In this document: positions 1-64,000 of the stretch, in pieces | Position numbering within the stretch: position 1 is the stretch's first letter | Layout of the letters: the number at the start of each line of letters is the position of its first letter | NCBI GenBank assembly: GCA_904063045.1 | Contig: CAJFCJ010000005.1 | Coordinates: 4,374,436 to 4,438,435 of the forward strand | Origin: Dimorphilus gyrociliatus | Taxonomy: Eukaryota; Animalia; Annelida | Direction of reading: 5' to 3' | DNA length: 64,000 bases | Program-made: the position numbers and the translations under genes | The notes under the pieces: model-generated | The model's database searches: none | The model's input: the letters and a program-made list of their open reading frames with translations, nothing else | What the model was told of the DNA's origin: nothing

Positions 1-562
1 CCAGTGATTTTGAGGTACATTGAATTGTGTTGTTTGGAGTAAGAGCACTATGAAGTGTAGCAGTGTATACAAACAGAGTAATAGGGAAAGTATGTCAAAA
101 AAAAAACCCGAATTAATGGGCGAAGAAACAGAGGACAGCGAAGCGGGAGTGCTGATAAGTAGGAGCGGAAATAGTTGAGGATGAGAAGGAAGACGACTAG
201 CAAAATCGACAAAAATCAAAAGAGAAATATAAATACATAGCGGACGATGTTGCAGTTATTCAATTACTTTCTCCTCCAGTTTTTTTTCCTTAAATAATAG
301 AGATAAAACAAGGGAAAATAGTTCTTTTTGCAGTGTTGTTGTCCGTTTAAATATGAATGAAATTTAGTTTATGTTTTTCTTTTTTGCATGATAAAGTAAT
401 TGTACTCTTCTTGTTTTCTCCCAGAGAAAGAGTCATTTCTTTCTCTTCTTTTTCCTTTGCATGTTAAACAAGAAACGCAAAAAAAAAAAAAAACAAAACA
501 AGTCCATCATACAAATCGAAAAGAAAAATATTAACTTTCTTCATAATTACTATTCTATTCAG

Positions 563-1663
563 AGGTCTAACAGTTTCCATTCTCAACCCGATGGTGACGC
601 TTCTATCAACAGGAGTAATAGGCCTAAGTATCAAGTATGTTTTTTTTTCTTCCCAATTATGATAAAATATGGAAAAAAAAGAGAATTAGAGTTTGAGAGT
701 GTTAAAACGAAAGATAAGCATTGTTTATCTGCCATTTTCCAGTCGTCCATCCTACCTACTATTCTATCTATAAATTCCGTATAGAAAAGTATCAAACACT
801 CGACCGGAAGAACGTAAATAGTTCTTGAAATATATATATGAAAATTACGATTGAAAACCTTTCAACTCTTTCCACTCCTTTCTCTCCTCTCCACAATTCT
901 CTCTCTTCCATTTTCCATTATCCCTTCTCACAACATCGTTTTAAAGATCTTATATGAAAAAGAAAAAAAAAAGCCTACGAAGATAATATTGCAGATGATG
1001 ATAAAAAAGAGAGGATAGGAAGAGTGAAAGATAGTTTAGTTTAATTATTTAATGGGAGGATTTTGTAGACAAAATGCCAATTGGTAATAAATAAATTATT
1101 GGAAATTCTATCCTATATCTCTTTCACTTTTTCACTCAAACTCTTTTTGCCTATCTATAAAATACAGTACATCTCTCTTTTCGTTCTCACCTGTTTGTAA
1201 TATAATCAGAAATCATACCTTTATTCAAATCTAATAATTATAACAATAAGAAAGAATATATTGGTTTGAATATATATTTTGTAGATATAGGCTTTTCTCT
1301 CTCTCTCTCTCTCTCTCTCTTTTTATATCTATATATATATATATTTATACATATATATTATAGATATAGATTTATTTGTGTATTGTTATTTCGAGCAATT
1401 TTCCTAATGAAGTTTTCGCAATTGCTTTTATTTATATTGAAAAGTAAACTAAAGGATATCCTATCGCGAATTATTCAGGTTTTGGGGCCTTTTGGAAATG
1501 GAGTATTGGGAATTTTTTCGTATTAAGTAAAGTAGACAGTAGTAATATTGGATATATATATATTTCAGATTAATTATTATACTTTATAAAATGTTTATTT
1601 ATCTTTTTCGAACATCTCTTTTTCATTCTTTTTCTCCATTTTCCGATCCTGTTTCTCTTACTA

Positions 1664-1696
<33 letters not shown>

Positions 1697-2253
1697 ATAC
1701 TAATACTAATACTACTACTCTTCATCATCGTCCTCCTCCATACTCTCTTTAGGAAGTAATGCGGAGACTCGTTAGCAGATTTATACATCAATGGAAAAAA
1801 CAAATGAGGCAGGACGGTGTGAACGAGGACGATCTATTGGAGATTAAACAGGATATCTCTTCGCTTAGATACGAACTAAGAGAGGATAGAAAAAGAGAAT
1901 CCGCTAGAACGAGTAGCCATATTGAAACTGTAAAAAGGGACGTTATAAGATCAATTCATCAGTCGAACCCTAGTATGGACCACGCGTGTGTTGTTGATCC
2001 AATGAGCGAGATAAGCCAAGCCGTCCATAGACCTCCTTCTCCCTCGTATGCCGCCTATAGTCCTCCCACGCTGAGTTTCCTCAATCCAAGCGAAATCGAC
2101 GCGCTTCGAAAGGAAATTATTATTGGTTTAAAGGCAGAAATACGTGAATTGGCTATGGAGATGGTTCGTGATAATGGCAACAACGCAGCGGCACCTAGTG
2201 CACCATCTTTAAATGCTGAATTGTATCACACTCATCTATACACTCAGTTGTAA
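563..2253 (+). CDS. TRPC: TRPC-family cation channel, last two coding exons (563-634, 1753-2253); the gene begins upstream of the window
   Basis: Phase-0 splice (GT 635, AG 1751-1752) gives ...RPKYQ|[44 protein letters not shown]..., matching the TRPC C-terminal rib helix and coiled coil (vertebrate TRPC3/6/7 [21 protein letters not shown]; TRPC4/5 YQEVMRNLVKRY). Stop TAA at 2251-2253. Family-level call only. Confidence 0.85.
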
Positions 2254-2550
2254 AATGAAATGAAAAGGAAAGAGGAGAAGCTTCACAGTATGCAATGGAC
2301 AATTTCAATTGATATACGAAAATATTATTCAACTTTATTATATCCTTTATCTGGCAGAGGATAGAGGATAAGAGGGACTATCTTAAACTGTATAGATATA
2401 GGAAAAACAGAGAGGATTATTCAAAATGAGAGGGAAAAAAATCTAGTCTTGAATCCATCCATAAGGGTAAAAGCTGTTGTTTTCGCTGTTGCTATTACTA
2501 CTTACTCGTATTACAACTATCATTTCAACATTTATTTAAATATAGATAAA

Positions 2551-2553
<3 letters not shown>

Positions 2554-2601
<48 letters not shown>
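2554..2601. repeat. (CT)n microsatellite, representative of many CT/AG runs across the window
   Basis: About 24 CT units read directly; similar runs near 1296, 7108, 11363, 14445, 14872, 18207. Confidence 0.95.
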
Positions 2602-2605
<4 letters not shown>

Positions 2606-3515
2606 GTGTCTTTCTCATATATGCAGTGTATATAGAAAAAAAAAACTGTACATCAATATACGAAACAAGTATTAAAATGTAATTAAAGGTTGATAAGATT
2701 TGCTTCAGTTTTATTCTGACATATCACGCAGAATGATTTTATGCAAATGAGAAAGATGAATTTAAATATATTTCCTTATGTTTCTTCTATATTTTCTGTT
2801 TGTATCATCTTCCACGTTACATCTCTTCTCACTAACAAAACAAATAAACAAATATGCATGGTTTTACTATAAGAATAGATTAGATATTTTCTATGTCTAT
2901 TAGTAAAGTAGTTGGAATTATAGAGGGGACAGTTTATAATTGTTTCTCTGAAGAGATGTTTAGTTGATTATTATCGTATAATTAAATGATTGATCTATTT
3001 TGGAGAAATGTATAAAAATGTCTATTGTAAGAATGATAACGACGATAATGATGCTGGTTATGATAATAACTATGATGTAAATGATACGGCATTGCTGGAC
3101 AAATGCTTTATGTAATGGGGCTGTTTTTTAATGCAGATGCTAATAACTCTATTATACTTATTTAACTATCGTACATTATACAGAATATACAATATACAAT
3201 TATACGTTATCTTATCACTGATAGTTGTTATCTATTGGATTTTCTTTCTATGTATATTAGTGTCTTTCTTCTTTATCCTCCTACTTGTCCTCCTCCTCCT
3301 TTCTCTTGTCTTAATCATATTTTGCTAACGATTGATGAGTCAATTGGGAGAAATTGTTCATATTTTCCCCTCTGTTAAAGTTCCCTATCTCATTTTCTAC
3401 TCAGTCATCTATATCTTGTTAATACTCTTTTTCATTCTAATCTACTAAATTCAATTATTACGTTTAATATATTTTATTTAAATAAAACGTATTCTTATTG
3501 CAGAGTATATAATAT

Positions 3516-3547
3516 AATACTGTAATACTGTAATACTGTAATACTGT
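3516..3547. repeat. (AATACTGT)x4 tandem repeat
   Basis: Four consecutive 8-mers read directly. Confidence 0.9.
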
Positions 3548-3700
3548 AAAAATATTCCAGAGTATTTTAAATTATTCTCTGGATTCTTTAGATATATACA
3601 GTATATAGTGTATATACATACATATATACTGTATATACAGTATACGTATTTATCTTGCTCTCTCTATCTTTTCGGTTGGTTTGCCTCTTTTTAACGGTTG

Positions 3701-6700
3701 CTACCTAAGCCTTGGCGATCTGGGAGTAATAGCCTGTTTGACGATATTTTCTTTGTATAAATCCCAGTTGGCTTTAGTCTGAGAGAAAAATATTCGATTA
3801 TCATCTAAAAATAGACGAGAATATTTAATTAGGATGAGAAACCTGTAAATTGTGTTGGAGAACCCGATGAGACGGATATAGGGTTAATATTTGCCTTAAA
3901 TGCTTCTTTACAAGATGATTAGCGTGCTTCATAAAAAACTTTTTTGACAGCATTACGCATTCTGCCCCTCTCGATATTAGGCTTACAGTAGGTTGGTTCC
4001 AATCGATGCAATCCTCAAAATCCAGGGATGAGAGACCCTGAAGCGTTAAAAAATAAAACAAAATTTATCCGACAATTTATAAGCCTAGAAAAGAGGGATC
4101 AAGGGGTTTCTCTTTCTCTTTGTAGGCGTTTTTTGTTTTCTTAAATATACTAATACACATTAGTATCTATATAAACATAGAGTATACTGTAATACTGTAT
4201 ATACAGTAAATACAGGCACCTGAATAGATTTGAAAACATGCTTTAAAATTAAAATATGCTATCAACTTACGAAAACGTCCCTAGGCTTTAAATGGTCAAC
4301 TTGCACGAACGTTGTCTCAACTTCCTTTTCTCGTTCCGGTCTTTCCGTTTCGGCGCTCATTGGTATATTTCGTTTCTATTGAGCGCGAAAAGGAAGACAG
4401 ACAAAGATTGAAAGTGAAAAATGATAAGATTTCAATTGGAGAAGAAAAAAAACCACTCACGAAATGAGCTTTGGAATGTTTTCTAATTCTGTTGAAATTC
4501 TCTAGAGTTGATCTATCTTTACTGTCTTTAACGAAAGACGGCAGGGATTTTGCCGATTTAATTGGCGTTGACGACCGAACCTAAAAATTATCATTATTAT
4601 TTCAAAAGTAACAACTAGCAATTATCTAGTGCCAAACAGTGTTCTACAATATTATTATCTCTTTTTTCTTGACTATAGGCGAAAGGTGAATAAAAGAGAG
4701 AAAGAGAAAGAGATCGAGGGAGAGTGGGTGAGCGATAGAGAAGGAGAGACAGAGAGAGCTAAGAGAGACCGACTGAAGGAAAGAGTATGGTTTCCTATAT
4801 AATCTATATAAAAGTAATATAATAAAGTCTCTCTAGCTGTCTATCTATCTATCTGTCTATCTATCTATCTCCCCCTCTCACTGTCTCGATCTCTATCTCT
4901 CCCTTCTTTCTTCCCTTTATCTTATAAATATAAAATATACATAAGCTGACAGTGAATTCAGTATACGAATTCGGCCTATTTAGCATATTAATACAAACAA
5001 TATTTAGAAACCTTTATCAAGTCATTATATTGAGTTATTGCCCTTTTTAATTCCATAGGAAATTTTCCAACCATCGTATAGCTGCGCTTTATTCCAGAAT
5101 CGATTTTTGGTTCTGTTTTATTTCATAAAAATTGTCTATATACATATATTATAACAAGAATTAGTGAAACGTTCATTCTATTATAGCATATATACGGGTC
5201 TATCGCTAATGTATGCGATAATAATATCCTATAAATCCTTATGATATCTTAAGAGGAAGAAGAAGGATTATTTGTTGAAAAAATGATCAACTGATCTTTT
5301 CCTTCTCATCTCCTTCTCTTCTAATATTACTTATTACTTATTCGCTTTATCTTCGGTTGCCTAATAAATTTCTTACCCATTTGCCCGCTACCCGATAGTT
5401 TTGGTAGTAAAGGTACTTCTCGGTCGTATTTCGTCTTCGCCGTCTTCTTGACTCGACCAACAACCGATTTCAATTGCGTAATCACTTGACACGAGCCCTG
5501 AATAAAAATCAATTCATCATTTCTCTTTCACATTCCGGTGCTCCCTGTTTTTTTTCCTTTTGGACAAAACTCACCGATTTCACTATATAAATCCAATCTG
5601 ATTTTCTGCTATCCTCTATTATAACCACTCCTCTTCTAAGATTATATACAAAAAACATATACAACATAACTATATAGACTCTATATATAAATATCTGTTA
5701 CTTGAAGAAGTGAAAGAGACAATATTCTGGATGATCGAGGAGGATTTCTATAGGCCAGTTCTTCATAAATTCTATGGACCTAAACAACGAGAAGGAAAAG
5801 GAGAGGCAGAAAATGAAAGAGATAGTAGAGTGAAGCGAAATTGTTGAATTAAAAGAAAAGATAATAAAGGAAAAGGATAGGGAGAGGGAGAGAGAGGGAA
5901 AAAAAAATACTATTAGGCTTGATATTCCATATAATACTTTATACTGTATAATACAGTCAATGCGGTGTTTGTTTGGCGGGAAAAGGATAATGGTTTTTAC
6001 TTGAGAAATCGTATGTGTTGCGGTATATCTCCTGGATTTTGTCCACTCATGAAAATATCAAAGAAATCTTCCCTCTCAATTGCCAACACCTGAACTGTGC
6101 CTTGACTAGTAACCGTTGCCGTTCTCTTCGAACGATGTAACAGCGCCAATTCACCGAAACTTGCTCCCCTTCTCATTATGCCTACAGTTCTTATACATAT
6201 TTCTCCGCTTGAAGTTTTCTTTTCAATGATACTAACGGCCGCTGTTTACAATTGCTTAATTAGTCGCAATAGTTGAACTTGGAATAGAGAAGAAAGTAGG
6301 AAAAGGTGACTAAGAGAGAAAAGGGTTTCTGACCTGCTCCTGAAAGAATAAAGTAAAAATTTTCGGCGTAATGACCCTGTCTTATTATGACCCGAGAACC
6401 TGGTATTCTGCCAAGGGATGAAGGGATAAAAAAAATTGTATGACGTTTACTAAACGTGTCCTCATTTCTATTAAAAAGCTTTACGTTTGCAGCCTGGCAA
6501 CCCTGCATAGTTTCTCTTGCATATGTAAAGGATATTCGACGAACGATCTTAGATTTTGAAGTCCGTATAAAACTATTTGAAGTTGGTCGTTGGTTCTTTG
6601 CTCCGGGGGTAGACTTAGAATGTGTTGAACTTCCGAGCTTAGAGTGACCTTAACGAGGAGAAGGAGATGAGAAAGGAGTAAAATGGTAAAACAATTAAAA

Positions 6701-8897
6701 AACCAACTTCTGTTTTTGCTTTATAAAAGCTGACGTCAAAACTTAAACCGGACTTTTGTAAATCCGAAGAGTAATTTAACGCTGCTAAATCAGTAAAAGT
6801 AGCATATTTTTCTCTTTGATCATCGCTATCCTTTTTCCTAGAAAAGAAAGAAAGTATAAAGGACCAACATATTAAATAAAGAAAAGAATAATAACAAGAC
6901 TATTTATTTACGGATAAGAATTTAAGAAAAGAGAAGGTAAAGTTACTTTAATCATTACTAACATTTCATTCAAACAGGATATCCATTTTTGAACGTTCAC
7001 TATTTTCTTTGTGGCTTTACGAAATCTTTCTCTAGCCTGAAGACAAATAAAAATAATTTTTAATCTTGTACTATTTTCAATCCTTCTGCCTTTCTTTCTT
7101 TATTTCTTTCTCTCTCTCTCTCTCTCTCTCTCTTTCACTCTTTTTTTATAGATTTTATTTGTTTATTCTCTACCATTTTCTTAAGCTTATTCCTGTTAAA
7201 ATTTTTAATTATTTGCTCTTTTTCTTCGTTAGTTTGTTGTTCTATTTGAAGACTATCTGCTCGACGTCTAGACATTTGCGTTAAAATCTCTGCTGGTCTA
7301 ATATTATTATTATTTTTATTAATGTTCATGTTCTGGCATTGCTGTGCGACTGTTAACGGCTCATTCAAAATCCTCGTTGGCCTACGTAATTTGTTCAATT
7401 TTGCATCGGATGATGTTTGGATCATTGGTAAGCCAGATTTCGAATTGGTCCTCTCTAAACGTCTACGTAACGAGACGAGCGACTTTTTACGCTTGAATTC
7501 GTAGCTCATCGGCGGAAAGTTGACCTCCGACTCTTTCTTCTCCGGCTCCTTAACCTTTTCCTCTACGTCCTGTTCTTTTTTATGTGTTGTCGACTCTAGT
7601 TGACAAACAACCGCGTCAATCCTCTCTTCCGACGACGACATTGTCCGAACGAGAGCGGCTGTTCTCATTAATTGAGTAGAACTTCCGGTATACGACGTTT
7701 CCACTACTTGCCTCTCCCATTCGCTACCGAATGTTCCCGTTACGGCAGCAATTTCTAATAAACTTTGAACGTCTTCCCCAACCGACATGTTGTTTGTGTG
7801 GCTGAATTGTCTTCTTTTATTTTCCACTTATTTTCGCACTGTTATTCTCTATAACTGTTGATTTTTGTTTCGAACCTCCTTCTCCTCCTCATCCGCCCCC
7901 TCCTCCTCTCTTCTTCGGTTTTTGTCTTCGTGTATTATATCGGAATATAAACAAATGAAAACAGCCAGGAATAAATCCAATATTAATCCGATAACAGGGT
8001 CTGTCGGTCGATTAGTTTGAACTAACTCTAAAGCCTACACGGTTATTAAATCGTCGTCCTCTCTGACAATTAATCTAGCAGTTGAACGCGCCGCTGATCG
8101 TTTCCCATTCAAATGACAGCTTTGTCGCTTTCACCACAACATTAACGTGATTTTTTCAAGTAGCTAGGCCTAGGTCATTCTAGTAGGGATTTACCTTACG
8201 CAATTGGCAATTGTTACTGTACCTTTTTACGGCGAACCTCCAAAGCTATTTGATAGATTTTCGGTGTCTTGAAAGATTTCGGTATATTTAACGGTAGATC
8301 GTAGATACCCATACTGACTTTCTCTTCCAACTTTAAATCTCTCATCTTTGACCATAATGATAGTTTTCCTTGTTCAGTTTTAGGCCTAGTTTTCACACTC
8401 CTACCTAGTTCATTTCCGTCATCTACCGCTTCCCTTTGTGGTTCCTTTTGTTTGAAACCTATAGTGGTTTGGTTCAAGTTTCTATTAGGCAAGACTGGAC
8501 AAGTTTCGCCCTTATTTTCTATAGAAAACAAATGAATAACATTATTAAAAAAGAAGCCAAGAAGAGAAGAAGGAAAGAAGAAAGAATAAATAAAAAAAAA
8601 CACTTAAAGTTTGGCCGATAAATGATATATTTGATTGATTGATATTTCATATTTTACTAGCTAGTGCATTAAATATATTCTACCTTCCTTCGGTCTCCAT
8701 TTTAGTAACCTTTCTTTTAATCTTTTCCTCTTCTCGCGCTGCCTAGCCTCCTTATCCTGCTCAGGCGAAGGTGTCTTCCTCTGTTCGTCGTCGATACATT
8801 CTTCAGGATCGCCTTTCGGTTTACTATAAAGTCTGGCTAGTAGGGTAATACGGTCGACCGAACTGCTAAACTCGTCGTACTCTTCTACCTTGGCCAT
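3701..8897 (-). CDS. Cyclic nucleotide-binding domain protein with two cNMP-binding domains (CNBD2-like)
   Basis: Frame-continuous exon chain with GT-AG sites: 7036-6963, 6837-6708, 6648-6485, 6407-6334, 6241-6001, 5779-5702, 5635-5575, 5497-5338, 5112-5012, 4580-4461, 4375-4271, 4037-3843, 3778-3701 (TAG). First domain: RVIIRQGHYAENFYFILSG...GASFGELALLHRSKRTATV. Second domain: GVVIIEDSRKSDWIYIVKSGSC...LKPRDVFG. The 5' end is either 8897-8684 + 8518-8223 or 7788-7174; both end in phase 0. Confidence 0.85.
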
Positions 8898-11102
8898 AAT
8901 TTTCAATCGGAAGAGAGCTGATAATAGGAGGTGGAGGAGGACGAGGAGGAGAAGGAGGAGAAGAAGAAGGACAAAGAAGATGATGGTATGAAGAGTTATA
9001 GAAGGAAAAGAGGAAAAATTAGCTTGTCCTATTAGAGAGAGAAAGGGAAGAAGACAGAGAAAAATTCCTCCTGAACAACACAAAAAAAGAGAGCGATCAA
9101 TGTGTGATTTGTTAACGGCAACCAATTCGAATTATAAATAAGCAGTTCTTAAAAAGTAAATATTCCAAATTCAAATAATTTAATATTGATTATATAAGCT
9201 TTCATATAAATTTCATTCATTCATTCATTCACTCGTTCATTTATTCATTCAATCATTCACGTAATTAGTCAATCAATCAATCACTTTTCCATAAAGATAA
9301 TGAAGATGATAAGAAATTTAAAGATATCTTTTGTTTTTTTGTTGTTTTTTTTTTTTCTATTTTCTCATCCTATACTTTTAATTTTAGAGGATAAAACACG
9401 AATTTTACGGTGACGACGACTCTGATGGTGTTGGAATGGAAACATTTCGAAAACTTTGTGGTTGGGGAGGAAGGGACTATAGATTATTCCTTTTGCATTA
9501 AATACAAAGAGTTTTGCAGAATGAAAAGATGATAACAGGATAACAAGGATTATTACATATTTAGGACAGCCACCCTCCTCCCCCTCCCTCCATATGAAAA
9601 TGAGGCAACATTGAATAAGGCGATAAAGGCGAATATCGCAATTGTTCTATTTTTAACGCCTACTATTCTTCAGTTGTGTTCAACATGTGCTTTCTCTTAT
9701 TACATGCATACGGAATAACTAATCCACGTGCTAAGAGAGTGATTATTTGATAAACGACCTGTTGAATCATAATGAGATGACAAATGATTTCTTTTTAAAA
9801 ACAATAAATTCAATGACCTATTCAAAAACGAATTTTGTCCATCAGCTAATGGACGACGACGATCTCGAGTGTTGTCCAGACAACGAACAATCGTGTAACC
9901 AGAATCCATTACGCTTCTATAACGCCTCTTCTAGCAGTCAAATCGTATTAATAAAATTTCATATAAAATATATATTATTCAATTTTTCTGTTTTTCTTTT
10001 TCAATCATTTCAAATCATTAATTCATTCTGTTCATATTAGAAAAAATTAGGCCTAAATCCAATTGAATTATCTCTTGAAACGATTTTTTCAGTTTAATCT
10101 TGTCATTTGTCGATATGAAATCAACTGATTGAACTCTTCCTTCTATGAGGAGGATTTGTTTTCTCCTCTCTCTCTCTCTCTTTCTCTCCCTCTTTAATTC
10201 CATATTTATTAAGTTTATTCTTTGGGAAAATTGTAAATAATTGTTCATTTTAGACCTTTTCTCTCCGCCCACCCCCACCCCCACCCCACTCTCTCTCTAT
10301 CTCTTCTCTCTCTTTCTCGTGTCTGGGTTCCCTTAGAATCTATTAATGAAACTTTATTGCCGTCTCCCTTATTAGATCAACAGTTTTTATTTGCTGTTAG
10401 TTTGTCAGCGATCTTAAACATCTTAAAGGAGGTGTGGGTGGGTTTTTACCTTTTCACTACATATATATATAAAGTATAATTCTTCTAGCTTATTCGATTT
10501 TCGAGTTGATTGAAGAAAAAAAAATGAACAAATGGATTTGAAAAGAAGAGAAAAACTTTCATTATTTATTCCATTTTTAAAAGGTCACGTTTAATACAAT
10601 TCACTTTTCTCTAATAGGAAAATGTTTTCACCATTTCACTCTTATTATTCACTTTCCTCCTTCTAAACACGGAATATTTGAGAAAGGCGTTGTCCATGTC
10701 TTCATGGATAAAAACAGATAGTTTATCAATTTTAATCAATACAATTTATTCTAAATATCTTATGACAGCCGGCATACGTTTGTTCTCTTTATAATCAATT
10801 TTCAATCCGTCACCTAGTTTATTTTTTATTTCCTTTACTTTACGTTTCCTGTTGTAATACGTCATCCTTTTACTTTCTAACTATAAAGTGTTTAATACTC
10901 CTTTAAGTCTTTATTACTTTAACTTGGGAAAGAGAAGGGCAAAAGCGCGGCTACTTCTTTTACCCTAGAAAGGAAGGCAGGAAGGAAGGAAGGATGAAAT
11001 AGAAAAGAGAACTATGTAGAAAAGAAAGATGATTGAAAAGTGGATAATAAATAAGAGAGAGATTGATTTTTAAATGAAATTTATTGAAATTGAAAGAGCA
11101 GT

Positions 11103-11356
11103 TTAAGCGTGTTTCAAGATGTTGTAGTAGCAGTTGGAGGAACCATTTTCGTGGCAAGCAGTCTCGTCAACTGGACAACAGTCGTGTTCATCTCCTCTGA
11201 TTGATGGACAGCATTTGAATCCGGCGTTGCAACAACCAGAAACGGTTGGCTCGTGCCAGCAGCAAATCTGACTGCCTGGTTGGCAAAAGTTGTCGGCGGG
11301 ACATCCCCATGCTCTGGTTGTGGTTGGAAGAGTGGTGGCTGCAAAAGGCAAAGAGT

Positions 11357-11396
<40 letters not shown>

Positions 11397-11451
11397 ACTT
11401 ACTGCAATAAGCGACAGCAACGAGAGCGGCGAGAGCAATCAACAATTTCAT
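11103..11451 (-). CDS. Small secreted 12-Cys granulin-like protein, copy A (exons 11451-11403, 11338-11103)
   Basis: Signal peptide MKLLIALAALVAVAYC, phase-1 GT-AG intron, then TTTLPTTTRAWGCPADNFCQPGSQICCWHEPTVSGCCNAGFKCCPSIRGDEHDCCPVDETACHENGSSNCYYNILKHA*. The gene model is solid; the granulin relationship is inferred from Cys order. Confidence 0.85.
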
Positions 11452-11528
11452 TTTTGGTTTGATTTGTAGTTCCTTGTACACTGCTACTAAAGAGTCAGAA
11501 ATGGATAATTAGTTCATTCAACCCGTTC

Positions 11529-11536
11529 CTTTTATA
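11529..11536 (-). promoter_or_regulatory. Candidate TATA box of granulin-like copy A
   Basis: TATAAAAG on the minus strand about 80 nt upstream of the ATG; identical in the duplicate at 36065-36072. Confidence 0.55.
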
Positions 11537-11905
11537 ATACTGAAATTTCAATGGGAAATGGCAGATAATAGATTTCGCTTTATCTTTATGTTGTTTTAAC
11601 TTTGACTGATCAAATTTCCACTATTAATAACATTTACACATTCTCTCCATCCATCTACTTTATTCTTTTTGAACAAAAAATAAAAAAAAAAAGAATTGAA
11701 TTATTTTTTTTTTCTTGAAAAAGAAATTCTTTTTTAATGACATCTGCTTCCTCACATAAAGTATACTTTATGCTTATCTTTGCAATTTTTACCTTTCTTC
11801 TTCATCCTTTCTATTCTTACTTTCTCTTTTTCAACGTACGATAGTTACATTCTGCCTTTGCCTTTTTGATATACTTTTAATCTTTGTCAGATATATAGCT
11901 ATACT

Positions 11906-11936
<31 letters not shown>

Positions 11937-12170
11937 TTATATATACTGTGTATTGCATTTTTATGCATGCATATATTATTGCTCTTTGCCATTCTCTTAG
12001 CTTTAGAATCTTTCATTTTCTATTCATATATTTGCCTATATCGTAGTTGTGTTCTCTCTTTCTCTCCAACTTTCTTTTTCGTTTTTCGACCTATCACTAG
12101 GCCTAATCAGCCAAAAAAAAAATTACTTCGACAGTTGGAATTTAAACGACATTTTGAAAAGAAAGAAGTT

Positions 12171-12625
12171 ATGACAATCAAGAAAGTTACTTTTCTTCTA
12201 GCTCTCTTTTCTCTTCTATACATTCTGAAGTTTTCGGGCAAGTTTAACTTTTTCCCCTCCACCCCTCGGCTTATTGGACAAACTTCTTATTAAAGCTTCC
12301 TTTACATATGATATTATATTCTAGTGCATTTATTTCTTTGTTTAAAGTTATCGGTTATTTTTGAAAGTATTATATTACAGAGTCTGCTTCGACCACTCCT
12401 CAATTTTACAATTGTCGACCTAACAACCCTTGCTCGTCGTCCGGTCAAGTTTGCTGCTGGGAAGAAGATGTTGTAGCGGGATGTTGCGAACCAGGATTTA
12501 GATGTTGCCCTTCGCAAACAGGAGACAATCACGACTGCTGTCCGGATTCTCAAGGTGTTTGTCACGAGAGTGGGGGAGCGTATTGTTATTTGGCGAAACT
12601 TGTTAACAAAAGAGGAAATTTTTAA
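12171..12625 (+). CDS. Small secreted granulin-like protein, copy B (exons 12171-12237, 12381-12625; GC-AG intron); absent from the ORF track
   Basis: Exon 2 reads SASTTPQFYNCRPNNPCSSSGQVCCWEEDVVAGCCEPGFRCCPSQTGDNHDCCPDSQGVCHESGGAYCYLAKLVNKRGNF*. Best exon 1 is MTIKKVTFLLALFSLLYILKFS ending G|GCAAGT. Exon 2 is certain; exon 1 is less so because another hydrophobic start exists at 11967. Confidence 0.8.
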
Positions 12626-13900
12626 TATAGAAAGAATTCTAAAAGATTTTTAGAATATTTCTTTAAAAGCAAAATATAAACCGTCTATTTTTTTATTTAT
12701 ACCTTTTCTCCACAATTTCAAAGCTCTGTATAACTACAAACAAGTCATTAATCTCATCCATTTTTCCTGTTCAACTCTTACTCTTTTTATCTTCAAAAAT
12801 CAACTACTATTATGAATGTTCATAGATGTTACTTTCGTATTTCGCCCCTTAACACTTTCTCCTCCTTCCTACGTTAATCGACGGATAGTTTATCTATTGG
12901 GAGAAGAAAACGAGACACGAAATGTGATTAAATTCGTATTGTAATCCTAGAAGAAATTCTATTAGGACAATTTTAGGTTTTCTTCTTTCTCTCTTTCCTT
13001 GTAGTGATGTCTTAGAATACTACTATTTTGTTATATAAGAGAGAGAGAGAGAGGGAGGGAGAGCGAGAGAGAGAAGACATTCAAGAGAAAGATATACAGG
13101 AATAATAAAAGATATTAATAGATCATGATTGATTTTTTTAATACAAATTGATATTTGTGATATTACTCTTTATTCATATAAATGTTAGTATACCTATGTA
13201 TACAGACACGTTTACATACATATACACATATTCTTCCCCTCTTAACCTTTTAACTCTATTCTCGTTCCTTTTGCCTTTTCCATTCTCTCTTTTAGTCTTT
13301 CTGTTCAATCAATATATTAAAAACGAATTCATTCGAAACAGCAAGGGAGATTGAAAGATTTTTAGCAGGGGTGGTAAGCAACAAACTAATGGGGCAAAAA
13401 ATATGATGTTAACGCTTCGTGGGTGTTTTAATCGTATGAGATAAAGGCCTATCTCTCTCTCTCTCTCTTCATTGTACTTTTCTCTCAAGTTAAATAAATA
13501 GTAAATCTGAACAGAGTCTCGAGAGAGTAGTTTGGACATTAATCGGAAGGGGAGGTGGAATTCTATTGAAACAAAATGAGTGGGAAGACGGGAGGAACCG
13601 TTAAGTATTGTTTAGAGAAAAATAACAAGAGACTGTTATCGAAAACTTTGAAGAAAAAAAGGGCAATAGGCCTAACTGATTAATGAATATTCAAGTTATC
13701 ATAAAAATTGATTAAAAGCGGTTACGCATAAAAGGAGATAAAATGTAAATGAATGTTTGTGTATGTATCTGATTGACATATGTTCGATATCTCACGCTCT
13801 TCGTGCCAGGTACCGCAAATCTCTACCTATTGACGCAAACAAAATCTGCAAATTTAAGGCCTTATTCATCTAATTCTTGGTTACGCTCTTAATTCAAAAC

Positions 13901-14331
13901 ATGTCTTTAACTATCAAATTTGCTATATTTTTCTCCTTTTGCTTAATTGCAAACGCCTATCCAGGTAAGTTTGTTTTGTTAATTCACTTTCTCTAACCCT
14001 TTCTCTCTCTCTCTCTCTCTCTGTATCTCTGCTATTCTAGTTTAATAGTTACATGGTATCTTTTTTTACAGGAAATCCGTTTCGTAAGGAAAATGACAGC
14101 TGTAGACCAAATAATCAATGCCAAGCAGTTGGACAAGTTTGTTGCTGGGAATTGGATCAATCCATTGGATGCTGTGAAAAAAACTTTAAATGCTGCCCTT
14201 CGCTTAGTGGAGATCGTCACAATTGCTGTCCGGTAAAAGAGTCCGAATGCAACAACAATAATGGAGCGTCTTGCTATCTTTTGAAAACAGTTTTAAAGAA
14301 AACTGGAAAAACTTCAGTAAAAGAGGATTGA
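13901..14331 (+). CDS. Small secreted granulin-like protein, copy C (exons 13901-13964, 14072-14331)
   Basis: Signal peptide MSLTIKFAIFFSFCLIANAYP, donor G|GTAAGT, then GNPFRKENDSCRPNNQCQAVGQVCCWELDQSIGCCEKNFKCCPSLSGDRHNCCPVKESECNNNNGASCYLLKTV...*. Confidence 0.85.
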
Positions 14332-15548
14332 TTTTAAAACAAAAAGTCTAATAGAAAAAAAGAGAGAGAGAGGCCATGGCTTGATTTTTATCTAAAATAG
14401 AATAAAAAAGATTGAACAAGACTCTACAGATATTTCTATCCCGTCTCTCTCTCTCTCTCTCTCCCTCTCTGTCTCCCTCTTTTGATTGCTAACATATGTG
14501 AGGGGTACACTCATTTATTTGCTGTACTCTCCTTCATCGTAATTTTTCTACTCTTACTCCTACTCCTACTCCTGCACAACAACTAATTTTTACTTAAACT
14601 ATCTTTTTATTCTCTTAAAAAAGAGATAGAAAACAGTTAAAGGAAGAAATAAATGATCAAGTTTTCTATTCCTTTTTTGACTGAATGAAATACAAAAGTT
14701 TCGATTGGTAGAAGGTCTTTAGGCCTCATTTAAATATCAGTTTATATATATATTATATATAAATAATAAAAATATAGCTTTAATTTTATCTTTAATCTTA
14801 TTTTTAAAATATTTTTTATATCTAAATAAAAGAACCGAGTCTTTTGATTTGTTCATTTTTCTCTATCTTTCCTCTCTCTCTCTCTCTCTCTATCTCTCGT
14901 CTTGAGCTCTTTCAAATTCAACTTTCTATCAAGTTTATATGCTATCTATATTTTAAGTATCCGCATTAAAAACAAGAAGCTAAAAAAACAGGTTATGCAA
15001 TCTTTTCGTCCTATTCCTCCTACTTGTCTTAGTCATTCCTAATCCAATCTATGTTACCATGACAAAGAGTCGGCCTAGGATAAAACTGAACTGAAATATA
15101 GATGCCTAGAAATTATAGTTCAATAGTAAAATCTGACGAAAAGAAAGAGAAGTGTAACAAGCGGGATAGACAATGATCTATGGAGATAAAAGATGGCTCT
15201 TTGATACATTCTCTCCAAGACTATAAATAGGTATGTATCATACGGTATGTATGTATATTTATTTGGCTTGTTGATATAGTAAAAACTAAACGGGAGCGCA
15301 AAGTGGAAACTTTAACTGCGTCGCCTAGTCGTTAAGTGATAAAAATAGCAGATGTCGCATTACATGTACCTAATTTTTGTACGCTTTTTTTTCCAAATAT
15401 ACATCATTTTGACCCAGATTTTAAATATGAATAAATTCTGATGTAACGATGATAGCTATCTTATTATTTCCTCAACTCTTATTCTGGAAACTAGTTCTTC
15501 CGATTTCCCTTTCTTTTTCTTTGCATTTAGAGAAATCCAGCTAATAAA

Positions 15549-15993
15549 ATGTTTTCAAAAGCAATCCTACTGTTCTTTTTACTCTTTTGCTTCTTCTTCT
15601 CTCTTCACCAAGCAAGGATGATTAGCAATTTACAAGAAACCACTCCACAATTTGGTAATTGCAGGTAAGCGTGAACAGCTTGAATGAATGAACGATTCAG
15701 ACAATTAATTGAACGAAATTGATAAATATAAGATAGAACCAATTGTAAATCCATTTTTGGATTAAAATACTCTTTTCCCCTCGGCTATTCCCTATTATAG
15801 ACCAGACAACACTTGCTCGATACAAGGTGAAATTTGCTGTTGGGAAAGCAATACAGTTAGCGGTTGTTGTGAAACCGGATATAAATGTTGCCCCTCCCAA
15901 TCAGGAAGTGCGCACGATTGTTGCCCAGAAAGTGATGAAACTTGTCAAGGATCGCAATGCTATTTGGCCAAAGTTTATAAAAATTACAATTAA
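15549..15993 (+). CDS. Small secreted granulin-like protein, copy D (exons 15549-15664, 15801-15993); absent from the ORF track
   Basis: MFSKAILLFFLLFCFFFSLHQARMISNLQETTPQFGNC(R)|PDNTCSIQGEICCWESNTVSGCCETGYKCCPSQSGSAHDCCPESDETCQGSQCYLAKVYKNYN*; phase-2 GT-AG intron. Confidence 0.85.
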
Positions 15994-18206
15994 TAAAGGA
16001 TAAGAAAAAGGGAAGAGAAGATAAGGAAGAAAATGAAGAAGAAGAAGAAGAAAAACAGCAATAATATTTAAAACCAAACCAAATAAAATATGATGATAAT
16101 TTTAGAATTGGAATTTTATTGATTTTTAAGGATTTTCTCTCTTTCCTCTCCTCTTTTTCTCTTCTCTCTTTTATTTGTTTTACATTTTTCACATCAATAC
16201 GCTTTTTCATTAAAATAAATACAATTTAGTTAAATAAAACAATCCTTCAGTCTTCGCCTATCCATCTATTTAAGTGATTTTGATATCTTCTTTATCATCT
16301 TCATTCTTCTTTCATATTAATGGAGGAAGGGAGAGGGAATAAATCAAAGTAATCTTATTAAATATGAACGCTTGGAAGGGAAAAACAAATATTCAACAGA
16401 TGGTAAAGAATAAATTAAACTAGTGGGTGTGTTCAGGGCAGTGTATCCTTTTTTAATATTAACAAAGCCAATAGATTAGTACTACTATACACTGTATCTA
16501 CACATTTCGTTGATGTGTTGAACGATGGCCAAATTTTTCAATTCTCCTTTCCTCCTATACGAGTAATAGGACAGAATATACAACATACAAACACTTGCAG
16601 ACTCTTTCTTGGCTTTAGAATAGTCATTATCGCTTTATTTATTTTTATTATTATTGTTATTATAGTTGCTTTTTATCTTATTGTTGTTTTCTTTATAAAA
16701 CTATATTATAGTGTATATACGAGATCCTATTCAATCATTAAATGAGCATGCTTTGTCTTCCTTGTCTCTTGCGTTTCCTTTAAACAGTTTACTTAATTTC
16801 TATTCATAGAAACATTGTATTTTTAATCAAAAGAAAGTTAATTTTAACTCTTTTGTCTGGCCTTTTTTGTTATTTATAGCGATGATACTTAAACCTATAC
16901 AGTATAAACTAATATATAATTATATTATATACACAGTATATATATATATATATATATATATTTGTATTTGTCTACTAAAGGAGAGAAAGATGAAGGAATT
17001 GCTTTAACTAATCTTTAAATCTTTTATATACGAGGATCCACTATAAGAAATATATTCAATTAAAAATAAACTGCTTTTCTCAAGGCTTGTAGTAAGTTAG
17101 AAAATATCGTTCAAGTGGCACTTGATCGGTGATATTGAGAGATAATTAAAGATTATATGTATCTATCTAACTATCTCTTTATTCTCTCTTTTACTAATTT
17201 TAATCTATAGTCTTTTCAATTGTAGTCAAGATGACTAGTAAATACAAATAAACTAGACGATATATTCCATTGTATAAACATTTCTTCTACCTCTTTTTTA
17301 CGTTGAGTAAAACTACTACGACTACTACTGGTAGTAGTATTACTACCAGTTTTACCACAGATATTCACTTGATACTATTTATCCCCATCCTTCTCTTAAT
17401 TCACTTGAAATCAATTCATTCTTTTTGTCTGAGTCATTCGTTAAACAGACCTTAAATGAGATAGCAGAATTTAGAAACATGACGTCAAAATACATAATCT
17501 CATTAGTAAATTGAAAAAGATAGTCAACCTGCAGACTTTTCAGATTGTTTTCGTTGAAAAGGCAAAAATAAAACTTTATACTGTATCTTTAATATAGATA
17601 AAAAATAACAAAACCAGAATTGCGACCACACCTCTCTCTCTCTCTCTCTCTCTTATTTTAACCTTTTAGACTTCATATGATTATTTTCTTTCTTTTTAGA
17701 TTTTCTCTTCTAGTGCCGACAACTATTTGAAAAAGTGTAATTAACTTTATTATAAGAATTAATCTACTTTAAAAGTTAAATTATGCCTTTAGAAAAAATA
17801 TTTCAAAGTAATAATTGAAAGAAAAGGACAGGTAAAAGTATAGAGGAACAGAGATAGATAGATAGATAGAGAGAAAGAGAAGAGAGAAAATGAATTAGTA
17901 CAAAAATATTTCACAAAGGTAACTCGTCAGTGTAAGAAAAGCTGTTGGTTTTCAGATTAAGCATTACGAATAAAGATCGAAATGGCCGCTTTATGTAAGA
18001 TTACTCTTTCTCGCAGACTAAACATCTATTCAAGCATATTTTAAGGAGCAACTTTACTATTCTTAAACAAATAAAATAAACAGTTAAGCAATAATGCCAT
18101 TTCACTTAAAAATCGTTTATTATTCAACATAGAAAAACTGATTCAATACAAAAGAAATTGTCTGCCAATATTCTTCAAAAACTAGTGTCAACCTTTTATT
18201 CTTTAG

Positions 18207-18237
<31 letters not shown>

Positions 18238-18770
18238 CAAGATATACTGTATATATATATAATATACATACTTTAAGTCATATTAACTTTGTCTGACTGA
18301 CCACACCCTGATTTAAATTGACTATAATTTTGTTCATTGTAAATTGAATTCGACCTATATATCCGAAACTATTACATCCTTTGATACCCTTCCCAAAAAA
18401 GCCAACAACAACAATTTCCCGTGGTTGTAATCGAAATCTCTCGATTTCCATTATGGATTATATCTTATCTGAAGTGGCTTATTAAAGAGAAAATTTTATC
18501 TCTTAGCTCTCCAATTAAACATGATTATTCAACAAATAACGTGAAATCATTGCACAATGTATGTATTTGAAAACATCTCTGTCTCGTCATATTATTGATG
18601 GACATCCATTTCTCCTAGTATAGGATAAATTTCAGAGTGAGGTCATACAGTATGTAGTTCTTTAATAAACTGCACTCCTCCCAGATAAAAAGAAATTAAC
18701 TTTATCGAATACATAAAATATTCTTATCTTATCGAGATATCTTAGATTACGCTTAATTAGTATTAGCCCT

Positions 18771-18777
18771 TATAAAA
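18771..18777 (+). promoter_or_regulatory. Candidate TATA box of the CBM14-(GS)n gene
   Basis: TATAAAA about 70 nt upstream of ATG 18845; common by chance in AT-rich DNA. Confidence 0.35.
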
Positions 18778-18844
18778 TCAATGGATTTTAAGCGATTTCA
18801 ATTTACTTTATCTTTTGACAGCAGTTGCAGTTGAAAAGTGAAAA

Positions 18845-19696
18845 ATGAAACTAGTTTTTATTTCTGTTCTTTTATCTATTGGTTTGTCTTTAACCTTGCT
18901 TAGCTTTACCTTGAAAATACTTTATCTAAACTTTTTCTTTTCCCTATTGTCTCATCAACAAATAAAGCTACTTGCTATGCCAATGAATGTATTGGTAAAC
19001 CAGACGGAACGCATGTTAATCAGGCTTGCAATTACTACGTCGAATGTCGTAATCAACAAGAATACCCTTTCTATTGTAATCCCCCATTGGTTTATAATCA
19101 TTTAAAACGAAGATGTGACAAGTATGTTGTGTTCAATAGGCTGTTCACTTTTGCTTAAAACATTTCTTTACCTTAGTCCAGAAAGTACTCCTCCTCCATG
19201 TGGACAACAAGAGAATTGCGATTCCCTACCCGATGGAAAATATCCCATTCTACGATTCCAATGCAGATGTTATTTCACCTGTAGATCATCTATAAATATA
19301 GGAACCCAATGCTGTCCGGGTGGTTTGTAAAATACTTTCAATTTTTAAATACAGTGAAATGATGGAATGAAATTTCTTTCAATAGGTTTGGTTTGGGATA
19401 TATTTTCCGGAGTTTGTAATTGGGATTATCAGGTTCCTCCACCGTGCGGAACCAAACCAGTGCCAACGCCTCCAGTCGAAACAACGTCTACTCCAGTCAA
19501 AACAACGTCTGCTCCAGCCGAAACAACGTCTTCTCCTGCGGAAACAACAACTATGGGAAGCTCAGGTTCAGGATCAGGCTCAGGTTCAGGATCAGGCTCA
19601 GGTTCAGGATCAGGCTCAGGTTCAGGATCAGGCTCAGGTTCAGGCTCAACTTCAAATTTTGACACAAATTTCGATGAATTTGTATTGATAAATTAA
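18845..19696 (+). CDS. Secreted chitin-binding protein: signal peptide, 2x peritrophin-A (CBM14), Thr/Pro linker, Ser-Gly repeat tail (exons 18845-18881, 18968-19121, 19177-19322, 19386-19696)
   Basis: Domain 1: CIGKPDGTHVNQACNYYVECRNQQEYPFYCNPPLVYNHLKRRCD. Domain 2: CDSLPDGKYPILRFQCRCYFTCRSSINIGTQCCPGGLVWDIFSGVCNWD, with the typical CBM14 ending CPxGLVW...CxW. All splice sites GT-AG and in frame. Confidence 0.88.
19562..19648 (+). repeat. Coding 18-bp tandem repeat (TCAGGTTCAGGATCAGGC)x4 plus a partial unit, encoding (SG)n
   Basis: Read directly; in frame within exon 4 of the CBM14 gene. Confidence 0.95.
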
Positions 19697-20010
19697 GTTT
19701 TGAAATAGGAAATTAAACTGTATATTGTATATAATAATATTAGAGAGAAGATATTCTTTAGGAAGATGTTTGAAATCTTTCTACTCCTTTATCTCTCTAT
19801 CTATCTATATTTGTCGTTTCTTTCTCGTCTCTTTGCAACCTGCAGAGAGAAGAGAAAGAAAGACAGAGAGAGAGAGAGAGAGAAATAAGCTATGTACCTT
19901 TTTAAATTAATAGATAATTCTAATAATACTTCATTAATTGAATAAAGAAGAATAATAGTAATCTTAAAGAAAAACTTGTTTCTAGATTTAATAGTAAATT
20001 CAGTAAATTT

Positions 20011-20025
20011 CCTGTAGATGGCAGC
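20011..20025 (+). promoter_or_regulatory. CTCF-like motif
   Basis: CCTGTAGATGGCAGC versus core consensus CC(A/G)(C/G)(C/T)AG(A/G)(T/G)GGC(A/G)(C/G)(C/T): one mismatch. Confidence 0.45.
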
Positions 20026-20637
20026 GTTGTTTAAAATAAGTCTATTGTTAACAAAAGTGAAAGTTATTTAACAATAGGAGGATGAATGGTTATTGATGAT
20101 AGAATGTTTCTATTTTAAAGAATTAACGAATTATGTAAAAAACAAGAAGAACAAAATGAATAGATTTATAGATTTTTTAATTAGTTTGTTTCTTTGTTTC
20201 ATTTGTTTTTAGATGAACAAAAATTTATTGATTTTTTTTTTTAAAAAAAAAATCTATTCCTTTTTTTTTTGGTTTTATTTTGTAAACTTTTTCTAAATTG
20301 ATAAGAAAAAAAGAAAAACAGGCTTAAAGCATTTACTCTGTTAGGCTTCAATTTGATCTATCTACAGTATGAGATGGAAGGCTAAATTTCGGAGAGGGTC
20401 AAAAGGAAAATAGTAGGGAGAGAGAGATGGGAGGGAGTGTTAATTTATATCTCTTCCTCTCCCCCCTAAATGTACAAGTATGTGATTAGTCAGATCTCTA
20501 TTGTATAGTTATTATCTCCGTTTATTAGATATTACATAATAGATGACGAAAGCTACCGATAGAATAAGATCGGTAACAGTTCTATAAAATAGCATTCATT
20601 TAAAATTCACTTTACGTATCATCGATTTCAATTTCGA

Positions 20638-20652
20638 CAAGCAGGTGGCGCT
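20638..20652 (+). promoter_or_regulatory. CTCF-like motif
   Basis: CAAGCAGGTGGCGCT versus CCAGCAGGTGGCGCT: one mismatch; same orientation as the site at 20011. Confidence 0.5.
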
Positions 20653-21817
20653 CTATGTTAAAAGTTCTTTAAAAAAGGATTTTTAAGGACTGATATATCT
20701 TATGCACGAAGGAAAATAATGATTTTTATTTACTTGATTAGTTTAGCTTCTCTCTCATTTTAATCTTTGTAAACTCTCCAATCTTTTATAATCTTTAGAA
20801 GATCTCTTCTCTTTCTCTCGTCTCTTCCTCTTTATTCTTCAGTGTCTAATTATCACTTGACTTGACTTTTAGAGATTTTGGCAGAAAGTTTTTTATTAAT
20901 GATGTCCGTAGTGGCCTTGTTTCTTAGCTTTAGTCAATAGGCATGTCTATGAAATGCAAATGGACACGTTACATCCATTCGGACATATTTGTTTTTATAG
21001 TTGATTCTATTCCTCCATCAACGTCTGGAAGAATCATCGATTACTTTGCAAAGAATGCAGCATATAGTTGGCAGAGAGAAAGCTAAAAGAGATGACGATT
21101 CAATCTCTGTACATTTAAAAGACTACCTACACCTAATACCTGACTACATTTAAACTTTAAACCATCATATACAGTAAACTGAATTGTGCAGAAAACAACC
21201 TTACCCTTTATTCTTTATACCCTAGAACTGAGACACATTCCCAAGTCTTTTCAGTTAACCCTTTCCTAACCTAGCCAAATCCTCAATTAAATTCTCCTAA
21301 CAGTATGAATATCTGGAATATCTGAAATCTTACGATGAATTCTCCCATGAGGAGGAGGAGGAGAAGAGGACATTTTCTCTATCATTTAGAGATAATAATT
21401 ATAGGGAAGAATTAACAATTGATACTATACAGTATAGATATATCCGGTATATTGAATATCTATGGTTGCAATACCAGGAAGAAGAGAGAGAGAAAAGGTG
21501 AGAAATATTGCAAGTGTATATTAAAATCCTTTAAGGCAAACATTAAGAAAATGTATATTTTTATATTAAGAGAAATAGAAAAGAAAGCTAGAAATATCAC
21601 TCCAAAATACATTATGATTAGTAGTAGTATAGAGGTAAAACATCAAAGAAAGAAGAGAGGTTTTATCTTTATTATCTTTTAACTCTTCCTCTTATTCTCC
21701 TTCTTAAAATTTTTCTCAAGAAAAATCTCTATATAGTATTAAATAAAAACAAAAACGCTTGTCTGCTTTTTTCCTCTCCTTTGACTTTGCCGTCTACTTG
21801 TTTTGTTTCATTCTCTT

Positions 21818-23325
21818 TCAGTTCTTCGGACCGAAGGCATTCATGAGTTCTAGATAAGAAATATAAAGTTAGGAACAGTTAAACGAATAGGAAATGCTTT
21901 AGTTTCATTCTCTTTCTAAAACTTACCAATCGGTAGAGGGAATATGATGGTGGAATTCTTTTCTGCTGATATTTGCGTTAGAGTTTGAAGATATCGGAGT
22001 TGGAGAGCTCCCGTAGCCTCGTTTATAACATCGGCTGCTTCTTTCAATGCTCTAGAGGCGTTTTGTTCACCTTCCGCCGCGATAACCTTTGCTCTAGCGT
22101 CCCTGGTCGCTTCTGCCTCTGCCGCCATAGCCCTTTGTAGTTGAACAGGTAGTCGTACATCCTTAATTTCAACCCTTTCAACTTTAACACCCCATGGATC
22201 AGTACCTAATGGGAAGAGACAAATTTGAAGAATGTCTTAGATGGATAATTGGTAGAAGAAGAGGAAGAGGAAGAGGAAGAAGAAGAAGCAGACGAATGTG
22301 ATAAAGAAAAACAACCAAAGACTATACAACAAAAAGGTGACTCGCAGTGGTTTACTTTCTAGCAGAAACTTACCCTCATCAAGGACAATCTGAAGATGAA
22401 ATAAAACAATATATAGAGTAAAAATTCAAGATTATATAGTAGAGTATTGGATAGCAGAATAAAAGAGAAGCAGTCTACTTGTACAGTCTACAACTGTTGC
22501 ATATACAATATACTGTATATTGTATTCATTTAAATAAAGGTACATTTTACTGGATTTGTTTTATTTAGTGTCTGATTCTGTCATTCAATATTTACCTGCA
22601 TATTATTCGCTACTGTTTCCCTTTCTGTTAGAATATCGCTTAGCGTTTTTGTTCCTAAAATATTTCTTAATGTTGTTTGGGCTAAAAGGCGAGTTGATCT
22701 GGAACAATCTTCCACATTCACTACGGAAATCATTGGATTCGAAATTTTATAATAAACAACTGCATCAACCGCAATTGTTACCGAATCCTTTGTTAGAATC
22801 TCTTGAGGTGGAACGTCAAAGGAAACCGTACGCAAATCAACTTTGACAAAATGATCCAAACAGGGTATAATAAAGAATATTCCGGGTCCTCTAGACCCGG
22901 AAAGAACTCTTCCAAGTCTAAACATAACCGCTCTTTCGTATTCCTGTACGAGCTTTACGCACATGAATATTGAAATTGGAAAAGTTAAAAAGATAAGAAG
23001 GAGTGAAATTCCTTTCAGGATTATCTAGTAGCGGGAAAAGAATTATTCATTTAAGTTATAGCTGAAGAAGGAATAGAATAATTAGATAATTATACTGTAG
23101 ACTTACACCGCAACATCCAAGACTGCCTCCTCCTCCCTTGATCGTAACATTGTCGTCTGATTAATTTACAGAGTTAGGTTATTGAAAAAAAGAAAAGAGA
23201 AGAGGAAGAAAAGCATTTTTGTTTAAAAGTTGTAACTTTTTCAATTAGAAAAAGAAACGTATAGAAGATTTAAATAAGATTATTTCTGCATAGCTAACTG
23301 ATCATTTACCTTTCGAATTATCCAT
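21818..23325 (-). CDS. STOM: Stomatin/band-7 (SPFH) protein, paralog 1 (exons 23325-23310, 23156-23107, 23024-22596, 22389-22374, 22205-21927, 21849-21818)
   Basis: GCCG, hairpin segment [10 protein letters not shown], then [14 protein letters not shown]...[31 protein letters not shown]...[23 protein letters not shown]...LQLRYLQTL...[12 protein letters not shown]. Complete reading frame with two 16-nt micro-exons. Family-level symbol. Confidence 0.92.
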
Positions 23326-24760
23326 TCCAGCTAGTCAAAGAGTTTTAAATCTTTCATTCACCCTCTCTCTGTTCCTCTCCCGATCAAGAGATGTTTACAA
23401 TTAATTATATAAATTATGGTTCTAGTCTGGTTTATCCTCGCGCTGTAGTTTACCCTATTGAATTTTCCTCTTGGAGCAGGTAACACATTCGACTAGAGGG
23501 GTGTGGTTCCCTGATCAATAATTTATGTAATTATTTTCTTTTTAATTCTGTGCCTTTTTTTCTTTTTTACCTTTTGCATTTATACTCAAAACAGTGATTC
23601 CTTAATGTCTATGCATGCTTGCATGATTTCATTCCAAACAAATTAATTTACTTAATAAGGTCATCTCTCTTTTCCCATTTAATTTATATTATTCATTTAT
23701 ATATACAGTATACTGTATATGAATGTAAAGTACAATCTAGAGAATTAATCTCTTTAGTCCTATATCTACCTTTGGAAAATTCTCTTGCTTTTTGGTTTTT
23801 TATATTTCATATTTTTTCAACATTCAATATAAGGATTCTCTTTACTATTCTCCTTAATAAATGTTACATTTATTAATATCTAGTACAGTGTGAGACATCT
23901 ACTGTGTAATTTGTATATGCCGTATATATACCTTATATACGCTATTCTTTATAGCTGTTAGCTCAATAGAGCCTATTTCTCAGCCTGTCTAATGGATTTC
24001 TTTTGTTTTCTAAAGGCAATGTCGCTATCTTGTTAAAAAAATTAGAATGTAAACGTCAGTTGAAATGAATATTTAGTAACGATACTACTCTACAAACAAT
24101 TAGAATGCTTGTACGGATAATTTATACGCTTTCTTTAACATGTTTTAATAAGATATCTTCACCTGGTCTTTCTTTCCTTCTCCTTTTCGAATGCAGGGTA
24201 ACAGTCTTTAGACTACTCAAATTCGAAATGGAAAATTTTCACCAAGTTCATCTATTTTTTATTTCAATTCGAATTTAAAGCTTCGATATTTCCGGTTATT
24301 AACACAAAAAACAATAACGCATTTCTCCGACCTCTCGACTGACCTAGTTAAAAACATCACAATAAGCATTAATTCAATTTTTTTTTATTATCAAAAATTC
24401 CACAAGTGTTTTACTTATTACGATTAATGGAGATAAAAATTGGAGAGAAATAGGACTACAGTTGAAAGCGATTGTCTCATTAAAATGACAATAACCGTCT
24501 TTTAAGAAGGAAAAATGCGAATTTAGGAAGAGAGAAAGAGAAAGAACGTCTTGGAAAATATGAAAAAGAAAATGGGTAATCATTCGATAATAAGTCACTA
24601 ATTCGTAATATTTTGCTCTTAATCTTATCATAAAGATATTTACTATTATCAATAGCGATAAGAGAAAGAATTCATACTTAAATAAAGAGAGTAAAATCAA
24701 TTAAATCAATTAATCAACACTGCTGTAAAGTTGTTTGGGTATACTTTTGAATATACAAAC

Positions 24761-25680
24761 ATGCGAAAGATAGCTACAATCCTTCTTCCACTTTTCGGTA
24801 TTTTTCATTCATTGCCCTCTTCACCTGTTTCATTAGTCCTATTTTATAGCTTACACTCTGGCCAACGATTGCATTGGTAAACCCGACGGAACTCATGTTC
24901 ACCAAGCTTGTAATTACTATGTAGAATGTCGTAATCAACAAGAAGTTCCCGTCTATTGTAATCCACCATCGGTTTATAATCATGTGAAGAGAAAATGCGA
25001 TAAGTAAGTTATATTCTGTTCATTCTATCCGGCAAATTTGTTCGGATAATAACGAGAAAATCACCGATCAGTCCTCAGAACACACCACCTCCTTGCGGAG
25101 CTGAAGAGAAGTGCGATGGTTTGCCAAACGGAAGGTATCCCCTATTGAATCTTCAATGCCAATGCTATTTTACTTGTCAAGGAGGCACAAACATTGGAAC
25201 CCAATGCTGTCCAAATAGTTAATATTTCATTCAATAATTAATCCAAAATGAATATCGTTTGTAATCCATCTTTTCCTTTGAAATTCATTTATATTAGATT
25301 TGGTTTGGGATGTATTTACCGATGTATGTAATTGGCCAAATCTAACGCCTCCACCTTGCGGAACTAAACCACCAGAGATTCCTCTTCCCACTACAGCAGC
25401 ACCCCTGCCTACTACTAACACACCAAAGCCTGCTACTACTCAGGGTGCAATTCCTCAAACAACTTCACAATTTGGCTGTCCGCCTACCAATTTTTGCCAA
25501 TCAAATCAAATATGCTGCTGGCATAAACCAACTATTTCTGGTTGTTGTAACAGCGGTTTTAAATGTTGTCCATCGATAAGAGGCGATGACCATGATTGCT
25601 GTCCAGTAAATGAAGTCGGTTGTCACGAAAATGGCAGTTCTAATTGTTATTATAATATTTTGAGAACATCTAATAAATAA
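24761..25680 (+). CDS. Chimeric secreted protein: signal peptide, 2x CBM14, Pro/Thr linker, granulin-like 12-Cys domain (exons 24761-24797, 24850-25003, 25072-25217, 25298-25680)
   Basis: MRKIATILLPLFAYTLA-NDCIGKPDG...CCPNNLVWDVFTDVCNWP...PQTTSQFGCPPTNFCQSNQICCWHKPTISGCCNSGFKCCPSIRGDDHDCCPVNEVGCHENGSSNCYYNILRTSNK*. The end of CBM14 domain 2 and the Cys domain lie in one uninterrupted exon. Confidence 0.88.
24850..25376 (+). repeat. Direct repeat, about 527 bp, partner at 26625-27151 (offset 1775)
   Basis: Near-identical exons 2-3, introns 2 and 3 (68 and 80 nt in both copies) and start of exon 4. Confidence 0.92.
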
Positions 25681-26489
25681 ATGAAGATCAAAAGGAATTT
25701 TTATTTTCAAAAAGTACCTGTCTATCTTTTACTCTGTTTTATTGAAGTATACCATTAATGGTGGTATTTGACAAACATGTTTTTACTATTTCCTATGTTT
25801 TAGCATTCATTTTTTCAAGCTAGTAACATCATTGAAATACTTGAAAGATTTAGCTGAAAACAAACAAACAAACAAACAAAGCAACATTTTTTTTTCATTC
25901 ATTCAAAACTCCATCTCAATTTAAAGAATTACTTCACTTCTCACTCCAAAGAGAGTATGAATAATTAATGGAACTAATTGAGTACATACTTCAACGCCAA
26001 AATCATACGCAAGCTCCATTTAATTAATTAAACATAAAGAAGAAGGGTATGATACATAGACAAATGGAAATTTAGTTTAAATAGGTCAACTTTCCACTTT
26101 GAACGATATCATAAATAATATATTTTAAATATGGATAGGACCGAAAAAGATCTTTTCAATAATTAAGATATAGATAATATTCATAGTAGTCACGTGCTTC
26201 AATTCTAAACTGTTTGTATTATTAGCAAACTATACTTTACAATGAATGACGTAAAAGATAAACACAAAGCACTCGTCTTTCATAGATTAAACATATCTAC
26301 ACATTGATTTTTCTTTCAATTTCGCTACCAATCAATCAATTGCAAAAAATCATTTAATATAGTTATCTTCAAGATATTTAGCGTTATCAATAAAGATAAG
26401 AGAAAAAAAAAGTTCTATTTAAGTAGAATAAGTATAGAACAAATCTCTTTGATCTTTTTGGTCATAATCCTGTTGAGAAACATTCAAAG

Positions 26490-27191
26490 ATGATCAAGAT
26501 AATTGCACTTATCTTGCCATTTTTTGGTAGATTACGATTATTATGATTTTCTTTTGTCTCTTTCAAAAATTTTCATTCTTGAAGAGTTATCGTTAAAGTC
26601 GAATATAATTTTCGTATTTCGCAGTTTACGCTTTGGCCAACGATTGCATTGGTAAACCCGACGGAACTCATATTCACCAAGCTTGTAATTACTATGTAGA
26701 ATGTCGTAATCAACAAGAAGTTCCCGTCTTTTGTAATCCACCATCGGTTTATAATCATATGAAGAGAACATGCGATAAGTAAGTTGTATTCTATTCATTC
26801 TATTCGCTAAATTTGTTCGGATAATAACGAGAAAATCACCGATCAGCCCTCAGAACACACCACCTCCTTGCGGAAATGAAGAGAAGTGCGATGATTTACC
26901 AAACGGAAGGTATCCCCTATTGAATCTTCAATGCCAATGCTATTTTACTTGTCAAGGAGGCACAAACATTGGAACCCAATGCTGTCCAAATAGTTAATAT
27001 TTCATTCAATAATTAATCCAAAATGAATATCGTTTGTAATCCATCTTTTCCTTTGAAATTCATTCATATTAGGTTTGGTTTGGGATGTATTTACCGATGT
27101 ATGTAATTGGCCAAATCTAACGCCTCCACCTTGCGGATCTAAACCACCAGAAGCTACTCCTACCCCTTCTCTAAAGGCTAATCCGGAATAG
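26490..27191 (+). CDS. Secreted 2x CBM14 protein with a short tail (exons 26490-26526, 26625-26778, 26847-26992, 27073-27191); absent from the ORF track
   Basis: MIKIIALILPFFVYALA-NDCIGKPDGTHIHQACNYYVEC...CCPNSLVWDVFTDVCNWPNLTPPPCGSKPPEATPTPSLKANPE*; same exon lengths (37/154/146) as its two paralogs. Confidence 0.87.
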
Positions 27192-29597
27192 TCGATAAAT
27201 AACGTACGTAGCAACTTTACAAATTGGATCTGTTCTTCAGCCGCTTTTTGGTTTCTACAATCTAGAACTTTGACTATATCGTCCATCGTTTAGGGTCGAA
27301 AAACGAAATTGTTGGTTTATCGTCTATATATCCAATTGGAAGTTTTTTAAATCGTTATTACAACACCTTAATACAAATATATATATAGTTTATACTGTAT
27401 AAAGTATACTGTAGAACGCAATAAATGCATTAGTTGACCGTTTAAGGAATCCATTAGGCTTTTTGGTTTCAACACTTTTTGCATTAATTATTGAATTCTT
27501 CTCTAATTATATAAAAAATATCTGAAAGAAGCTTGGTTTGTATGCGTCAGACATAAAAAAAGTGTACGTTAGTTTGTATAGTAAACGATTACCAAGAGAG
27601 AATATAGAGACGTAACGATGTTCTAAGAACGATTATCGAAATCTTAATTAAAGTAACCAAGTAGTAATTAGTTATTATTACAATATAATTCGGTAAGGTT
27701 ATGTAATCCTGCTCGATACGCACTACATCTCTTGCTTTATCTTACTGAATCTATTTCTTTCAATTATCTTATCCGAAAAAGGTTGCTCTTTTACTGATAT
27801 CATTCTGAAGACATCGTATGCAATATCATACGATTAATGAATATTTAAATTTATTCATTAGTTCTATTAATTTCTCAGCTAATCTATTAGAAGAGAATAG
27901 TTTGTAGACCTGTTGTTTGGTAGTTTGACAGTGTTTTCCTTTTCTTTGCTCAGTTTGAGTTATATCGATGCACGCTTAACAAGGAAGGTATACTTTTATT
28001 GATATTACTATAGAGACTATCCTTTTATTCTTAATAACTGGAAGAAATGGAAGAGAAGACTACGCAATGAAATATAACCTTCTATATTTCATCAATCAGG
28101 AAATTGCCTATCTAGGATTTTTAGTGGGGAGTAAGTTTTGTTGCTAGTATAATCATCTAATATTTGGTTCCTGTACGGATTGACTTTGAAATACTATCAT
28201 CACTACTTGAGGAGCAATGAAGATGAGTTTGTCCCAAAGATTAATAATATTATTCTAAAGCAAACACTATATTCCCAACTATCTAGATATTGCGCAACAA
28301 ACGTCCTATTACAATGATTTAGCGTCGCTGCCTGCTTTTTATATTGTAGTAAATGGAAAAATATAGTTAATAATTCTCTCTGTTAATGAAGAGAGAATTT
28401 CACGCTATTAATGAAAATTAGGAGGCAAACCCCGATAAAGCATTGACCCTGCGCACCTAGGTGGACCTAACTATAATCTATATATACAGTATATATTGTA
28501 TATAAATCTTTGTTTACTTTACCCTTAAACTAATTAGACCCAACCCTAACTGTTGTAACTGTTGTATCCTTACAACCGCGCGAATGTTTCTCATGAATGC
28601 ATCCTAATTAACACGTAATAATCAGGTAAGAAGAGAGTATAAATGTCATTTTAGGTAATTGTAACGATAGTAATTATTATAGTTAATTAATTAATTATCG
28701 CCAATGCACCAATCCAGATAAAATCTTTATCAATAAAACAATGCAGAGGTAAAAAATTAATGATTTTTTTTTATTTAACATTTTCACTTGACAAAAATTT
28801 TGTAATCTAATGTAAAAAACAAACAGAACAGCTCTTCTTTTTATGGAGAGAGGGAGAGAGAAGAGAGGAGGATGAGGAGGAGGAGGAGGAAAGGAAAGAG
28901 AAATAAACAGGAGAAAATATAGTCATCTTTTCTTTATGAATGAAAGCTAAAAGTGAAACGTAAGGAAAATGTAGTAATGATTGATGGATAGGTTTAAATG
29001 GGGTCAACAATCAACAACAGTAACACATTGCTGCTGAATTGCATACATTTCAATATGTATGTTATAGATGCATGTCTAATAGATATACAGTATATATTAA
29101 TACATAAATTTATACACACTGTATGTACTAATATATATTGACCGGTAAATAGGTGAGATTCCAACTATGCGTTTAATATTTAATTGTAATAATACAACAT
29201 TCATAGTTCGAGTTATTTGCATAACGCTAGTATATATATAAACACCAATATACGAATACATAAATATATGTATATATTTATAAACAACTATTATTTATTC
29301 ATAGTTTTGAAGGTTTCATAAATAAAACTGCTATTGGTCATTGCCAGTTATTTTATTTATTGATTAACAAGTTATTACTGTCTAACTTTCAATATATTCA
29401 ACAGAAATTGATTTATTTGGAAAAGCTGATAATATTCCAGTATGGTGCCAGTCTTATAAATAGATGGAAACCGGTTCCATTAATATGAATAAATCAGATA
29501 TTGAATTAGAACCAGTCTAAAATCTCTATCGTTTTAAGCCAAACATTCGATGGTACCCTAAAAAACATAAACAACTGTTATTTGGGATAAATTCGAA

Positions 29598-31726
29598 ATG
29601 GAAAATTCCGAAGGTAAGATTATTAGTTATTCTAGTATTTATTCGTTGTAGTTGCAGCAGCTGTATACGAACGCATACGTAAATATATAACAAAGTCATC
29701 TCCATCCTATATACAGTATATGTAAATTGTACTGTATATAAGGATAAACAGTATACATATATTCTCTTTACTATACCAAACACGACGGATAAAGAATGAA
29801 ATTATAAGAAGATTTACAATCTGCCGTGTTTGTACATTCTAATTTAAATAGTATAATCCGTATGTAAAGTTTATATTTATCCAGTCTATCTAGGAAACAT
29901 ACCAACTAGTTTGTATATATAGATATACAAGTATATGTAGAGAAGGAATAGACGTAAATTATTTATTGTTTTTAACTACTTACTTCTACCAAACATTTAA
30001 AAGGAAAAGATTAAGAAGAATGAGGAGCAGAACAGAGAGATGCTTGCCCTTTTTTTTTAATTAAAAATGAATAGTTCAAGTAACCTTGGAAACGATTTAA
30101 TAATTTCAATATTCGAATCCTCCTCCTCTCCTTCTTTCTATTGCTAAATTACCACCTATTTGGGGAACGGATACAAAAAACAACTACAATATAATTTACC
30201 TATCTAGATGGAGAGGGAAAGGGAAATCGATACGAAGGGAACTTTATAGACGGTGTAAAAGGAATTATTGATTCTTCATGTAAAATTGATTAATGTAATA
30301 ACGTATGTATTTGTTGACTTGACAATTCATCATTTACTAATAACATTACAACTTAGAGCGTGTATTGCGTAATAAATTTATAGAGATTTACTTATAATTA
30401 TCCAATTTTCTGTGTATTCTATCATCAAGTTCAACCGTATTCATAATATCATTTTTTTTCTTATTTTCTCTCTCTCTCTCTCTCTCTCCCTCTCTCTCGC
30501 TCTCTTTAGCAAGAAAATACGATAGTGAAGGCGATGATTCGGGATGTTGTGGAGTGAGTAGTTTATACATTCATCCATCCATTACATAATTTCTATTGTT
30601 CACAGATAATACTCAAAGTTATTTCATTGGTTTTAATCGTTATCACTTTCCCCATATCAATTTGTATGACTCTGAAAATTGTACAAGAATACGAAAGAGC
30701 TGTTATGTTCAGACTTGGAAGGGTTCTACCCGGAGCCAGAGGACCTGGGATATTTTTTATAATACCTTGCCTCGATAATTTTGTCAAGGTTGATTTACGT
30801 ACAGTCTCCTTTGATGTTCCCCCTCAAGAGATTCTCACCAAGGATTCCGTAACGGTTGCCGTAGACGCAGTTGTTTATTATAGAATATCGAATCCTATGA
30901 TATCGGTGGTAAACGTTGAAGACTGTTCCCGATCGACCCGCCTCTTATCCCAAACAACGCTGAGAAATATTTTAGGGACAAAGACCCTAAGTGATATATT
31001 ATCAGAAAGAGAAACAGTTGCCACCAATATGCAGGTAGGAGAAGGGACAGAGATAATGAAAGAAATCTCTAATTAAAATTGGAATAAATTTACTATTCCC
31101 TCTCTTCCCCTTACAGAGCGTCCTCGATGAAGGCAAGTCTTTATAAGAGGGAAACGGACCTCTCTTTTCTTGTTGTTTATATAGAATACTGTATTTGTTA
31201 AACATTAAACAAACAAACATAACGAATGTTACATTCGTTCTATAAAAATCTATATACAGCGCATAAAGTCAGAATGATTATTTACCCCATTCGCTTTTAT
31301 ATTTAGGAACCGATCCGTGGGGTGTTAAGGTTGAAAGAGTGGAAATAAAAGACGTTCGTCTACCAGTTCAGCTGCAAAGAGCTATGGCGGCGGAAGCCGA
31401 AGCAACTAGAGATGCTAGAGCTAAAGTAATTGCGGCCGAAGGTGAACAAAATGCCTCTAGAGCACTAAAAGAAGCGGCCGACGTAATAAGCGAAGCATCG
31501 GGTGCCCTTCAGCTAAGATACCTACAAACACTCACACAAATATCGGCAGAGAAGAATTCGACAATAATCTTCCCTCTGCCAATTGGTTAGTCATTTATTT
31601 CTATTCAAATATTTATAATCAAAATTCTTCTCTTGTAAGAATTTCCTCTTTTTTGGCGTCAATTTTTCAATCATTTCCTTCTCTATTCCAGAATTGATGA
31701 GTGCTTTTATCGAAAGGAAGAAATAA
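29598..31726 (+). CDS. STOM: Stomatin/band-7 (SPFH) protein, paralog 2 (exons 29598-29613, 30510-30553, 30606-31034, 31117-31132, 31307-31585, 31692-31726)
   Basis: Exon 1 ATGGAAAATTCCGAAG|GT mirrors ATGGATAATTCGAAAG|GT of paralog 1. Exon lengths 16, 429, 16 and 279 are identical between the paralogs. The exon 4 donor is GC (GAAG|GCAAGT). Ends [11 protein letters not shown]. Confidence 0.92.
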
Positions 31727-32862
31727 AGCATCGAAATTACTACGATTATATATATATTTTAACTTTCAATTGTCGAGAATCTCTATACGAAAACAAGAGT
31801 ACATACTAACTACATACTGTATACAGTGGTGTGCGAATGTATGTATGGTATGTATCTATCTGTATGTACCTGTATACTTTTTCTATTTAAGGCCTATATA
31901 TATATAAATATGTACTGTTGTTTCTTTTTTCCTTTTTTGTTATTCTAGTATTAAATGTACTTTTTTGTTGGTTTTTTTCCTTTTGTTGTTTTTGAGATCT
32001 CTGCATTTTGAACAATGTTGAATAGTTTGTTTTTCTTTTTTTCCTCCATTTCTTTAGTTAGTTATGTAAGGGAAAAGAATTAAAACATCTTTCAACATTT
32101 GTCCTATAAATAACATACTCTTTTCAAATTTTCAACCATATATGTATATACATAAATATATTAACTTCTACAGTATATACATCTATTGTTGACATTTCTA
32201 TAAATGTACTATGAATGTATAAGGAAAACAGTTTAGTGTTTGGGAATTTCATCAAAATTTTTGATAATAAACTGCCATCGCTATAATTGAATTAATTATT
32301 TCTTACGCAACTTATACTAGACATTCGTCAGGCCCTTTTATCTTGAATTAAATTAAATGAGGAAAGGTTAGAAGGATATAGAAGGAGGGAGGGAGGGATG
32401 AAGATTACAGGTAAGCAGGTTTTCTCCTTCTTTTTACCTCCACCGTAAACATTTTCTCATTGTTTTTCTCCCTTTGCAATTATATAATTATTAATTCATT
32501 GAAAGTAGTCCAACAATTTTATCACGTTTAGAATAATCAATATCCTCTACCGCTGTCTCTAAGATACTATAGACCTATTATTTATAAATAGGCTTATTTT
32601 TAAAACGTTTATAGCATCACTTGGAAATGAAAGGAAAAAGAGAAATCTCTCATCAGGCGAGGTTTCTACTAAATCTATTTATAAAATATAAAATCTATAT
32701 AACCCCAATACGGTTGTAAAGTATAATAGTACTATCATTTTCTTGATTAACTTTTAATTATCATAACAATATCGATATATGGAAAAAGCTTAATTTTGAT
32801 GGTGGAAAATAGGCAGGAAAAATTCTCATACCATATGTCTATCGCCAGCCTTTTCAACTTGT

Positions 32863-32878
32863 TAACCCTAACCCTAAC
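32863..32878. repeat. Short interstitial telomere-like repeat (TAACCC)2TAAC
   Basis: Read directly. Confidence 0.6.
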
Positions 32879-35800
32879 TCTTAGCATAACCTTTACTTAA
32901 CATTAATTCATACTTTACTTACGAAAGTATGCTCTTCAATAGACTAGAACGATTCTTTAATGGATTTTGATTTCTTTTCTTCCAAAACTACTTATACGGA
33001 AGGAGAAATCATGAGTAGTTGTTGAAAATGTAAATATACAATATACTGTATATGTATTGAATGCGTAATTATGATTTTTCAACATTTTATAAACATTTCT
33101 CATTTCATGACCAAGACATTCAGTAATCTCTTTTAATTCTTCTTTTCTTCTTCTTCTTCTTCTTCTGATTCTTCCTGATCAGCCGTTAGGCCAATTTTAG
33201 TCTGAAAGGTTTTATTCTAGACTAATGACGTATGATAATATAGAAAGGTTACGATTGCCGCCTGACTAGAATGGAATTATGGAAATATGTTCAAAGAAAA
33301 TCTAACCCTGGAACAAACTCAATGTCTTATTATTCAGTATTTCTGGTAAAATATCTAATGGATTAGTGATTTTAGGCTCTGTTTAAGAATTTCCAAGTAC
33401 AAAACTAAAATTTTTTTCTTATTGTTAGCCAAGGGCATAAATTCATGAATATTTATGAGATATTAAAGATTACAAGGAACAAGGCAGAAAAAGGTCAATA
33501 TCGTAGTTTGCGCTCATCTCGTCTGCTCTTCCCTAATTACGTCTCAAAATCGCATAGCTAACCGTGACCTCCAACTATACGTTCCAGACGAATAATTCAA
33601 CCTTTCCCAGCTGTAATTCGGCACGTATTGCAAGTTTAGTATTGAAAGTATAGCTCTTACATAATGAATTATATTTAACAATATCCGCATATTGCTGATT
33701 TAATTGAAAAAAGATCAACTATCTAACAATACACATGAAATATATAGATATACAGTTTATTAAGAATATTCTGTGAATTCTTCTCTTAGCCGCTGTTGCG
33801 AAAGAAATTAAACGTTGATCGACTTCATAATGTATGATGAAAATATATATTGAGCAGCATACAATACCAATGTACAGCCTAACCAATCAGCTACATTCCC
33901 ATTTTCATATCTGCAAATAGAACAAGAGTATAGAACGTAGAGAGAACAATGATTAATTTCATTTCTGATGATTATCCTACTAACTTTGTATCGTAATTTG
34001 TAGAACAGAAATGCAGTTTTCCATCCGGACTAGTCCGAAGTTTTACATGAAAATACAAGTGCCAAATGAAATTAATCCAAAATGAGATGAAAACTCCATA
34101 ATAGATAATGGAATATAATTTCTGTTGAATTGTTGCTTGATATTTGAATAGGGCGAAGAGAAAATCTAGGCTTAGAATTAAAAACGATGTACACAGCGGT
34201 AAAACTGCTATCAGGTTCTATCCAGGTAGCCTATTCGTATATATAATAACGATTATAGAATTTTAATACAATTTTTACAATAATAGATTAACTATTACTT
34301 ACAAACTATCAAAGATGGTCGTCAAGCAAACCTTATGACGAAAATCACTGGAATTGTATTCTTTCTTTATAGTTTATTGTTAATAGAAGGAAAAATATTA
34401 AAAGTCCACAAGAAATGTTACAAATTGCAATAAAACAAATTTCAAAATTGATTAAATTCTCTATGATTTTCTTTTGACAAATTTCTCTTAGTTTCTTCAT
34501 GTTTAACGGAGAAATAAGCCCTATATATTCCGACATTTAGCCTATTCAATTCTTAAATAGAATAATCCGAATATATGTCATGTAAATGAGCTGTGTTGGC
34601 AGAGTATAGAAATACGCGTTATTTTTCGAATATAAACAGATATTGGAAATTAGACAGATTGATGGAAACTTTTTAAAAATCGTCTCTATTAATAACAGTT
34701 TATCGATTATTGAAAACGTAAAGAATATTGAGAAAATGGAATATAACGAAGAGGAATTTTGCTTAATAACTACACTTCATAAGTTGTAAGTAGTAAACAA
34801 TTAATATCGAATTAATACGATTACGATATGTCTAATAATCATTACAAAGAAATAATCCTCTCAACTATAAACTGTTACTTATGACGGCAGTCTTTGCATT
34901 AAATCTAATGATGAGTATTCAAACTATCCTCTTACACAACACTCGGCTACTGTCTACTTATCGTAAACTAATTGCAACTGGACAATATATAGCCATCGTT
35001 CAAATTGGAATTCTCCTCTCCTTTTATATAATCTTTATAAATTGCGTAATTGATGAATCACTTGGAAAGTTGAAATTTTGTCCAAGAAATCAAGTAAAGA
35101 AAATGTAGGCTGACAGAAATTTAATATATTCTAATTAAACTGCTTGTTTCGTTTTATTTTTCTTTTATACGCTTGGAGTAGTAGAGGATTTTAAAGATGT
35201 ATTGCAATGTTTATTCGCCGTCTGCCTAGTAGCTGCCATTTTAGTTTTACATTTTTACTCTACACTGGAAAGGATGAGTAGAAAGCCATGCTCCACTACT
35301 TTTGCCACCAATGTGGTTTAAGCCGACATCAGAATAAGGCAATTTCACATTTTTATCAACAATACATATAAATACATAAACAGTAATATCTATCTTTGTG
35401 AAACAATGTCGAAACAATGTCAAAAACCGCGATAAGAAAAAAACATTTTTTCTTATCTTATCTCACTTTTTCTTGAACAATTCATTTTCATTTGTTTTAA
35501 AGAGACTATGAAGACAAACAACGTGATTTTAATTAATCCATTCATAGATTTTCAATTTAGGAAACTTTATATTTTACATCATTAATAGTTCTATGCTTTA
35601 TGATATTCCATTCAAATAGGATTGTTAACTTTAACAATTTCATAATCATATATGTGCAAGTTCATTTCATACACTCTCAACAGTAAATAGTCAATTATTT
35701 TCCATTCTAATATATGTATTTATTAAATACATTTGACATTCTTATTCAGAATTCGTGAATTAACAGATGGTTTTAACATAAAGATAATCTGATACTCCTC

Positions 35801-35929
35801 ATTCACATTGGATTCTTAAATACATAGCTCTACTATTGTTATTTCAGTGAAATGGTGTGATAAGACTGGATACATATAATGGGAAAATACAGATGGGAAA
35901 AGCTAATAGACATTTGCTTCATTTCTTTC

Positions 35930-36593
35930 CAAAAAGAATAAAGTAGATGGATGGAGAGAATGTGTAAATGTTATTAATAGTGGAAATTTGATCAGTCAAA
36001 GTTAAAACAACATAAAGATAAAGCGAAATCTATTATCTGCCATTTCCCATTGAAATTTCAGTATTATAAAAGGAACGGGTTGAATGAACTAATTATCCAT
36101 TTCTGACTCTTTAGTAGCAGTGTACAAGGAACTACAAATCAAACCAAAAATGAAATTGTTGATTGCTCTCGCCGCTCTCGTTGCTGTCGCTTATTGCAGT
36201 AAGTAGTCTCTCTCCCTCTCTCTCTCCCTCTCTCTTACAAACTCTTTGCCTTTTGCAGCCACCACTCTTCCAACCACAACCAGAGCATGGGGATGTCCCG
36301 CCGACAACTTTTGCCAACCAGGCAGTCAGATTTGCTGCTGGCACGAGCCAACCGTTTCTGGTTGTTGCAACACCGGATTCAAATGCTGTCCATCAATCAG
36401 AGGAGATGAACACGACTGTTGTCCAGTTGACGAGACTGCTTGCCACGAAAATGGTTCCTCCAACTGCTACTACAACATCTTGAAACACGCTTAAACTGCT
36501 CTTTCAATTTCAATAAATTTCATTTAAAAATCAATCTCTCTCTTATTTATTATCCACTTTTCAATCATCTTTCTTTTCTACATAGTTCTCTTT
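35930..36593. repeat. Inverted repeat, arm 2 (664 bp; partner at 11004-11671)
   Basis: See arm 1. Confidence 0.95.
36150..36494 (+). CDS. Small secreted granulin-like protein, copy A' (exons 36150-36198, 36259-36494)
   Basis: Same protein as copy A except CCNTG instead of CCNAG; intact splice sites. Confidence 0.85.
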
Positions 36594-38583
36594 GCTGTTC
36601 AATCCTTCCTTCTTTTCTTTCGTATTGCCTCTCTTTCTCTAGTTTTCCTCACTTTTGTTTCTTTTCTATCTCTCGTCAATTTTTTTCACCCAAAGCTAGT
36701 CCTCTTTGAAAGAGCATTAGGCATAGAGAAAGCATTATGTAGTATTCTAAATTACACATAGAAATACATATGGCAACAAACTCTGAGTATAAAAATCAAT
36801 CAATCAGAAAATACTGATAATAATTGCTAAGTCAGCTGTTTGTACTCAAGAAAAGTACACGACATTCTTAAAAGAAAATTGGCAAATATTTAGCTTAGGT
36901 TAGCATAAAAATTTGATTTATTTGGAATTTGAATACGAATACGAAACTAATTGAAATGACTTTGTTTATAATTCTGAAAGAATGAATTAATTGGACGGTA
37001 AAATAGAAATTGGAATGTTTAGTTTTTTAAAAGTTCGTTTCTTAATTAAAATTGTATCTTTAATAAATGAAAGAAATTACAATTTTTCATAAAAATTATC
37101 TCTTAATTTCAACATTTCAACACGAAAATGATTAGGTAGCGATTATACTGTAGATACTGTATGGATGTAATAATATATGTATATATATATATATATCCAC
37201 GCTTGATAAGATCTAATACAAAAAAAATACCTTAAATAGTACACAAGGTAAATGTTTCTGTCAAGATAGCTTGTCCTTGACACAACTATTTTTATTTAGT
37301 ACAATGAAATATCAATGGAGACTATTCGACAAGGTTAAATCTAAAATTAAGATTGAAAAGGGACTATAGAATATACCAGACTGCTATTTTGATAAGAAAT
37401 AATATTGTTATCGATTTACTTAGTCAAATAACAAACAAGTATTTCTCTTTGTTTGTTTGTTTTCAAATTTACTAATACGTTTTAATCGAGTTTGTCAAAC
37501 CCTATTATCGTATTATAGCTGAAATATGCAACAAAAGCACTTTCTATATTAATACATATTTCGTCAAGATATTTTGTGTATTTTTGAAAAAATAGTGCTA
37601 GAGAGATAATAGTCGTTATATCATCATGCTACCATGACAATAACTCGGCCTATAAATAACAAAATACTGACAGGAGCGTGAATTTTAAGATGGAATTATC
37701 TACTGAGAAACAGATTATGATTTAGATAGGATTCTTCTTAAATTAATAGAACTTCATTAAATTTCACATTCCTCACATTATATATACTATATATCCGTTA
37801 CATACTGCCGTCGTATGTCTTAGCTACCTGCTCCTCTACCTCTTTAATTCTTTAAATGACTACTCGATTTTTCAATTAATCAGCCGCTATTATGAATACA
37901 GTCTTTCCAAAGTCTTTTAAATATGCTTTACACCACCTTTGGATAAGGATTAATCGTTAAGTAAGCAGCGTCCGTGTAATCTGTCTACTGATATTACTTT
38001 GACAAACTCGGAAAAATTGCTTCGAGCAGAGGATTATTTCGTCTCATTTTCAAACAACTCCAATACCCAATTTCTTCCGACAACCTCTCATTAAATCCTC
38101 CTTAAATCCAAGGCTTTGTAGACGGTTTCGTTCTATCCGTCAAAGAGTAGAAAAGTGTCCATCTTGTTAAAACTAACGAAATCTATTGGATTTATGATAT
38201 TTCTATCGTAAAATTAAGCTTTAGATCATCTAGTATAAGAAATAGAGACGTCTGAACGTCTTTTTTTGATATATAGACAAAAAACAAAACTTGCTTTGAA
38301 ATATGCAAATATAAAGAAGAAAGTAGGCCTATAAAAGTACAATTTCCTCCACACACCACTTCGAATTGATAATAAAAATAAGACTACCACTGAAATCTTA
38401 GTTGCAATAAAAATGAAATTTTAATAAAAATGGAATTTTTATTAAAATATACTTGAATGAATTATCTTTCTTTAATTAGAGAAAAAAGCGTGATTCTCTT
38501 CTTCTTCTTCTTCTTCTTCTTCTTCTGAACAGTGCTCTCTCTCTCATCCTACTTATCCGATGGGAAAAGAGGAAAAATACTCA

Positions 38584-41500
38584 ATGTCTAATAATTTAAT
38601 GTTAATAATTTTATGGACGTTTAACAAAGTTACTTTTGTTTCATCATTAAAACAATTCAATATGTCGTTATTAACGGAAACAGATGTAGAATCTCTGATA
38701 ATCTTTTAATAAAACTATCCATTAATCAATCAGTTAATCAATCAATTAGGGTTAATCCTAACCCTAGTTACTGTATGTTATTAAGCGAGATAAAATGAGA
38801 TAAACATAGATTCTTTATCATTGTTTTCCATACAAGACTTATCAACAAGGAATTCTTCAATATCTAAACAAGGTTGAGAGAGGGTTTTATCCAATTGTAT
38901 ATCATATATGCTCTTTGGAAAGGATTGAAAATTATTGCGAAATGTTGAATTTTGACAATTTCTACGCCGAACTATACCCATGCAAATATTCTGTCAGTAA
39001 GTAGAACGATCTATATGACGTCATTGTTTCTTATTGAAAGAAAAACATGTATAAAACAATATACAATGTAAAATAAATACAAACAAACAAACCAATACAC
39101 AGATCAATGGTATGAGAAAGTTGATGATGCTTTTATGTAAGTGTAGTAATATGTATTTGTATTTAGTAAATACGTTCATATACCAAACAATCTCATCTTG
39201 TTGTTTGTTAGTTTTAGAGAGTCTACCGACAAAGTGAAACTACGTTTAGCCTGTTTGAAATGCTTTAAATTTACAACAGGTATGGTTTGTCCAAATACGG
39301 ACAAAATACAATTTATTGAATATTCATAACATTTCAGTGCCTTTTGGCCTTTATATAAGAAATAATGAATACTTAATATGTCTTCGAGAAAATAGACAAA
39401 ATTACTTTTATAATTCTGAAGAAACAATATGCAATAGAGTAGAATTCATCTATCCAAAAGAGCAATCATTGCGTGTTATTTCAAAGAACAACACCAACAA
39501 TGAAAGATTTCATTTCTGTCGGATTGAAACGTTCAAAAGTACAATTCAAATCTTTCTTTAAAATATTCAATTTTGTTAATAATTCTATTGGTGAATTTCA
39601 GATTTACCTGTTGATAACTTTTATATCATTAAGATTAGCTCACAAAAACATCATACATTCTCTTATAGTAAACAACCTGTAAGACATTTACCCATCATTA
39701 ACGAACAAGAAGAATGGAATCTTCCAAATAGAGTGTGTCAACAGGTGGACAAGAATACAAGACCAGACTATAACAATCTTATTTTACAAGCCACTGCAGC
39801 AACAGATGTTGAAACTAAATTCATACTTTTCTTTATTCTCTTCTTCTTCTTTTTTTTTCTTTCATTTTTTACAGATAAACTATTGCACAGATGATTTTCT
39901 TATTCATAATCAACCGTTAAAAGTTTGTCTAAAATTCCTCTTCTAAGGAATAACTGGGCGTAATATCCTTTACAGGTTCTCCTTGTTCATTGTCCAATCT
40001 TACTGGCCAATTTCACATTTGAATGTATGATAAGAAATCCGTATAGAAAGGATAAAAAATTCTATAGCATGCATTTAAGATGTAGCAAGCCGGAAACAGA
40101 TGATGAAGGTTCGTATTATAGAAATAGATGTAATTATAATTTTCTTTCTATTACGTAATACTACTAATACAAAGGTAATTAGCCAATAGACATCTATTTC
40201 GACTGAATAATGGTAATAGAAAGTTTCTGTTCAACGATAATATGACAGGAAAGAGTGAAATTTGGGGAAATCTTGAAACTTTTGTGAATAATAAAGAATG
40301 GATAAAATTCCATATCTATTCATTTAGATACAAAGAGATAAGATTAACTTGTAATTATTTCGGATTCAAATCTGGTCTTTTAGCAATTAAGCCTAAAAGA
40401 TTTTTTAAGAATAACTTTCGTAAATTTCTTAAATGCGAACGAAATCATACGCAACTCTCTGATTGTTTGATGGATAATAGGAATAGAATGATTAACAGGT
40501 AAATTAAGAAGGAAAGATCTACGAACTACGTTCAGCTATATCCTTTCAATTTCTTTCTTTATAACAAATAGTAACCCTAGAAAAAGATTTTTAAACATTT
40601 TGGATAAGAGTCTTATCATTAAATGTAATAACGATGAATTCGAAGGTAATACGTGTAATCGTCCTTTTCAAACTTTACGTTTATGTTTTTCATTGAACAA
40701 AGAGCAGCCTGTTCATACGAAGACGCTTATAATATACTCGGTGTATGTTATAAAAAGTTCAAAAGTAGAAAACCTAGTTCTCCACTAGTTGCTAAGAGAG
40801 AATGCGAAAAAAAAAATATGACATCGCTAGACGACGTATACGATTTTAAAAGTCAAATTATTGAAATTCTTAGAGCTCTCTCCATGGAACCAAGTATAAT
40901 ATATCAGTTCGTTGTAGGTATGTTATCCTTTTTAGCTATGTAACTTCTTACAAGCCTACCTAGTCACGTGTTTAAATGTCTATTATTCCTTCTTTCAAGC
41001 GCTTACGAAGGATAAAAGAACCAATAAAATACTATCTCCTCTAAGACGACCTCTAGAATTTATACCACCGGACTTTATTCCCAGAGTTAGAAGAGTTTCT
41101 TTTCAATTATTCCTACTAGTATCAATAATATCTCTACTATTCTCTCTCTCTCTCTCCCTTCGTTAGGAAGAACTTGCCAAAATGATCTCGAACAGAAAGC
41201 CGAAAGCATTAATGACAGATTTTTCTATTGTTCTGAAATATTTTAAAGAAGAGGATATGTGTTTGGAATTCTATAATGGTACAAATCCTTACCGCTTTCA
41301 TAGCCTTACTTATCGAACCTATAGATCTTATAGAAGAAGATGTCAAGTTTTTACCTCGATTATATATTTTTGTCAGATGATTCCAAGTTTGGCTATTCTG
41401 TATAAAAAACATACAGCTAGAAATACATTCATACTCTCAAAAACAGGGGAAAAATACCTATTGTCTTTAAATTGGTCCTGGAGCGACGAGCTAGCAACTA

Positions 41501-44500
41501 GGAAGTATTCAAATTGTGGAAAGAATCCCTTAAGTTGTACTCCGCAGAGTATAAAACAATAGAGTTCTCTTTCAATTCGTATTGAATGAATATCTTTCAT
41601 TTTTCTAAATAGATTTCTTATTTAAATATACAAACAATTTTACAAAGTTCTTCGAATGCCCAAAAACAACTTTCATCTGTGCGAAACAACGCTTTTGTAT
41701 TAATAGCTTATACGTTTGCGACGGAATTTACGATTGTTCAGATGCTTCAGACGAAATCAACTGTTCATATCATTATTTCTATTGCGATATCGATGGTAGA
41801 ATACCGATACAGTTTGTTTGCAATTTTGTCTTTGATTGCGATGATAGGTCGGATGAAAAACACTGTGGTTTGTTAAATATATACACAAAGCTTGTAGAAG
41901 GGATGAGATGAAACGTTCCTACGAGGACAGATATTAGTGCAGGGACTCGAAATATCTATAAAAAACCAACTGTTGGATTTAGGGTTAGGGTTAGGGTAAC
42001 GTTTTATCCAGCATCCTTTATCGTATATTAATATGCATATATTTATTCATATACAAAATACTTTGATTTCAGTTGTCTATGGCGAAAGAATCGACCAAAC
42101 TTTGTAAGGAGACGTATTCAGTTGGAAATAAGAGAACTCGTACTCGTTTTTAATTTATCTAACTATGCCGAAGAGTTGGAGTTCTCTTGTTCAGATCCAG
42201 CCGACCTTTTAAATAATTTTTTAACAATTCTCATCTACAGTTTAAGATATGGGTACGAAGAATGCCCACAAAAAGGTTTCGTACATTCAAAACAGCATAA
42301 ACAATATATAAACCAGCATTTGAGCTGTAACAATGAAAGAAATTGTTTGGTAGAAAATGAGGAAGAGTATTGCGGACAGTTGAAAAGTTTGTTGAATGAA
42401 ACGTCATTTTATCTAGTTTTTAACAAAATTAATTCAATGTCACTTCCTTAGCCTGTAATATAACTTATCAATATCTATGTAGAGACAATTGTTTACCAAT
42501 TGAAAAGAAATGCGACTATTTCGCTGATTGTCCAGGCACAGAGGAAGAAAATTCAAAATCCTGCCAAACTGATGGTTATTCTTTTATTCTTTCTTTCTCT
42601 TTTAATATTATTCAAATAGGTTTTAGGCAATTCTTTAAAGATGCATTTTTCATCCAAAAATTCAATAAGACTTCGATGATAAAATCATATTGCTTTCTAT
42701 CAAAGAAAGAAAGAGTTTATCGTTGTCGCTTCAACAGGAGCTGGACAGAACAGTTAGCTCATTCAATTTTTGACGATAATGTCAAGTTCAATGATTTCTA
42801 CGTGTTTTTAGATTGCAGAGAATTACTGGAAGATTCATTAAATTTGCCAAACAACTCTTGTAAAGTTAACTAAAATCTCTCTTTCAGAATAAAGACGTTA
42901 TCTTTATATTGAACCTATACAGACGCGTTGATAGATCACTCGTCATGGCTAGTGAGAAGGATTTACATCTCAATTTCGACATTTATCATCAATTCTACAC
43001 TGCAATATTGCGGTAGAAGAGAGATATTTTTTCTATAAAATGGTTATTAATCTTTAGTAATCGTTAATTATATTAAAACAGGGAAGGTAGACACATTTCG
43101 AGATTTTTCTATCCTACAAAGTGCCGCCTCTTTTACGATTCAAATGGGAATATGAGAAATAGATTATTCTTTCCTTTCTACGATCTATCCTATTGCGATG
43201 AATTCGAATGTCACGTTGGCGAATATCAATGTAAATTTCATAAGTATTGTATATCAGTTGAACAGATATGCGATGGAATAAATCATTGTTGGTATGGAGA
43301 CGATGAAATTAATTGCGGTATACTGGATGATAATAAAAGAGTTTATCCCCAAAATCTTGAATCTAATATAATATACTGTATTCCTCATTTATAGAAAACT
43401 TTCAACCTCCTGGATTTTTCTTATGTCGGAATAATTCAAAAGCAATTCCTACAACAAGAGTTTGCGACAAATATGTGGATTGTCCGAACGGAAGTGATGA
43501 ACTCTTTTGCTTTAATAATATAGAATGCAACAAAGAATGTACTTGTCTGCTCGACTACGAAATGATCTGTATAAGGGAAAGGCAACAATCGATATTTGAC
43601 CTTGACTGGATTAGAATTCATCATTGGTTTAGAATAGTTAAGATTTTCAATCATCAACTATTTTTCAAGCAAGCGAGATCTAGTATTATCGTTCATTTAA
43701 CACTTGAAAATTGTGGTCTAAATAACTTTGAAAAGTTCTTCTACACACCAAATGTGGTTCATCTTCATCTTTACAAAAATGATTTTACATCCTTGAAATC
43801 TTTGGGCAGGAAGAGTCTGCTGCAAACTTTAAACATATCCGGAAATCCGTTAAATCATACCGATTTAGCATTTGGTAATCTAACTAGACTAATCTCTTTA
43901 GATATATCTTATTCAATGATTAGCCAATTGAGAAGAGATCTCTTTCAAAATCTACGAAATCTAAAATATCTATTTATAGCTCATTGTAAATTACATCTAA
44001 TTGAAGATAATCCATTGAAATCATTAGAATTCCTTAATGAATTACACTTGAATAATACAGATTTTCCAGTTCTTTCTCATCTCACAGATTTGAACAATCT
44101 AAAGAATATTAGGAAAATCTTTTCTAAATATTACATGTTTTGTTGCAAAAGTCTCTTCTATAGGCCTAATTTGATATGTCGACCAAACTATTCGGTATTT
44201 TTAACATGCTATAACATCTTCTTAAGGAATTCTTCTATAGCTTGTTTCTTTATCTTTGGACTCTGTGGAATATTTGGAAATATTTTACTTATAATCTTTA
44301 AAATTTTGATGTATTCAAGATCATCCCATCTATTCTCATTATCGCTCACAGTCGGTTATCTAACAAAATCCTTATATATATTGATAATACTATTTTATAA
44401 TTTGAAATTTCAATCTAAATATTTCGAATACGATGAAAAATGGAGGAAAAGTTTATTTTGCAAAAGTTTAGGTAGCATGCTAACATTTTCATTATCATTT

Positions 44501-45363
44501 TGTACTGGAATGCTACTTTTAATTAGTTTGGATCATTTTTTCGCCATATATTTCCCATTTAAGAAATACTTTAATAAATTTGTAGTTCTTGCAGCAATTT
44601 TTGCAGTTTCTCTCGTATCCTTTCTATTTCCGTTGTTTGGTCTATTATTAAATGAGGTATACAGTATAAACGGGGGAGGGCAGTGGGAGAAACAAACAAC
44701 CCTTATTAGGGTACAGGGGTTTTTGAATGTTTGTCGCCTCCCTCTATCCAAATTGTATAATTGTAAACTGAGACATTTGAAATATTGAACTTAAACTTGT
44801 TTATTGCTTTTCTCTGTAGGACTACTTTTCAGATTCACCTCTTTGTTTCAAATTCTTTGTTAGAAACGATAAAAGGGCGAATGGTTGGCAGTTGATTTTC
44901 TTTAATTATACCATCTATTTCTTTCTATTAAACCTTTTAATATGCTTTTTTTATTTCCTTATTTGGAGAGAGTTGTATATTCATAAAAAAGGAATTAAGA
45001 AAGATATGAACATGTCGATTAAAATGAGTTTGTCACTTCGTATCTTTGCTACTTCTTTCGTTAATTTTCTCCATTGTATACTCTATTCATTCATAGGTGA
45101 ACGATGGAATATTTCTACGCAAAAAGACTAATTAATTACCATTTTTAGGAATAAAAGCAGCTTTTTTTAAACTCGAATTAAACTACAAACAAGAACTCAT
45201 CTCCCTCGGATTATCATTGTTTCTACATTTAGTTCTTAATCCTATAGTACTTTCGTACGGCGAATGGAGAGATTACGTTTCATTTAGAAGAGTGGCGTTG
45301 AATAGACGAAGGGAAATTTTTAAAAATAAAATCATTCAAGAAGAAGCTGAAAAATGTAGATAA
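38584..45363 (+). CDS. Multi-domain LDLa-LRR GPCR, receptor A (GRL101/RXFP-like) with SRCR-like and C-type-lectin-like N-terminal modules
   Basis: SRCR-like at ~40242 (WGNLETFVNNKEW...TCNYFGF...CERNHTQLSDC); CTL-like at ~40700 (GVCYKKF...AKRECEKK); five LDLa repeats (~41650-41867 x2, ~42450-42570, ~43195-43318, ~43393-43510, e.g. CISVEQICDGINHCWYGDDEINC); LRRs and TM1-4 to 44656; TM5-6 at 44820-45097; TM7 exon from ~45149 to TAA 45361-45363. The start codon and several 5' exon boundaries are tentative. Confidence 0.8.
38747..38766. repeat. Mini telomere-like inverted repeat TAGGGTTA-atcc-TAACCCTA
   Basis: 8-bp perfect stem read directly. Confidence 0.55.
41979..41996 (+). repeat. (TTAGGG)x3 interstitial telomere-like repeat in an intron of receptor A
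   Basis: Read directly. Confidence 0.8.
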
Positions 45364-46004
45364 AATTTTCAAATGGGTTCTTTGATCTTTAAGAATTTTG
45401 CAGTCGGACAAAAAACATTTTTCATTATTACAGATTTGCAGTTTACTGTGAAACAAATTGAATTCAATATTTGGCCATTTAAAATAGAAACAACTTCCAA
45501 TAGCATCATTTTAAATGAAGAATTCTTTATGAATTTCACTTATTATAAATGTATTGAATGCATTCTTATTGCATTGAAATTCTCTCATCAGAATAACTTT
45601 TCTCCTAATGGAAAAATACAAATAGAGCATATACATGTTCAAGTTTGTACACATAACTAATCCACTATGATTATGAAATGGAGTGAAATTCATCTTTTTA
45701 CAGGATGGAAAATTCTATCTATCATCGACGAATTACGTTTTAAAGAATGATATAAAGGAAAAAGATGATATTCTCTCTTTTGGATTATTAGTTCGAAAAT
45801 TCCTTCAACAGAAATTCTTGTTAACAACAAATTGAATTGATTTATGAATAGATAATCTCTATGATTCTATTAAAATAGCTTTCTTTTCTTTAAATGACCT
45901 TATTAATGTTCTAGTTTAGTAAAAGTTGAATGACATTTTGTAAGTAAAGTACAAAACTTCAATAGGCTTTACAGCCTATTAAATTGAACGGGGCGAAGCG
46001 TCGG

Positions 46005-46047
46005 TCAATTCGTTCAATTCGTTCAATTCGTTCAATTCGTTCAATTC
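46005..46047. repeat. (TTCAATTCG)x~5 tandem repeat upstream of the LRR gene
   Basis: Read directly; ends about 115 nt before ATG 46162. Confidence 0.9.
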
Positions 46048-46161
46048 TCTAAAATAGCAGTCTATTGAAATATCTCGTTTTGTCTTTTTTGTAAAATACA
46101 ACTTTTACCAGTTTTTTTACTTATACTACCTTTATTATCGTTAACATTTATTATTAGAATT

Positions 46162-47925
46162 ATGGCTATTATTTCGTTGAAAGTTTTATCATTGGAGACG
46201 ATTTTAGAAAATTTAAAACTGTTGGCTATTCAGTGTTTAAGTAATTGTATTCTCTTACCAGTTCAAATAAGTAATGAAATATTTGAATACATTCATTCAA
46301 GAGGAGTTATATTAGGAGGAGAAGAAGTTGTCTTCTTCTCTTCAAAAGTTTCTTCTCTTACGAGTATTAAACTCGTCGAAGGGCAATTAATTAATATTCA
46401 AAATTATGATTTTCTAAAGAATCATCAAATTGAAAGTGTAATTTATGATTTTTCGGATATAAAAGATTTTATATTCCTCATTGATCCTATTTGTTTGAAA
46501 AGTTTATGGATAAAAAATGGATTAAAAAGTGAAAATTCAATCAAATCTGCAGTTAATTTCATTAAAAAATGTGAAAATCTACAATCGCTCAATCTTAATT
46601 GTTACGATGATGGAATTCTAATTAAGAATCTATTCATGGAGACAAAATTCTCCGATTATTCTTTAAAAACGCTTTGTTTACATAGCCAAACAACGGAATT
46701 GTACGAATTGTACAACGATAATCTTCGAGAAATGTTGGAAAATTGTCAAAACTTGAGTGAAATACAAATAAATTACAATGTTTGGAAGCAAATAGAGACA
46801 ATTTGTCAAGGTTTACAAACTTCCTACAGCACTTTATCGTCGATTGATATCGAATTCAATTCGTTTACTAATCGGCAGATAATCGCTTTGGCGAATTTAC
46901 TTGATAATTGTAGACAATTAAAGGTATTTAGATTCAATTATCAAACGAATAAGAACGGCGAAAATACGACGACGAAGAATGATGATATTCTGGAAATTGA
47001 TAGAATTCTTAACGGTCTTGCGAATTCGTGCGAAAATCTTCAAGAAATCAGCTTAATCATTAACGATTATACATTCAAGGAAAACGATAGAAATTTAATC
47101 AATTTGTTGAATAATTGCAGAAATTTGCAAACAATTCAACTATCATTCAAAGATGTAGACATTTATAGTAATTTGGGCAAAATGGCGCCATTTTCTAAAT
47201 TGAATAAAGTCAATGTAAAATGTTCAAACGGCGAAGAATTAAAGTACGTTGGAGATTTTCTATCAGTTTGTCATCATATACAAACAATTGTAATAGATAT
47301 TAGCTTCGATGTGGGCAGATACCTTAAGGGTATTTGCAATAGTTTGACAAATTCTTGTCGTACACTTACAAACATTAATCTTTCCGGTTTATTGATGGCA
47401 AACGAACATATGCAACATTTTGCAGATTTGGTAATGAATTGCAACAGCTTGGAATCTATTGAACTTACTTTGGCCGAGATTGGAAAAGAAGCTGAAATGA
47501 TTTGGAATAGTTTAACTCCGTCTAAGAATAATCTGACTAATTTGAAACTATGCGTAGCTTTCTCCATAAATACCAATGACGCTAAATGCTTGGCTCAATT
47601 CCTTTACTGTTGCAGATGTTTACAAAAATTTGAATTACTTTGCAATAACGTTAGAGAAACTGCAATTATTGAAATTTTGAATGGTTTACTACCGTCTTGT
47701 CAAACGTTGAAATATCTTAAAATACCACTTCCGTTCGACAGAGATCACGGTTTTCATTTAGTCAATTTTGTAAGTCGATGTAAAATCCTACAAGAGTTGA
47801 ATATTCTTGGAAATAAACAATTGTTATCTCAAGCAAATAAATTTACAAATGCAATCAGAAATTCATGCCGAAAAATTACTAGAATGGAATTTTTCCTATT
47901 GGAAAGTGGACTTTTTTCAGTCTAA
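46162..47925 (+). CDS. Intronless 587-aa leucine-rich repeat protein (RNI-like) with a VHL-box-like N-terminus
   Basis: Single long ORF with repeats LxNCxxLxxIxL (LENCQNLSEIQI, LDNCRQLKVFRF, LNNCRNLQTIQL, VMNCNSLESIEL) alternating with ICxGLxxSCxxLxxIxL. The N-terminus SLKVLSLETI...LPVQISNEIF resembles the BC-box plus Cul2-box of ZYG11/ZER1. Confidence 0.85.
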   Translation: MAIISLKVLSLETILENLKLLAIQCLSNCILLPVQISNEIFEYIHSRGVILGGEEVVFFSSKVSSLTSIKLVEGQLINIQNYDFLKNHQIESVIYDFSDIKDFIFLIDPICLKSLWIKNGLKSENSIKSAVNFIKKCENLQSLNLNCYDDGILIKNLFMETKFSDYSLKTLCLHSQTTELYELYNDNLREMLENCQNLSEIQINYNVWKQIETICQGLQTSYSTLSSIDIEFNSFTNRQIIALANLLDNCRQLKVFRFNYQTNKNGENTTTKNDDILEIDRILNGLANSCENLQEISLIINDYTFKENDRNLINLLNNCRNLQTIQLSFKDVDIYSNLGKMAPFSKLNKVNVKCSNGEELKYVGDFLSVCHHIQTIVIDISFDVGRYLKGICNSLTNSCRTLTNINLSGLLMANEHMQHFADLVMNCNSLESIELTLAEIGKEAEMIWNSLTPSKNNLTNLKLCVAFSINTNDAKCLAQFLYCCRCLQKFELLCNNVRETAIIEILNGLLPSCQTLKYLKIPLPFDRDHGFHLVNFVSRCKILQELNILGNKQLLSQANKFTNAIRNSCRKITRMEFFLLESGLFSV

Positions 47926-48806
47926 TTTTACAAACAAACAAAACAATACACGGCCCTTTCTCTTTCTCTAATTGGTTTATATAGTTTTTATTAGGAGATG
48001 TTTTTTTTTTCTATTGCCAATAACAATTCTTCTTTCTTTCTCTCTTCCTATCTGTCTGTCTGTTCGAAGAAATCGTCTCATTGTCTATTTCATACAGTAA
48101 TCTAGTTTAATAGATAATAATTTTTCAACACATATCATTTATTGTTTGTTTTGTTTGCTTTTGGAATTTTGTTTTAAATATACAATACTATCTTCTATGA
48201 CAGTTTGTAATAGATTGTAATTGTTATTCATTTCATTTTTTCCTCTTCCTCCTCATCCTCCTCCTCCTCCTCGTTCTCCTTCTCTTTTAGGAATCTCTTG
48301 AAAAACAAACCAATGTGAAAAATTTCTCTCTTCTCTATCAATTCATTCAAAGCGATAAAATTGTTTGCAATTACGTAATATTCCTTTTTTCTTTTCTGTT
48401 AAAAAACGACACATTTTTCATCTTCTTCTTCTTCTCTTTCCTCGCTACGGTAAATGAAAAGATAAAGAAGAAAAAGAAAAAAGAACAACCTGAAAATGAA
48501 TGTTTCTCACATTCAAATGAAAATCAAATGCCAAATTTATTTGATGAATAAATGAATAGGCTTGTAAAATATTCCTAAAACAATTAATATATTCAAAGTT
48601 ATCTTTCAGCCTATCCATCAGCTCAATAGATCTCGGTTTCTTTATGTATTCATAATAGACAACAATATGATTAGAGTAGGCTTCCTCTATGAGTATGTTA
48701 ACTAAATATCAATAGTAAAATATATGGCTATGTTTAGTAGATAAGAAACGAATATATAGAAAATTGCGAATACAAACATAGACGGAAGCATTCTTTTCTC
48801 TTTTCG

Positions 48807-51800
48807 TCAATTAGAGATTGTCTTGAAAAAAGAAAATTCTTTTATTGAGAGAGAGAAGGGGAATTGAAAGAAAACAAACTTTTCCTGCAATTTAATAGCC
48901 TTCTTCTGCTTTCGATAAAATGATAATTCGGAAAAAGTATATATCATTGGATTCAATATTGAATTGAATGGAACGAGAAAAATGATGACTATAGCGTAAA
49001 TATCATTGTTTAAATGTAATTCTTTAAACGTTGATATTATCCCTAAAAGTGAAATTGGAGACCAACATAATAAATTCGTTAAAACGATTATTATAATTGT
49101 TTTTGTTAGTTTTAATTGAGTTTTTGCGTGCGTTTTTGAATCTTTCCAAGCCATCATTGATTTCCTTACTTTCATTAATAAACTGGTATAGAATCCGCTA
49201 TTAATAATACTAATTAAAAGTGTAAATACTCCGAAAATGAGGAAAGAAAAGATCCAGCCTTCAGTCTTTTCTCCGCCCACTTGAATATTAAAACAGATTG
49301 GTGACGCCGAATAGAAATTCTAGAAATAAACAAACAAACAAACGTAAAATTTCCAACAGAAACGCTATTCAAGCCTTTTATAAACCTTAAACATTAATAA
49401 TGGTACTATGCCGATTAGCAGGGAAAATGATACCAACAATATTGTCATATGATAAGCGTACTTTGTTAAAAAAGATGTATAATTTGGACGGAGGATGACT
49501 CTATACCTTTCCAAAGTTAACAGTAATATACTCAAAGACGACATAACTAGTGAGCTGGTCATTAAAACTCCAACAAATTTACACAACCAGAATGCTTTCC
49601 ATTTTTCTTCATTTTCCAAAAATGTTCCATAAAATTTTAAATCTACGCAAGCGATTACCAGAACATAAAATGATGTGAAAGTATCGCCAAACACCAGACA
49701 AAGTCTATAGGATTTCGAAGGTCTGTCCGAACTTAATATACAATATATTGATATACAATTCAAGCATACTCCAACAATTCCTATCAGCCAAAATGATACG
49801 CGTAGAAAGGTTGAACTCAATAGGTTGGAACAAGTTTTAAAATACGAAGAATCAGGCCTACAAGTGACGTCTTTTCCCAAAAATTTCCAAGTTAAACAGC
49901 AAAGTTTATAGCTGTTACTAAATAGTCTTGTCAAACTTTCAAGGTTCCTAACGATATAGTAGCTACTTTCCGATGGAAATTTTGTACCATTAAGATGAAG
50001 TTCGTTCAAAGAGGATAAAGAGTTGAATGATAATTCTGAAATAGCATCTAGGCGGCAATTCGTCATTCGAAGAACTTTTAGCAGAGTTAACCTCTTGAAA
50101 CTCTCTCTACCTATACTAATTATCTTTGTTTCTGAAAGGTCAAGGTAATAGAGATGTTGAGAAAATGAAATTATTGTTGAATTTATCGATTGTAAAGGAT
50201 TTCTAGACAAATCCAAATATTGTAGAGCCAACGTTGAATTAACGTTGAAAAACGATAGGTTATAAAGATAATTATACTGTAAAGCCAATATAAAAACATT
50301 CGGAGCGTAAATGGTCGATTCTTTTAACAAACGATTTCTAGTTATATTTAGAATTGTTAAAGAATAGGCTTTATGAAAATTTTCCATCATAAATTCTCCG
50401 TTTAATTCAATCTTTTTATATTTTTCGTTATAAATGAATATCTGCTTTCCCATTTCAATTCTACATTCAATTTCGAATGGAAGAGATTGACGACTTTTAC
50501 ACGAATCTGACGCTGTTATCAACGAATTATAGCAGTATAATTCGTCACTTCCTCTTATACAATCCTTAATTCCGTTGCAGAGATTCTTATTCGGCAAATA
50601 TAAATATTCCATTCTACATTTGAAAAATCCTTTCAATACAAAATTCTCTTGAAAAGAGAAAAGGGGAAAGGATGGAAGGAAAGAATTAATTCTTATCTAA
50701 AGAATAACAAGCAGTTGAAAATTACCGCAATTCTCTTCGTCGTCTTCATGAAAACAATGATTTATTCCATCGCAAATGAATCTAATAGAAATACAATTAT
50801 TCGCTATTTGACACTTGTATTCTCCTCTTTCGCAATTTGTTCTTATCGAACTGATTAATGGTAATTCAGTTGTTCTATTCCCATATACATTATAGACTTG
50901 AACAATCGAATTAGCTTCATCGTATATATAACCTTCTTCCATTTCAAGTCCAACACGCATATATTTACAACTAATCGATTCATTGCATAATATTTCAATT
51001 GGAAAGCAAACCTTTTGACATTCGAATTGTCTGATTGGATTACAATCTAAGCGGAGAATTTTCTTCTATTAATTCAATTATACTGTTAACTTGTTGTTGT
51101 TTACTTTACTTTGTCTATATTTAACGTCAATAGAATTCTTTGAATAGCAATTCTCATCGCTTAAATCCAAACAGTTTCTCTTCTGATCGCATACTTTACT
51201 CGAATGAACGCATTGGCCACTCTTACACTTTCTATAGAATAAGATTAACTGTTCAATTTGATTGATTTTTCTATTAATCTCTTAATCTCTACCTTTCGTC
51301 TTTATCGCATTTACGCTGCTCTGCAAAATTCATCAAACATTAATTGGAGGACGACAGGTAAAAACATCTGAAAAATAAAAATACCGCAATTTTCTTCGTC
51401 CTCGTTATAAGGACAATCTTGGTGATAATCGCAAACTAACGTATAACTGATACTTGTATTCGAACGATGGCATTGAAATTGCGATAGAATAGAATTATTA
51501 CAATTCTCATCTTCGTACGATGGACAATCGTAAATTCCATCGCACAAATAAACAATATTTATGCAAATTTCATCTTTCGAACAATAATAACCGTTACTCG
51601 AACACTTGAACTTTTGGAATTCAAGTTTAAAATTGTTGAAAGTATCTTTTCGTTTCATTTCTTTTCAAGGAAAAAAAGAGAAAAGTTTGTTTTTTTAAAA
51701 AAAAGAAATAAAAGAATTCTTCCAACTCGTAGCATGTTGACAAAAATAAAGCCTATTCGGTTGAATATTACACTGTTTCGCCAATTTAAAACGATACATT

Positions 51801-54800
51801 TCCATACATTTTGAAGAGAATTGAATAAAATATGGTTTTAATTTATGAAAGTAATTGTTAAAGCATGTCTTGGAGTTATTGGCAAAATAGAACATTGGAT
51901 AGTTTGCGTAAGTTACTAAATTCAATTCGTTTCTTTTATTCAATACTCGAGTATGAGCTAAACGGATATAGTATTAATAATATTGTATAGACTGTATATT
52001 CTGTATACTATAATTTATATAGTTTATCTATTAATCTCTTACAAACCAGTGACATACTTGACCAATCTTGTAGTAAGGCCTAATATTCGAACGCCAGTGT
52101 TGAGAAAAGTAATTGTAAAACCTTTATAGTGTGTCGGTATATCTGCAAGGTGTAGATCGTACTCTTGGCAACTCTCTTCCATTTGTTGAACGGTTAATTC
52201 TCTATTGGAAATGATGGACAAATAGCAAACGTGATGTATGGAGAAAGTGTTGTTTCCTTTGCAAGCGATAGACGTAGATGGAGCTAAAGAAGGCAAAAAA
52301 TGGCGATCGACTATTAAAGCTCTTATTCTATTCTAATCCAAGATTTTTAACCATAATCCTTTGCCTGGTAGCATTTAACATGTAGTCTGGGTACCTTTTT
52401 TAATTGATCAGGCTCTAATGGGTCTGTTGAGCTGCGTGCAATACAATTGATCGAATTAATTAATGGTACATAATACAATACAAACTGATTATATACAATA
52501 TACGTGATATCTTACTAACACTCTACTAAATGTACAATTTTTCAAGTTTTCTCCATCATTCGCTCTGCAAACTAATGACCCATTTCTATAACAGATAAAA
52601 AATCAATAATATAAGTTATTAGTCTGCTTATTCACATTGATTAGCTCACTTATCATAATCAAAGAACGAATCGCTAAAGAGATACTCTGAATAGACGTTT
52701 TCATCGCCATTCTGTACGACTGTACCGTCTTCAAATCCATAATATAGACAAACAGCCTTTACGTCTCTAGATGATACGGGAAAGTAATAAACCCAACCGA
52801 TGTCGCCTTCGAACCTTTGAAAGGAACCTTTGTATTCGGAGTACGAATGATTCTTATCTAATATAAAGCCTTTATGATTTATCAATCTAACAAGAAAACC
52901 TGAAATTGATACAACAAGACTGTTGAACTGTATAAAATAATAGGATATAATTCTATCAATACCGATATCGTTCATATCGTCCGAACAGTCCAAGAAAAGT
53001 AAAAGTACAAAAGCTTTACTATAGCTCTCCGTAGATCGATTATAATCGTATTCCATAAAACATTTAGATGTTGTATCGTTAATTTGAGTAAAACTCGTAC
53101 AACCTCCGTAGAAATAAATCTGGATAGAGACAGAGAGAGAGAGAAATGAAATCTTAAAACTTCTAAGCAAAACTCAACAAACAAACCTCTGTAAAATTAC
53201 TCTTAAACATTTTATAACTTTTTCCAATCATCTTCCGTCCGGCATTCATATTAAAATAATGACAGATTAAACTCTCATAATCCGCTTTAGCGTAATAGTT
53301 AACGCTTGAAAAAAATGGTGGCAAAATTCCGTATGATTTAGACACGAAATAGATGTTTGTCAAGTTGATTAATGAATTATACATCATTGAAAATAGATGA
53401 GTTTGATTTGGATTATTATGAAATTTTTCAATAGTTAAATCTAAATAGCATTTTAAAAGAGAAATTGAAAACGCACGTGCATAAAAACTTGTCGAATAAC
53501 CCTAACCCTAACCCTAACCCTAACCCTTGGTTGTGAGATTAATTGTTGACAAGCTTATCCGTCAATCTCCTAATATAGACAATTTACCTTCTATCTCTCC
53601 GTATTGACATTCCATTACGTAACCAAGTTTTAACACATTATCCTCTTGTTCTATTTGGGTAAAGTTTATTACCAATCCATTAATAGAGTTGATTTTACAA
53701 TTTGCATATATGGTTATGTCTGAATGATAAATGAAAAACTCTGATCTCTTGCACAATTCTCTCCTAAATTGTTCACTTTCGGCAATATGAAAGTTATATT
53801 TTTGGTATCTTAACAAAATGAAAGTTTTGTACGAATAAAAGTCTAAAAAAATGATAGAAATATTTCAACTTGTGATAAATTTCAATAGGAATTTACAAGG
53901 AGTTTTTCTCTTAAAGCATTTTAAACAAATTCCCATTTCTATTGTTGTACCATTCTCTAAAATACTATAATACTATTAATGTTATTACTATCAAGAATTC
54001 TAAAGTTTGGCAAAACACTCGCAATTTTGGCGTTTTTCCTTCAAAGTTGATTTGTATAAATTGACTGGGTTTTGATAAAAGTTGACAAGGAAACGCTAAA
54101 GAATGAATATTATCGTATCCCATATTATAGCACATAAATGTTAGATTAGCTCTATAGTCAAAATATTCGACTGGTCCCTTAAAACCAATTGGATAAGTGC
54201 CCTGTAAAGTTTTCATATAGACGAGTCCGCTGACAAACGTATGCGTTGAAGTTTGTATTTCTAAATGAAATTGCTCTCCAACCTCTAGAAACATCAATTA
54301 GTTAGTTTGTCTTAATATACACAAAACATCTACCATTCTTATTACAATCGTAATTCGGAATATATATAATGTTTTCAACGCTTTTGAAATAATCATATGG
54401 ACTTTGTCTTGAGAATATACAATCATATCTTCCCTTCTCTTCAATTATAATTGTACAATTTTCTAGGAAATATATCTGTATGTATTTAACACGATGATAA
54501 AATTGGCTAAATGATCAGCTGTAAGAAACAACAAGAACAACACCTCTTCCTGAGATAATAGGGATAATTCGTAAAGGCTTCTCTTCGAATTTCCCTTCAA
54601 TGAATTATTGGATAGAGATGAACAAATCATTTTTGGTGGTACATTATCCAAGTCTGAAGAGCTACCGAAATATGGTGGCAGAATTCCGTGAGTGTTTGAA
54701 GAGATATAGACATCAGTCTTATTCAGAAGATACGGATAAAATTGGGAAAAAATGAATAAAGCTTCTGCGTTTGAATCCAATTTCTCAATTTTTATATCTG

Positions 54801-55590
54801 AAAGATTAAAACAGATGAAATGTTTCATTTTTCCTTTCTCTTCTTTTTCTTTGAAATCATTTACCATTTAAATGGGAAAATCTACATTCTATTGGAGGAG
54901 AAGTGTAATTCATAATCGTTTTGAATTTAAATTTCGAGTTTATTATAAATTCGGTTCTCTTGCAAATGTTCAAGTGACTATGATTTCTTTGAAAAGCCTC
55001 ATAATTTTTCGTATTTAATCGAAGATAGATACGATATATCGTCCTATTAAATTCATGAGCGAATATATCTAGAATGGGAAATTATTTGGTGATTTTTTAA
55101 CAGTAAACTATCGCTAAATAAACGGCAAAATTAACATGGCTTATCCGTTCTGAAACACTTTAAACATAACAGCCATTTTAAGTTGTTTGAAGAGCCGATT
55201 CTAAAAAAATTGCAAGTAATAGATTATATGAATAATTATACACAGTATACAAGTATACGTGTTGAAACGTGGATAGAAGACACGTTTCGCTATATTCCTA
55301 TTTAAACAGGGACTCGCCACAGAATGAATACTATCGTATCCTGCTTTGAAACATATTTCATTAGTTAAATTTAATTGTAATCTTTCAAACGCAATTTGAT
55401 ATTGCCGATAAGCTTTTGGTGAAAATTTCACAAAAGCCTGACCATAGACGCTACTATCCGATTCCTTGATAATTTCTAAAGAATACGTAAAATTCTCAAT
55501 TATATTGTAGAGAAATGAATATTTATATTGTAATAAATGTATTATTATGGTTAAAAGCAAGTTTCTTTCGCGTATATTCATAAATTTCAT
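48807..55590 (-). CDS. Multi-domain LDLa-LRR GPCR, receptor B (canonical 7TM motifs)
   Basis: Last exon 49319-48807 (NFYSASPIC...TNLLCWSPISLLG...NSILNPMIYTF); LDLa/LRR/TM1-4 exon 50647-49386 (LLLTLERYRVIL); LDLa exons 51046-50726 and within 51311-51658; CTL-like 52039-52296 (CKGNNTFSIHHVCY...EESCQEY); SRCR-like 52646-53170; repeated modules to ~55590. 5' end tentative. Confidence 0.85.
53497..53527 (-). repeat. (TAACCC)x5 interstitial telomere-like repeat in an intron of receptor B
   Basis: Read directly. Confidence 0.85.
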
Positions 55591-56514
55591 CGTCAACAAT
55601 TTTACAACGAACGACGGAAGATGATAATGTCCAGTTGGATAAAGATAAATGAAAAAGAGACGAACAAAACGAACAAAACGTGTCTTTTATTTAATTGCAG
55701 TTTGAAGGAAGAAAGAAGGATTAGATTTCTAATTGAAACGTTCTAATTACAGAAATTACATCAATTTCTCAATTAAATTCATCTTTTTAATAGACAATGA
55801 AGAGATTGAAGAGATTAATTATTTTGTAGAATTTTCTGAACAGTTTTTATTGACGTTATTGAAAAGTAAACATTTTTCAATGTTTAAGTAGAATTTATAT
55901 TTTTTATTTACCTGTTTTCTTAATACATTTCTTGTAAATATGCCTAATGAAAGAATGTCGTCCTTATCGTTTGTACCATTTAAAGGTGTGAATTTCCTCC
56001 AAATCAGAAAGCAACCTTTTCTGGAATTCTGTTCAATAATAACAACAACAACACAATTTCTTATAAACAAATGTTATTCTTATTGGCAAACCGAAATAGA
56101 AATGTTCTTTTCCATTATTTCATCGTCAAAGGCAAACGAGTATTTGTGAGCAAAACATAACGCTATACATATATGCCTAATGTATCTTGTGTGGTTGGAA
56201 GAATGAAAAAATCGTTTAGAAATTGAAGATAATTCCCTATATTGAAACTTATCCGAAAAGATTATTTGATGAGAGAAAGACTTTTCCATGAATGTCAAAG
56301 CTGTGTAAAGAAGAAAAATGATCAATTCTATAGAAAGAGGAATAAAGCTCATTTCCCTGTTCACCCTCCCCCTGCCCCTCCTCCCCCATTAATAAGAAAA
56401 GGCAATTACTGTTCGTGTAAAAGTCTTCTTCCACCTTCTTTAGAACTTCTTCCCTAATTTATCATCATCAAATGAAATAGGCAAATCGTGAAAATTGCAT
56501 CTTTTCGTACACAC

Positions 56515-59500
56515 TTACATTCGTCGAGTATTCTTTTGCTTTTTCAATTGTAAAAACTGCTTTACTCTCACTTTTGAGAATGAAATTGAATAGAAGAACG
56601 TAAGACACCAACTAAACGTAATAATTAACCAGCTATGGTCAATTAACAACTTGAATTTTACAATCTTTAATAACAATTCTATATAAAATCTATATTAAAA
56701 TCTATTCCGGTATTGAAATCATAAAAGACAAACCTATTAAACTTATTGAAATCCATAAAATACAATTTATAATTGAAATTAACGAATAGAATATTTGAAA
56801 TTTTATTGAATAGTCTTTTCCAGTTTTTCTTCTATAGAACGAATTGATTGCGGTAATTGATAATGAAAATGAAGTGATTGCTGTTGAGATGAGTATAAAA
56901 AGTAAATTTGATACGATTAGTTCATTCTTTCCAGTTTCCAAGTTAAAATTCAAACAAATATTTGAATTCGAATGATAATCCTAATCCGTAGTTTTAATCA
57001 ATGTTTAAGGCTTTTTTGTTTAAATATTGAAGAAAATAATTATTCACCTGGAAAAAACTACTGGAAACTATTGCGGTAGATGCAAATGAGACGGATGTAA
57101 ACAATAGAAAATTGAAATATTTCCTAACGAATAAAGAAGAGAAACAATAGAAATAATGATTTTGATAAAATTCAATATTTGTAAGCAGGAAAACTGAATT
57201 CAATGTCCACAAAGAGATTTTCATAATCAATTCAAGGGTTAAACACTGTTTACTCGTCTTCCATACAATTTTATTTATTAAAAAATCCTCTCCGTAATTG
57301 CTGTCGACAAACGCAATTGTTAAAAAATGCACTGAAATGTAAAAACTAGATAAAATAGTTAAAAGATTCGAAAGTCTCCTTCTCTTAATCTCCGCCCATA
57401 GTAGTAGTAGAATAAGGAAGGCTACTAATTGAGATATTATTCCAGTTATACCGCAAATGAAACAAAACATTCTCATTGTTTCATTCTTAATTAGTCTTGA
57501 ACAGGTATCTCTTACGGAATAGATGGATTTACAGACAATACTGTTGAGTTTTTCAACTAGGCAACAAACATTCTCTTCGTTACTGTATATAACTTTTAAA
57601 TGTTTTAAATTTGCAATCTCTTCAACTAGTTCTAAAAGTGCAAAGTTTGTCCCGATTATATTGAATTCTTGGAGAGTTTCCGGCAAATTGAACACTCTTT
57701 GCTGTTCATTTTCCCTATGATATTCAACGATTCTCATCACTTTTAAATAGAGGAAATTCTTTGAGAAAAAATCCTTCTCTATTCCAATGATCCTATTATA
57801 GGAGATGTCAATATACGTTAGATGTTTGGAATGGATTATTAGCAAATCTTTGAGCAGTTGAAATGAATTATGAGAGATATCTAAATGGTAAAGAAGAGGT
57901 AATGATTTGCTTTGTAGAAACTGCAAATTTTCCAATTGATTGTATCTCAAATCAAGATATATTAAATTCGGAGTTGATATTGATAATTTCCATAAAATTC
58001 CATTGTTTCTTATTAAAAGAACAGTAAGAAAGTTTAAATGATCTTTTGTTATAATTTCTGCATTGCCAATCGATTCGAATTTCTTTCTAGTCTTGTCAAT
58101 TACAATTCGAGGCGGTGAAGCTATTGTTTGTAAATTACAAACTGTTGCAAACGGATAAGGTTGTTGGCAATTGATTGAATTTATTGTTGATTCTGTACAA
58201 AATAGTTCGTCGCTTCCCCTTAAACAATCAACAATTCCGTCACATATTTTACTAAAAATGAGGAAAAGATCTTGACCTTTACACTTGAAAAATCCTTCAA
58301 TATTTAAATTTTCTGCGGAAAGGACAAGTCAACAGTCGATTAATGCTGTTATTCTATTTTGAATAGTAAATGTCAAAATCTACCGCAATTATCTTCGTCG
58401 TCTTTGTAGAAACAATGATAAATTCCATCGCAAATAAACATAATTGATATACAATATGTAATTCTTTTACATAAATATTCACCAGTTTGGCAAGCTGTTT
58501 TTAAAAACAAAGTATTTGTTTGTTTTTTTAAAAAAAAAAGCCTTGTAATCTATTCTTACAATGTATTTTTATGGTATTTTCTTCAGATTTTTCAAAGCCT
58601 ATAGTAGTCTGTTCAAAAAACGGATTGCCCTGATTATCAGCTTTGCATATAAACTCTCTATTACAGAGAAATTGACTTGGAAAACACTGATTGTCGCAGC
58701 TAAACTGTAAATCTTTATTGCATCCTGAAAAGAATACAATTTTTGCTCTGTTAACATTGTATATCAATGTCCAGTTAGGGTTAGGGTTATGTCCTCCTAA
58801 CCCTAACCCTAACCCTGGTCCTCTAATCACATTATACATTACCCTGAATATATTCTTCAGAAAGGGAATCATTCTGAAAGCATTTTTCATCACTTTCATC
58901 CAGGCATTGAACTTTATTATTGCAAATGTCTTTAAATTCAATACATTGTCCATTTTTACAAGCGATCCTTTTATTAAAATACAAGTAACGTTTCTTTTTT
59001 TGTTACAAATCTTATACGAGAGGAGATTGATGGAAAATGTCAATTGACATTTTCTACCATCCCTCGTCTATTCAAAATATATATAGCTACTTGTTATCAT
59101 CACTACAATCTTTCCTTGCTGTTTGATCATGTGACATTCGTTTTATTTTATTATAATTCAGTGAAGAATCTCTTCAATAGATTGATATTCTTACCGCAAA
59201 ACATCTCATCCGATTCGTCCGAACAATCAAAAATGTAGTCACAAACTAATGTATAACTTATTGTTTTTTCTGAATTTTTGCATTGAAATTGCTGGAATGA
59301 TTGATTTTTACAATCGTTTTCATCTTCTTTCGAAGGACAATCATTCTTTCCATCGCAAATATAAACGAAATTTATGCAAATTTTATCATTTTTACAAAAA
59401 TAACTGTTGTACGGACAAGAGAAATTTGCTAATTGCTCCAAAGACAACTTTGGGAATGGTGTGCGTTTCTCTTCTATTAAACAAACACATAGAGATTTCA

Positions 59501-62500
59501 ATGCTTTTTTTTTTTATATAAAACGTTTAGAAAATCAACTAAACCAATTATCTTTTGACATATATAATGACCAATAAAGACCGTGTCACTGGATCCTATC
59601 CTTAGACTGGTAGCAATATCATCCGCGTTCTAAGTAAACAAAAGAGGAAAATAGGAGACAGGGAAAAATATATTGTAGATGCGTATGTTTGCTTTTATTA
59701 CAAAGAGCGCAAAATAGCGTGACATATAAAGATTAGGTTTGTCAACGGAATAGGTTGGATAAAACTCTCCGCTTTGTCTGTTAAAACCAAAAATTGTTGA
59801 GCAGTACGAAGATTTTTCTTCCTTTTCTTCCTAAAACAATAGAAAAATGAGATTTGAAAAGAGAGAGAGAGAGAAAGGAAGAAAATGAATTCTTTTGAAT
59901 ACATAAAACTTGAAAAAATAGGACGATGGAAAGTTGTTTGCCGTTACAAAATTCTTGATATTTCTTTTATTAAATACCATTTTAATGGCTGATTAGGTTA
60001 TTTAAATGAGGGGAATAAAAGTATGTTACAAGAAACGCTGTAGTATTATTTAAGTTGCATTCTACAAACGTTGTATCAATCTTAAAGCTAACAATTCGAT
60101 TCCACTATAAAAGAAATAAGTGAGAAACGTCTCTTCAATAAATACTTTATCAATTGTTGGTAAATTTGTTAATGTTAAATTTCTCAATTGGCAAAAATCG
60201 TTCAATTGTATTGGTTTTATGAATTCGTTCGCTTTGAATATGTAGTAGCAGACGTTGAAGAAAATGTAGGCGTCTTTTCCGGGACACGTGACTTTTTATA
60301 ATGAAAGGGTTTAATTTTTTTTTGTTGTTTTTTATTCTTCTTCTTATGATTATTTATATTACAAAACCTTTGGCAGTTGTATTTGAACATTCTATAGTGT
60401 AATATTTGTTAGGAGATAGTTTCTCACTCGTTCGAAAACGCCAAGATCTGGGAAGGAGGACAAGATTGGAAAAATCATTCAAACATCTCTTTCACTCTAG
60501 CAAGATAACGCTTTACTTGAAAGAGAATTTACAATTCAATAAATTCGTTTCACCGTCACGGCATCTTATAAATCCAGAGATTAAGTTTGTTGATACGTAT
60601 TTTCCTCGGATTATACTTGCCGAATTAAATCCGAAATGTGAACAGATTATCCCCAATTCGTGATATCTTATTTCAACGATTTTCACCCATGTCATGTCGA
60701 ATTTCCTTTCCAAATGACCTTTTAGACTGTTTAGAGAATGATTTCTACCAGTTATAATTGACGAATCTTCATTTACAAATCTTAAATTCAACTGAAAAGT
60801 TGTTGTGCATTTCGTATAGAAAATGAATAGTTCAATATGAAACATTGGTAAATCCTTCATGTTCACTAATCTTTCACCAAACCAAACTTGTCTCTGCGGC
60901 AAAAGAAGAGAAGAGAGATTAAGATGAAATCTATAAAAGATTACCTTAAAGTTTGTTCGACTCAATGGACCAGTTAAAGTTTTATTGGCTAGGCATTTTT
61001 TTGAAATGTTTGTATTGTTAACTACAGGAAAATTGTTGTTTATGAGGAATAACGATGGAATAATTCCATAAGTCTTTGTTACGTAGTATACGTTGCTTAT
61101 TTTTGAAAATTCCGGATATTTTACTTGATATATAAATGTATTGTTGATATTCTTTCCGACTTCCTCCAAACTGATATCTTAGAGCGTTATCATTAATAAT
61201 CATACACAGTATATTCAATATAGAAACCTATTCTGCTGATATGTTTGCATATAGCTAGTTTCTTTTCATTATGAATAATATAAGATGAGTATTTAAACTT
61301 GTTTTCGCCGTCGATCTCAATCCAATACTTTCCCTTTATTTTGAGACTATTGAATATCTTCATTATTAAAAATTCGGATTTTTCACAAATTCTCTTATCT
61401 TCAAATCCGAATAGATTGAATGCTTGAAATTGTTTCCTTAGCATAATAAATGCCGAATTGTCTGAATCGTGAAGAGTAAAGATGTCTACAACATACAAGT
61501 ATAAACGGTATATATAGATATATATATATAACCATCTCGTATACATCAATCTAAAATCGATTCTTACAGGCTACCGATGGCTTGAAACATTTCAGACAAA
61601 GTCCAACTTCCGTTTTGTCTAAATTCAAATATCTTAATACAAACAAATAAACAAACAATAAATAATATGGCAGAGAAAAATACTATAAATAACAGACAAA
61701 CAAACACTTACGAAACGAAACTATTACGTTCTACACTCAAAGAAATGAACGGCATTTCTGGAATTGATAATCTACACGGTGAAGCAACTGAATGAATATA
61801 ATCGTATCCCAATTGACGACATATTGAATTATAGAAGAAATTATCATCCCATAATTGGTATTTAACGTTGATAATTCTACCAAAACGATTTACGAAAACG
61901 GATATTAAACCGTAAATAAATGTATTGCCATTTTCGTAAATATTTAAAAAGTAATTGGGATCCAATGTCAGTTTAACTGGAAAGAATGACGAGTGTTTTG
62001 TTTTTTTTTTACTAGTATTCATTCATTAATCAATCAATCAATCAATTTTATACTTTTACTATTGACACATTCAATGTCGTCAAGAATTAAGAGATTGGCG
62101 TCTATTTTGTCGTCATGATGGACGAATTTTGAAAAGATTCTCTCGCAGTTGAACGACTCTTCAACACTTTTCAACTGCCGACACTTTTCAAAGTAGACTA
62201 TCTATTAATAAAGCAGTTGAATAATTGTTAATAAAAACTATTAAACATTGCCCGTTTTCCACCTTCTTTCCCAATACGGAATTTCTGAAAAAATCACGTG
62301 ACAATCTCCTCGTAAAAAACCAACAAACGTCGCTGAAAGGAAATTGAAAATTTGTATGATTATAAATAAAAGGTGGAATTATTCCATAAGTTTTTGACAC
62401 AAATTGAAATCTAATGGCAGGGAAAATATCTCTGTTATTCGTTTGTAATTTCAGGTCTGCAATTGAAGAATATCAGTTAGTTTTCTCTTCCCCGTCTTCC

Positions 62501-63319
62501 TTTCCCTAGTATTGAATTTTGTAGTGAAAAACCTTTCAGACTCGAATAACTACAATTCAGATTAAAATAAGACTTTCTCTCCAAAATACGAAAAGATAAT
62601 CCGCTCCCTTCGATAATGCTGACGCTAACAACATTTCTTTCATTTAATTTCATATTCCAATTCGTTAGAATATATTCAGACTTTTCGCATAAATTATCAC
62701 TTTTATTCAAGTTTGTCTCCGTAATTCTATAAATATTCGAATTGTTTTTCAATAATAACATATAGTTGTTTGTCGTAATTGATTTTCTGGCAAATATATC
62801 TAATCCCCAATAATTCTATTAATAGACATTCAATAGTTTGTTTTGAGACAAACAACTTACAAACTGAGTTGATTTTATAACACTTTAAACATAGTCCTAT
62901 AGATTTTGATAATTTACTCTTCGAAATCCTGTGAATAGCAAACTGTTAAAAATTGAATATTCAAATAAATATCAATATTACTTGATAGACGACCGTAATA
63001 TTTCCGCAATAATATAGTTTGTCCTCGTTGAAGGGCAAGGATTAATTACGGACTGTATAGAATCGTATCCCAGAATTTTACATATAGAATTTCTGCTGAC
63101 ATCCTCGAAAGTATCGTATTGAATTGGATATTTTGATAATTCACCATTGTTCACGTTTAACAGACCGTATACGTAGACGTCAGTTTCATTCAAAATATTT
63201 AAATAGGGTATTGTTGCGTTAAAATCACTTTCATTGTTATCTATATTGCATAGAATCATTCTCTTATCTAGTAGGAATGATATTGAAATTGTTAAAGCTG
63301 TTTGGAGAAGACGATTCAT
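56515..63319 (-). CDS. Multi-domain LDLa-LRR GPCR, receptor C (strongly degenerate 7TM)
   Basis: Signal-like start MNRLLQTALTISISFLL at 63319; repeated modules; SRCR-like GIICSHFGF...IRCRDGETNLLNC (60513-61169); CTL-like CPGKDAYIFFNVCYY (~60200-60290); LDLa exons within 59151-59501, from 58724, and ~58495-58384; LDLa/LRR/TM1-4 exon from 58312; TM5-6 exon from 56980; last exon 56678-56515 (ELLLKIV...KNTRRM*). Confidence 0.8.
58774..58813. repeat. Head-to-head telomere-like inverted repeat in an intron of receptor C
   Basis: GTTAGGGTTAGGGTTA-tgtcctcc-TAACCCTAACCCTAAC: 16-bp perfect stem, 8-nt loop. Confidence 0.85.
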
Positions 63320-64000
63320 TTTAATCGTTGCTTCTTCGCGAATGTTATGAGAAGGAGAGAGAGAGAGAGAGAAACCGTACCAACTTTCGTGATTAATTAA
63401 AATATAAAGTATTGCTTATGTATGATGTTGGACATTTCGTAAATTCCTTCTCAAATGATCTAATTACAGAGTTGAATAATAACCAATTTATTGATTATTA
63501 TTTAATAATTAGCTCGCTTATTTGCAGTAATTTATGGTATTTCTCTCATCTAACGTCTCTTCCTTAAGAACGTGTTCATTAATTATTACTCACCATTAAT
63601 ATGATTAAACATTTACCTGTTTAATGTTAACAAAAGAAAAATTAATACAATTGACAACTAACCATTAGTCTTTTCTATACAAAACCTAACCTATACCGGT
63701 TGAATATGTTAAGTTTAGGGATAAAGATATATTTCTTCGTCTTCTCAATAAGATTTTCATCTACAGGTTTGTAGGCAAGAATTTTTGCTTATAGCAGCGA
63801 AAATAACATTGTTTGTCGATAGGAACTTATTGCTTGAACGACATAGATTGCTCAAATATTGAAAAGTGTATACTTGGTGAATGTAAATGTAATTTCCAAT
63901 TTGGAGAAAGTATATGCAAAGATAGTACGTTATCTAATAAAATAGACAAAGAACTTGTAGTATTTATCCTTTACCAATCGTTTTCAATAGACGAAAAGCT

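Follow-up and report, generated by a model that had tools for sequence, protein, structure and literature searches.

A clustered family of small 12-cysteine proteins with a granulin-like cysteine order in the annelid Dimorphilus gyrociliatus

Results

The window that we analyzed is a stretch of 64,000 nucleotides from the Dimorphilus gyrociliatus genome (assembly GCA_904063045.1, contig CAJFCJ010000005.1). When we scanned all six frames for four CC pairs, a 12-cysteine domain turned up in exactly six copies, all of them where an earlier note, made from the sequence alone, had placed genes (genes A to F, Table 1). Together with our splice models, the scan bears out the arrangement described there, with five stand-alone two-exon genes and one fused copy (E), which is a C-terminal module. 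In each of the five, an exon for a predicted signal peptide precedes the exon with the domain. We found neither a seventh nor a decayed copy by tblastn. Every member of the family that is detectable in this genome lies within the window. Two weak tblastn matches, at 51443-51604 and 59310-59423, were rejected as family members, as they are LDL-receptor class A exons of neighboring receptor genes.

Table 1. Genes and other features of the 12-cysteine cluster (positions within the window).
Feature	Position	Strand	Details
Gene A (DgyrCDS4124, 94 aa)	11103..11451	-	exon 1 11403-11451 (predicted signal peptide); exon 2 11103-11338; domain 11127-11303
Gene A intron	11339-11402	-	GT-AG, phase 1, contains (CT)n run
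Gene B (unannotated)	12171..12625	+	exon 1 12171-12237 (predicted signal peptide); exon 2 12381-12625; domain 12413-12589; exons read singly
Gene B intron	12238-12380	+	GC-AG, donor GCAAGT, phase 1
Gene C (DgyrCDS4125, 107 aa)	13901..14331	+	exon 1 13901-13964; intron 13965-14071, phase 1; exon 2 14072-14331; domain 14101-14277
Gene D (unannotated)	15549..15993	+	exon 1 15549-15664 (predicted signal peptide, TTPQF, Cys1); exon 2 15801-15993; domain 15660-15963, interrupted by the intron
Gene D intron	15665-15800	+	phase 2, after Cys1
Conserved noncoding block, candidate cis-regulatory element	15338..15490	+	upstream of gene D; 78% identity with L003 121-279
Gene E (fused form)	24761..25680	+	exons 24761-24797, 24850-25003, 25072-25217, 25298-25680, read singly; domain 25477-25650
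Gene F (DgyrCDS4131, 94 aa)	36150..36494	+	exon 1 36150-36198; intron 36199-36258; exon 2 36259-36494; domain 36294-36470
Inverted duplication arm 1	10979..11688	.	gene A, ~240 bp upstream and ~125 bp downstream; arms 97-98% complementary
Inverted duplication arm 2	35913..36618	.	carries gene F
Neighbor G1 (unannotated)	18845..19696	+	CBM14-type paralogue of gene E; Pro/Thr and (Gly-Ser)n tail; without 12-Cys domain
Neighbor G3	26490..27192	+	tandem duplicate (93%) of the gene E 5' part; short tail; without 12-Cys domain

The two-exon models of genes A, C, and F are confirmed because their spliced products match database proteins (P0007, P0002, and P0001, respectively); gene A is a called gene in the NCBI record. 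The product of gene F is a single residue apart from that of gene A. Since the two genes form a near-identical inverted duplicate (~710 bp, 97–98% identical), the cluster holds five distinct sequences, not six. Genes B and D are absent from the public annotation, in line with the two genes that the earlier note had reported as missing from the open reading frame track, and gene B is absent from the protein collection too. The fused domain of gene E was found in no annotated Dimorphilus protein. Neighbor G3 falls within an annotated 358-aa CBM_14 gene model. Further corrections to the earlier description are that the intron of gene D follows the first cysteine and not the signal peptide, that the intron of gene B is of the GC-AG type, and that the precursors are 94 to 107 aa long rather than about 80 to 90 aa.

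The domain is about 58 residues long, with the cysteine order 1-1-2-2-2-2-1-1. All six frames are intact and carry all 12 cysteines, and the proposed cysteine motif fits every copy. In the alignment of the six copies 20 of 65 columns are invariant. The loops vary between paralogues, and no residue reaches a majority in 24 of the 66 domain columns. A TT(P/S)QF motif precedes the domain in three copies, genes B, D, and E. The domains are acidic (pI 4.1–5.8) and contain three to six aromatic residues each. We predict that the proteins are secreted. The exon 1 hydropathy and the N-termini of P0001 and P0002 point to a signal peptide, with a hydrophobic N-terminus after the start codon and then a polar mature part. 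The maximum Kyte-Doolittle value over 10 residues is 2.6–3.3 in the five stand-alone genes; for the first exon of gene E (12 residues) the maximum is 1.9.

The fused copy sits in a chitin-binding context, the most informative one at the locus, which the earlier note had missed. The product of gene E begins with a predicted signal peptide and a CBM14 domain; next come a second, CBM14-like module with six cysteines, which the last intron interrupts, a linker rich in Pro and Thr, and, at the C-terminus, the 12-cysteine domain. Exon 2 alone scores 33.9 bits against Pfam PF01607 (CBM_14; cut-off 22.1, E = 3.4e-08), a score that concerns only the N-terminal part of the gene. The fused protein is peritrophin- or mucin-like. 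Its architecture is kept in an orthologue from a related genome, that of a second species (L004). Two CBM14 paralogues, G1 and G3, adjoin gene E, and neither has a 12-cysteine domain.

Outside this lineage the family is almost absent from public protein space. Searching 1.84 billion representative proteins with a profile of the six copies and no length limit, we found five true relatives. Their E values, 1e-13 to 2e-31 in a library of this size, place the family far beyond chance. A word-based search of a collection of 5.8e9 with the family alignment gave only four matches, all family members, and the same kind of search with exon 2 of gene B returned nothing. Among metagenome contigs, 447 matches to the pattern included no relative. 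We discarded one further candidate, P0006 (1512 aa, 24 stretches), as an artefact of repeats. Across nine sequences from at least three sources, 17 columns are invariant.

The related genome also contains a D-type orthologue (L003), which has the same unusual intron position and the same upstream noncoding block. The block shows runs of perfect identity with its counterpart and occurs once within the window. When the window, including the block, was scanned against Rfam and for tRNAs, nothing matched.

In every diverged pair pN (0.13–0.44) is far below pS (0.56–0.94), and we claim no dN/dS ratio beyond this because dS is saturated in most pairs. For genes A and E the values are 0.135 and 0.94, for gene D and its orthologue 0.21 and 0.78. 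The A/F and E domains are still about 76% identical, with few amino acid differences despite saturated silent sites. By these comparisons, all copies are under purifying selection. The variable loops, which had been described as typical of defense or toxin peptides, do not bear out that suggestion, as pN lies well below pS in all pairs.

The published granulin motif is C x5-6 C x5 CC x8 CC x6 CC x5 CC x4 C x5-6 C (PMC1310530). All complete 12-cysteine domains have their cysteines in granulin order (C, C, CC, CC, CC, CC, C, C); gene D and the relative P0003 count 11 only because the first cysteine lies in exon 1. The gaps that we observe are 5, 5–6, 8 (9–10 in two relatives), 5, 9, 5–6, and 4–7. 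Intervals 1 to 3 (x5, x5-6, x8) fit granulin, and the range of interval 7 overlaps (x4-7 here, x5-6 in granulin). The remaining three of the seven, which all belong to the C-terminal half, do not fit the motif: x5 instead of x6, x9 instead of x5, and x5-6 instead of x4. The earlier note had the first two right and left out the third, which follows the fourth CC pair. As in granulin, an acidic residue and a His (here an Asp/His pair) stand shortly before the fourth pair and a Pro follows it, but here there is an extra residue between the His and the pair, and a Trp directly after the first pair. Granulin modules are typically, though not by strict definition, split into N-half and C-half exons (PMC4527844). 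By contrast, a single exon encodes the entire domain in genes A, B, C, E, and F, and in gene D only the first cysteine is split off.

Sequence searches do not recognize the family as granulin. In the Pfam check that the earlier note had proposed, where HMMER filters drop most matches above ~0.1, none of 11 sequences (the six copies and P0001-P0005) matched PF00396 or any other relevant family at E ≤ 10. With phmmer and hmmsearch, three single domains, two relatives, and two profiles matched no solved granulin among PDB sequences at E ≤ 10. These searches gave chance matches only, such as a spider toxin (E = 4.8). There is also no granulin among the profile matches from the 1.84e9 proteins.

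We also made the proposed comparison with granulin structures. Our first AlphaFold model (pLDDT 72) has four granulin entries within its top nine Foldseek matches in the PDB (1g26, a peptide of the N-terminal subdomain, as well as 2jye, 6cku, and 9mxe), yet these matches are partial and nonsignificant (E = 3.6–8.2, probability at most 0.08). The second and better model (pLDDT 82.9, pTM 0.67) predicts beta-hairpins, with strands at 19-24/27-31, 35-39/46-50, and 68-71; no granulin is among its 50 matches listed (best E = 2.2). Since neither model has a significant structural neighbor in the PDB, the fold class is a prediction. The earlier link to granulin is partly supported: it holds for the cysteine order and the spacing of the N-terminal half, and our results do not show family membership or identity of fold.

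Discussion

Our results support the view that these genes form a lineage-restricted, disulfide-rich family with predicted signal peptides, which corresponds to no Pfam family and whose members are named by DgyrCDS numbers only. The family is undescribed, but of a common kind. We found nothing relevant in the literature on cysteine-rich proteins of Dimorphilus or on granulin together with chitin-binding in annelids.

What could such a protein do? We put the probability at about 45% that the domain is an acidic, disulfide-locked extracellular binding module, restricted to this lineage and tied to a matrix of the chitin or mucin type. Six disulfides formed by the 12 cysteines would pin a stack of beta-hairpins, giving an acidic extracellular module that is compact and resists proteases. 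On its surface, the fixed residues (Asn, Trp, two Gly, His, Pro, and the aromatic residue before the third CC pair) may make up a putative binding face. The most likely site of action would be a secreted matrix containing chitin and mucin, such as the gut lining, the egg capsule, or epidermal mucus, where the fused protein could be tethered through its CBM14 domain and the stand-alone proteins would be free. One conserved fusion and two neighboring CBM14 paralogues without the domain suggest the link between the family and chitin. Small cysteine-rich modules serve many unrelated functions, which counts against inferring any one of them.

One could also argue that the domains are true but very divergent granulin/epithelin modules that act, like single-module granulins elsewhere, as secreted growth-factor-like or lysosome-directed regulators; in gene E, a chitin-binding protein would have taken up such a module. 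The shared cysteine order, the fitting intervals, the residues around the fourth pair, and the granulin entries matched by the first model all point this way, and the literature accepts atypical 12-cysteine variants and single-module proteins (PMC4527844). However, three spacings are off, the domain does not have the typical exon split, profile and sequence searches are silent, and the structural matches disappear with the more confident model. We therefore think this rather unlikely. It is unlikely, too, that the family is an extremely divergent granulin branch whose C-terminal half was rebuilt in dinophilid annelids and which came to serve as a module of the matrix, placed after chitin-binding domains. 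The granulin-type arrangement may reflect either very remote homology or convergence, and we infer that the family is not a recognizable granulin.

Host-defense or toxin-like peptides, in which a fixed disulfide scaffold carries loops that evolve rapidly against microbes or prey, would also be small, secreted, tandemly duplicated, and lineage-restricted, and the differences between the loops of paralogues would suit them. We see no sign of diversifying selection, however, even in domains as far apart at silent sites as A/F and E. The domains are acidic instead of cationic, their copy number is low, and one copy forms part of a protein of the matrix type. It is improbable that defense or toxicity explains the family. 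That the genes are decaying duplicates or functionless chance reading frames is less plausible by far. Two copies are unannotated and gene B has a noncanonical GC donor, but its sequence, GCAAGT, is the one that GC-AG introns usually have. Moreover, six intact frames with every cysteine in place, strong purifying selection, and orthologues with the same gene structure in a second genome make such an explanation very hard to maintain.

The matrix-binding module that we favor has points in common with several known systems. Like granulins, it is a small, predicted secreted module with predicted beta-hairpins that occurs in single-module proteins. With peritrophin-type, mucin-like chitin-binding proteins it shares the makeup of gene E and of the adjoining paralogues; the 12-cysteine module itself is not a CBM14 domain, though, and CBM14 is missing altogether from the stand-alone genes. 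The closest parallel for the problem of classification is an SGNH-hydrolase protein of Nematostella. Its atypical C-terminal region with 12 cysteines is granulin-like by blastp (E = 5e-05) and was discussed as "degenerate granulin or convergence" (PMC4527844). Compared by description only, that region also combines a granulin-like order with an atypical alignment and is joined to an unrelated domain, but it is recognized by blastp, whereas the family here is not.

The general significance of our findings is moderate, since lineage-specific families of cysteine-rich secreted proteins are common in invertebrate genomes. Nevertheless, they would enlarge the catalogue of disulfide-rich modules by one family and amend the genome annotation, which lacks two of the genes and the fused domain. 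If our interpretation is true, the domain is a compact, naturally minimal scaffold of 12 cysteines that no domain library describes and that is confined to a lineage of miniature annelids and one marine planktonic transcript, and the conserved fusion with chitin-binding domains is a concrete functional lead. The family also provides a test case: was the granulin cysteine ladder reached twice, or has it diverged beyond recognition? If it is a granulin branch after all, gene E would represent the first architecture to join granulin with CBM14, and the granulin hairpin stack would gain a new role other than that of a growth factor. One relative of these genes is transcribed: P0004 stems from a catalogue of marine metatranscriptomes.

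The gene family and its models

The window is AT-rich animal DNA with 28–37% G+C. Its intronless 587-aa open reading frame at 46162–47925 agrees in every residue with a sequence encoded on contig CAJFCJ010000005.1 of assembly GCA_904063045.1, which a paper assigns to the miniature annelid Dimorphilus gyrociliatus. A six-frame scan of the window returned exactly six matches to an arrangement of four CC pairs. All of them lie where an earlier note on this DNA had placed copies of a secreted domain with 12 cysteines, and a tblastn search with the six domains turned up neither a seventh copy nor a decayed one in the window. Five copies are stand-alone two-exon genes (A, B, C, D, and F), and the sixth is the end of a longer, fused gene (E). 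The cysteines are separated by 5; 5–6; 0; 8; 0; 5; 0; 9; 0; 6; and 4–7 residues, and 20 of 65 columns are invariant among the six domains. The domains are acidic (pI 4.1–5.8, net charge −1 to −6), and in B, D, and E the motif TT(P/S)QF lies N-terminal to them.

Genes with the 12-Cys domain and their CBM14-type neighbors (stand-alone models read from the DNA)
Feature	Position	Strand	Description
Gene A	11103–11451	−	stand-alone; product P0007 (DgyrCDS4124)
Gene B	12171–12625	+	stand-alone; not annotated
Gene C	13901–14331	+	stand-alone; product P0002 (DgyrCDS4125)
Gene D	15549–15993	+	stand-alone; not annotated
G1	18845–19696	+	CBM14 paralogue near E; Pro/Thr and Gly-Ser tail; without 12-Cys domain
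Gene E	24761–25680	+	fused; four exons
G3	26490–27192	+	93% tandem duplicate of the 5′ part of E; short tail; without 12-Cys domain
Gene F	36150–36494	+	stand-alone; product P0001 (DgyrCDS4131)

A, B, C, and F share one layout: a signal-peptide exon, a phase-1 intron of 60–143 nt, and the domain exon. The first exon of D encodes the signal peptide, TTPQF, and the first cysteine (Cys1), and a phase-2 intron comes next. The intron of B is of the GC-AG type (donor GCAAGT). Exon boundaries of A, C, and F agree with their database proteins. That two genes had escaped annotation, as the earlier note maintained, proved correct: B and D are neither in the protein collection nor among the called genes of the record. 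Spliced models were searched exon by exon, with the exons of B, D, and E taken unjoined.

A and F lie within an inverted duplication of about 710 bp, whose copies are 97–98% identical and 24 kb apart. The main difference between the two copies is the length of a (CT)n microsatellite, found in the introns of A (11339–11402), C (13965–14071), and F (36199–36258). GC3 is 0.51 in A and F versus 0.24–0.35 in the other copies, a difference that codon selection might explain if these genes are highly expressed.

The fused gene and its neighbors

The product of gene E begins with a signal peptide. Next come a chitin-binding CBM14 domain, which scores 33.9 bits (cut-off 22.1), and another, CBM14-like module with six cysteines, whose coding sequence the last intron interrupts; the Pro/Thr-rich linker precedes the 12-Cys domain. 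In this region the public annotation shows a CBM_14 gene model of 358 aa, which begins upstream of 26150 and runs through 26150–27191 to the stop codon of G3. Because this model is longer than the exons of G3 permit, it may merge neighboring CBM14 genes. G1 is not among the called genes of the record; a 294-aa stomatin model covers 19429–22964 on the opposite strand. Two stomatin-type (Band_7/SPFH) genes, at 21916–22964 (−) and 30627–31591 (+), form an inverted pair flanking E and G3, with about 80% DNA identity between them.

Relatives in public data

A profile of the six domains (HMMER) was compared with all 1.84 billion representative proteins of any length, longer kin and fusions included. 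The search gave six matches (P0001–P0006) and no annotated Dimorphilus protein with a fused 12-Cys domain. P0001 and P0002 are the window's own proteins. Logan contigs supplied two more: P0003, on short contigs, is the exon that encodes the domain in a D-type gene, and P0005, on one contig, is the final exon of a CBM14 fusion gene. P0004 belongs to a metatranscriptome catalogue of marine eukaryotes (ERR1711976). P0006 was ruled out as a repeat artefact. A collection of 5.8 billion sequences added no further relatives, and metagenome contigs contained none. In an alignment of nine sequences, 17 columns do not vary; 11 of these are cysteines, and the others are Asn, Trp, two Gly, His, and Pro. 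Cys1 is not counted, since its column is incomplete: in D-type genes this residue sits in exon 1.

The Logan contigs carrying relatives are AT-rich genomic DNA (25–29% G+C) and derive from a close relative, since the D-type orthologue also has an intron after Cys1, the fused architecture is retained (contig L004), and a block of some 160 bp of non-coding sequence, lying upstream of the D-type gene, is kept at 78% identity. This block (15338–15490; 121–279 of contig L003) includes stretches of perfect identity, occurs once in the window, and has words resembling GATA and E-box motifs. The block may be an enhancer or a promoter.

What the domain may be

We put the probability at about 0.45 that the domain is an extracellular, disulfide-locked binding module, which would work in a chitin/mucin matrix either tethered or free. 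This reading builds on the family being secreted, disulfide-rich, conserved, and lineage-restricted, and on one member being conserved as the tail of a chitin-binding, mucin-like protein. The family is new and undescribed but of a common kind, and of moderate interest. On the whole the earlier note's observation stands, and its interpretation receives partial support.

The earlier note described the proteins as divergent and granulin-like, built on a modified granulin hairpin stack. The granulin motif is C x5-6 C x5 CC x8 CC x6 CC x5 CC x4 C x5-6 C (PMC1310530); our domain has the same Cys order and the same first three spacings, and this likeness of cysteine architecture is real. However, it has x5, x9, and x5-6 where granulin has x6, x5, and x4, and it lies within one exon, whereas granulin modules are typically divided into N-half and C-half exons (PMC4527844). 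Eleven sequences gave no match to Pfam Granulin at E ≤ 10, and neither single-sequence nor profile searches matched a granulin among PDB sequences. The granulin fold consists of four stacked hairpins with six disulfides (PMC4527844). With a first AlphaFold2 model, from a six-sequence alignment (pLDDT 72), Foldseek ranked four granulin entries within the best nine matches (E 3.6–8.2, probability ≤ 0.08). A second model from a deeper alignment (pLDDT 82.9, pTM 0.67) has distinct hairpins, and no granulin is among the 50 matches listed (best E 2.2). Taken together, these results do not show membership, and the fold may or may not be that of granulin. These comparisons rest on computed results and the motif quoted from PMC1310530. 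We consider a true but divergent granulin unlikely.

The variable loops had also been likened to those of defence, toxin, or matrix peptides. In all diverged pairs pN (0.13–0.44) is far below pS (0.56–0.94, mostly saturated), for example, 0.135 and 0.94 for A and E, and 0.21 and 0.78 for D and its orthologue. By these values the genes are maintained, and the loops carry no sign of an arms race. A defence or toxin role is improbable, and it is hardly credible that the copies are non-functional open reading frames.

Other genes in the window

Just upstream of the 12-Cys cluster are a gene of 709 aa (3901–7788, −), whose product has a cyclic-nucleotide-binding domain, and a 172-aa gene (8214–8897). 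The region 43475–64000 holds, on both strands, a cluster of receptor-gene paralogues in which LDL-receptor class A and leucine-rich repeats are combined with a rhodopsin-type 7TM region (LGR-like). The intronless 587-aa open reading frame at 46162–47925 (+) is an annotated gene of the record, where no Pfam family is assigned to it; by eye it looks like leucine-rich repeats.

Follow-up and report, generated by a model that had tools for sequence, protein, structure and literature searches.

Proteins carrying peritrophin-A domains (CBM14, or ChtBD2) include insect peritrophins, intestinal mucins and proteins of the tubeworm tube and the squid beak. They are small, secreted and built on six-cysteine domains, often with Thr/Pro mucin-like stretches and often encoded by tandem duplicates; tandem ChtBD2 expansions have been described for annelid tube matrix (PMC8476170). 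The chondroitin proteoglycans CPG-1 and CPG-2 of the C. elegans eggshell have peritrophin-A domains, Ser-Gly sites and a mucin-like stretch of Thr/Val/Pro; both are retained by chitin beads and function in the egg envelope (PMC2063922). In Ciona, VCBP-C is a chitin-tethered immune effector, with its effector domain held on gut chitin via CBM14, and a chitinous peritrophic matrix is present in annelids (PMC6109156).

The window analysed here is a stretch of 64,000 nucleotides of the Dimorphilus gyrociliatus genome (contig CAJFCJ010000005.1, positions 4,374,436 to 4,438,435). It contains three neighbouring plus-strand genes, g1, g2 and g3, which resemble the peritrophin-A proteins in their small size, predicted secretion, six-cysteine domains, Thr/Pro mucin-like stretches and tandem arrangement. 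They differ from them in the second domain, an eight-cysteine domain interrupted by an intron, and in g2 also by a C-terminal 12-Cys module, a combination with CBM14 that is unreported in the literature searched. The host differs as well: no chitinous chaetae, tube or jaws are known from D. gyrociliatus. VCBP-C can be considered a functional analogue of g2, although in VCBP-C the effector, an immunoglobulin V domain, is N-terminal and CBM14 C-terminal, the opposite of g2, and the two proteins are non-homologous outside CBM14. The g1 protein recalls CPG-1 and CPG-2, with no sequence orthology: the CPG sites are scattered Ser-Gly with acidic flanks, whereas g1 has one unbroken run of about 15 Ser-Gly, with acidic residues only downstream of it (D, D and E within the last 12 residues). 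Acidic flanks being the criterion by which the C. elegans sites were defined, the g1 run would be a candidate for glycosaminoglycan attachment at best.

On the whole, we consider it reasonably probable that g1, g2 and g3 are small secreted peritrophin-like genes descending from an ancestor with head, spacer and 12-Cys module, that the heads of g2 and g3 have been converted, and that the proteins serve for display on a chitin matrix.

Gene structures and the chitin-binding head

The initial annotation had described three paralogs with exons 1-3 of identical length, a PPPCG[TS]KP motif common to exon 4 and three different tails, and the gene models obtained here agree with it on all these points. 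Exons 1-3 measure 37/154/146 nt in g1, g2 and g3 alike, the intron phases are 1/2/1 (3/3 genes) and all introns are GT-AG. The frames are open, and a single model per gene fits these exon lengths and splice sites:

18845..19696, plus strand: g1, exons 18845-18881, 18968-19121, 19177-19322 and 19386-19696, 215 codons by arithmetic
24761..25680, plus strand: g2, exons 24761-24797, 24850-25003, 25072-25217 and 25298-25680, 239 codons
26490..27191, plus strand: g3, exons 26490-26526, 26625-26778, 26847-26992 and 27073-27191, 151 codons

All three proteins begin with a leader and two CBM14 domains, and the sequences part ways after PPPCG[TS]KP. In g1 there follow Thr/Pro heptad repeats, the Ser-Gly run and a short acidic/hydrophobic end; in g2, a Thr/Pro linker and a complete 12-Cys module; in g3, 13 codons and a stop. 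The paralogy of the three heads is far beyond chance (tblastn, head versus head, E 1e-20 to 1e-30), and tblastn found no additional CBM14 heads within the window.

Searches and family scans were run exon by exon on the three genes. CBM_14 (PF01607) matches exon 2 of each of them with 31-34.5 bits against a Pfam cut-off of 22.1 (E 2e-8 to 2e-7), over positions 1-45 of the 53 of the profile. In the exon translations, this first domain has six cysteines, spaced 13/5/9/12/9, and the aromatics NYY and VYN. The second domain has eight cysteines, the usual six plus one extra pair, and is probably a divergent copy of the family. Exon 3 alone gives a partial match to CBM_14 in g2 and g3 (E 0.008-0.013, profile positions 1-33) and none in g1, and hhalign of the first domain against the second puts cysteines 1-4 in register with an E value of 0.0028, but a probability of 11%. 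This domain is interrupted by intron 3; its last cysteine is that of PPPCG, which places the end of the head within exon 4. Thus, of the earlier description of exons 1-3 as a signal peptide and two CBM14 domains, the leader-like exon 1 and the two domains stand, while the second domain is not contained in exon 3. The closest solved structure is that of squid chitin-binding beak protein 3. Given the hydrophobic leader visible in exon 1 of all three genes and the CBM14 domains, the proteins are predicted to be secreted and to bind chitin.

The proposal to look for the same head at other loci proved fruitful. A fourth head gene, DgyrCDS1911, is present on another scaffold (26.7 bits to CBM_14 in Pfam), and its ortholog was found in a contig of a sister species (runs SRR23372228 and SRR23372229), whose close kinship is apparent from its ceramide kinase, which has 87% identity with that of D. 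gyrociliatus. Both genes have the architecture and the kind of tail of g2, and both finish with a complete 12-Cys module and a stop; the g2 architecture is therefore conserved.

The tail of g1 is made of two repeats:

19470..19548, plus strand: g1 mucin-like linker, a 21-nt unit repeated 3.8 times with 87% matches, encoding P-x-x-T-T-S-x heptads
19560..19648, plus strand: g1 Ser-Gly run, an 18-nt unit repeated 4.9 times at 98%, encoding about 15 Ser-Gly

The Ser-Gly run resembles a microsatellite and has expanded recently, and the Thr/Pro-rich spacer is probably O-glycosylated. Serglycin (PF04360) was considered for g1 and rejected, its Pfam match, at 18.5 bits, being below the cut-off of 30, confined to the Ser-Gly run and of low complexity.

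The public annotation reads the region differently. It has no plus-strand gene at g1, it merges g2 and g3 into one plus-strand gene of 358 residues ending at 27191, and it places at 19429-22964 a minus-strand Band_7 gene of 294 residues, whose last exon is the antisense of the g1 Ser-Gly run. We regard it as highly improbable that these recorded calls are correct, i.e. that g2 and g3 together encode a single protein containing four CBM14 domains and that what is called g1 here is only the 3' end of the Band_7 gene, even if transcript alignments fed the annotation pipeline (PMC7854359) and the 358 residues fit, by arithmetic, a g2 cut at the GT at 25619 and joined to exon 2 of g3. Indeed, the merged model severs the 12-Cys module after eight of the twelve cysteines, whereas DgyrCDS1911 and the sister-species gene have the whole module and a stop; furthermore, the stop codon of g2 overlaps an AATAAA, and g3 has its own ATG, 37-nt leader exon and promoter block. 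The similarity to a paralogous Band_7 gene ends at 21925, which leaves the distant antisense exon without support, and the same annotation mis-spliced DgyrCDS1911, whose second CBM14 thereby lost 14 residues.

The 12-cysteine module and its free-standing copies

The module that ends g2 is also carried, within the window, by five free-standing genes for putative secreted peptides, and in part by a fragment:

25474..25662, plus strand: 12-Cys module of g2, with the pattern C, C, CC, CC, CC, CC, C, C
11103..11451, minus strand: DgyrCDS4124, free-standing gene for a leader and 12-Cys peptide of 94 aa
12365..12625, plus strand: unannotated free-standing copy, domain exon with a candidate leader exon upstream
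13901..14331, plus strand: DgyrCDS4125, free-standing gene for a leader and 12-Cys peptide of 107 aa
15549..15993, plus strand: unannotated free-standing gene, candidate leader exon 15549-15664 with the first Cys, domain exon from 15801
36150..36494, plus strand: DgyrCDS4131, leader and 12-Cys peptide of 94 aa, exon 1 36150-36198 (phase 1), exon 2 36259-36494
9735..10037, plus strand: 12-Cys fragment, weak match to the last third of the profile only (E 0.0076), probably a relic

An HMM search in six frames found no relic of the module downstream of the stops of g1 or g3. Across the ten members of alignment A3, 11/12 cysteine positions are invariant; the first cysteine is missing from two rows, one of which is the copy at 15.8 kb, whose upstream exon encodes it. 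At the protein level, the g2 module is 73% identical to the free-standing DgyrCDS4124 and DgyrCDS4131, the former sitting in a 97-98% inverted duplicate of the locus of the latter. With DgyrCDS4131, located 11 kb away, the g2 tail shares 75% DNA identity over the domain only, the flanks being dissimilar, while its identity to the tail of DgyrCDS1911 is 44%. An independent local capture would fit the 73% to the neighbouring free genes and the 44% to DgyrCDS1911 equally well.

Profile A1 of the module, compared with 1.84 billion protein representatives, gave 5 matches only, all from its own family, and at the level of sequence the module is shown to be lineage-restricted. A word-index protein search with exon 4 of g2 returned DgyrCDS4131 as the sole match; this search missed a family member, and its blanks mean little.

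Canonical granulins have twelve cysteines with four central CC pairs and a D-x-x-HCCP core, and fold into stacked beta-hairpins. The granulin/epithelin family (PF00396) shares the order C, C, CC, CC, CC, CC, C, C with the module, whose D-x-H-x-CCP resembles the granulin core, and both occur free as secreted peptides of about 6-8 kDa. One difference is the distance from the third CC pair to the fourth, which is 9 residues in the module and 5 in granulin. No Pfam match to Granulin was found up to an E value of 10 in 12 sequences, including the g2 tail and the five free copies. Similarly, neither phmmer nor profiles A1 and A3 retrieved granulins among all PDB chains, and no granulin was present among the A1 matches from the 1.84 billion representatives. 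AlphaFold2 modelled the g2 module with a mean pLDDT of 81.6 and predicted beta-hairpins, and the two models of the module (pLDDT 81.6 and 87.5) have 4-5 short strands. When one model was compared with PDB by Foldseek, the best TM was that of zebrafish granulin AaE (6cku, TM 0.43/0.54), which is not significant (E 3.1), and the second model gave no granulin match. Membership of the g2 tail in the granulins was thus rejected: the granulin-like tail of the initial annotation keeps its cysteine framework but loses the family profile, the sequence relationship and a significant fold match. The literature searched contains no CBM14-granulin fusion, its matches concerning baculovirus granulin, which is unrelated.

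Gene conversion and the history of the tails

The genes g2 and g3 share a 540-nt block and, outside it, still have in common a weakly conserved promoter block and an exon 1 of equal length:

24837..25376, plus strand: conversion tract, g2 copy, pairing gaplessly with g3 26612-27151
26612..27151, plus strand: conversion tract, g3 copy, pairing gaplessly with g2 24837-25376
24625..24670, plus strand: promoter block of g2, found in g3 at 26363-26408 (83%) and in part in g1 at about 18720-18745

The two copies of the tract are 95.6% identical (95.5-97.5% in exons, 92.6-98.8% in introns), and identity is random in the flanks on both sides. Since the block is gapless, its introns are as similar as its exons and its flanks are unalignable, the close match between the heads of g2 and g3 indicates a recent gene conversion. 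The tract stops exactly at the boundary between head and tail. The idea of the constant head as a selected platform is weakened accordingly, as the constancy between g2 and g3 comes largely from this tract. Of the codon changes between the two heads, 8 are non-synonymous and 3 synonymous, so that purifying selection is not apparent after the conversion; g3 could be decaying. In the promoter block, TTATC..AGATAT and paired motifs of the GATA type are present at about 100-135 nt before the ATG.

The heads of g2 and g3 are the closest to each other, followed by that of g1 (65-80% identity) and then by those of DgyrCDS1911 and its ortholog. In the tail tree, which has moderate support and is based on a short alignment, the group of the g2 tail, DgyrCDS4124 and DgyrCDS4131 is sister to that of DgyrCDS1911 and its ortholog (joint support 82/88), with the other free copies outside. 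Since a single ancestral gene with head, linker and 12-Cys module can account for both trees, the exchangeability of the tails had been overstated. From these comparisons, the ancestral form was most likely head, spacer and 12-Cys module, and we infer the direction of tail change as follows: the ancestral tail would have been kept in g2, replaced by the Ser-Gly repeat in g1 and lost in g3, where the stop falls 13 codons into the spacer. The module may also move between tethered and free forms, because DgyrCDS4124 and DgyrCDS4131 are the closest to the g2 tail.

The same data can be read as module swapping, in which g2 took its tail from a neighbouring gene of the DgyrCDS4124/DgyrCDS4131 type and DgyrCDS1911 acquired its own separately, the head being a platform that repeatedly captured cargo. 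The greater likeness of the g2 tail to DgyrCDS4131, in both protein and DNA, than to the DgyrCDS1911 tail speaks for it, as do the five free copies around the head genes. The parts are also frame-compatible, exons 2 and 3 adding up to 300 nt and the leader exons of the head genes and of DgyrCDS4131 all ending in phase 1. We nevertheless consider such swapping rather unlikely: the junction between head and tail lies inside an exon, away from the introns, the DNA likeness between g2 and DgyrCDS4131 is absent from the flanks, and the tails of the chimeras form with DgyrCDS4124 and DgyrCDS4131 one clade that mirrors the head tree, for which a single ancient fusion needs no more events.

Slightly less likely still is neutral duplication and decay, with g3 truncated, possibly non-functional and kept intact-looking by conversion from g2, the g1 Ser-Gly run a slipped microsatellite without a role, and only the g2/DgyrCDS1911 type functional. 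The equal similarity of introns and exons, the ratio of codon changes, the lack of a domain in the g3 stub and the near-perfect 18-nt repeat of g1 would all suit it. So would the fact that, at other loci, only the 12-Cys architecture was found conserved, an observation that says nothing on the absence of g1- or g3-type orthologs. However, the frame of g3 is open, its head lacks none of the cysteines, its splice sites are canonical, and it has a leader exon of its own and a g2-like promoter block; g1, an old paralog by its head identity, is still intact. We therefore keep to the descent from one ancestral fusion gene, with conversion between the heads of g2 and g3.

Candidate chitin matrices and significance

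Chaetae had been listed among the possible target matrices and can be ruled out, as D. gyrociliatus has none (PMC7854359). The literature searched contains no record of a chitinous structure in this species and no chitin data for Dimorphilus or Dinophilus, and the gut peritrophic matrix or the egg envelope would be the plausible targets. The head may bind the chitin fibrils of such an extracellular matrix, with the spacer holding out a disulfide-rich peptide in g2, a polyanionic or glycosylated Ser-Gly brush in g1, and nothing in g3, which may be a plain chitin cross-linker or capper, or on the way to loss. Of the modular chitin-anchoring display proposed at the outset, the constant head, the different tails and a design like that of known chitin-anchored carriers hold, while chaetae, granulin membership, exchangeability and the selected platform are unsupported or need correction.

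A broader view, which we regard as doubtful, is that the 12-Cys module represents undescribed, dinophilid-restricted, granulin-like secreted peptides, free in the five clustered genes and CBM14-tethered in g2 and DgyrCDS1911, all under GATA-type gut promoters. An annelid would then have its own equivalent of chitin-anchored gut barrier immunity (cf. Ciona VCBP), in which gene conversion holds the anchor constant as the effectors diversify.

The trio is a real gene family, mis-annotated and rather ordinary, and only its cysteine-rich tail module, restricted to this lineage, is out of the common. The annotation of a reference annelid genome is corrected for one missing gene, two fused genes, one mis-spliced gene and two absent small peptide genes. 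The locus also offers a small and clean case of secreted modular protein evolution, with a conversion tract ending exactly where head meets tail, a fusion conserved across two paralogs and two species, and a module found free and tethered within 30 kb. As an orphan domain with a granulin-type framework that profiles do not link to granulins, the 12-Cys module would repay structural work. Should the proteins belong to the chitin matrix of gut or egg, they would provide a handle on chitin use in an annelid that has lost its chaetae.

Gene models of g1, g2 and g3 and the annotation on record

When the sequence was scanned for open-frame exons measuring 37, 154 and 146 nt and bordered by GT-AG, each of the three genes g1, g2 and g3 had exactly one solution, so that the equal lengths of exons 1-3 described in the initial annotation were recovered. 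The three genes also have intron phases 1, 2, 1 in common, and the product of exon 1 is in each case a hydrophobic leader.

Exons of the three chitin-binding genes (exon-length scan)
g1, plus strand: 18845-18881, 18968-19121, 19177-19322, 19386-19696
g2, plus strand: 24761-24797, 24850-25003, 25072-25217, 25298-25680
g3, plus strand: 26490-26526, 26625-26778, 26847-26992, 27073-27191

Searches, family scans and folds were run per single exon or on natural database proteins. The head, described earlier as a leader followed by two CBM14 domains, was confirmed for the first domain: exon 2 of each gene exceeded the Pfam gathering score for CBM_14 (E 2e-8 to 2e-7), and the closest solved relative of this domain is squid chitin-binding beak protein 3. 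For the second domain, the single-exon Pfam scan matched exon 3 of g2 and of g3 partially, over profile positions 1-33 with E about 0.01, and gave no CBM_14 match for g1 exon 3, because intron 3 splits the domain. Exon 4 encodes the two final cysteines, the very last being the Cys of PPPCG, and with eight cysteines the domain has one additional pair. A profile-profile comparison of the two domains placed Cys 1-4 in register with a weak score. No further CBM14 heads were found in the window by tblastn.

Past PPPCG[TS]KP in exon 4, alignment showed that the three genes do diverge into different tails. The g1 tail consists of 21-nt Thr/Pro repeats followed by a run of about 15 Ser-Gly; this run is encoded by 4.9 copies of an 18-nt repeat, 98% identical, and looks like a young microsatellite. 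The g2 tail is a Thr/Pro linker followed by a cysteine-rich (12-Cys) domain, and that of g3 is 13 codons and a stop.

The public annotation (GCA_904063045.1, contig CAJFCJ010000005.1; window position = record position minus 4374435) reads the locus differently. It has no plus-strand gene at g1, where the last exon of a minus-strand Band_7 gene (19429-22964, 294 residues) is the antisense of the g1 Ser-Gly exon, and it merges g2 and g3 into one plus-strand gene of 358 residues ending at 27191. By arithmetic, this length would result if g2 were cut at the GT at 25619 and joined to exon 2 of g3. However, the merged model would cut the 12-Cys domain after eight cysteines, whereas homologues elsewhere have the complete domain and then a stop; the g2 stop overlaps AATAAA, and g3 starts with an ATG and an equally long leader exon of its own and has a promoter block in common with g2. 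Moreover, similarity to the paralogous Band_7 gene at 29.6-31.7 kb does not reach past 21925, which leaves the distant antisense exon without support. The same annotation also mis-spliced DgyrCDS1911, a gene with the same head at another locus (sequence L007, 18286-19364), where an early donor drops 14 residues of the second CBM14. Judging from the sequence, three separate genes appear better supported than the annotation on record.

The 12-Cys module as a family and its likeness to granulin

In a tblastn and HMM census of the window, the 12-Cys domain was complete in six places, namely the g2 tail and five free-standing genes, each with a leader exon or a candidate leader exon.

Free-standing 12-Cys copies and a fragment in the window
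11103-11451, minus strand: DgyrCDS4124, free-standing gene (tblastn/HMM)
about 12.4 kb: unannotated free-standing copy (tblastn/HMM)
13901-14331: DgyrCDS4125, free-standing gene (tblastn/HMM)
15549-15993: unannotated free-standing copy (tblastn/HMM)
36150-36494: DgyrCDS4131, free-standing gene (sequence identical to the public gene)
near 9.8 kb: weak 12-Cys fragment

Of these, the public annotation lacks the copy at about 12.4 kb and the one at 15.5-16.0 kb. The loci of DgyrCDS4124 and DgyrCDS4131 (10979-11688 and 35913-36618) are inverted duplicates, 97-98% identical over about 710 nt and 24 kb apart, and two inverted Band_7 (stomatin-like) genes, about 80% identical (21921-23026 and 30604-31591), flank g2 and g3. 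These nested inverted duplications have no common centre and therefore do not form a simple palindrome. Further downstream, diverged repeats 72-75% identical and about 7.7 kb apart (50718-50845/58376-58503 and 51504-51621/59317-59434; also 43218-43320) suggest another tandemly duplicated gene pair.

Against 1.84 billion representative proteins, the domain profile had only five matches. Two are D. gyrociliatus genes, and two more are free copies, P0003 from a relative's sequencing runs and P0004 from a marine metatranscriptome. The fifth, P0005, has the last part of a CBM14 (CNW...PPPCGTKPP) at its start, then a Ser/Thr/Pro linker and the 12-Cys domain.

The initial annotation had called the g2 tail domain granulin-like. 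In its cysteine framework (C, C, CC, CC, CC, CC, C, C) and in a D-x-H-x-CCP stretch, the domain is similar to the canonical granulin pattern, and this part of the description was borne out. The g2 and DgyrCDS1911 modules were predicted by AlphaFold2, at good confidence, to form short beta-hairpins (pLDDT 81.6 and 87.5, respectively). The top PDB TM-score for the g2 model was zebrafish granulin AaE (0.43/0.54, 28% identity), at a non-significant E of 3.1, and the structure search of the PDB gave no granulin match for the DgyrCDS1911 model. Granulin was not found for the module by Pfam Granulin, PDB sequence profiles or the 1.84-billion-protein profile search. Because these searches failed and the DgyrCDS1911 model was unmatched, we regard the module as an orphan family at the sequence level, with a granulin-like cysteine framework and unproven homology.

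A second fusion locus and the history of head and tails

The search for the same head at other loci, proposed earlier, found DgyrCDS1911 and its ortholog in a relative, both with a g2-type tail. The whole P0005 gene lies on contigs of 7-18 kb (L002 and L003). Its first exon (200 nt) fuses the leader to the first CBM14, the second measures 146 nt, and the last encodes the head end, the linker and the module. The ceramide kinase encoded beside it shares 87% identity with its D. gyrociliatus counterpart, so the contig comes from a close but distinct relative. In D. gyrociliatus, DgyrCDS1911 (annotated with 236 residues) occupies the syntenic position on CAJFCJ010000002.1, with ceramide kinase and a DUF8415 gene as neighbours, and matches the P0005 gene in three-exon structure and architecture. 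Thus, the combination of head, linker and 12-Cys module is conserved in two paralogs and two species. In both species the DUF8415 gene (L002 4397-8144; L007 13646-17347) separates ceramide kinase from the CBM14 gene; the D. gyrociliatus call is a single product of 1081 residues, and the relative has two ORFs of 337 and 771 residues.

Identity among heads
g2 versus g3: 90-96%
g1 versus g2/g3: 65-80%
window genes versus the DgyrCDS1911 pair: 54-67%

An additional leader intron is common to g1, g2 and g3. In the tail tree, the g2 tail groups with DgyrCDS4124 and DgyrCDS4131 (support 94/91), and DgyrCDS1911 and its ortholog (91/87) are sister to this group; together they form a clade supported at 82/88, with the remaining free copies outside it. 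The simplest reading would be a single old fusion of the head to a 12-Cys tail, after which g1 would have had its tail replaced, g3 its tail truncated, and a free copy of the 4124/4131 type would have been released from a g2-like tail. Alternatively, g2 may have captured its tail independently from the neighbouring free genes, since the tail is 73% identical to DgyrCDS4131 and only 44% to the DgyrCDS1911 tail.

The constant head had been read as a modular chitin-anchoring platform, and the comparison of g2 and g3 gave another cause for its constancy. The two genes have in common a gapless block of 540 nt (24837-25376 and 26612-27151; 95.6% identity), in which introns (92.6-98.8%) are as similar as exons (95.5-97.5%). 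Identity becomes random beyond 13 nt upstream of exon 2 and right after the PPE codons of exon 4, and what can still be aligned beyond the block is limited to 46 nt of promoter (83%) and the weakly similar, equal-length exon 1. Such a pattern is what recent gene conversion between older duplicates leaves behind, and the constant head of g2 and g3 is due to this tract rather than to selection on a platform. The codon differences between the two heads (eight non-synonymous versus three synonymous) give no sign of constraint since the conversion.

Promoter motifs, possible chitinous targets and significance

At least one WGATAR motif, for which the background chance is 0.33 per 100 nt, is located 82-165 nt upstream of the ATG in all nine head or 12-Cys peptide genes examined, and a TTATC..AGATAT element is common to the upstream regions of g1, g2 and g3.

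GATA-type motif regions
18683-18808
24625-24670
26363-26408
36016-36038
11563-11585, minus strand
L007, about 18204 (outside the window)
L002, about 9103 (outside the window)

As a post-hoc lead, these promoters may reflect a common, perhaps gut-specific, regulation. A near-palindrome, TATAC(T/A)GTATA, occurs 70 times in the window with one mismatch allowed, versus 2.5 expected from shuffles (e.g., 19714-19731, 23702-23719 and 27391-27415; in the sister species, L002 about 9525-9545). The sites inspected are non-coding and near gene ends; one, for example, follows the g1 stop by 18 nt, and another the g3 stop by about 200 nt.

Among the chitinous targets suggested initially, chaetae are excluded because D. 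gyrociliatus lacks them, as it does parapodia and appendages (PMC7854359). A chitinous peritrophic matrix has been reported in annelids (PMC6109156), and the chitinous egg envelopes of C. elegans contain CBM14 proteoglycans (PMC2063922). Of these, CPG-1/2 resemble g1 in combining CBM14, a mucin-like stretch and Ser-Gly, but the g1 Ser-Gly run, apart from acidic residues after its end, has no acidic flanks. By analogy, g2 could follow the logic of Ciona VCBP-C, with a putative effector tethered to chitin via CBM14.

As a whole, the observation of a trio with one head and three tails was borne out, and the locus proved richer than described. CBM14 matrix proteins with variable C-terminal extensions are a well-known kind. 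What is new here is a CBM14 head fused to a lineage-restricted 12-Cys module that is also free-standing, the conservation of this fusion in a second paralog and a second species, a conversion tract that accounts for the constant head, and the exposure of several errors in the public annotation.

Follow-up and report, generated by a model that had tools for sequence, protein, structure and literature searches.

The gene at 24761-25680 (+) of the stretch of Dimorphilus gyrociliatus DNA analysed here (64,000 nucleotides of contig CAJFCJ010000005.1, hereafter the window) is a genuine transcribed gene for a secreted protein, in which two chitin-binding CBM14 domains are joined to a granulin-like module with 12 cysteines. 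This architecture is unusual, and it is real and expressed. Taken as a whole, the data are best explained by an old fusion, later overprinted by a 540-bp gene conversion, whose product would display the module on a chitin matrix; we consider this explanation moderately probable.

Structure and transcription of the chimeric gene

In the AT-rich window (31% GC, short GT..AG introns) a gene of four exons was read from the sequence, with GT..AG borders at every intron. Exon 1 (24761-24797, +), delimited by its ATG and a GT donor, encodes the predicted signal peptide (MRKIATILLPLF plus one base, phase 1), and both its length of 37 nt and its phase 1 recur in the neighbouring paralogue (26490-26526) and in a third paralogue (18845-18881). 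Exon 2 (24850-25003, +) encodes the first CBM14 domain and matched Pfam PF01607 with 33.4 bits (E 4.9e-08), above the gathering cut-off of 22.1. Exon 3 (25072-25217, +) contains the final cysteine of this domain and the N-terminal two thirds of the second one; alone it gave a partial PF01607 match (16.7 bits, E 0.0084, profile positions 1-33) that stays below the cut-off because intron 3 splits the second domain and leaves its remainder in exon 4. Domain searches were run exon by exon on unspliced sequence, so that the second domain and the full-length protein were scored in parts; by reading, the cysteine spacing of the second domain fits a six-cysteine CBM14 domain with one additional pair. 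Exon 4 (25298-25680, +) is a single open frame encoding the end of the second CBM14 domain (to ~25365), a Pro/Thr linker of ~38 aa (~25366-25476), the 12-cysteine module (25477-25647), a tail and the stop codon TAA (25678-25680). An AATAAA poly(A) signal (25672-25677, +) overlaps the final two codons, and the RNA depth of run X3 ends before 25634-25727.

RNA contigs of three runs (X1, X2 and X3) were aligned to 24600-27400 (2,801 letters). The X1 contig covers 25131-25217 and 25298-25468, joined by the GT..AG splice 25217>25298, and the X3 contig covers 25334-25579, both with 0 mismatches and both reaching well over 31 letters to either side of 25376. As X3 includes the spliced joints 25217>25298 and 26778>26847, this material is derived from cDNA. 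Contiguity across 25370-25500, on which the sequence-only reading had staked its chimera, is thus borne out by RNA of two runs that crosses 25376 without a mismatch. Exon 1 and intron 1 of the chimera were covered by no RNA contig in the region 24600-27400. The neighbouring gene is covered by spliced contigs of X2 and X3, with X2 continuing past the stop codon to 27357. The X2 contig at 26939-27357, from a coral metatranscriptome, corresponds to the spliced mRNA of the neighbour (496 aligned bases, 8 differences), and that coral seems to be home to a close strain of D. gyrociliatus.

The 12-cysteine family

The window contains six 12-cysteine modules. Besides the chimera, five genes of the cluster encode the module as a free peptide, namely DgyrCDS4124, 4125 and 4131, which are exact matches to three small proteins of the window (A, the 14089 gene and A', respectively), and the genes at 12401 and 15784. 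Closest to the chimera tail is A' (DgyrCDS4131; 36151-36494, +), a two-exon gene for a signal peptide and a 12-cysteine module. Gene A (DgyrCDS4124; 11103-11490, upper end approximate, minus strand) is its near-identical inverted copy, and self-BLASTN aligned 10979-11684 with 36618-35918 at 97.6% identity.

The modules of A (11106-11315, -) and A' (36282-36491, +) have a GC3 of 0.51, compared with 0.24-0.35 in the other modules and the CBM14 exons, and there are no synonymous differences between them, which suggests that codon bias is strong (high expression, perhaps) and that the two copies are still being homogenised over a distance of 24 kb. Their intron (36200-36240; 11360-11440) consists largely of a (CT)n/(TC)n microsatellite whose length differs between the copies. 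Beside gene A, at 9858-9905 (+), a short in-frame sequence (DDDDLECCPDNEQSCNQNP) resembles the GD-H-D-CCP-x6-C part of the module (tblastn E 0.002) and may be the relic of a decayed seventh copy.

A profile search of 1.84 billion representative proteins recovered five real clusters of the family: two from D. gyrociliatus, which are proteins of the window, one Tara Oceans transcript (P0004) and two from Logan assemblies of other runs (P0003 and P0005). An extra match, P0006, was rejected as a tandem-repeat artefact of 1512 aa. When exon 4 and the alignment were used as queries in word-index searches, no cluster beyond the five known ones came up, within a length window that omits the full-length protein of ~238 aa. 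Three contigs carrying P0003 (L002-L004) match 15338-15939 at 72-78% nucleotide identity in two adjacent blocks and look like the orthologous locus in a related species. In the copy at 15784-15990 (+) and in P0003 (L002 286-507), its apparent orthologue, the first cysteine is replaced by Y or H, leaving 11 cysteines, so that the odd cysteine is apparently conserved between the species. The 12-cysteine family is small, lineage-restricted and very rare, occurring in a few tiny marine animals.

Relation of the module to granulins

By spacing and alignment, the module of the chimera reads C5C5CC8CC5CC9CC6C7C, and nine family members conform to C5C5-6CC8-10CC5CC9CC5-6C4-7C. The published granulin motif, X2-3CX5-6CX5CCX8CCX6CCX5CCX4CX5-6CX2 (PMC1310530), agrees with this in the number of cysteines and in the succession of single and paired ones. 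In the N-terminal half no spacing departs from that of granulins by more than one residue, and H-x-CCP is a conserved motif, whereas the loops of the C-terminal half (x5, x9, x5-6, x4-7) deviate from those of granulins (x6, x5, x4, x5-6). The enlarged CC-x9-CC loop carries, according to the alignment, an RGD motif (25579-25587, +) that occurs only in the chimera and A/A' among the aligned modules; any function of it is speculative.

For six members, the Pfam Granulin model PF00396 gave no match at E<=10; sequence and profile searches of the PDB found no granulin; and a profile of the six window copies found no canonical granulin among 1.84 billion representative proteins. A spider double-knot toxin in the PDB sequence search (E=7) was discarded as noise. 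When language-model features were compared, granulin clusters of PF00396 ranked first both for the chimera module (0.84) and for P0004, the most divergent member (0.79), each below the 0.9 confidence line. An AF2 model calculated from the nine-sequence alignment (model 1, pLDDT 81.9) consists of stacked beta-hairpins. Its structural alignment with 48,161 PDB representatives produced only six matches at Z>=2, with zebrafish granulin AaE at the top (Z 2.7, 50/56 residues, 30% identity) and carp granulin-1 also among them (Z 2.0, rmsd 1.6 A, 30/30 residues), Z values that are low and tied with those of unrelated folds. In the ESM Atlas shape search a granulin was the best match (TM 0.54). Foldseek with model 1 returned nothing below E=2 in the PDB, and a second model, built on P0004, had no granulin among its matches at Z>=2.

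The whole module lies in one exon, both here and in the related fusion on contig L001 described below. Granulin modules are typically split into an N and a C exon, but amphioxus and sea urchin have modules encoded by one exon (PMC4527844), which makes the one-exon structure weak evidence against granulin ancestry.

We therefore call the module granulin-like, its family membership being unproven. The designation as a granulin-like domain in the sequence-only reading holds for the cysteine framework, the feature comparison and some of the fold searches; Pfam does not call the tail a Granulin. The main competing view is that the module is no granulin homologue at all and that an independently evolved disulfide ladder, for instance a structural cross-linker, a second carbohydrate-binding unit or an RGD adhesion unit, would make the protein a multivalent matrix organiser. 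This is compatible with the missing HMM or profile link to PF00396, the different C-terminal loop lengths, the second model without a granulin match, the single exon in place of the typical N/C split (PMC4527844) and the RGD conserved in the chimera and A/A'. Against it stand the N-terminal spacing that is granulin-like within one residue, the four central CC doublets that are a granulin hallmark, the retained H-x-CCP and the first rank of granulins in three types of search (features, PDB structure and Atlas shape). On balance we regard an independent ladder as a tentative and rather unlikely alternative, and the module as probably descended from granulins.

Predicted role of the fusion protein

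The tandem CBM14 domains would anchor the protein in a chitin-containing extracellular matrix, and the stiff Pro/Thr linker, probably O-glycosylated, would hold the granulin-like module off this matrix. Chitin binding and linker glycosylation are predictions, and tethering to chitin, as proposed earlier for this gene, is plausible; most likely, the role of the protein is to display the module on a matrix of chitin.

It had also been proposed that the peptide is released by cleavage in the linker. The chimera would then be a pro-protein, its CBM14 part acting as a carrier or targeting region from which the 12-cysteine peptide is cut free, much as progranulin releases its granulin modules by proteolysis of the joining sequences (PMC4527844), and the same kind of module is indeed encoded as free secreted peptides by five neighbouring genes. 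No dibasic, RXXR or furin-type site, however, was found in the linker of either species' fusion, so that release finds no support from motifs. Moreover, Pro/Thr-rich linkers are usually glycosylated and protease-resistant, and with five free versions already encoded, a carrier would be superfluous for producing a free peptide. We consider the pro-protein fairly improbable.

According to a further reading, which we hold to be quite improbable in its entirety, a lineage-restricted offshoot of the granulin fold is bound to chitin through the CBM14 domains as a ligand, with its RGD loop as a link to cells or with antimicrobial activity, and A/A' have escaped from the fused gene. If this were true, the RGD module would act in signalling or adhesion between the chitinous extracellular matrix and cells or, alternatively, would arm the matrix as an antimicrobial peptide, and 'domain escape' from the fused gene would have given rise to the highly codon-biased A/A', rather than the other way round.

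Probable gene conversion and the age of the fusion

Two further CBM14 paralogues are present in the window. The neighbour (26490-27191, +) encodes a signal peptide, two CBM14 domains and a tail of 12 residues with no cysteine module, and a relic of such a module was looked for 3' of this gene and not found. The third paralogue (18845-19696, +) encodes a signal peptide, two CBM14 domains and a mucin-like stretch of Pro/Thr, after which it ends in a (GS)n tail, a perfect repeat of ~33 residues (19552-19650, +). Its CBM14 exons are 71% (aa) and 68% (nt) identical to those of the chimera (dS 1.8, dN 0.21). The three paralogues have the chitin-binding head in common and differ in their tails.

Near identity of the chimera's N-terminal part to the neighbour, as stated in the sequence-only reading, is confined to a tract of 540 bp (24837-25376, +) that self-BLASTN aligned with 26612-27151 at 95.6% identity. 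This tract spans introns 2 and 3 and the final 13 bases of intron 1; its 24 differences comprise 10 intronic and 14 exonic ones, and 150 bp (25126-25275) are identical. Per 50 bp, identity to the neighbour amounts to 92-100% in 24876-25375 and to 40-60% on both sides. Within the tract dS is 0.04, whereas exon 1 is ~62% identical (by eye), and intron 1, the promoter and the 3' ends are at background level and cannot be aligned. A sharp-ended, near-identical tract that includes introns and is embedded between a diverged exon 1 and diverged flanks fits gene conversion between old tandem paralogues.

The match of high identity ends exactly at 25376, as had been noted. Since the tract stops where homology stops, 25376 marks the edge of a conversion tract and is no dated breakpoint. 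Accordingly, the earlier placement of the junction within exon 4 stands, as the change from CBM14 to linker and module occurs inside this exon, and 25376 itself is not necessarily the point of fusion. Two stomatin/SPFH-like paralogues (21916-22964, -, and 30627-31590, +; ~80% nt identity) flank the chimera and its neighbour in inverted orientation. With A (-) and A' (+) the gene order is mirrored, as would be expected if the segment around the two CBM14 genes had long ago undergone an inverted duplication.

The tail of the chimera is closest to A/A', as the sequence-only reading had it: in self-BLASTN, 25480-25668 aligned with A' at 36298-36487 (75% identity) and with A at 11110-11299 on the minus strand (74.5%). 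Likewise, the two gene types do lie within 15 kb, with A and A' 10-13 kb away and the neighbour adjoining. In the comparison with A', 46 of 57 core residues of the module are identical (dN 0.125) and the synonymous sites are saturated (pS 0.89), a saturation to which opposite codon preferences (GC3 0.24 in the chimera, 0.51 in A/A') contribute. Such a pattern indicates that the tail is probably old and under purifying selection.

A collinear fusion was found in another organism. P0005 contains an ORF resembling exon 4, in which a CBM14 end (CNWIYNVPPPCGTKPP) is followed by a 36-residue Pro/Thr/Ser linker and a 12-cysteine module. On the two contigs that carry it (L001 and L005) this ORF is preceded by CBM14 exons whose introns have the positions and phases of introns 2 and 3, and the CBM14 end continues into the module without an intron, as in the chimera. 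The exon-4 products of the window and L001 align end to end with 41% identity and 4 gap positions (E 7e-28). Proteins of L001/L005, including a complete TRM10-like ORF of 357 aa, share no 90% cluster with any D. gyrociliatus protein; introns on these contigs are three to four times longer than those of D. gyrociliatus; and a run search for the chimera listed no run from 2023, the likely year of the L001/L005 run accessions. For these three reasons L001/L005 are not from D. gyrociliatus.

P0005 has motifs common to the chimera and A/A' (NFC and CCWH-P--SGCC) and grouped with them in a small ML tree of the modules, with weak support (77/81). In the module core, the chimera is 81% identical to A/A' and 54% identical to the fusion of the other organism, and for the CBM14 part dN to the chimera is 0.35 for that fusion and 0.21 for the third paralogue. 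The L001/L005 locus is not syntenic with the window. Given this lack of synteny and the more distant CBM14 part, the fusion on L001 may be orthologous to a different paralogue or may have arisen independently. On L005 (1347-16000) the fusion gene lies downstream of genes for a TRM10-like protein, a TPT/EamA transporter, a ceramide-kinase-like protein, a DUF8415 protein and a protein of 771 aa, none of which is present in the window.

All in all, an old and conserved fusion, overprinted by gene conversion, is most likely, not a recent one. At its origin, a CBM14 gene with a Pro/Thr-rich tail would have fused, with the reading frame kept, to the one coding exon of a free 12-cysteine gene, and a likely route is that sequence coding for Pro/Thr underwent an in-frame deletion or an unequal exchange. 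The linker appears to be composite: its start resembles the mucin stretch of the third paralogue (a weak match of low complexity), and its end, IPQTTSQFG, resembles the Thr-rich leaders of free peptides (TTLPTTTRAWG, STTPQFYN). The fusion would then have been kept by purifying selection, and the 540-bp conversion between the chimera and its neighbour, by then old tandem paralogues, would have followed later. As the chimera tail is much closer to A/A' than to P0005, a later origin or a later conversion of the tail would also fit. Recent insertion of a CBM14 cassette into a peptide gene was rejected, because exon 1, with its 37 nt and phase 1, is that of a CBM14 gene.

The sequence-only reading had taken the gene for a young chimera, made inside the cluster by the recent joining of a fresh neighbour-type CBM14 copy to an A-type gene. 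At first sight the 95.6% identity of the CBM14 part to the neighbour (dS 0.04), the position of A and A', the nearest relatives of the tail, at a distance of 10-13 kb, and the higher identity of the tail core to A/A' (81%) than to the fusion of the other organism (54%) speak for this. The similarity of the CBM14 part is, however, confined to a sharply bounded tract that fits gene conversion, the tail is synonymously saturated relative to A/A' (pS 0.89 against A'), exon 1 is of the CBM14-gene type, and a collinear fusion exists in another organism. In addition, the divergence from the neighbour in exon 1, in intron 1 and on both flanks is old, which excludes a recent copy of the whole gene. A young origin is thus very unlikely, and the claim was abandoned in favour of the old fusion. 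Finally, that two distinct genes were falsely joined by assembly or annotation, as tandem paralogues and repeats of the cluster might mislead an assembler, can be dismissed, because mismatch-free RNA contigs of two independent runs (X1, which is spliced, and X3) span the junction, the whole of exon 4 is an open frame, and the same layout recurs on contigs of another organism from two runs.

Comparison with known systems and significance

A tandem of CBM14 domains with a mucin-like stretch is the hallmark of peritrophin-type chitin-matrix proteins. Like the peritrophins of the insect peritrophic matrix and other mucin-like ChtBD2 proteins, the chimera is secreted and has PF01607 domains in tandem, behind which comes a mucin-like stretch rich in Pro/Thr; peritrophin-type genes are also tandemly duplicated, as in the window, where the third paralogue (18845-19696) is a plain example. 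In chitin structures of annelids (tubes), ChtBD2 proteins are matrix components that were expanded by tandem duplication (PMC8476170). Unlike peritrophins and these annelid tube proteins, the chimera ends in a 12-cysteine granulin-like module.

The module itself shares with granulins (PF00396; zebrafish AaE, 6cku; carp granulin-1, 1qgm) the 12 cysteines with four central CC doublets, the spacing of the N-terminal half to within one residue, H-x-CCP and, as predicted here, the stack of beta-hairpins, and fish possess small secreted granulins of a single module. It differs from them by CC-x9-CC in place of CC-x5-CC, by its single exon, by its CBM14 partner and by being missed by the Pfam HMM and by profiles. 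Within the cluster, the free peptides contain the same module, 41-75% identical to that of the chimera across the aligned domain, encoded by one exon that follows a phase-1 intron and, like that of the chimera, preceded by a short Thr-rich leader ahead of the first cysteine, but in the free peptides only a signal peptide stands before it.

In plants, RD21-type papain-like proteases are secreted and, like the chimera, carry a C-terminal granulin-type module after a proline-rich linker; a plant protease-granulin cluster was the top language-model match of the module. Their N-terminal partner, however, is a protease and not CBM14, and there is no sign of common descent of the fusions. To our knowledge, granulin fusions outside plants are hardly known. 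In the literature, the granulin motif is said to show 'a very restricted incidence', and it is seldom combined with other domains (PMC4527844). A literature search for CBM14, ChtBD2 or peritrophin together with granulin retrieved only papers on baculovirus 'granulin' and no description of the combination, and a search for literature linking D. gyrociliatus and granulin found none.

The finding has no bearing on any long-standing open question, and the family is restricted to a handful of minute marine animals. The chimera and its neighbour provide a clean, small case of gene conversion that makes an old gene look young. The conserved fusion, existing beside free single-module peptides, would be a useful natural experiment in which an immobilised and a diffusible form of such a module could be compared.
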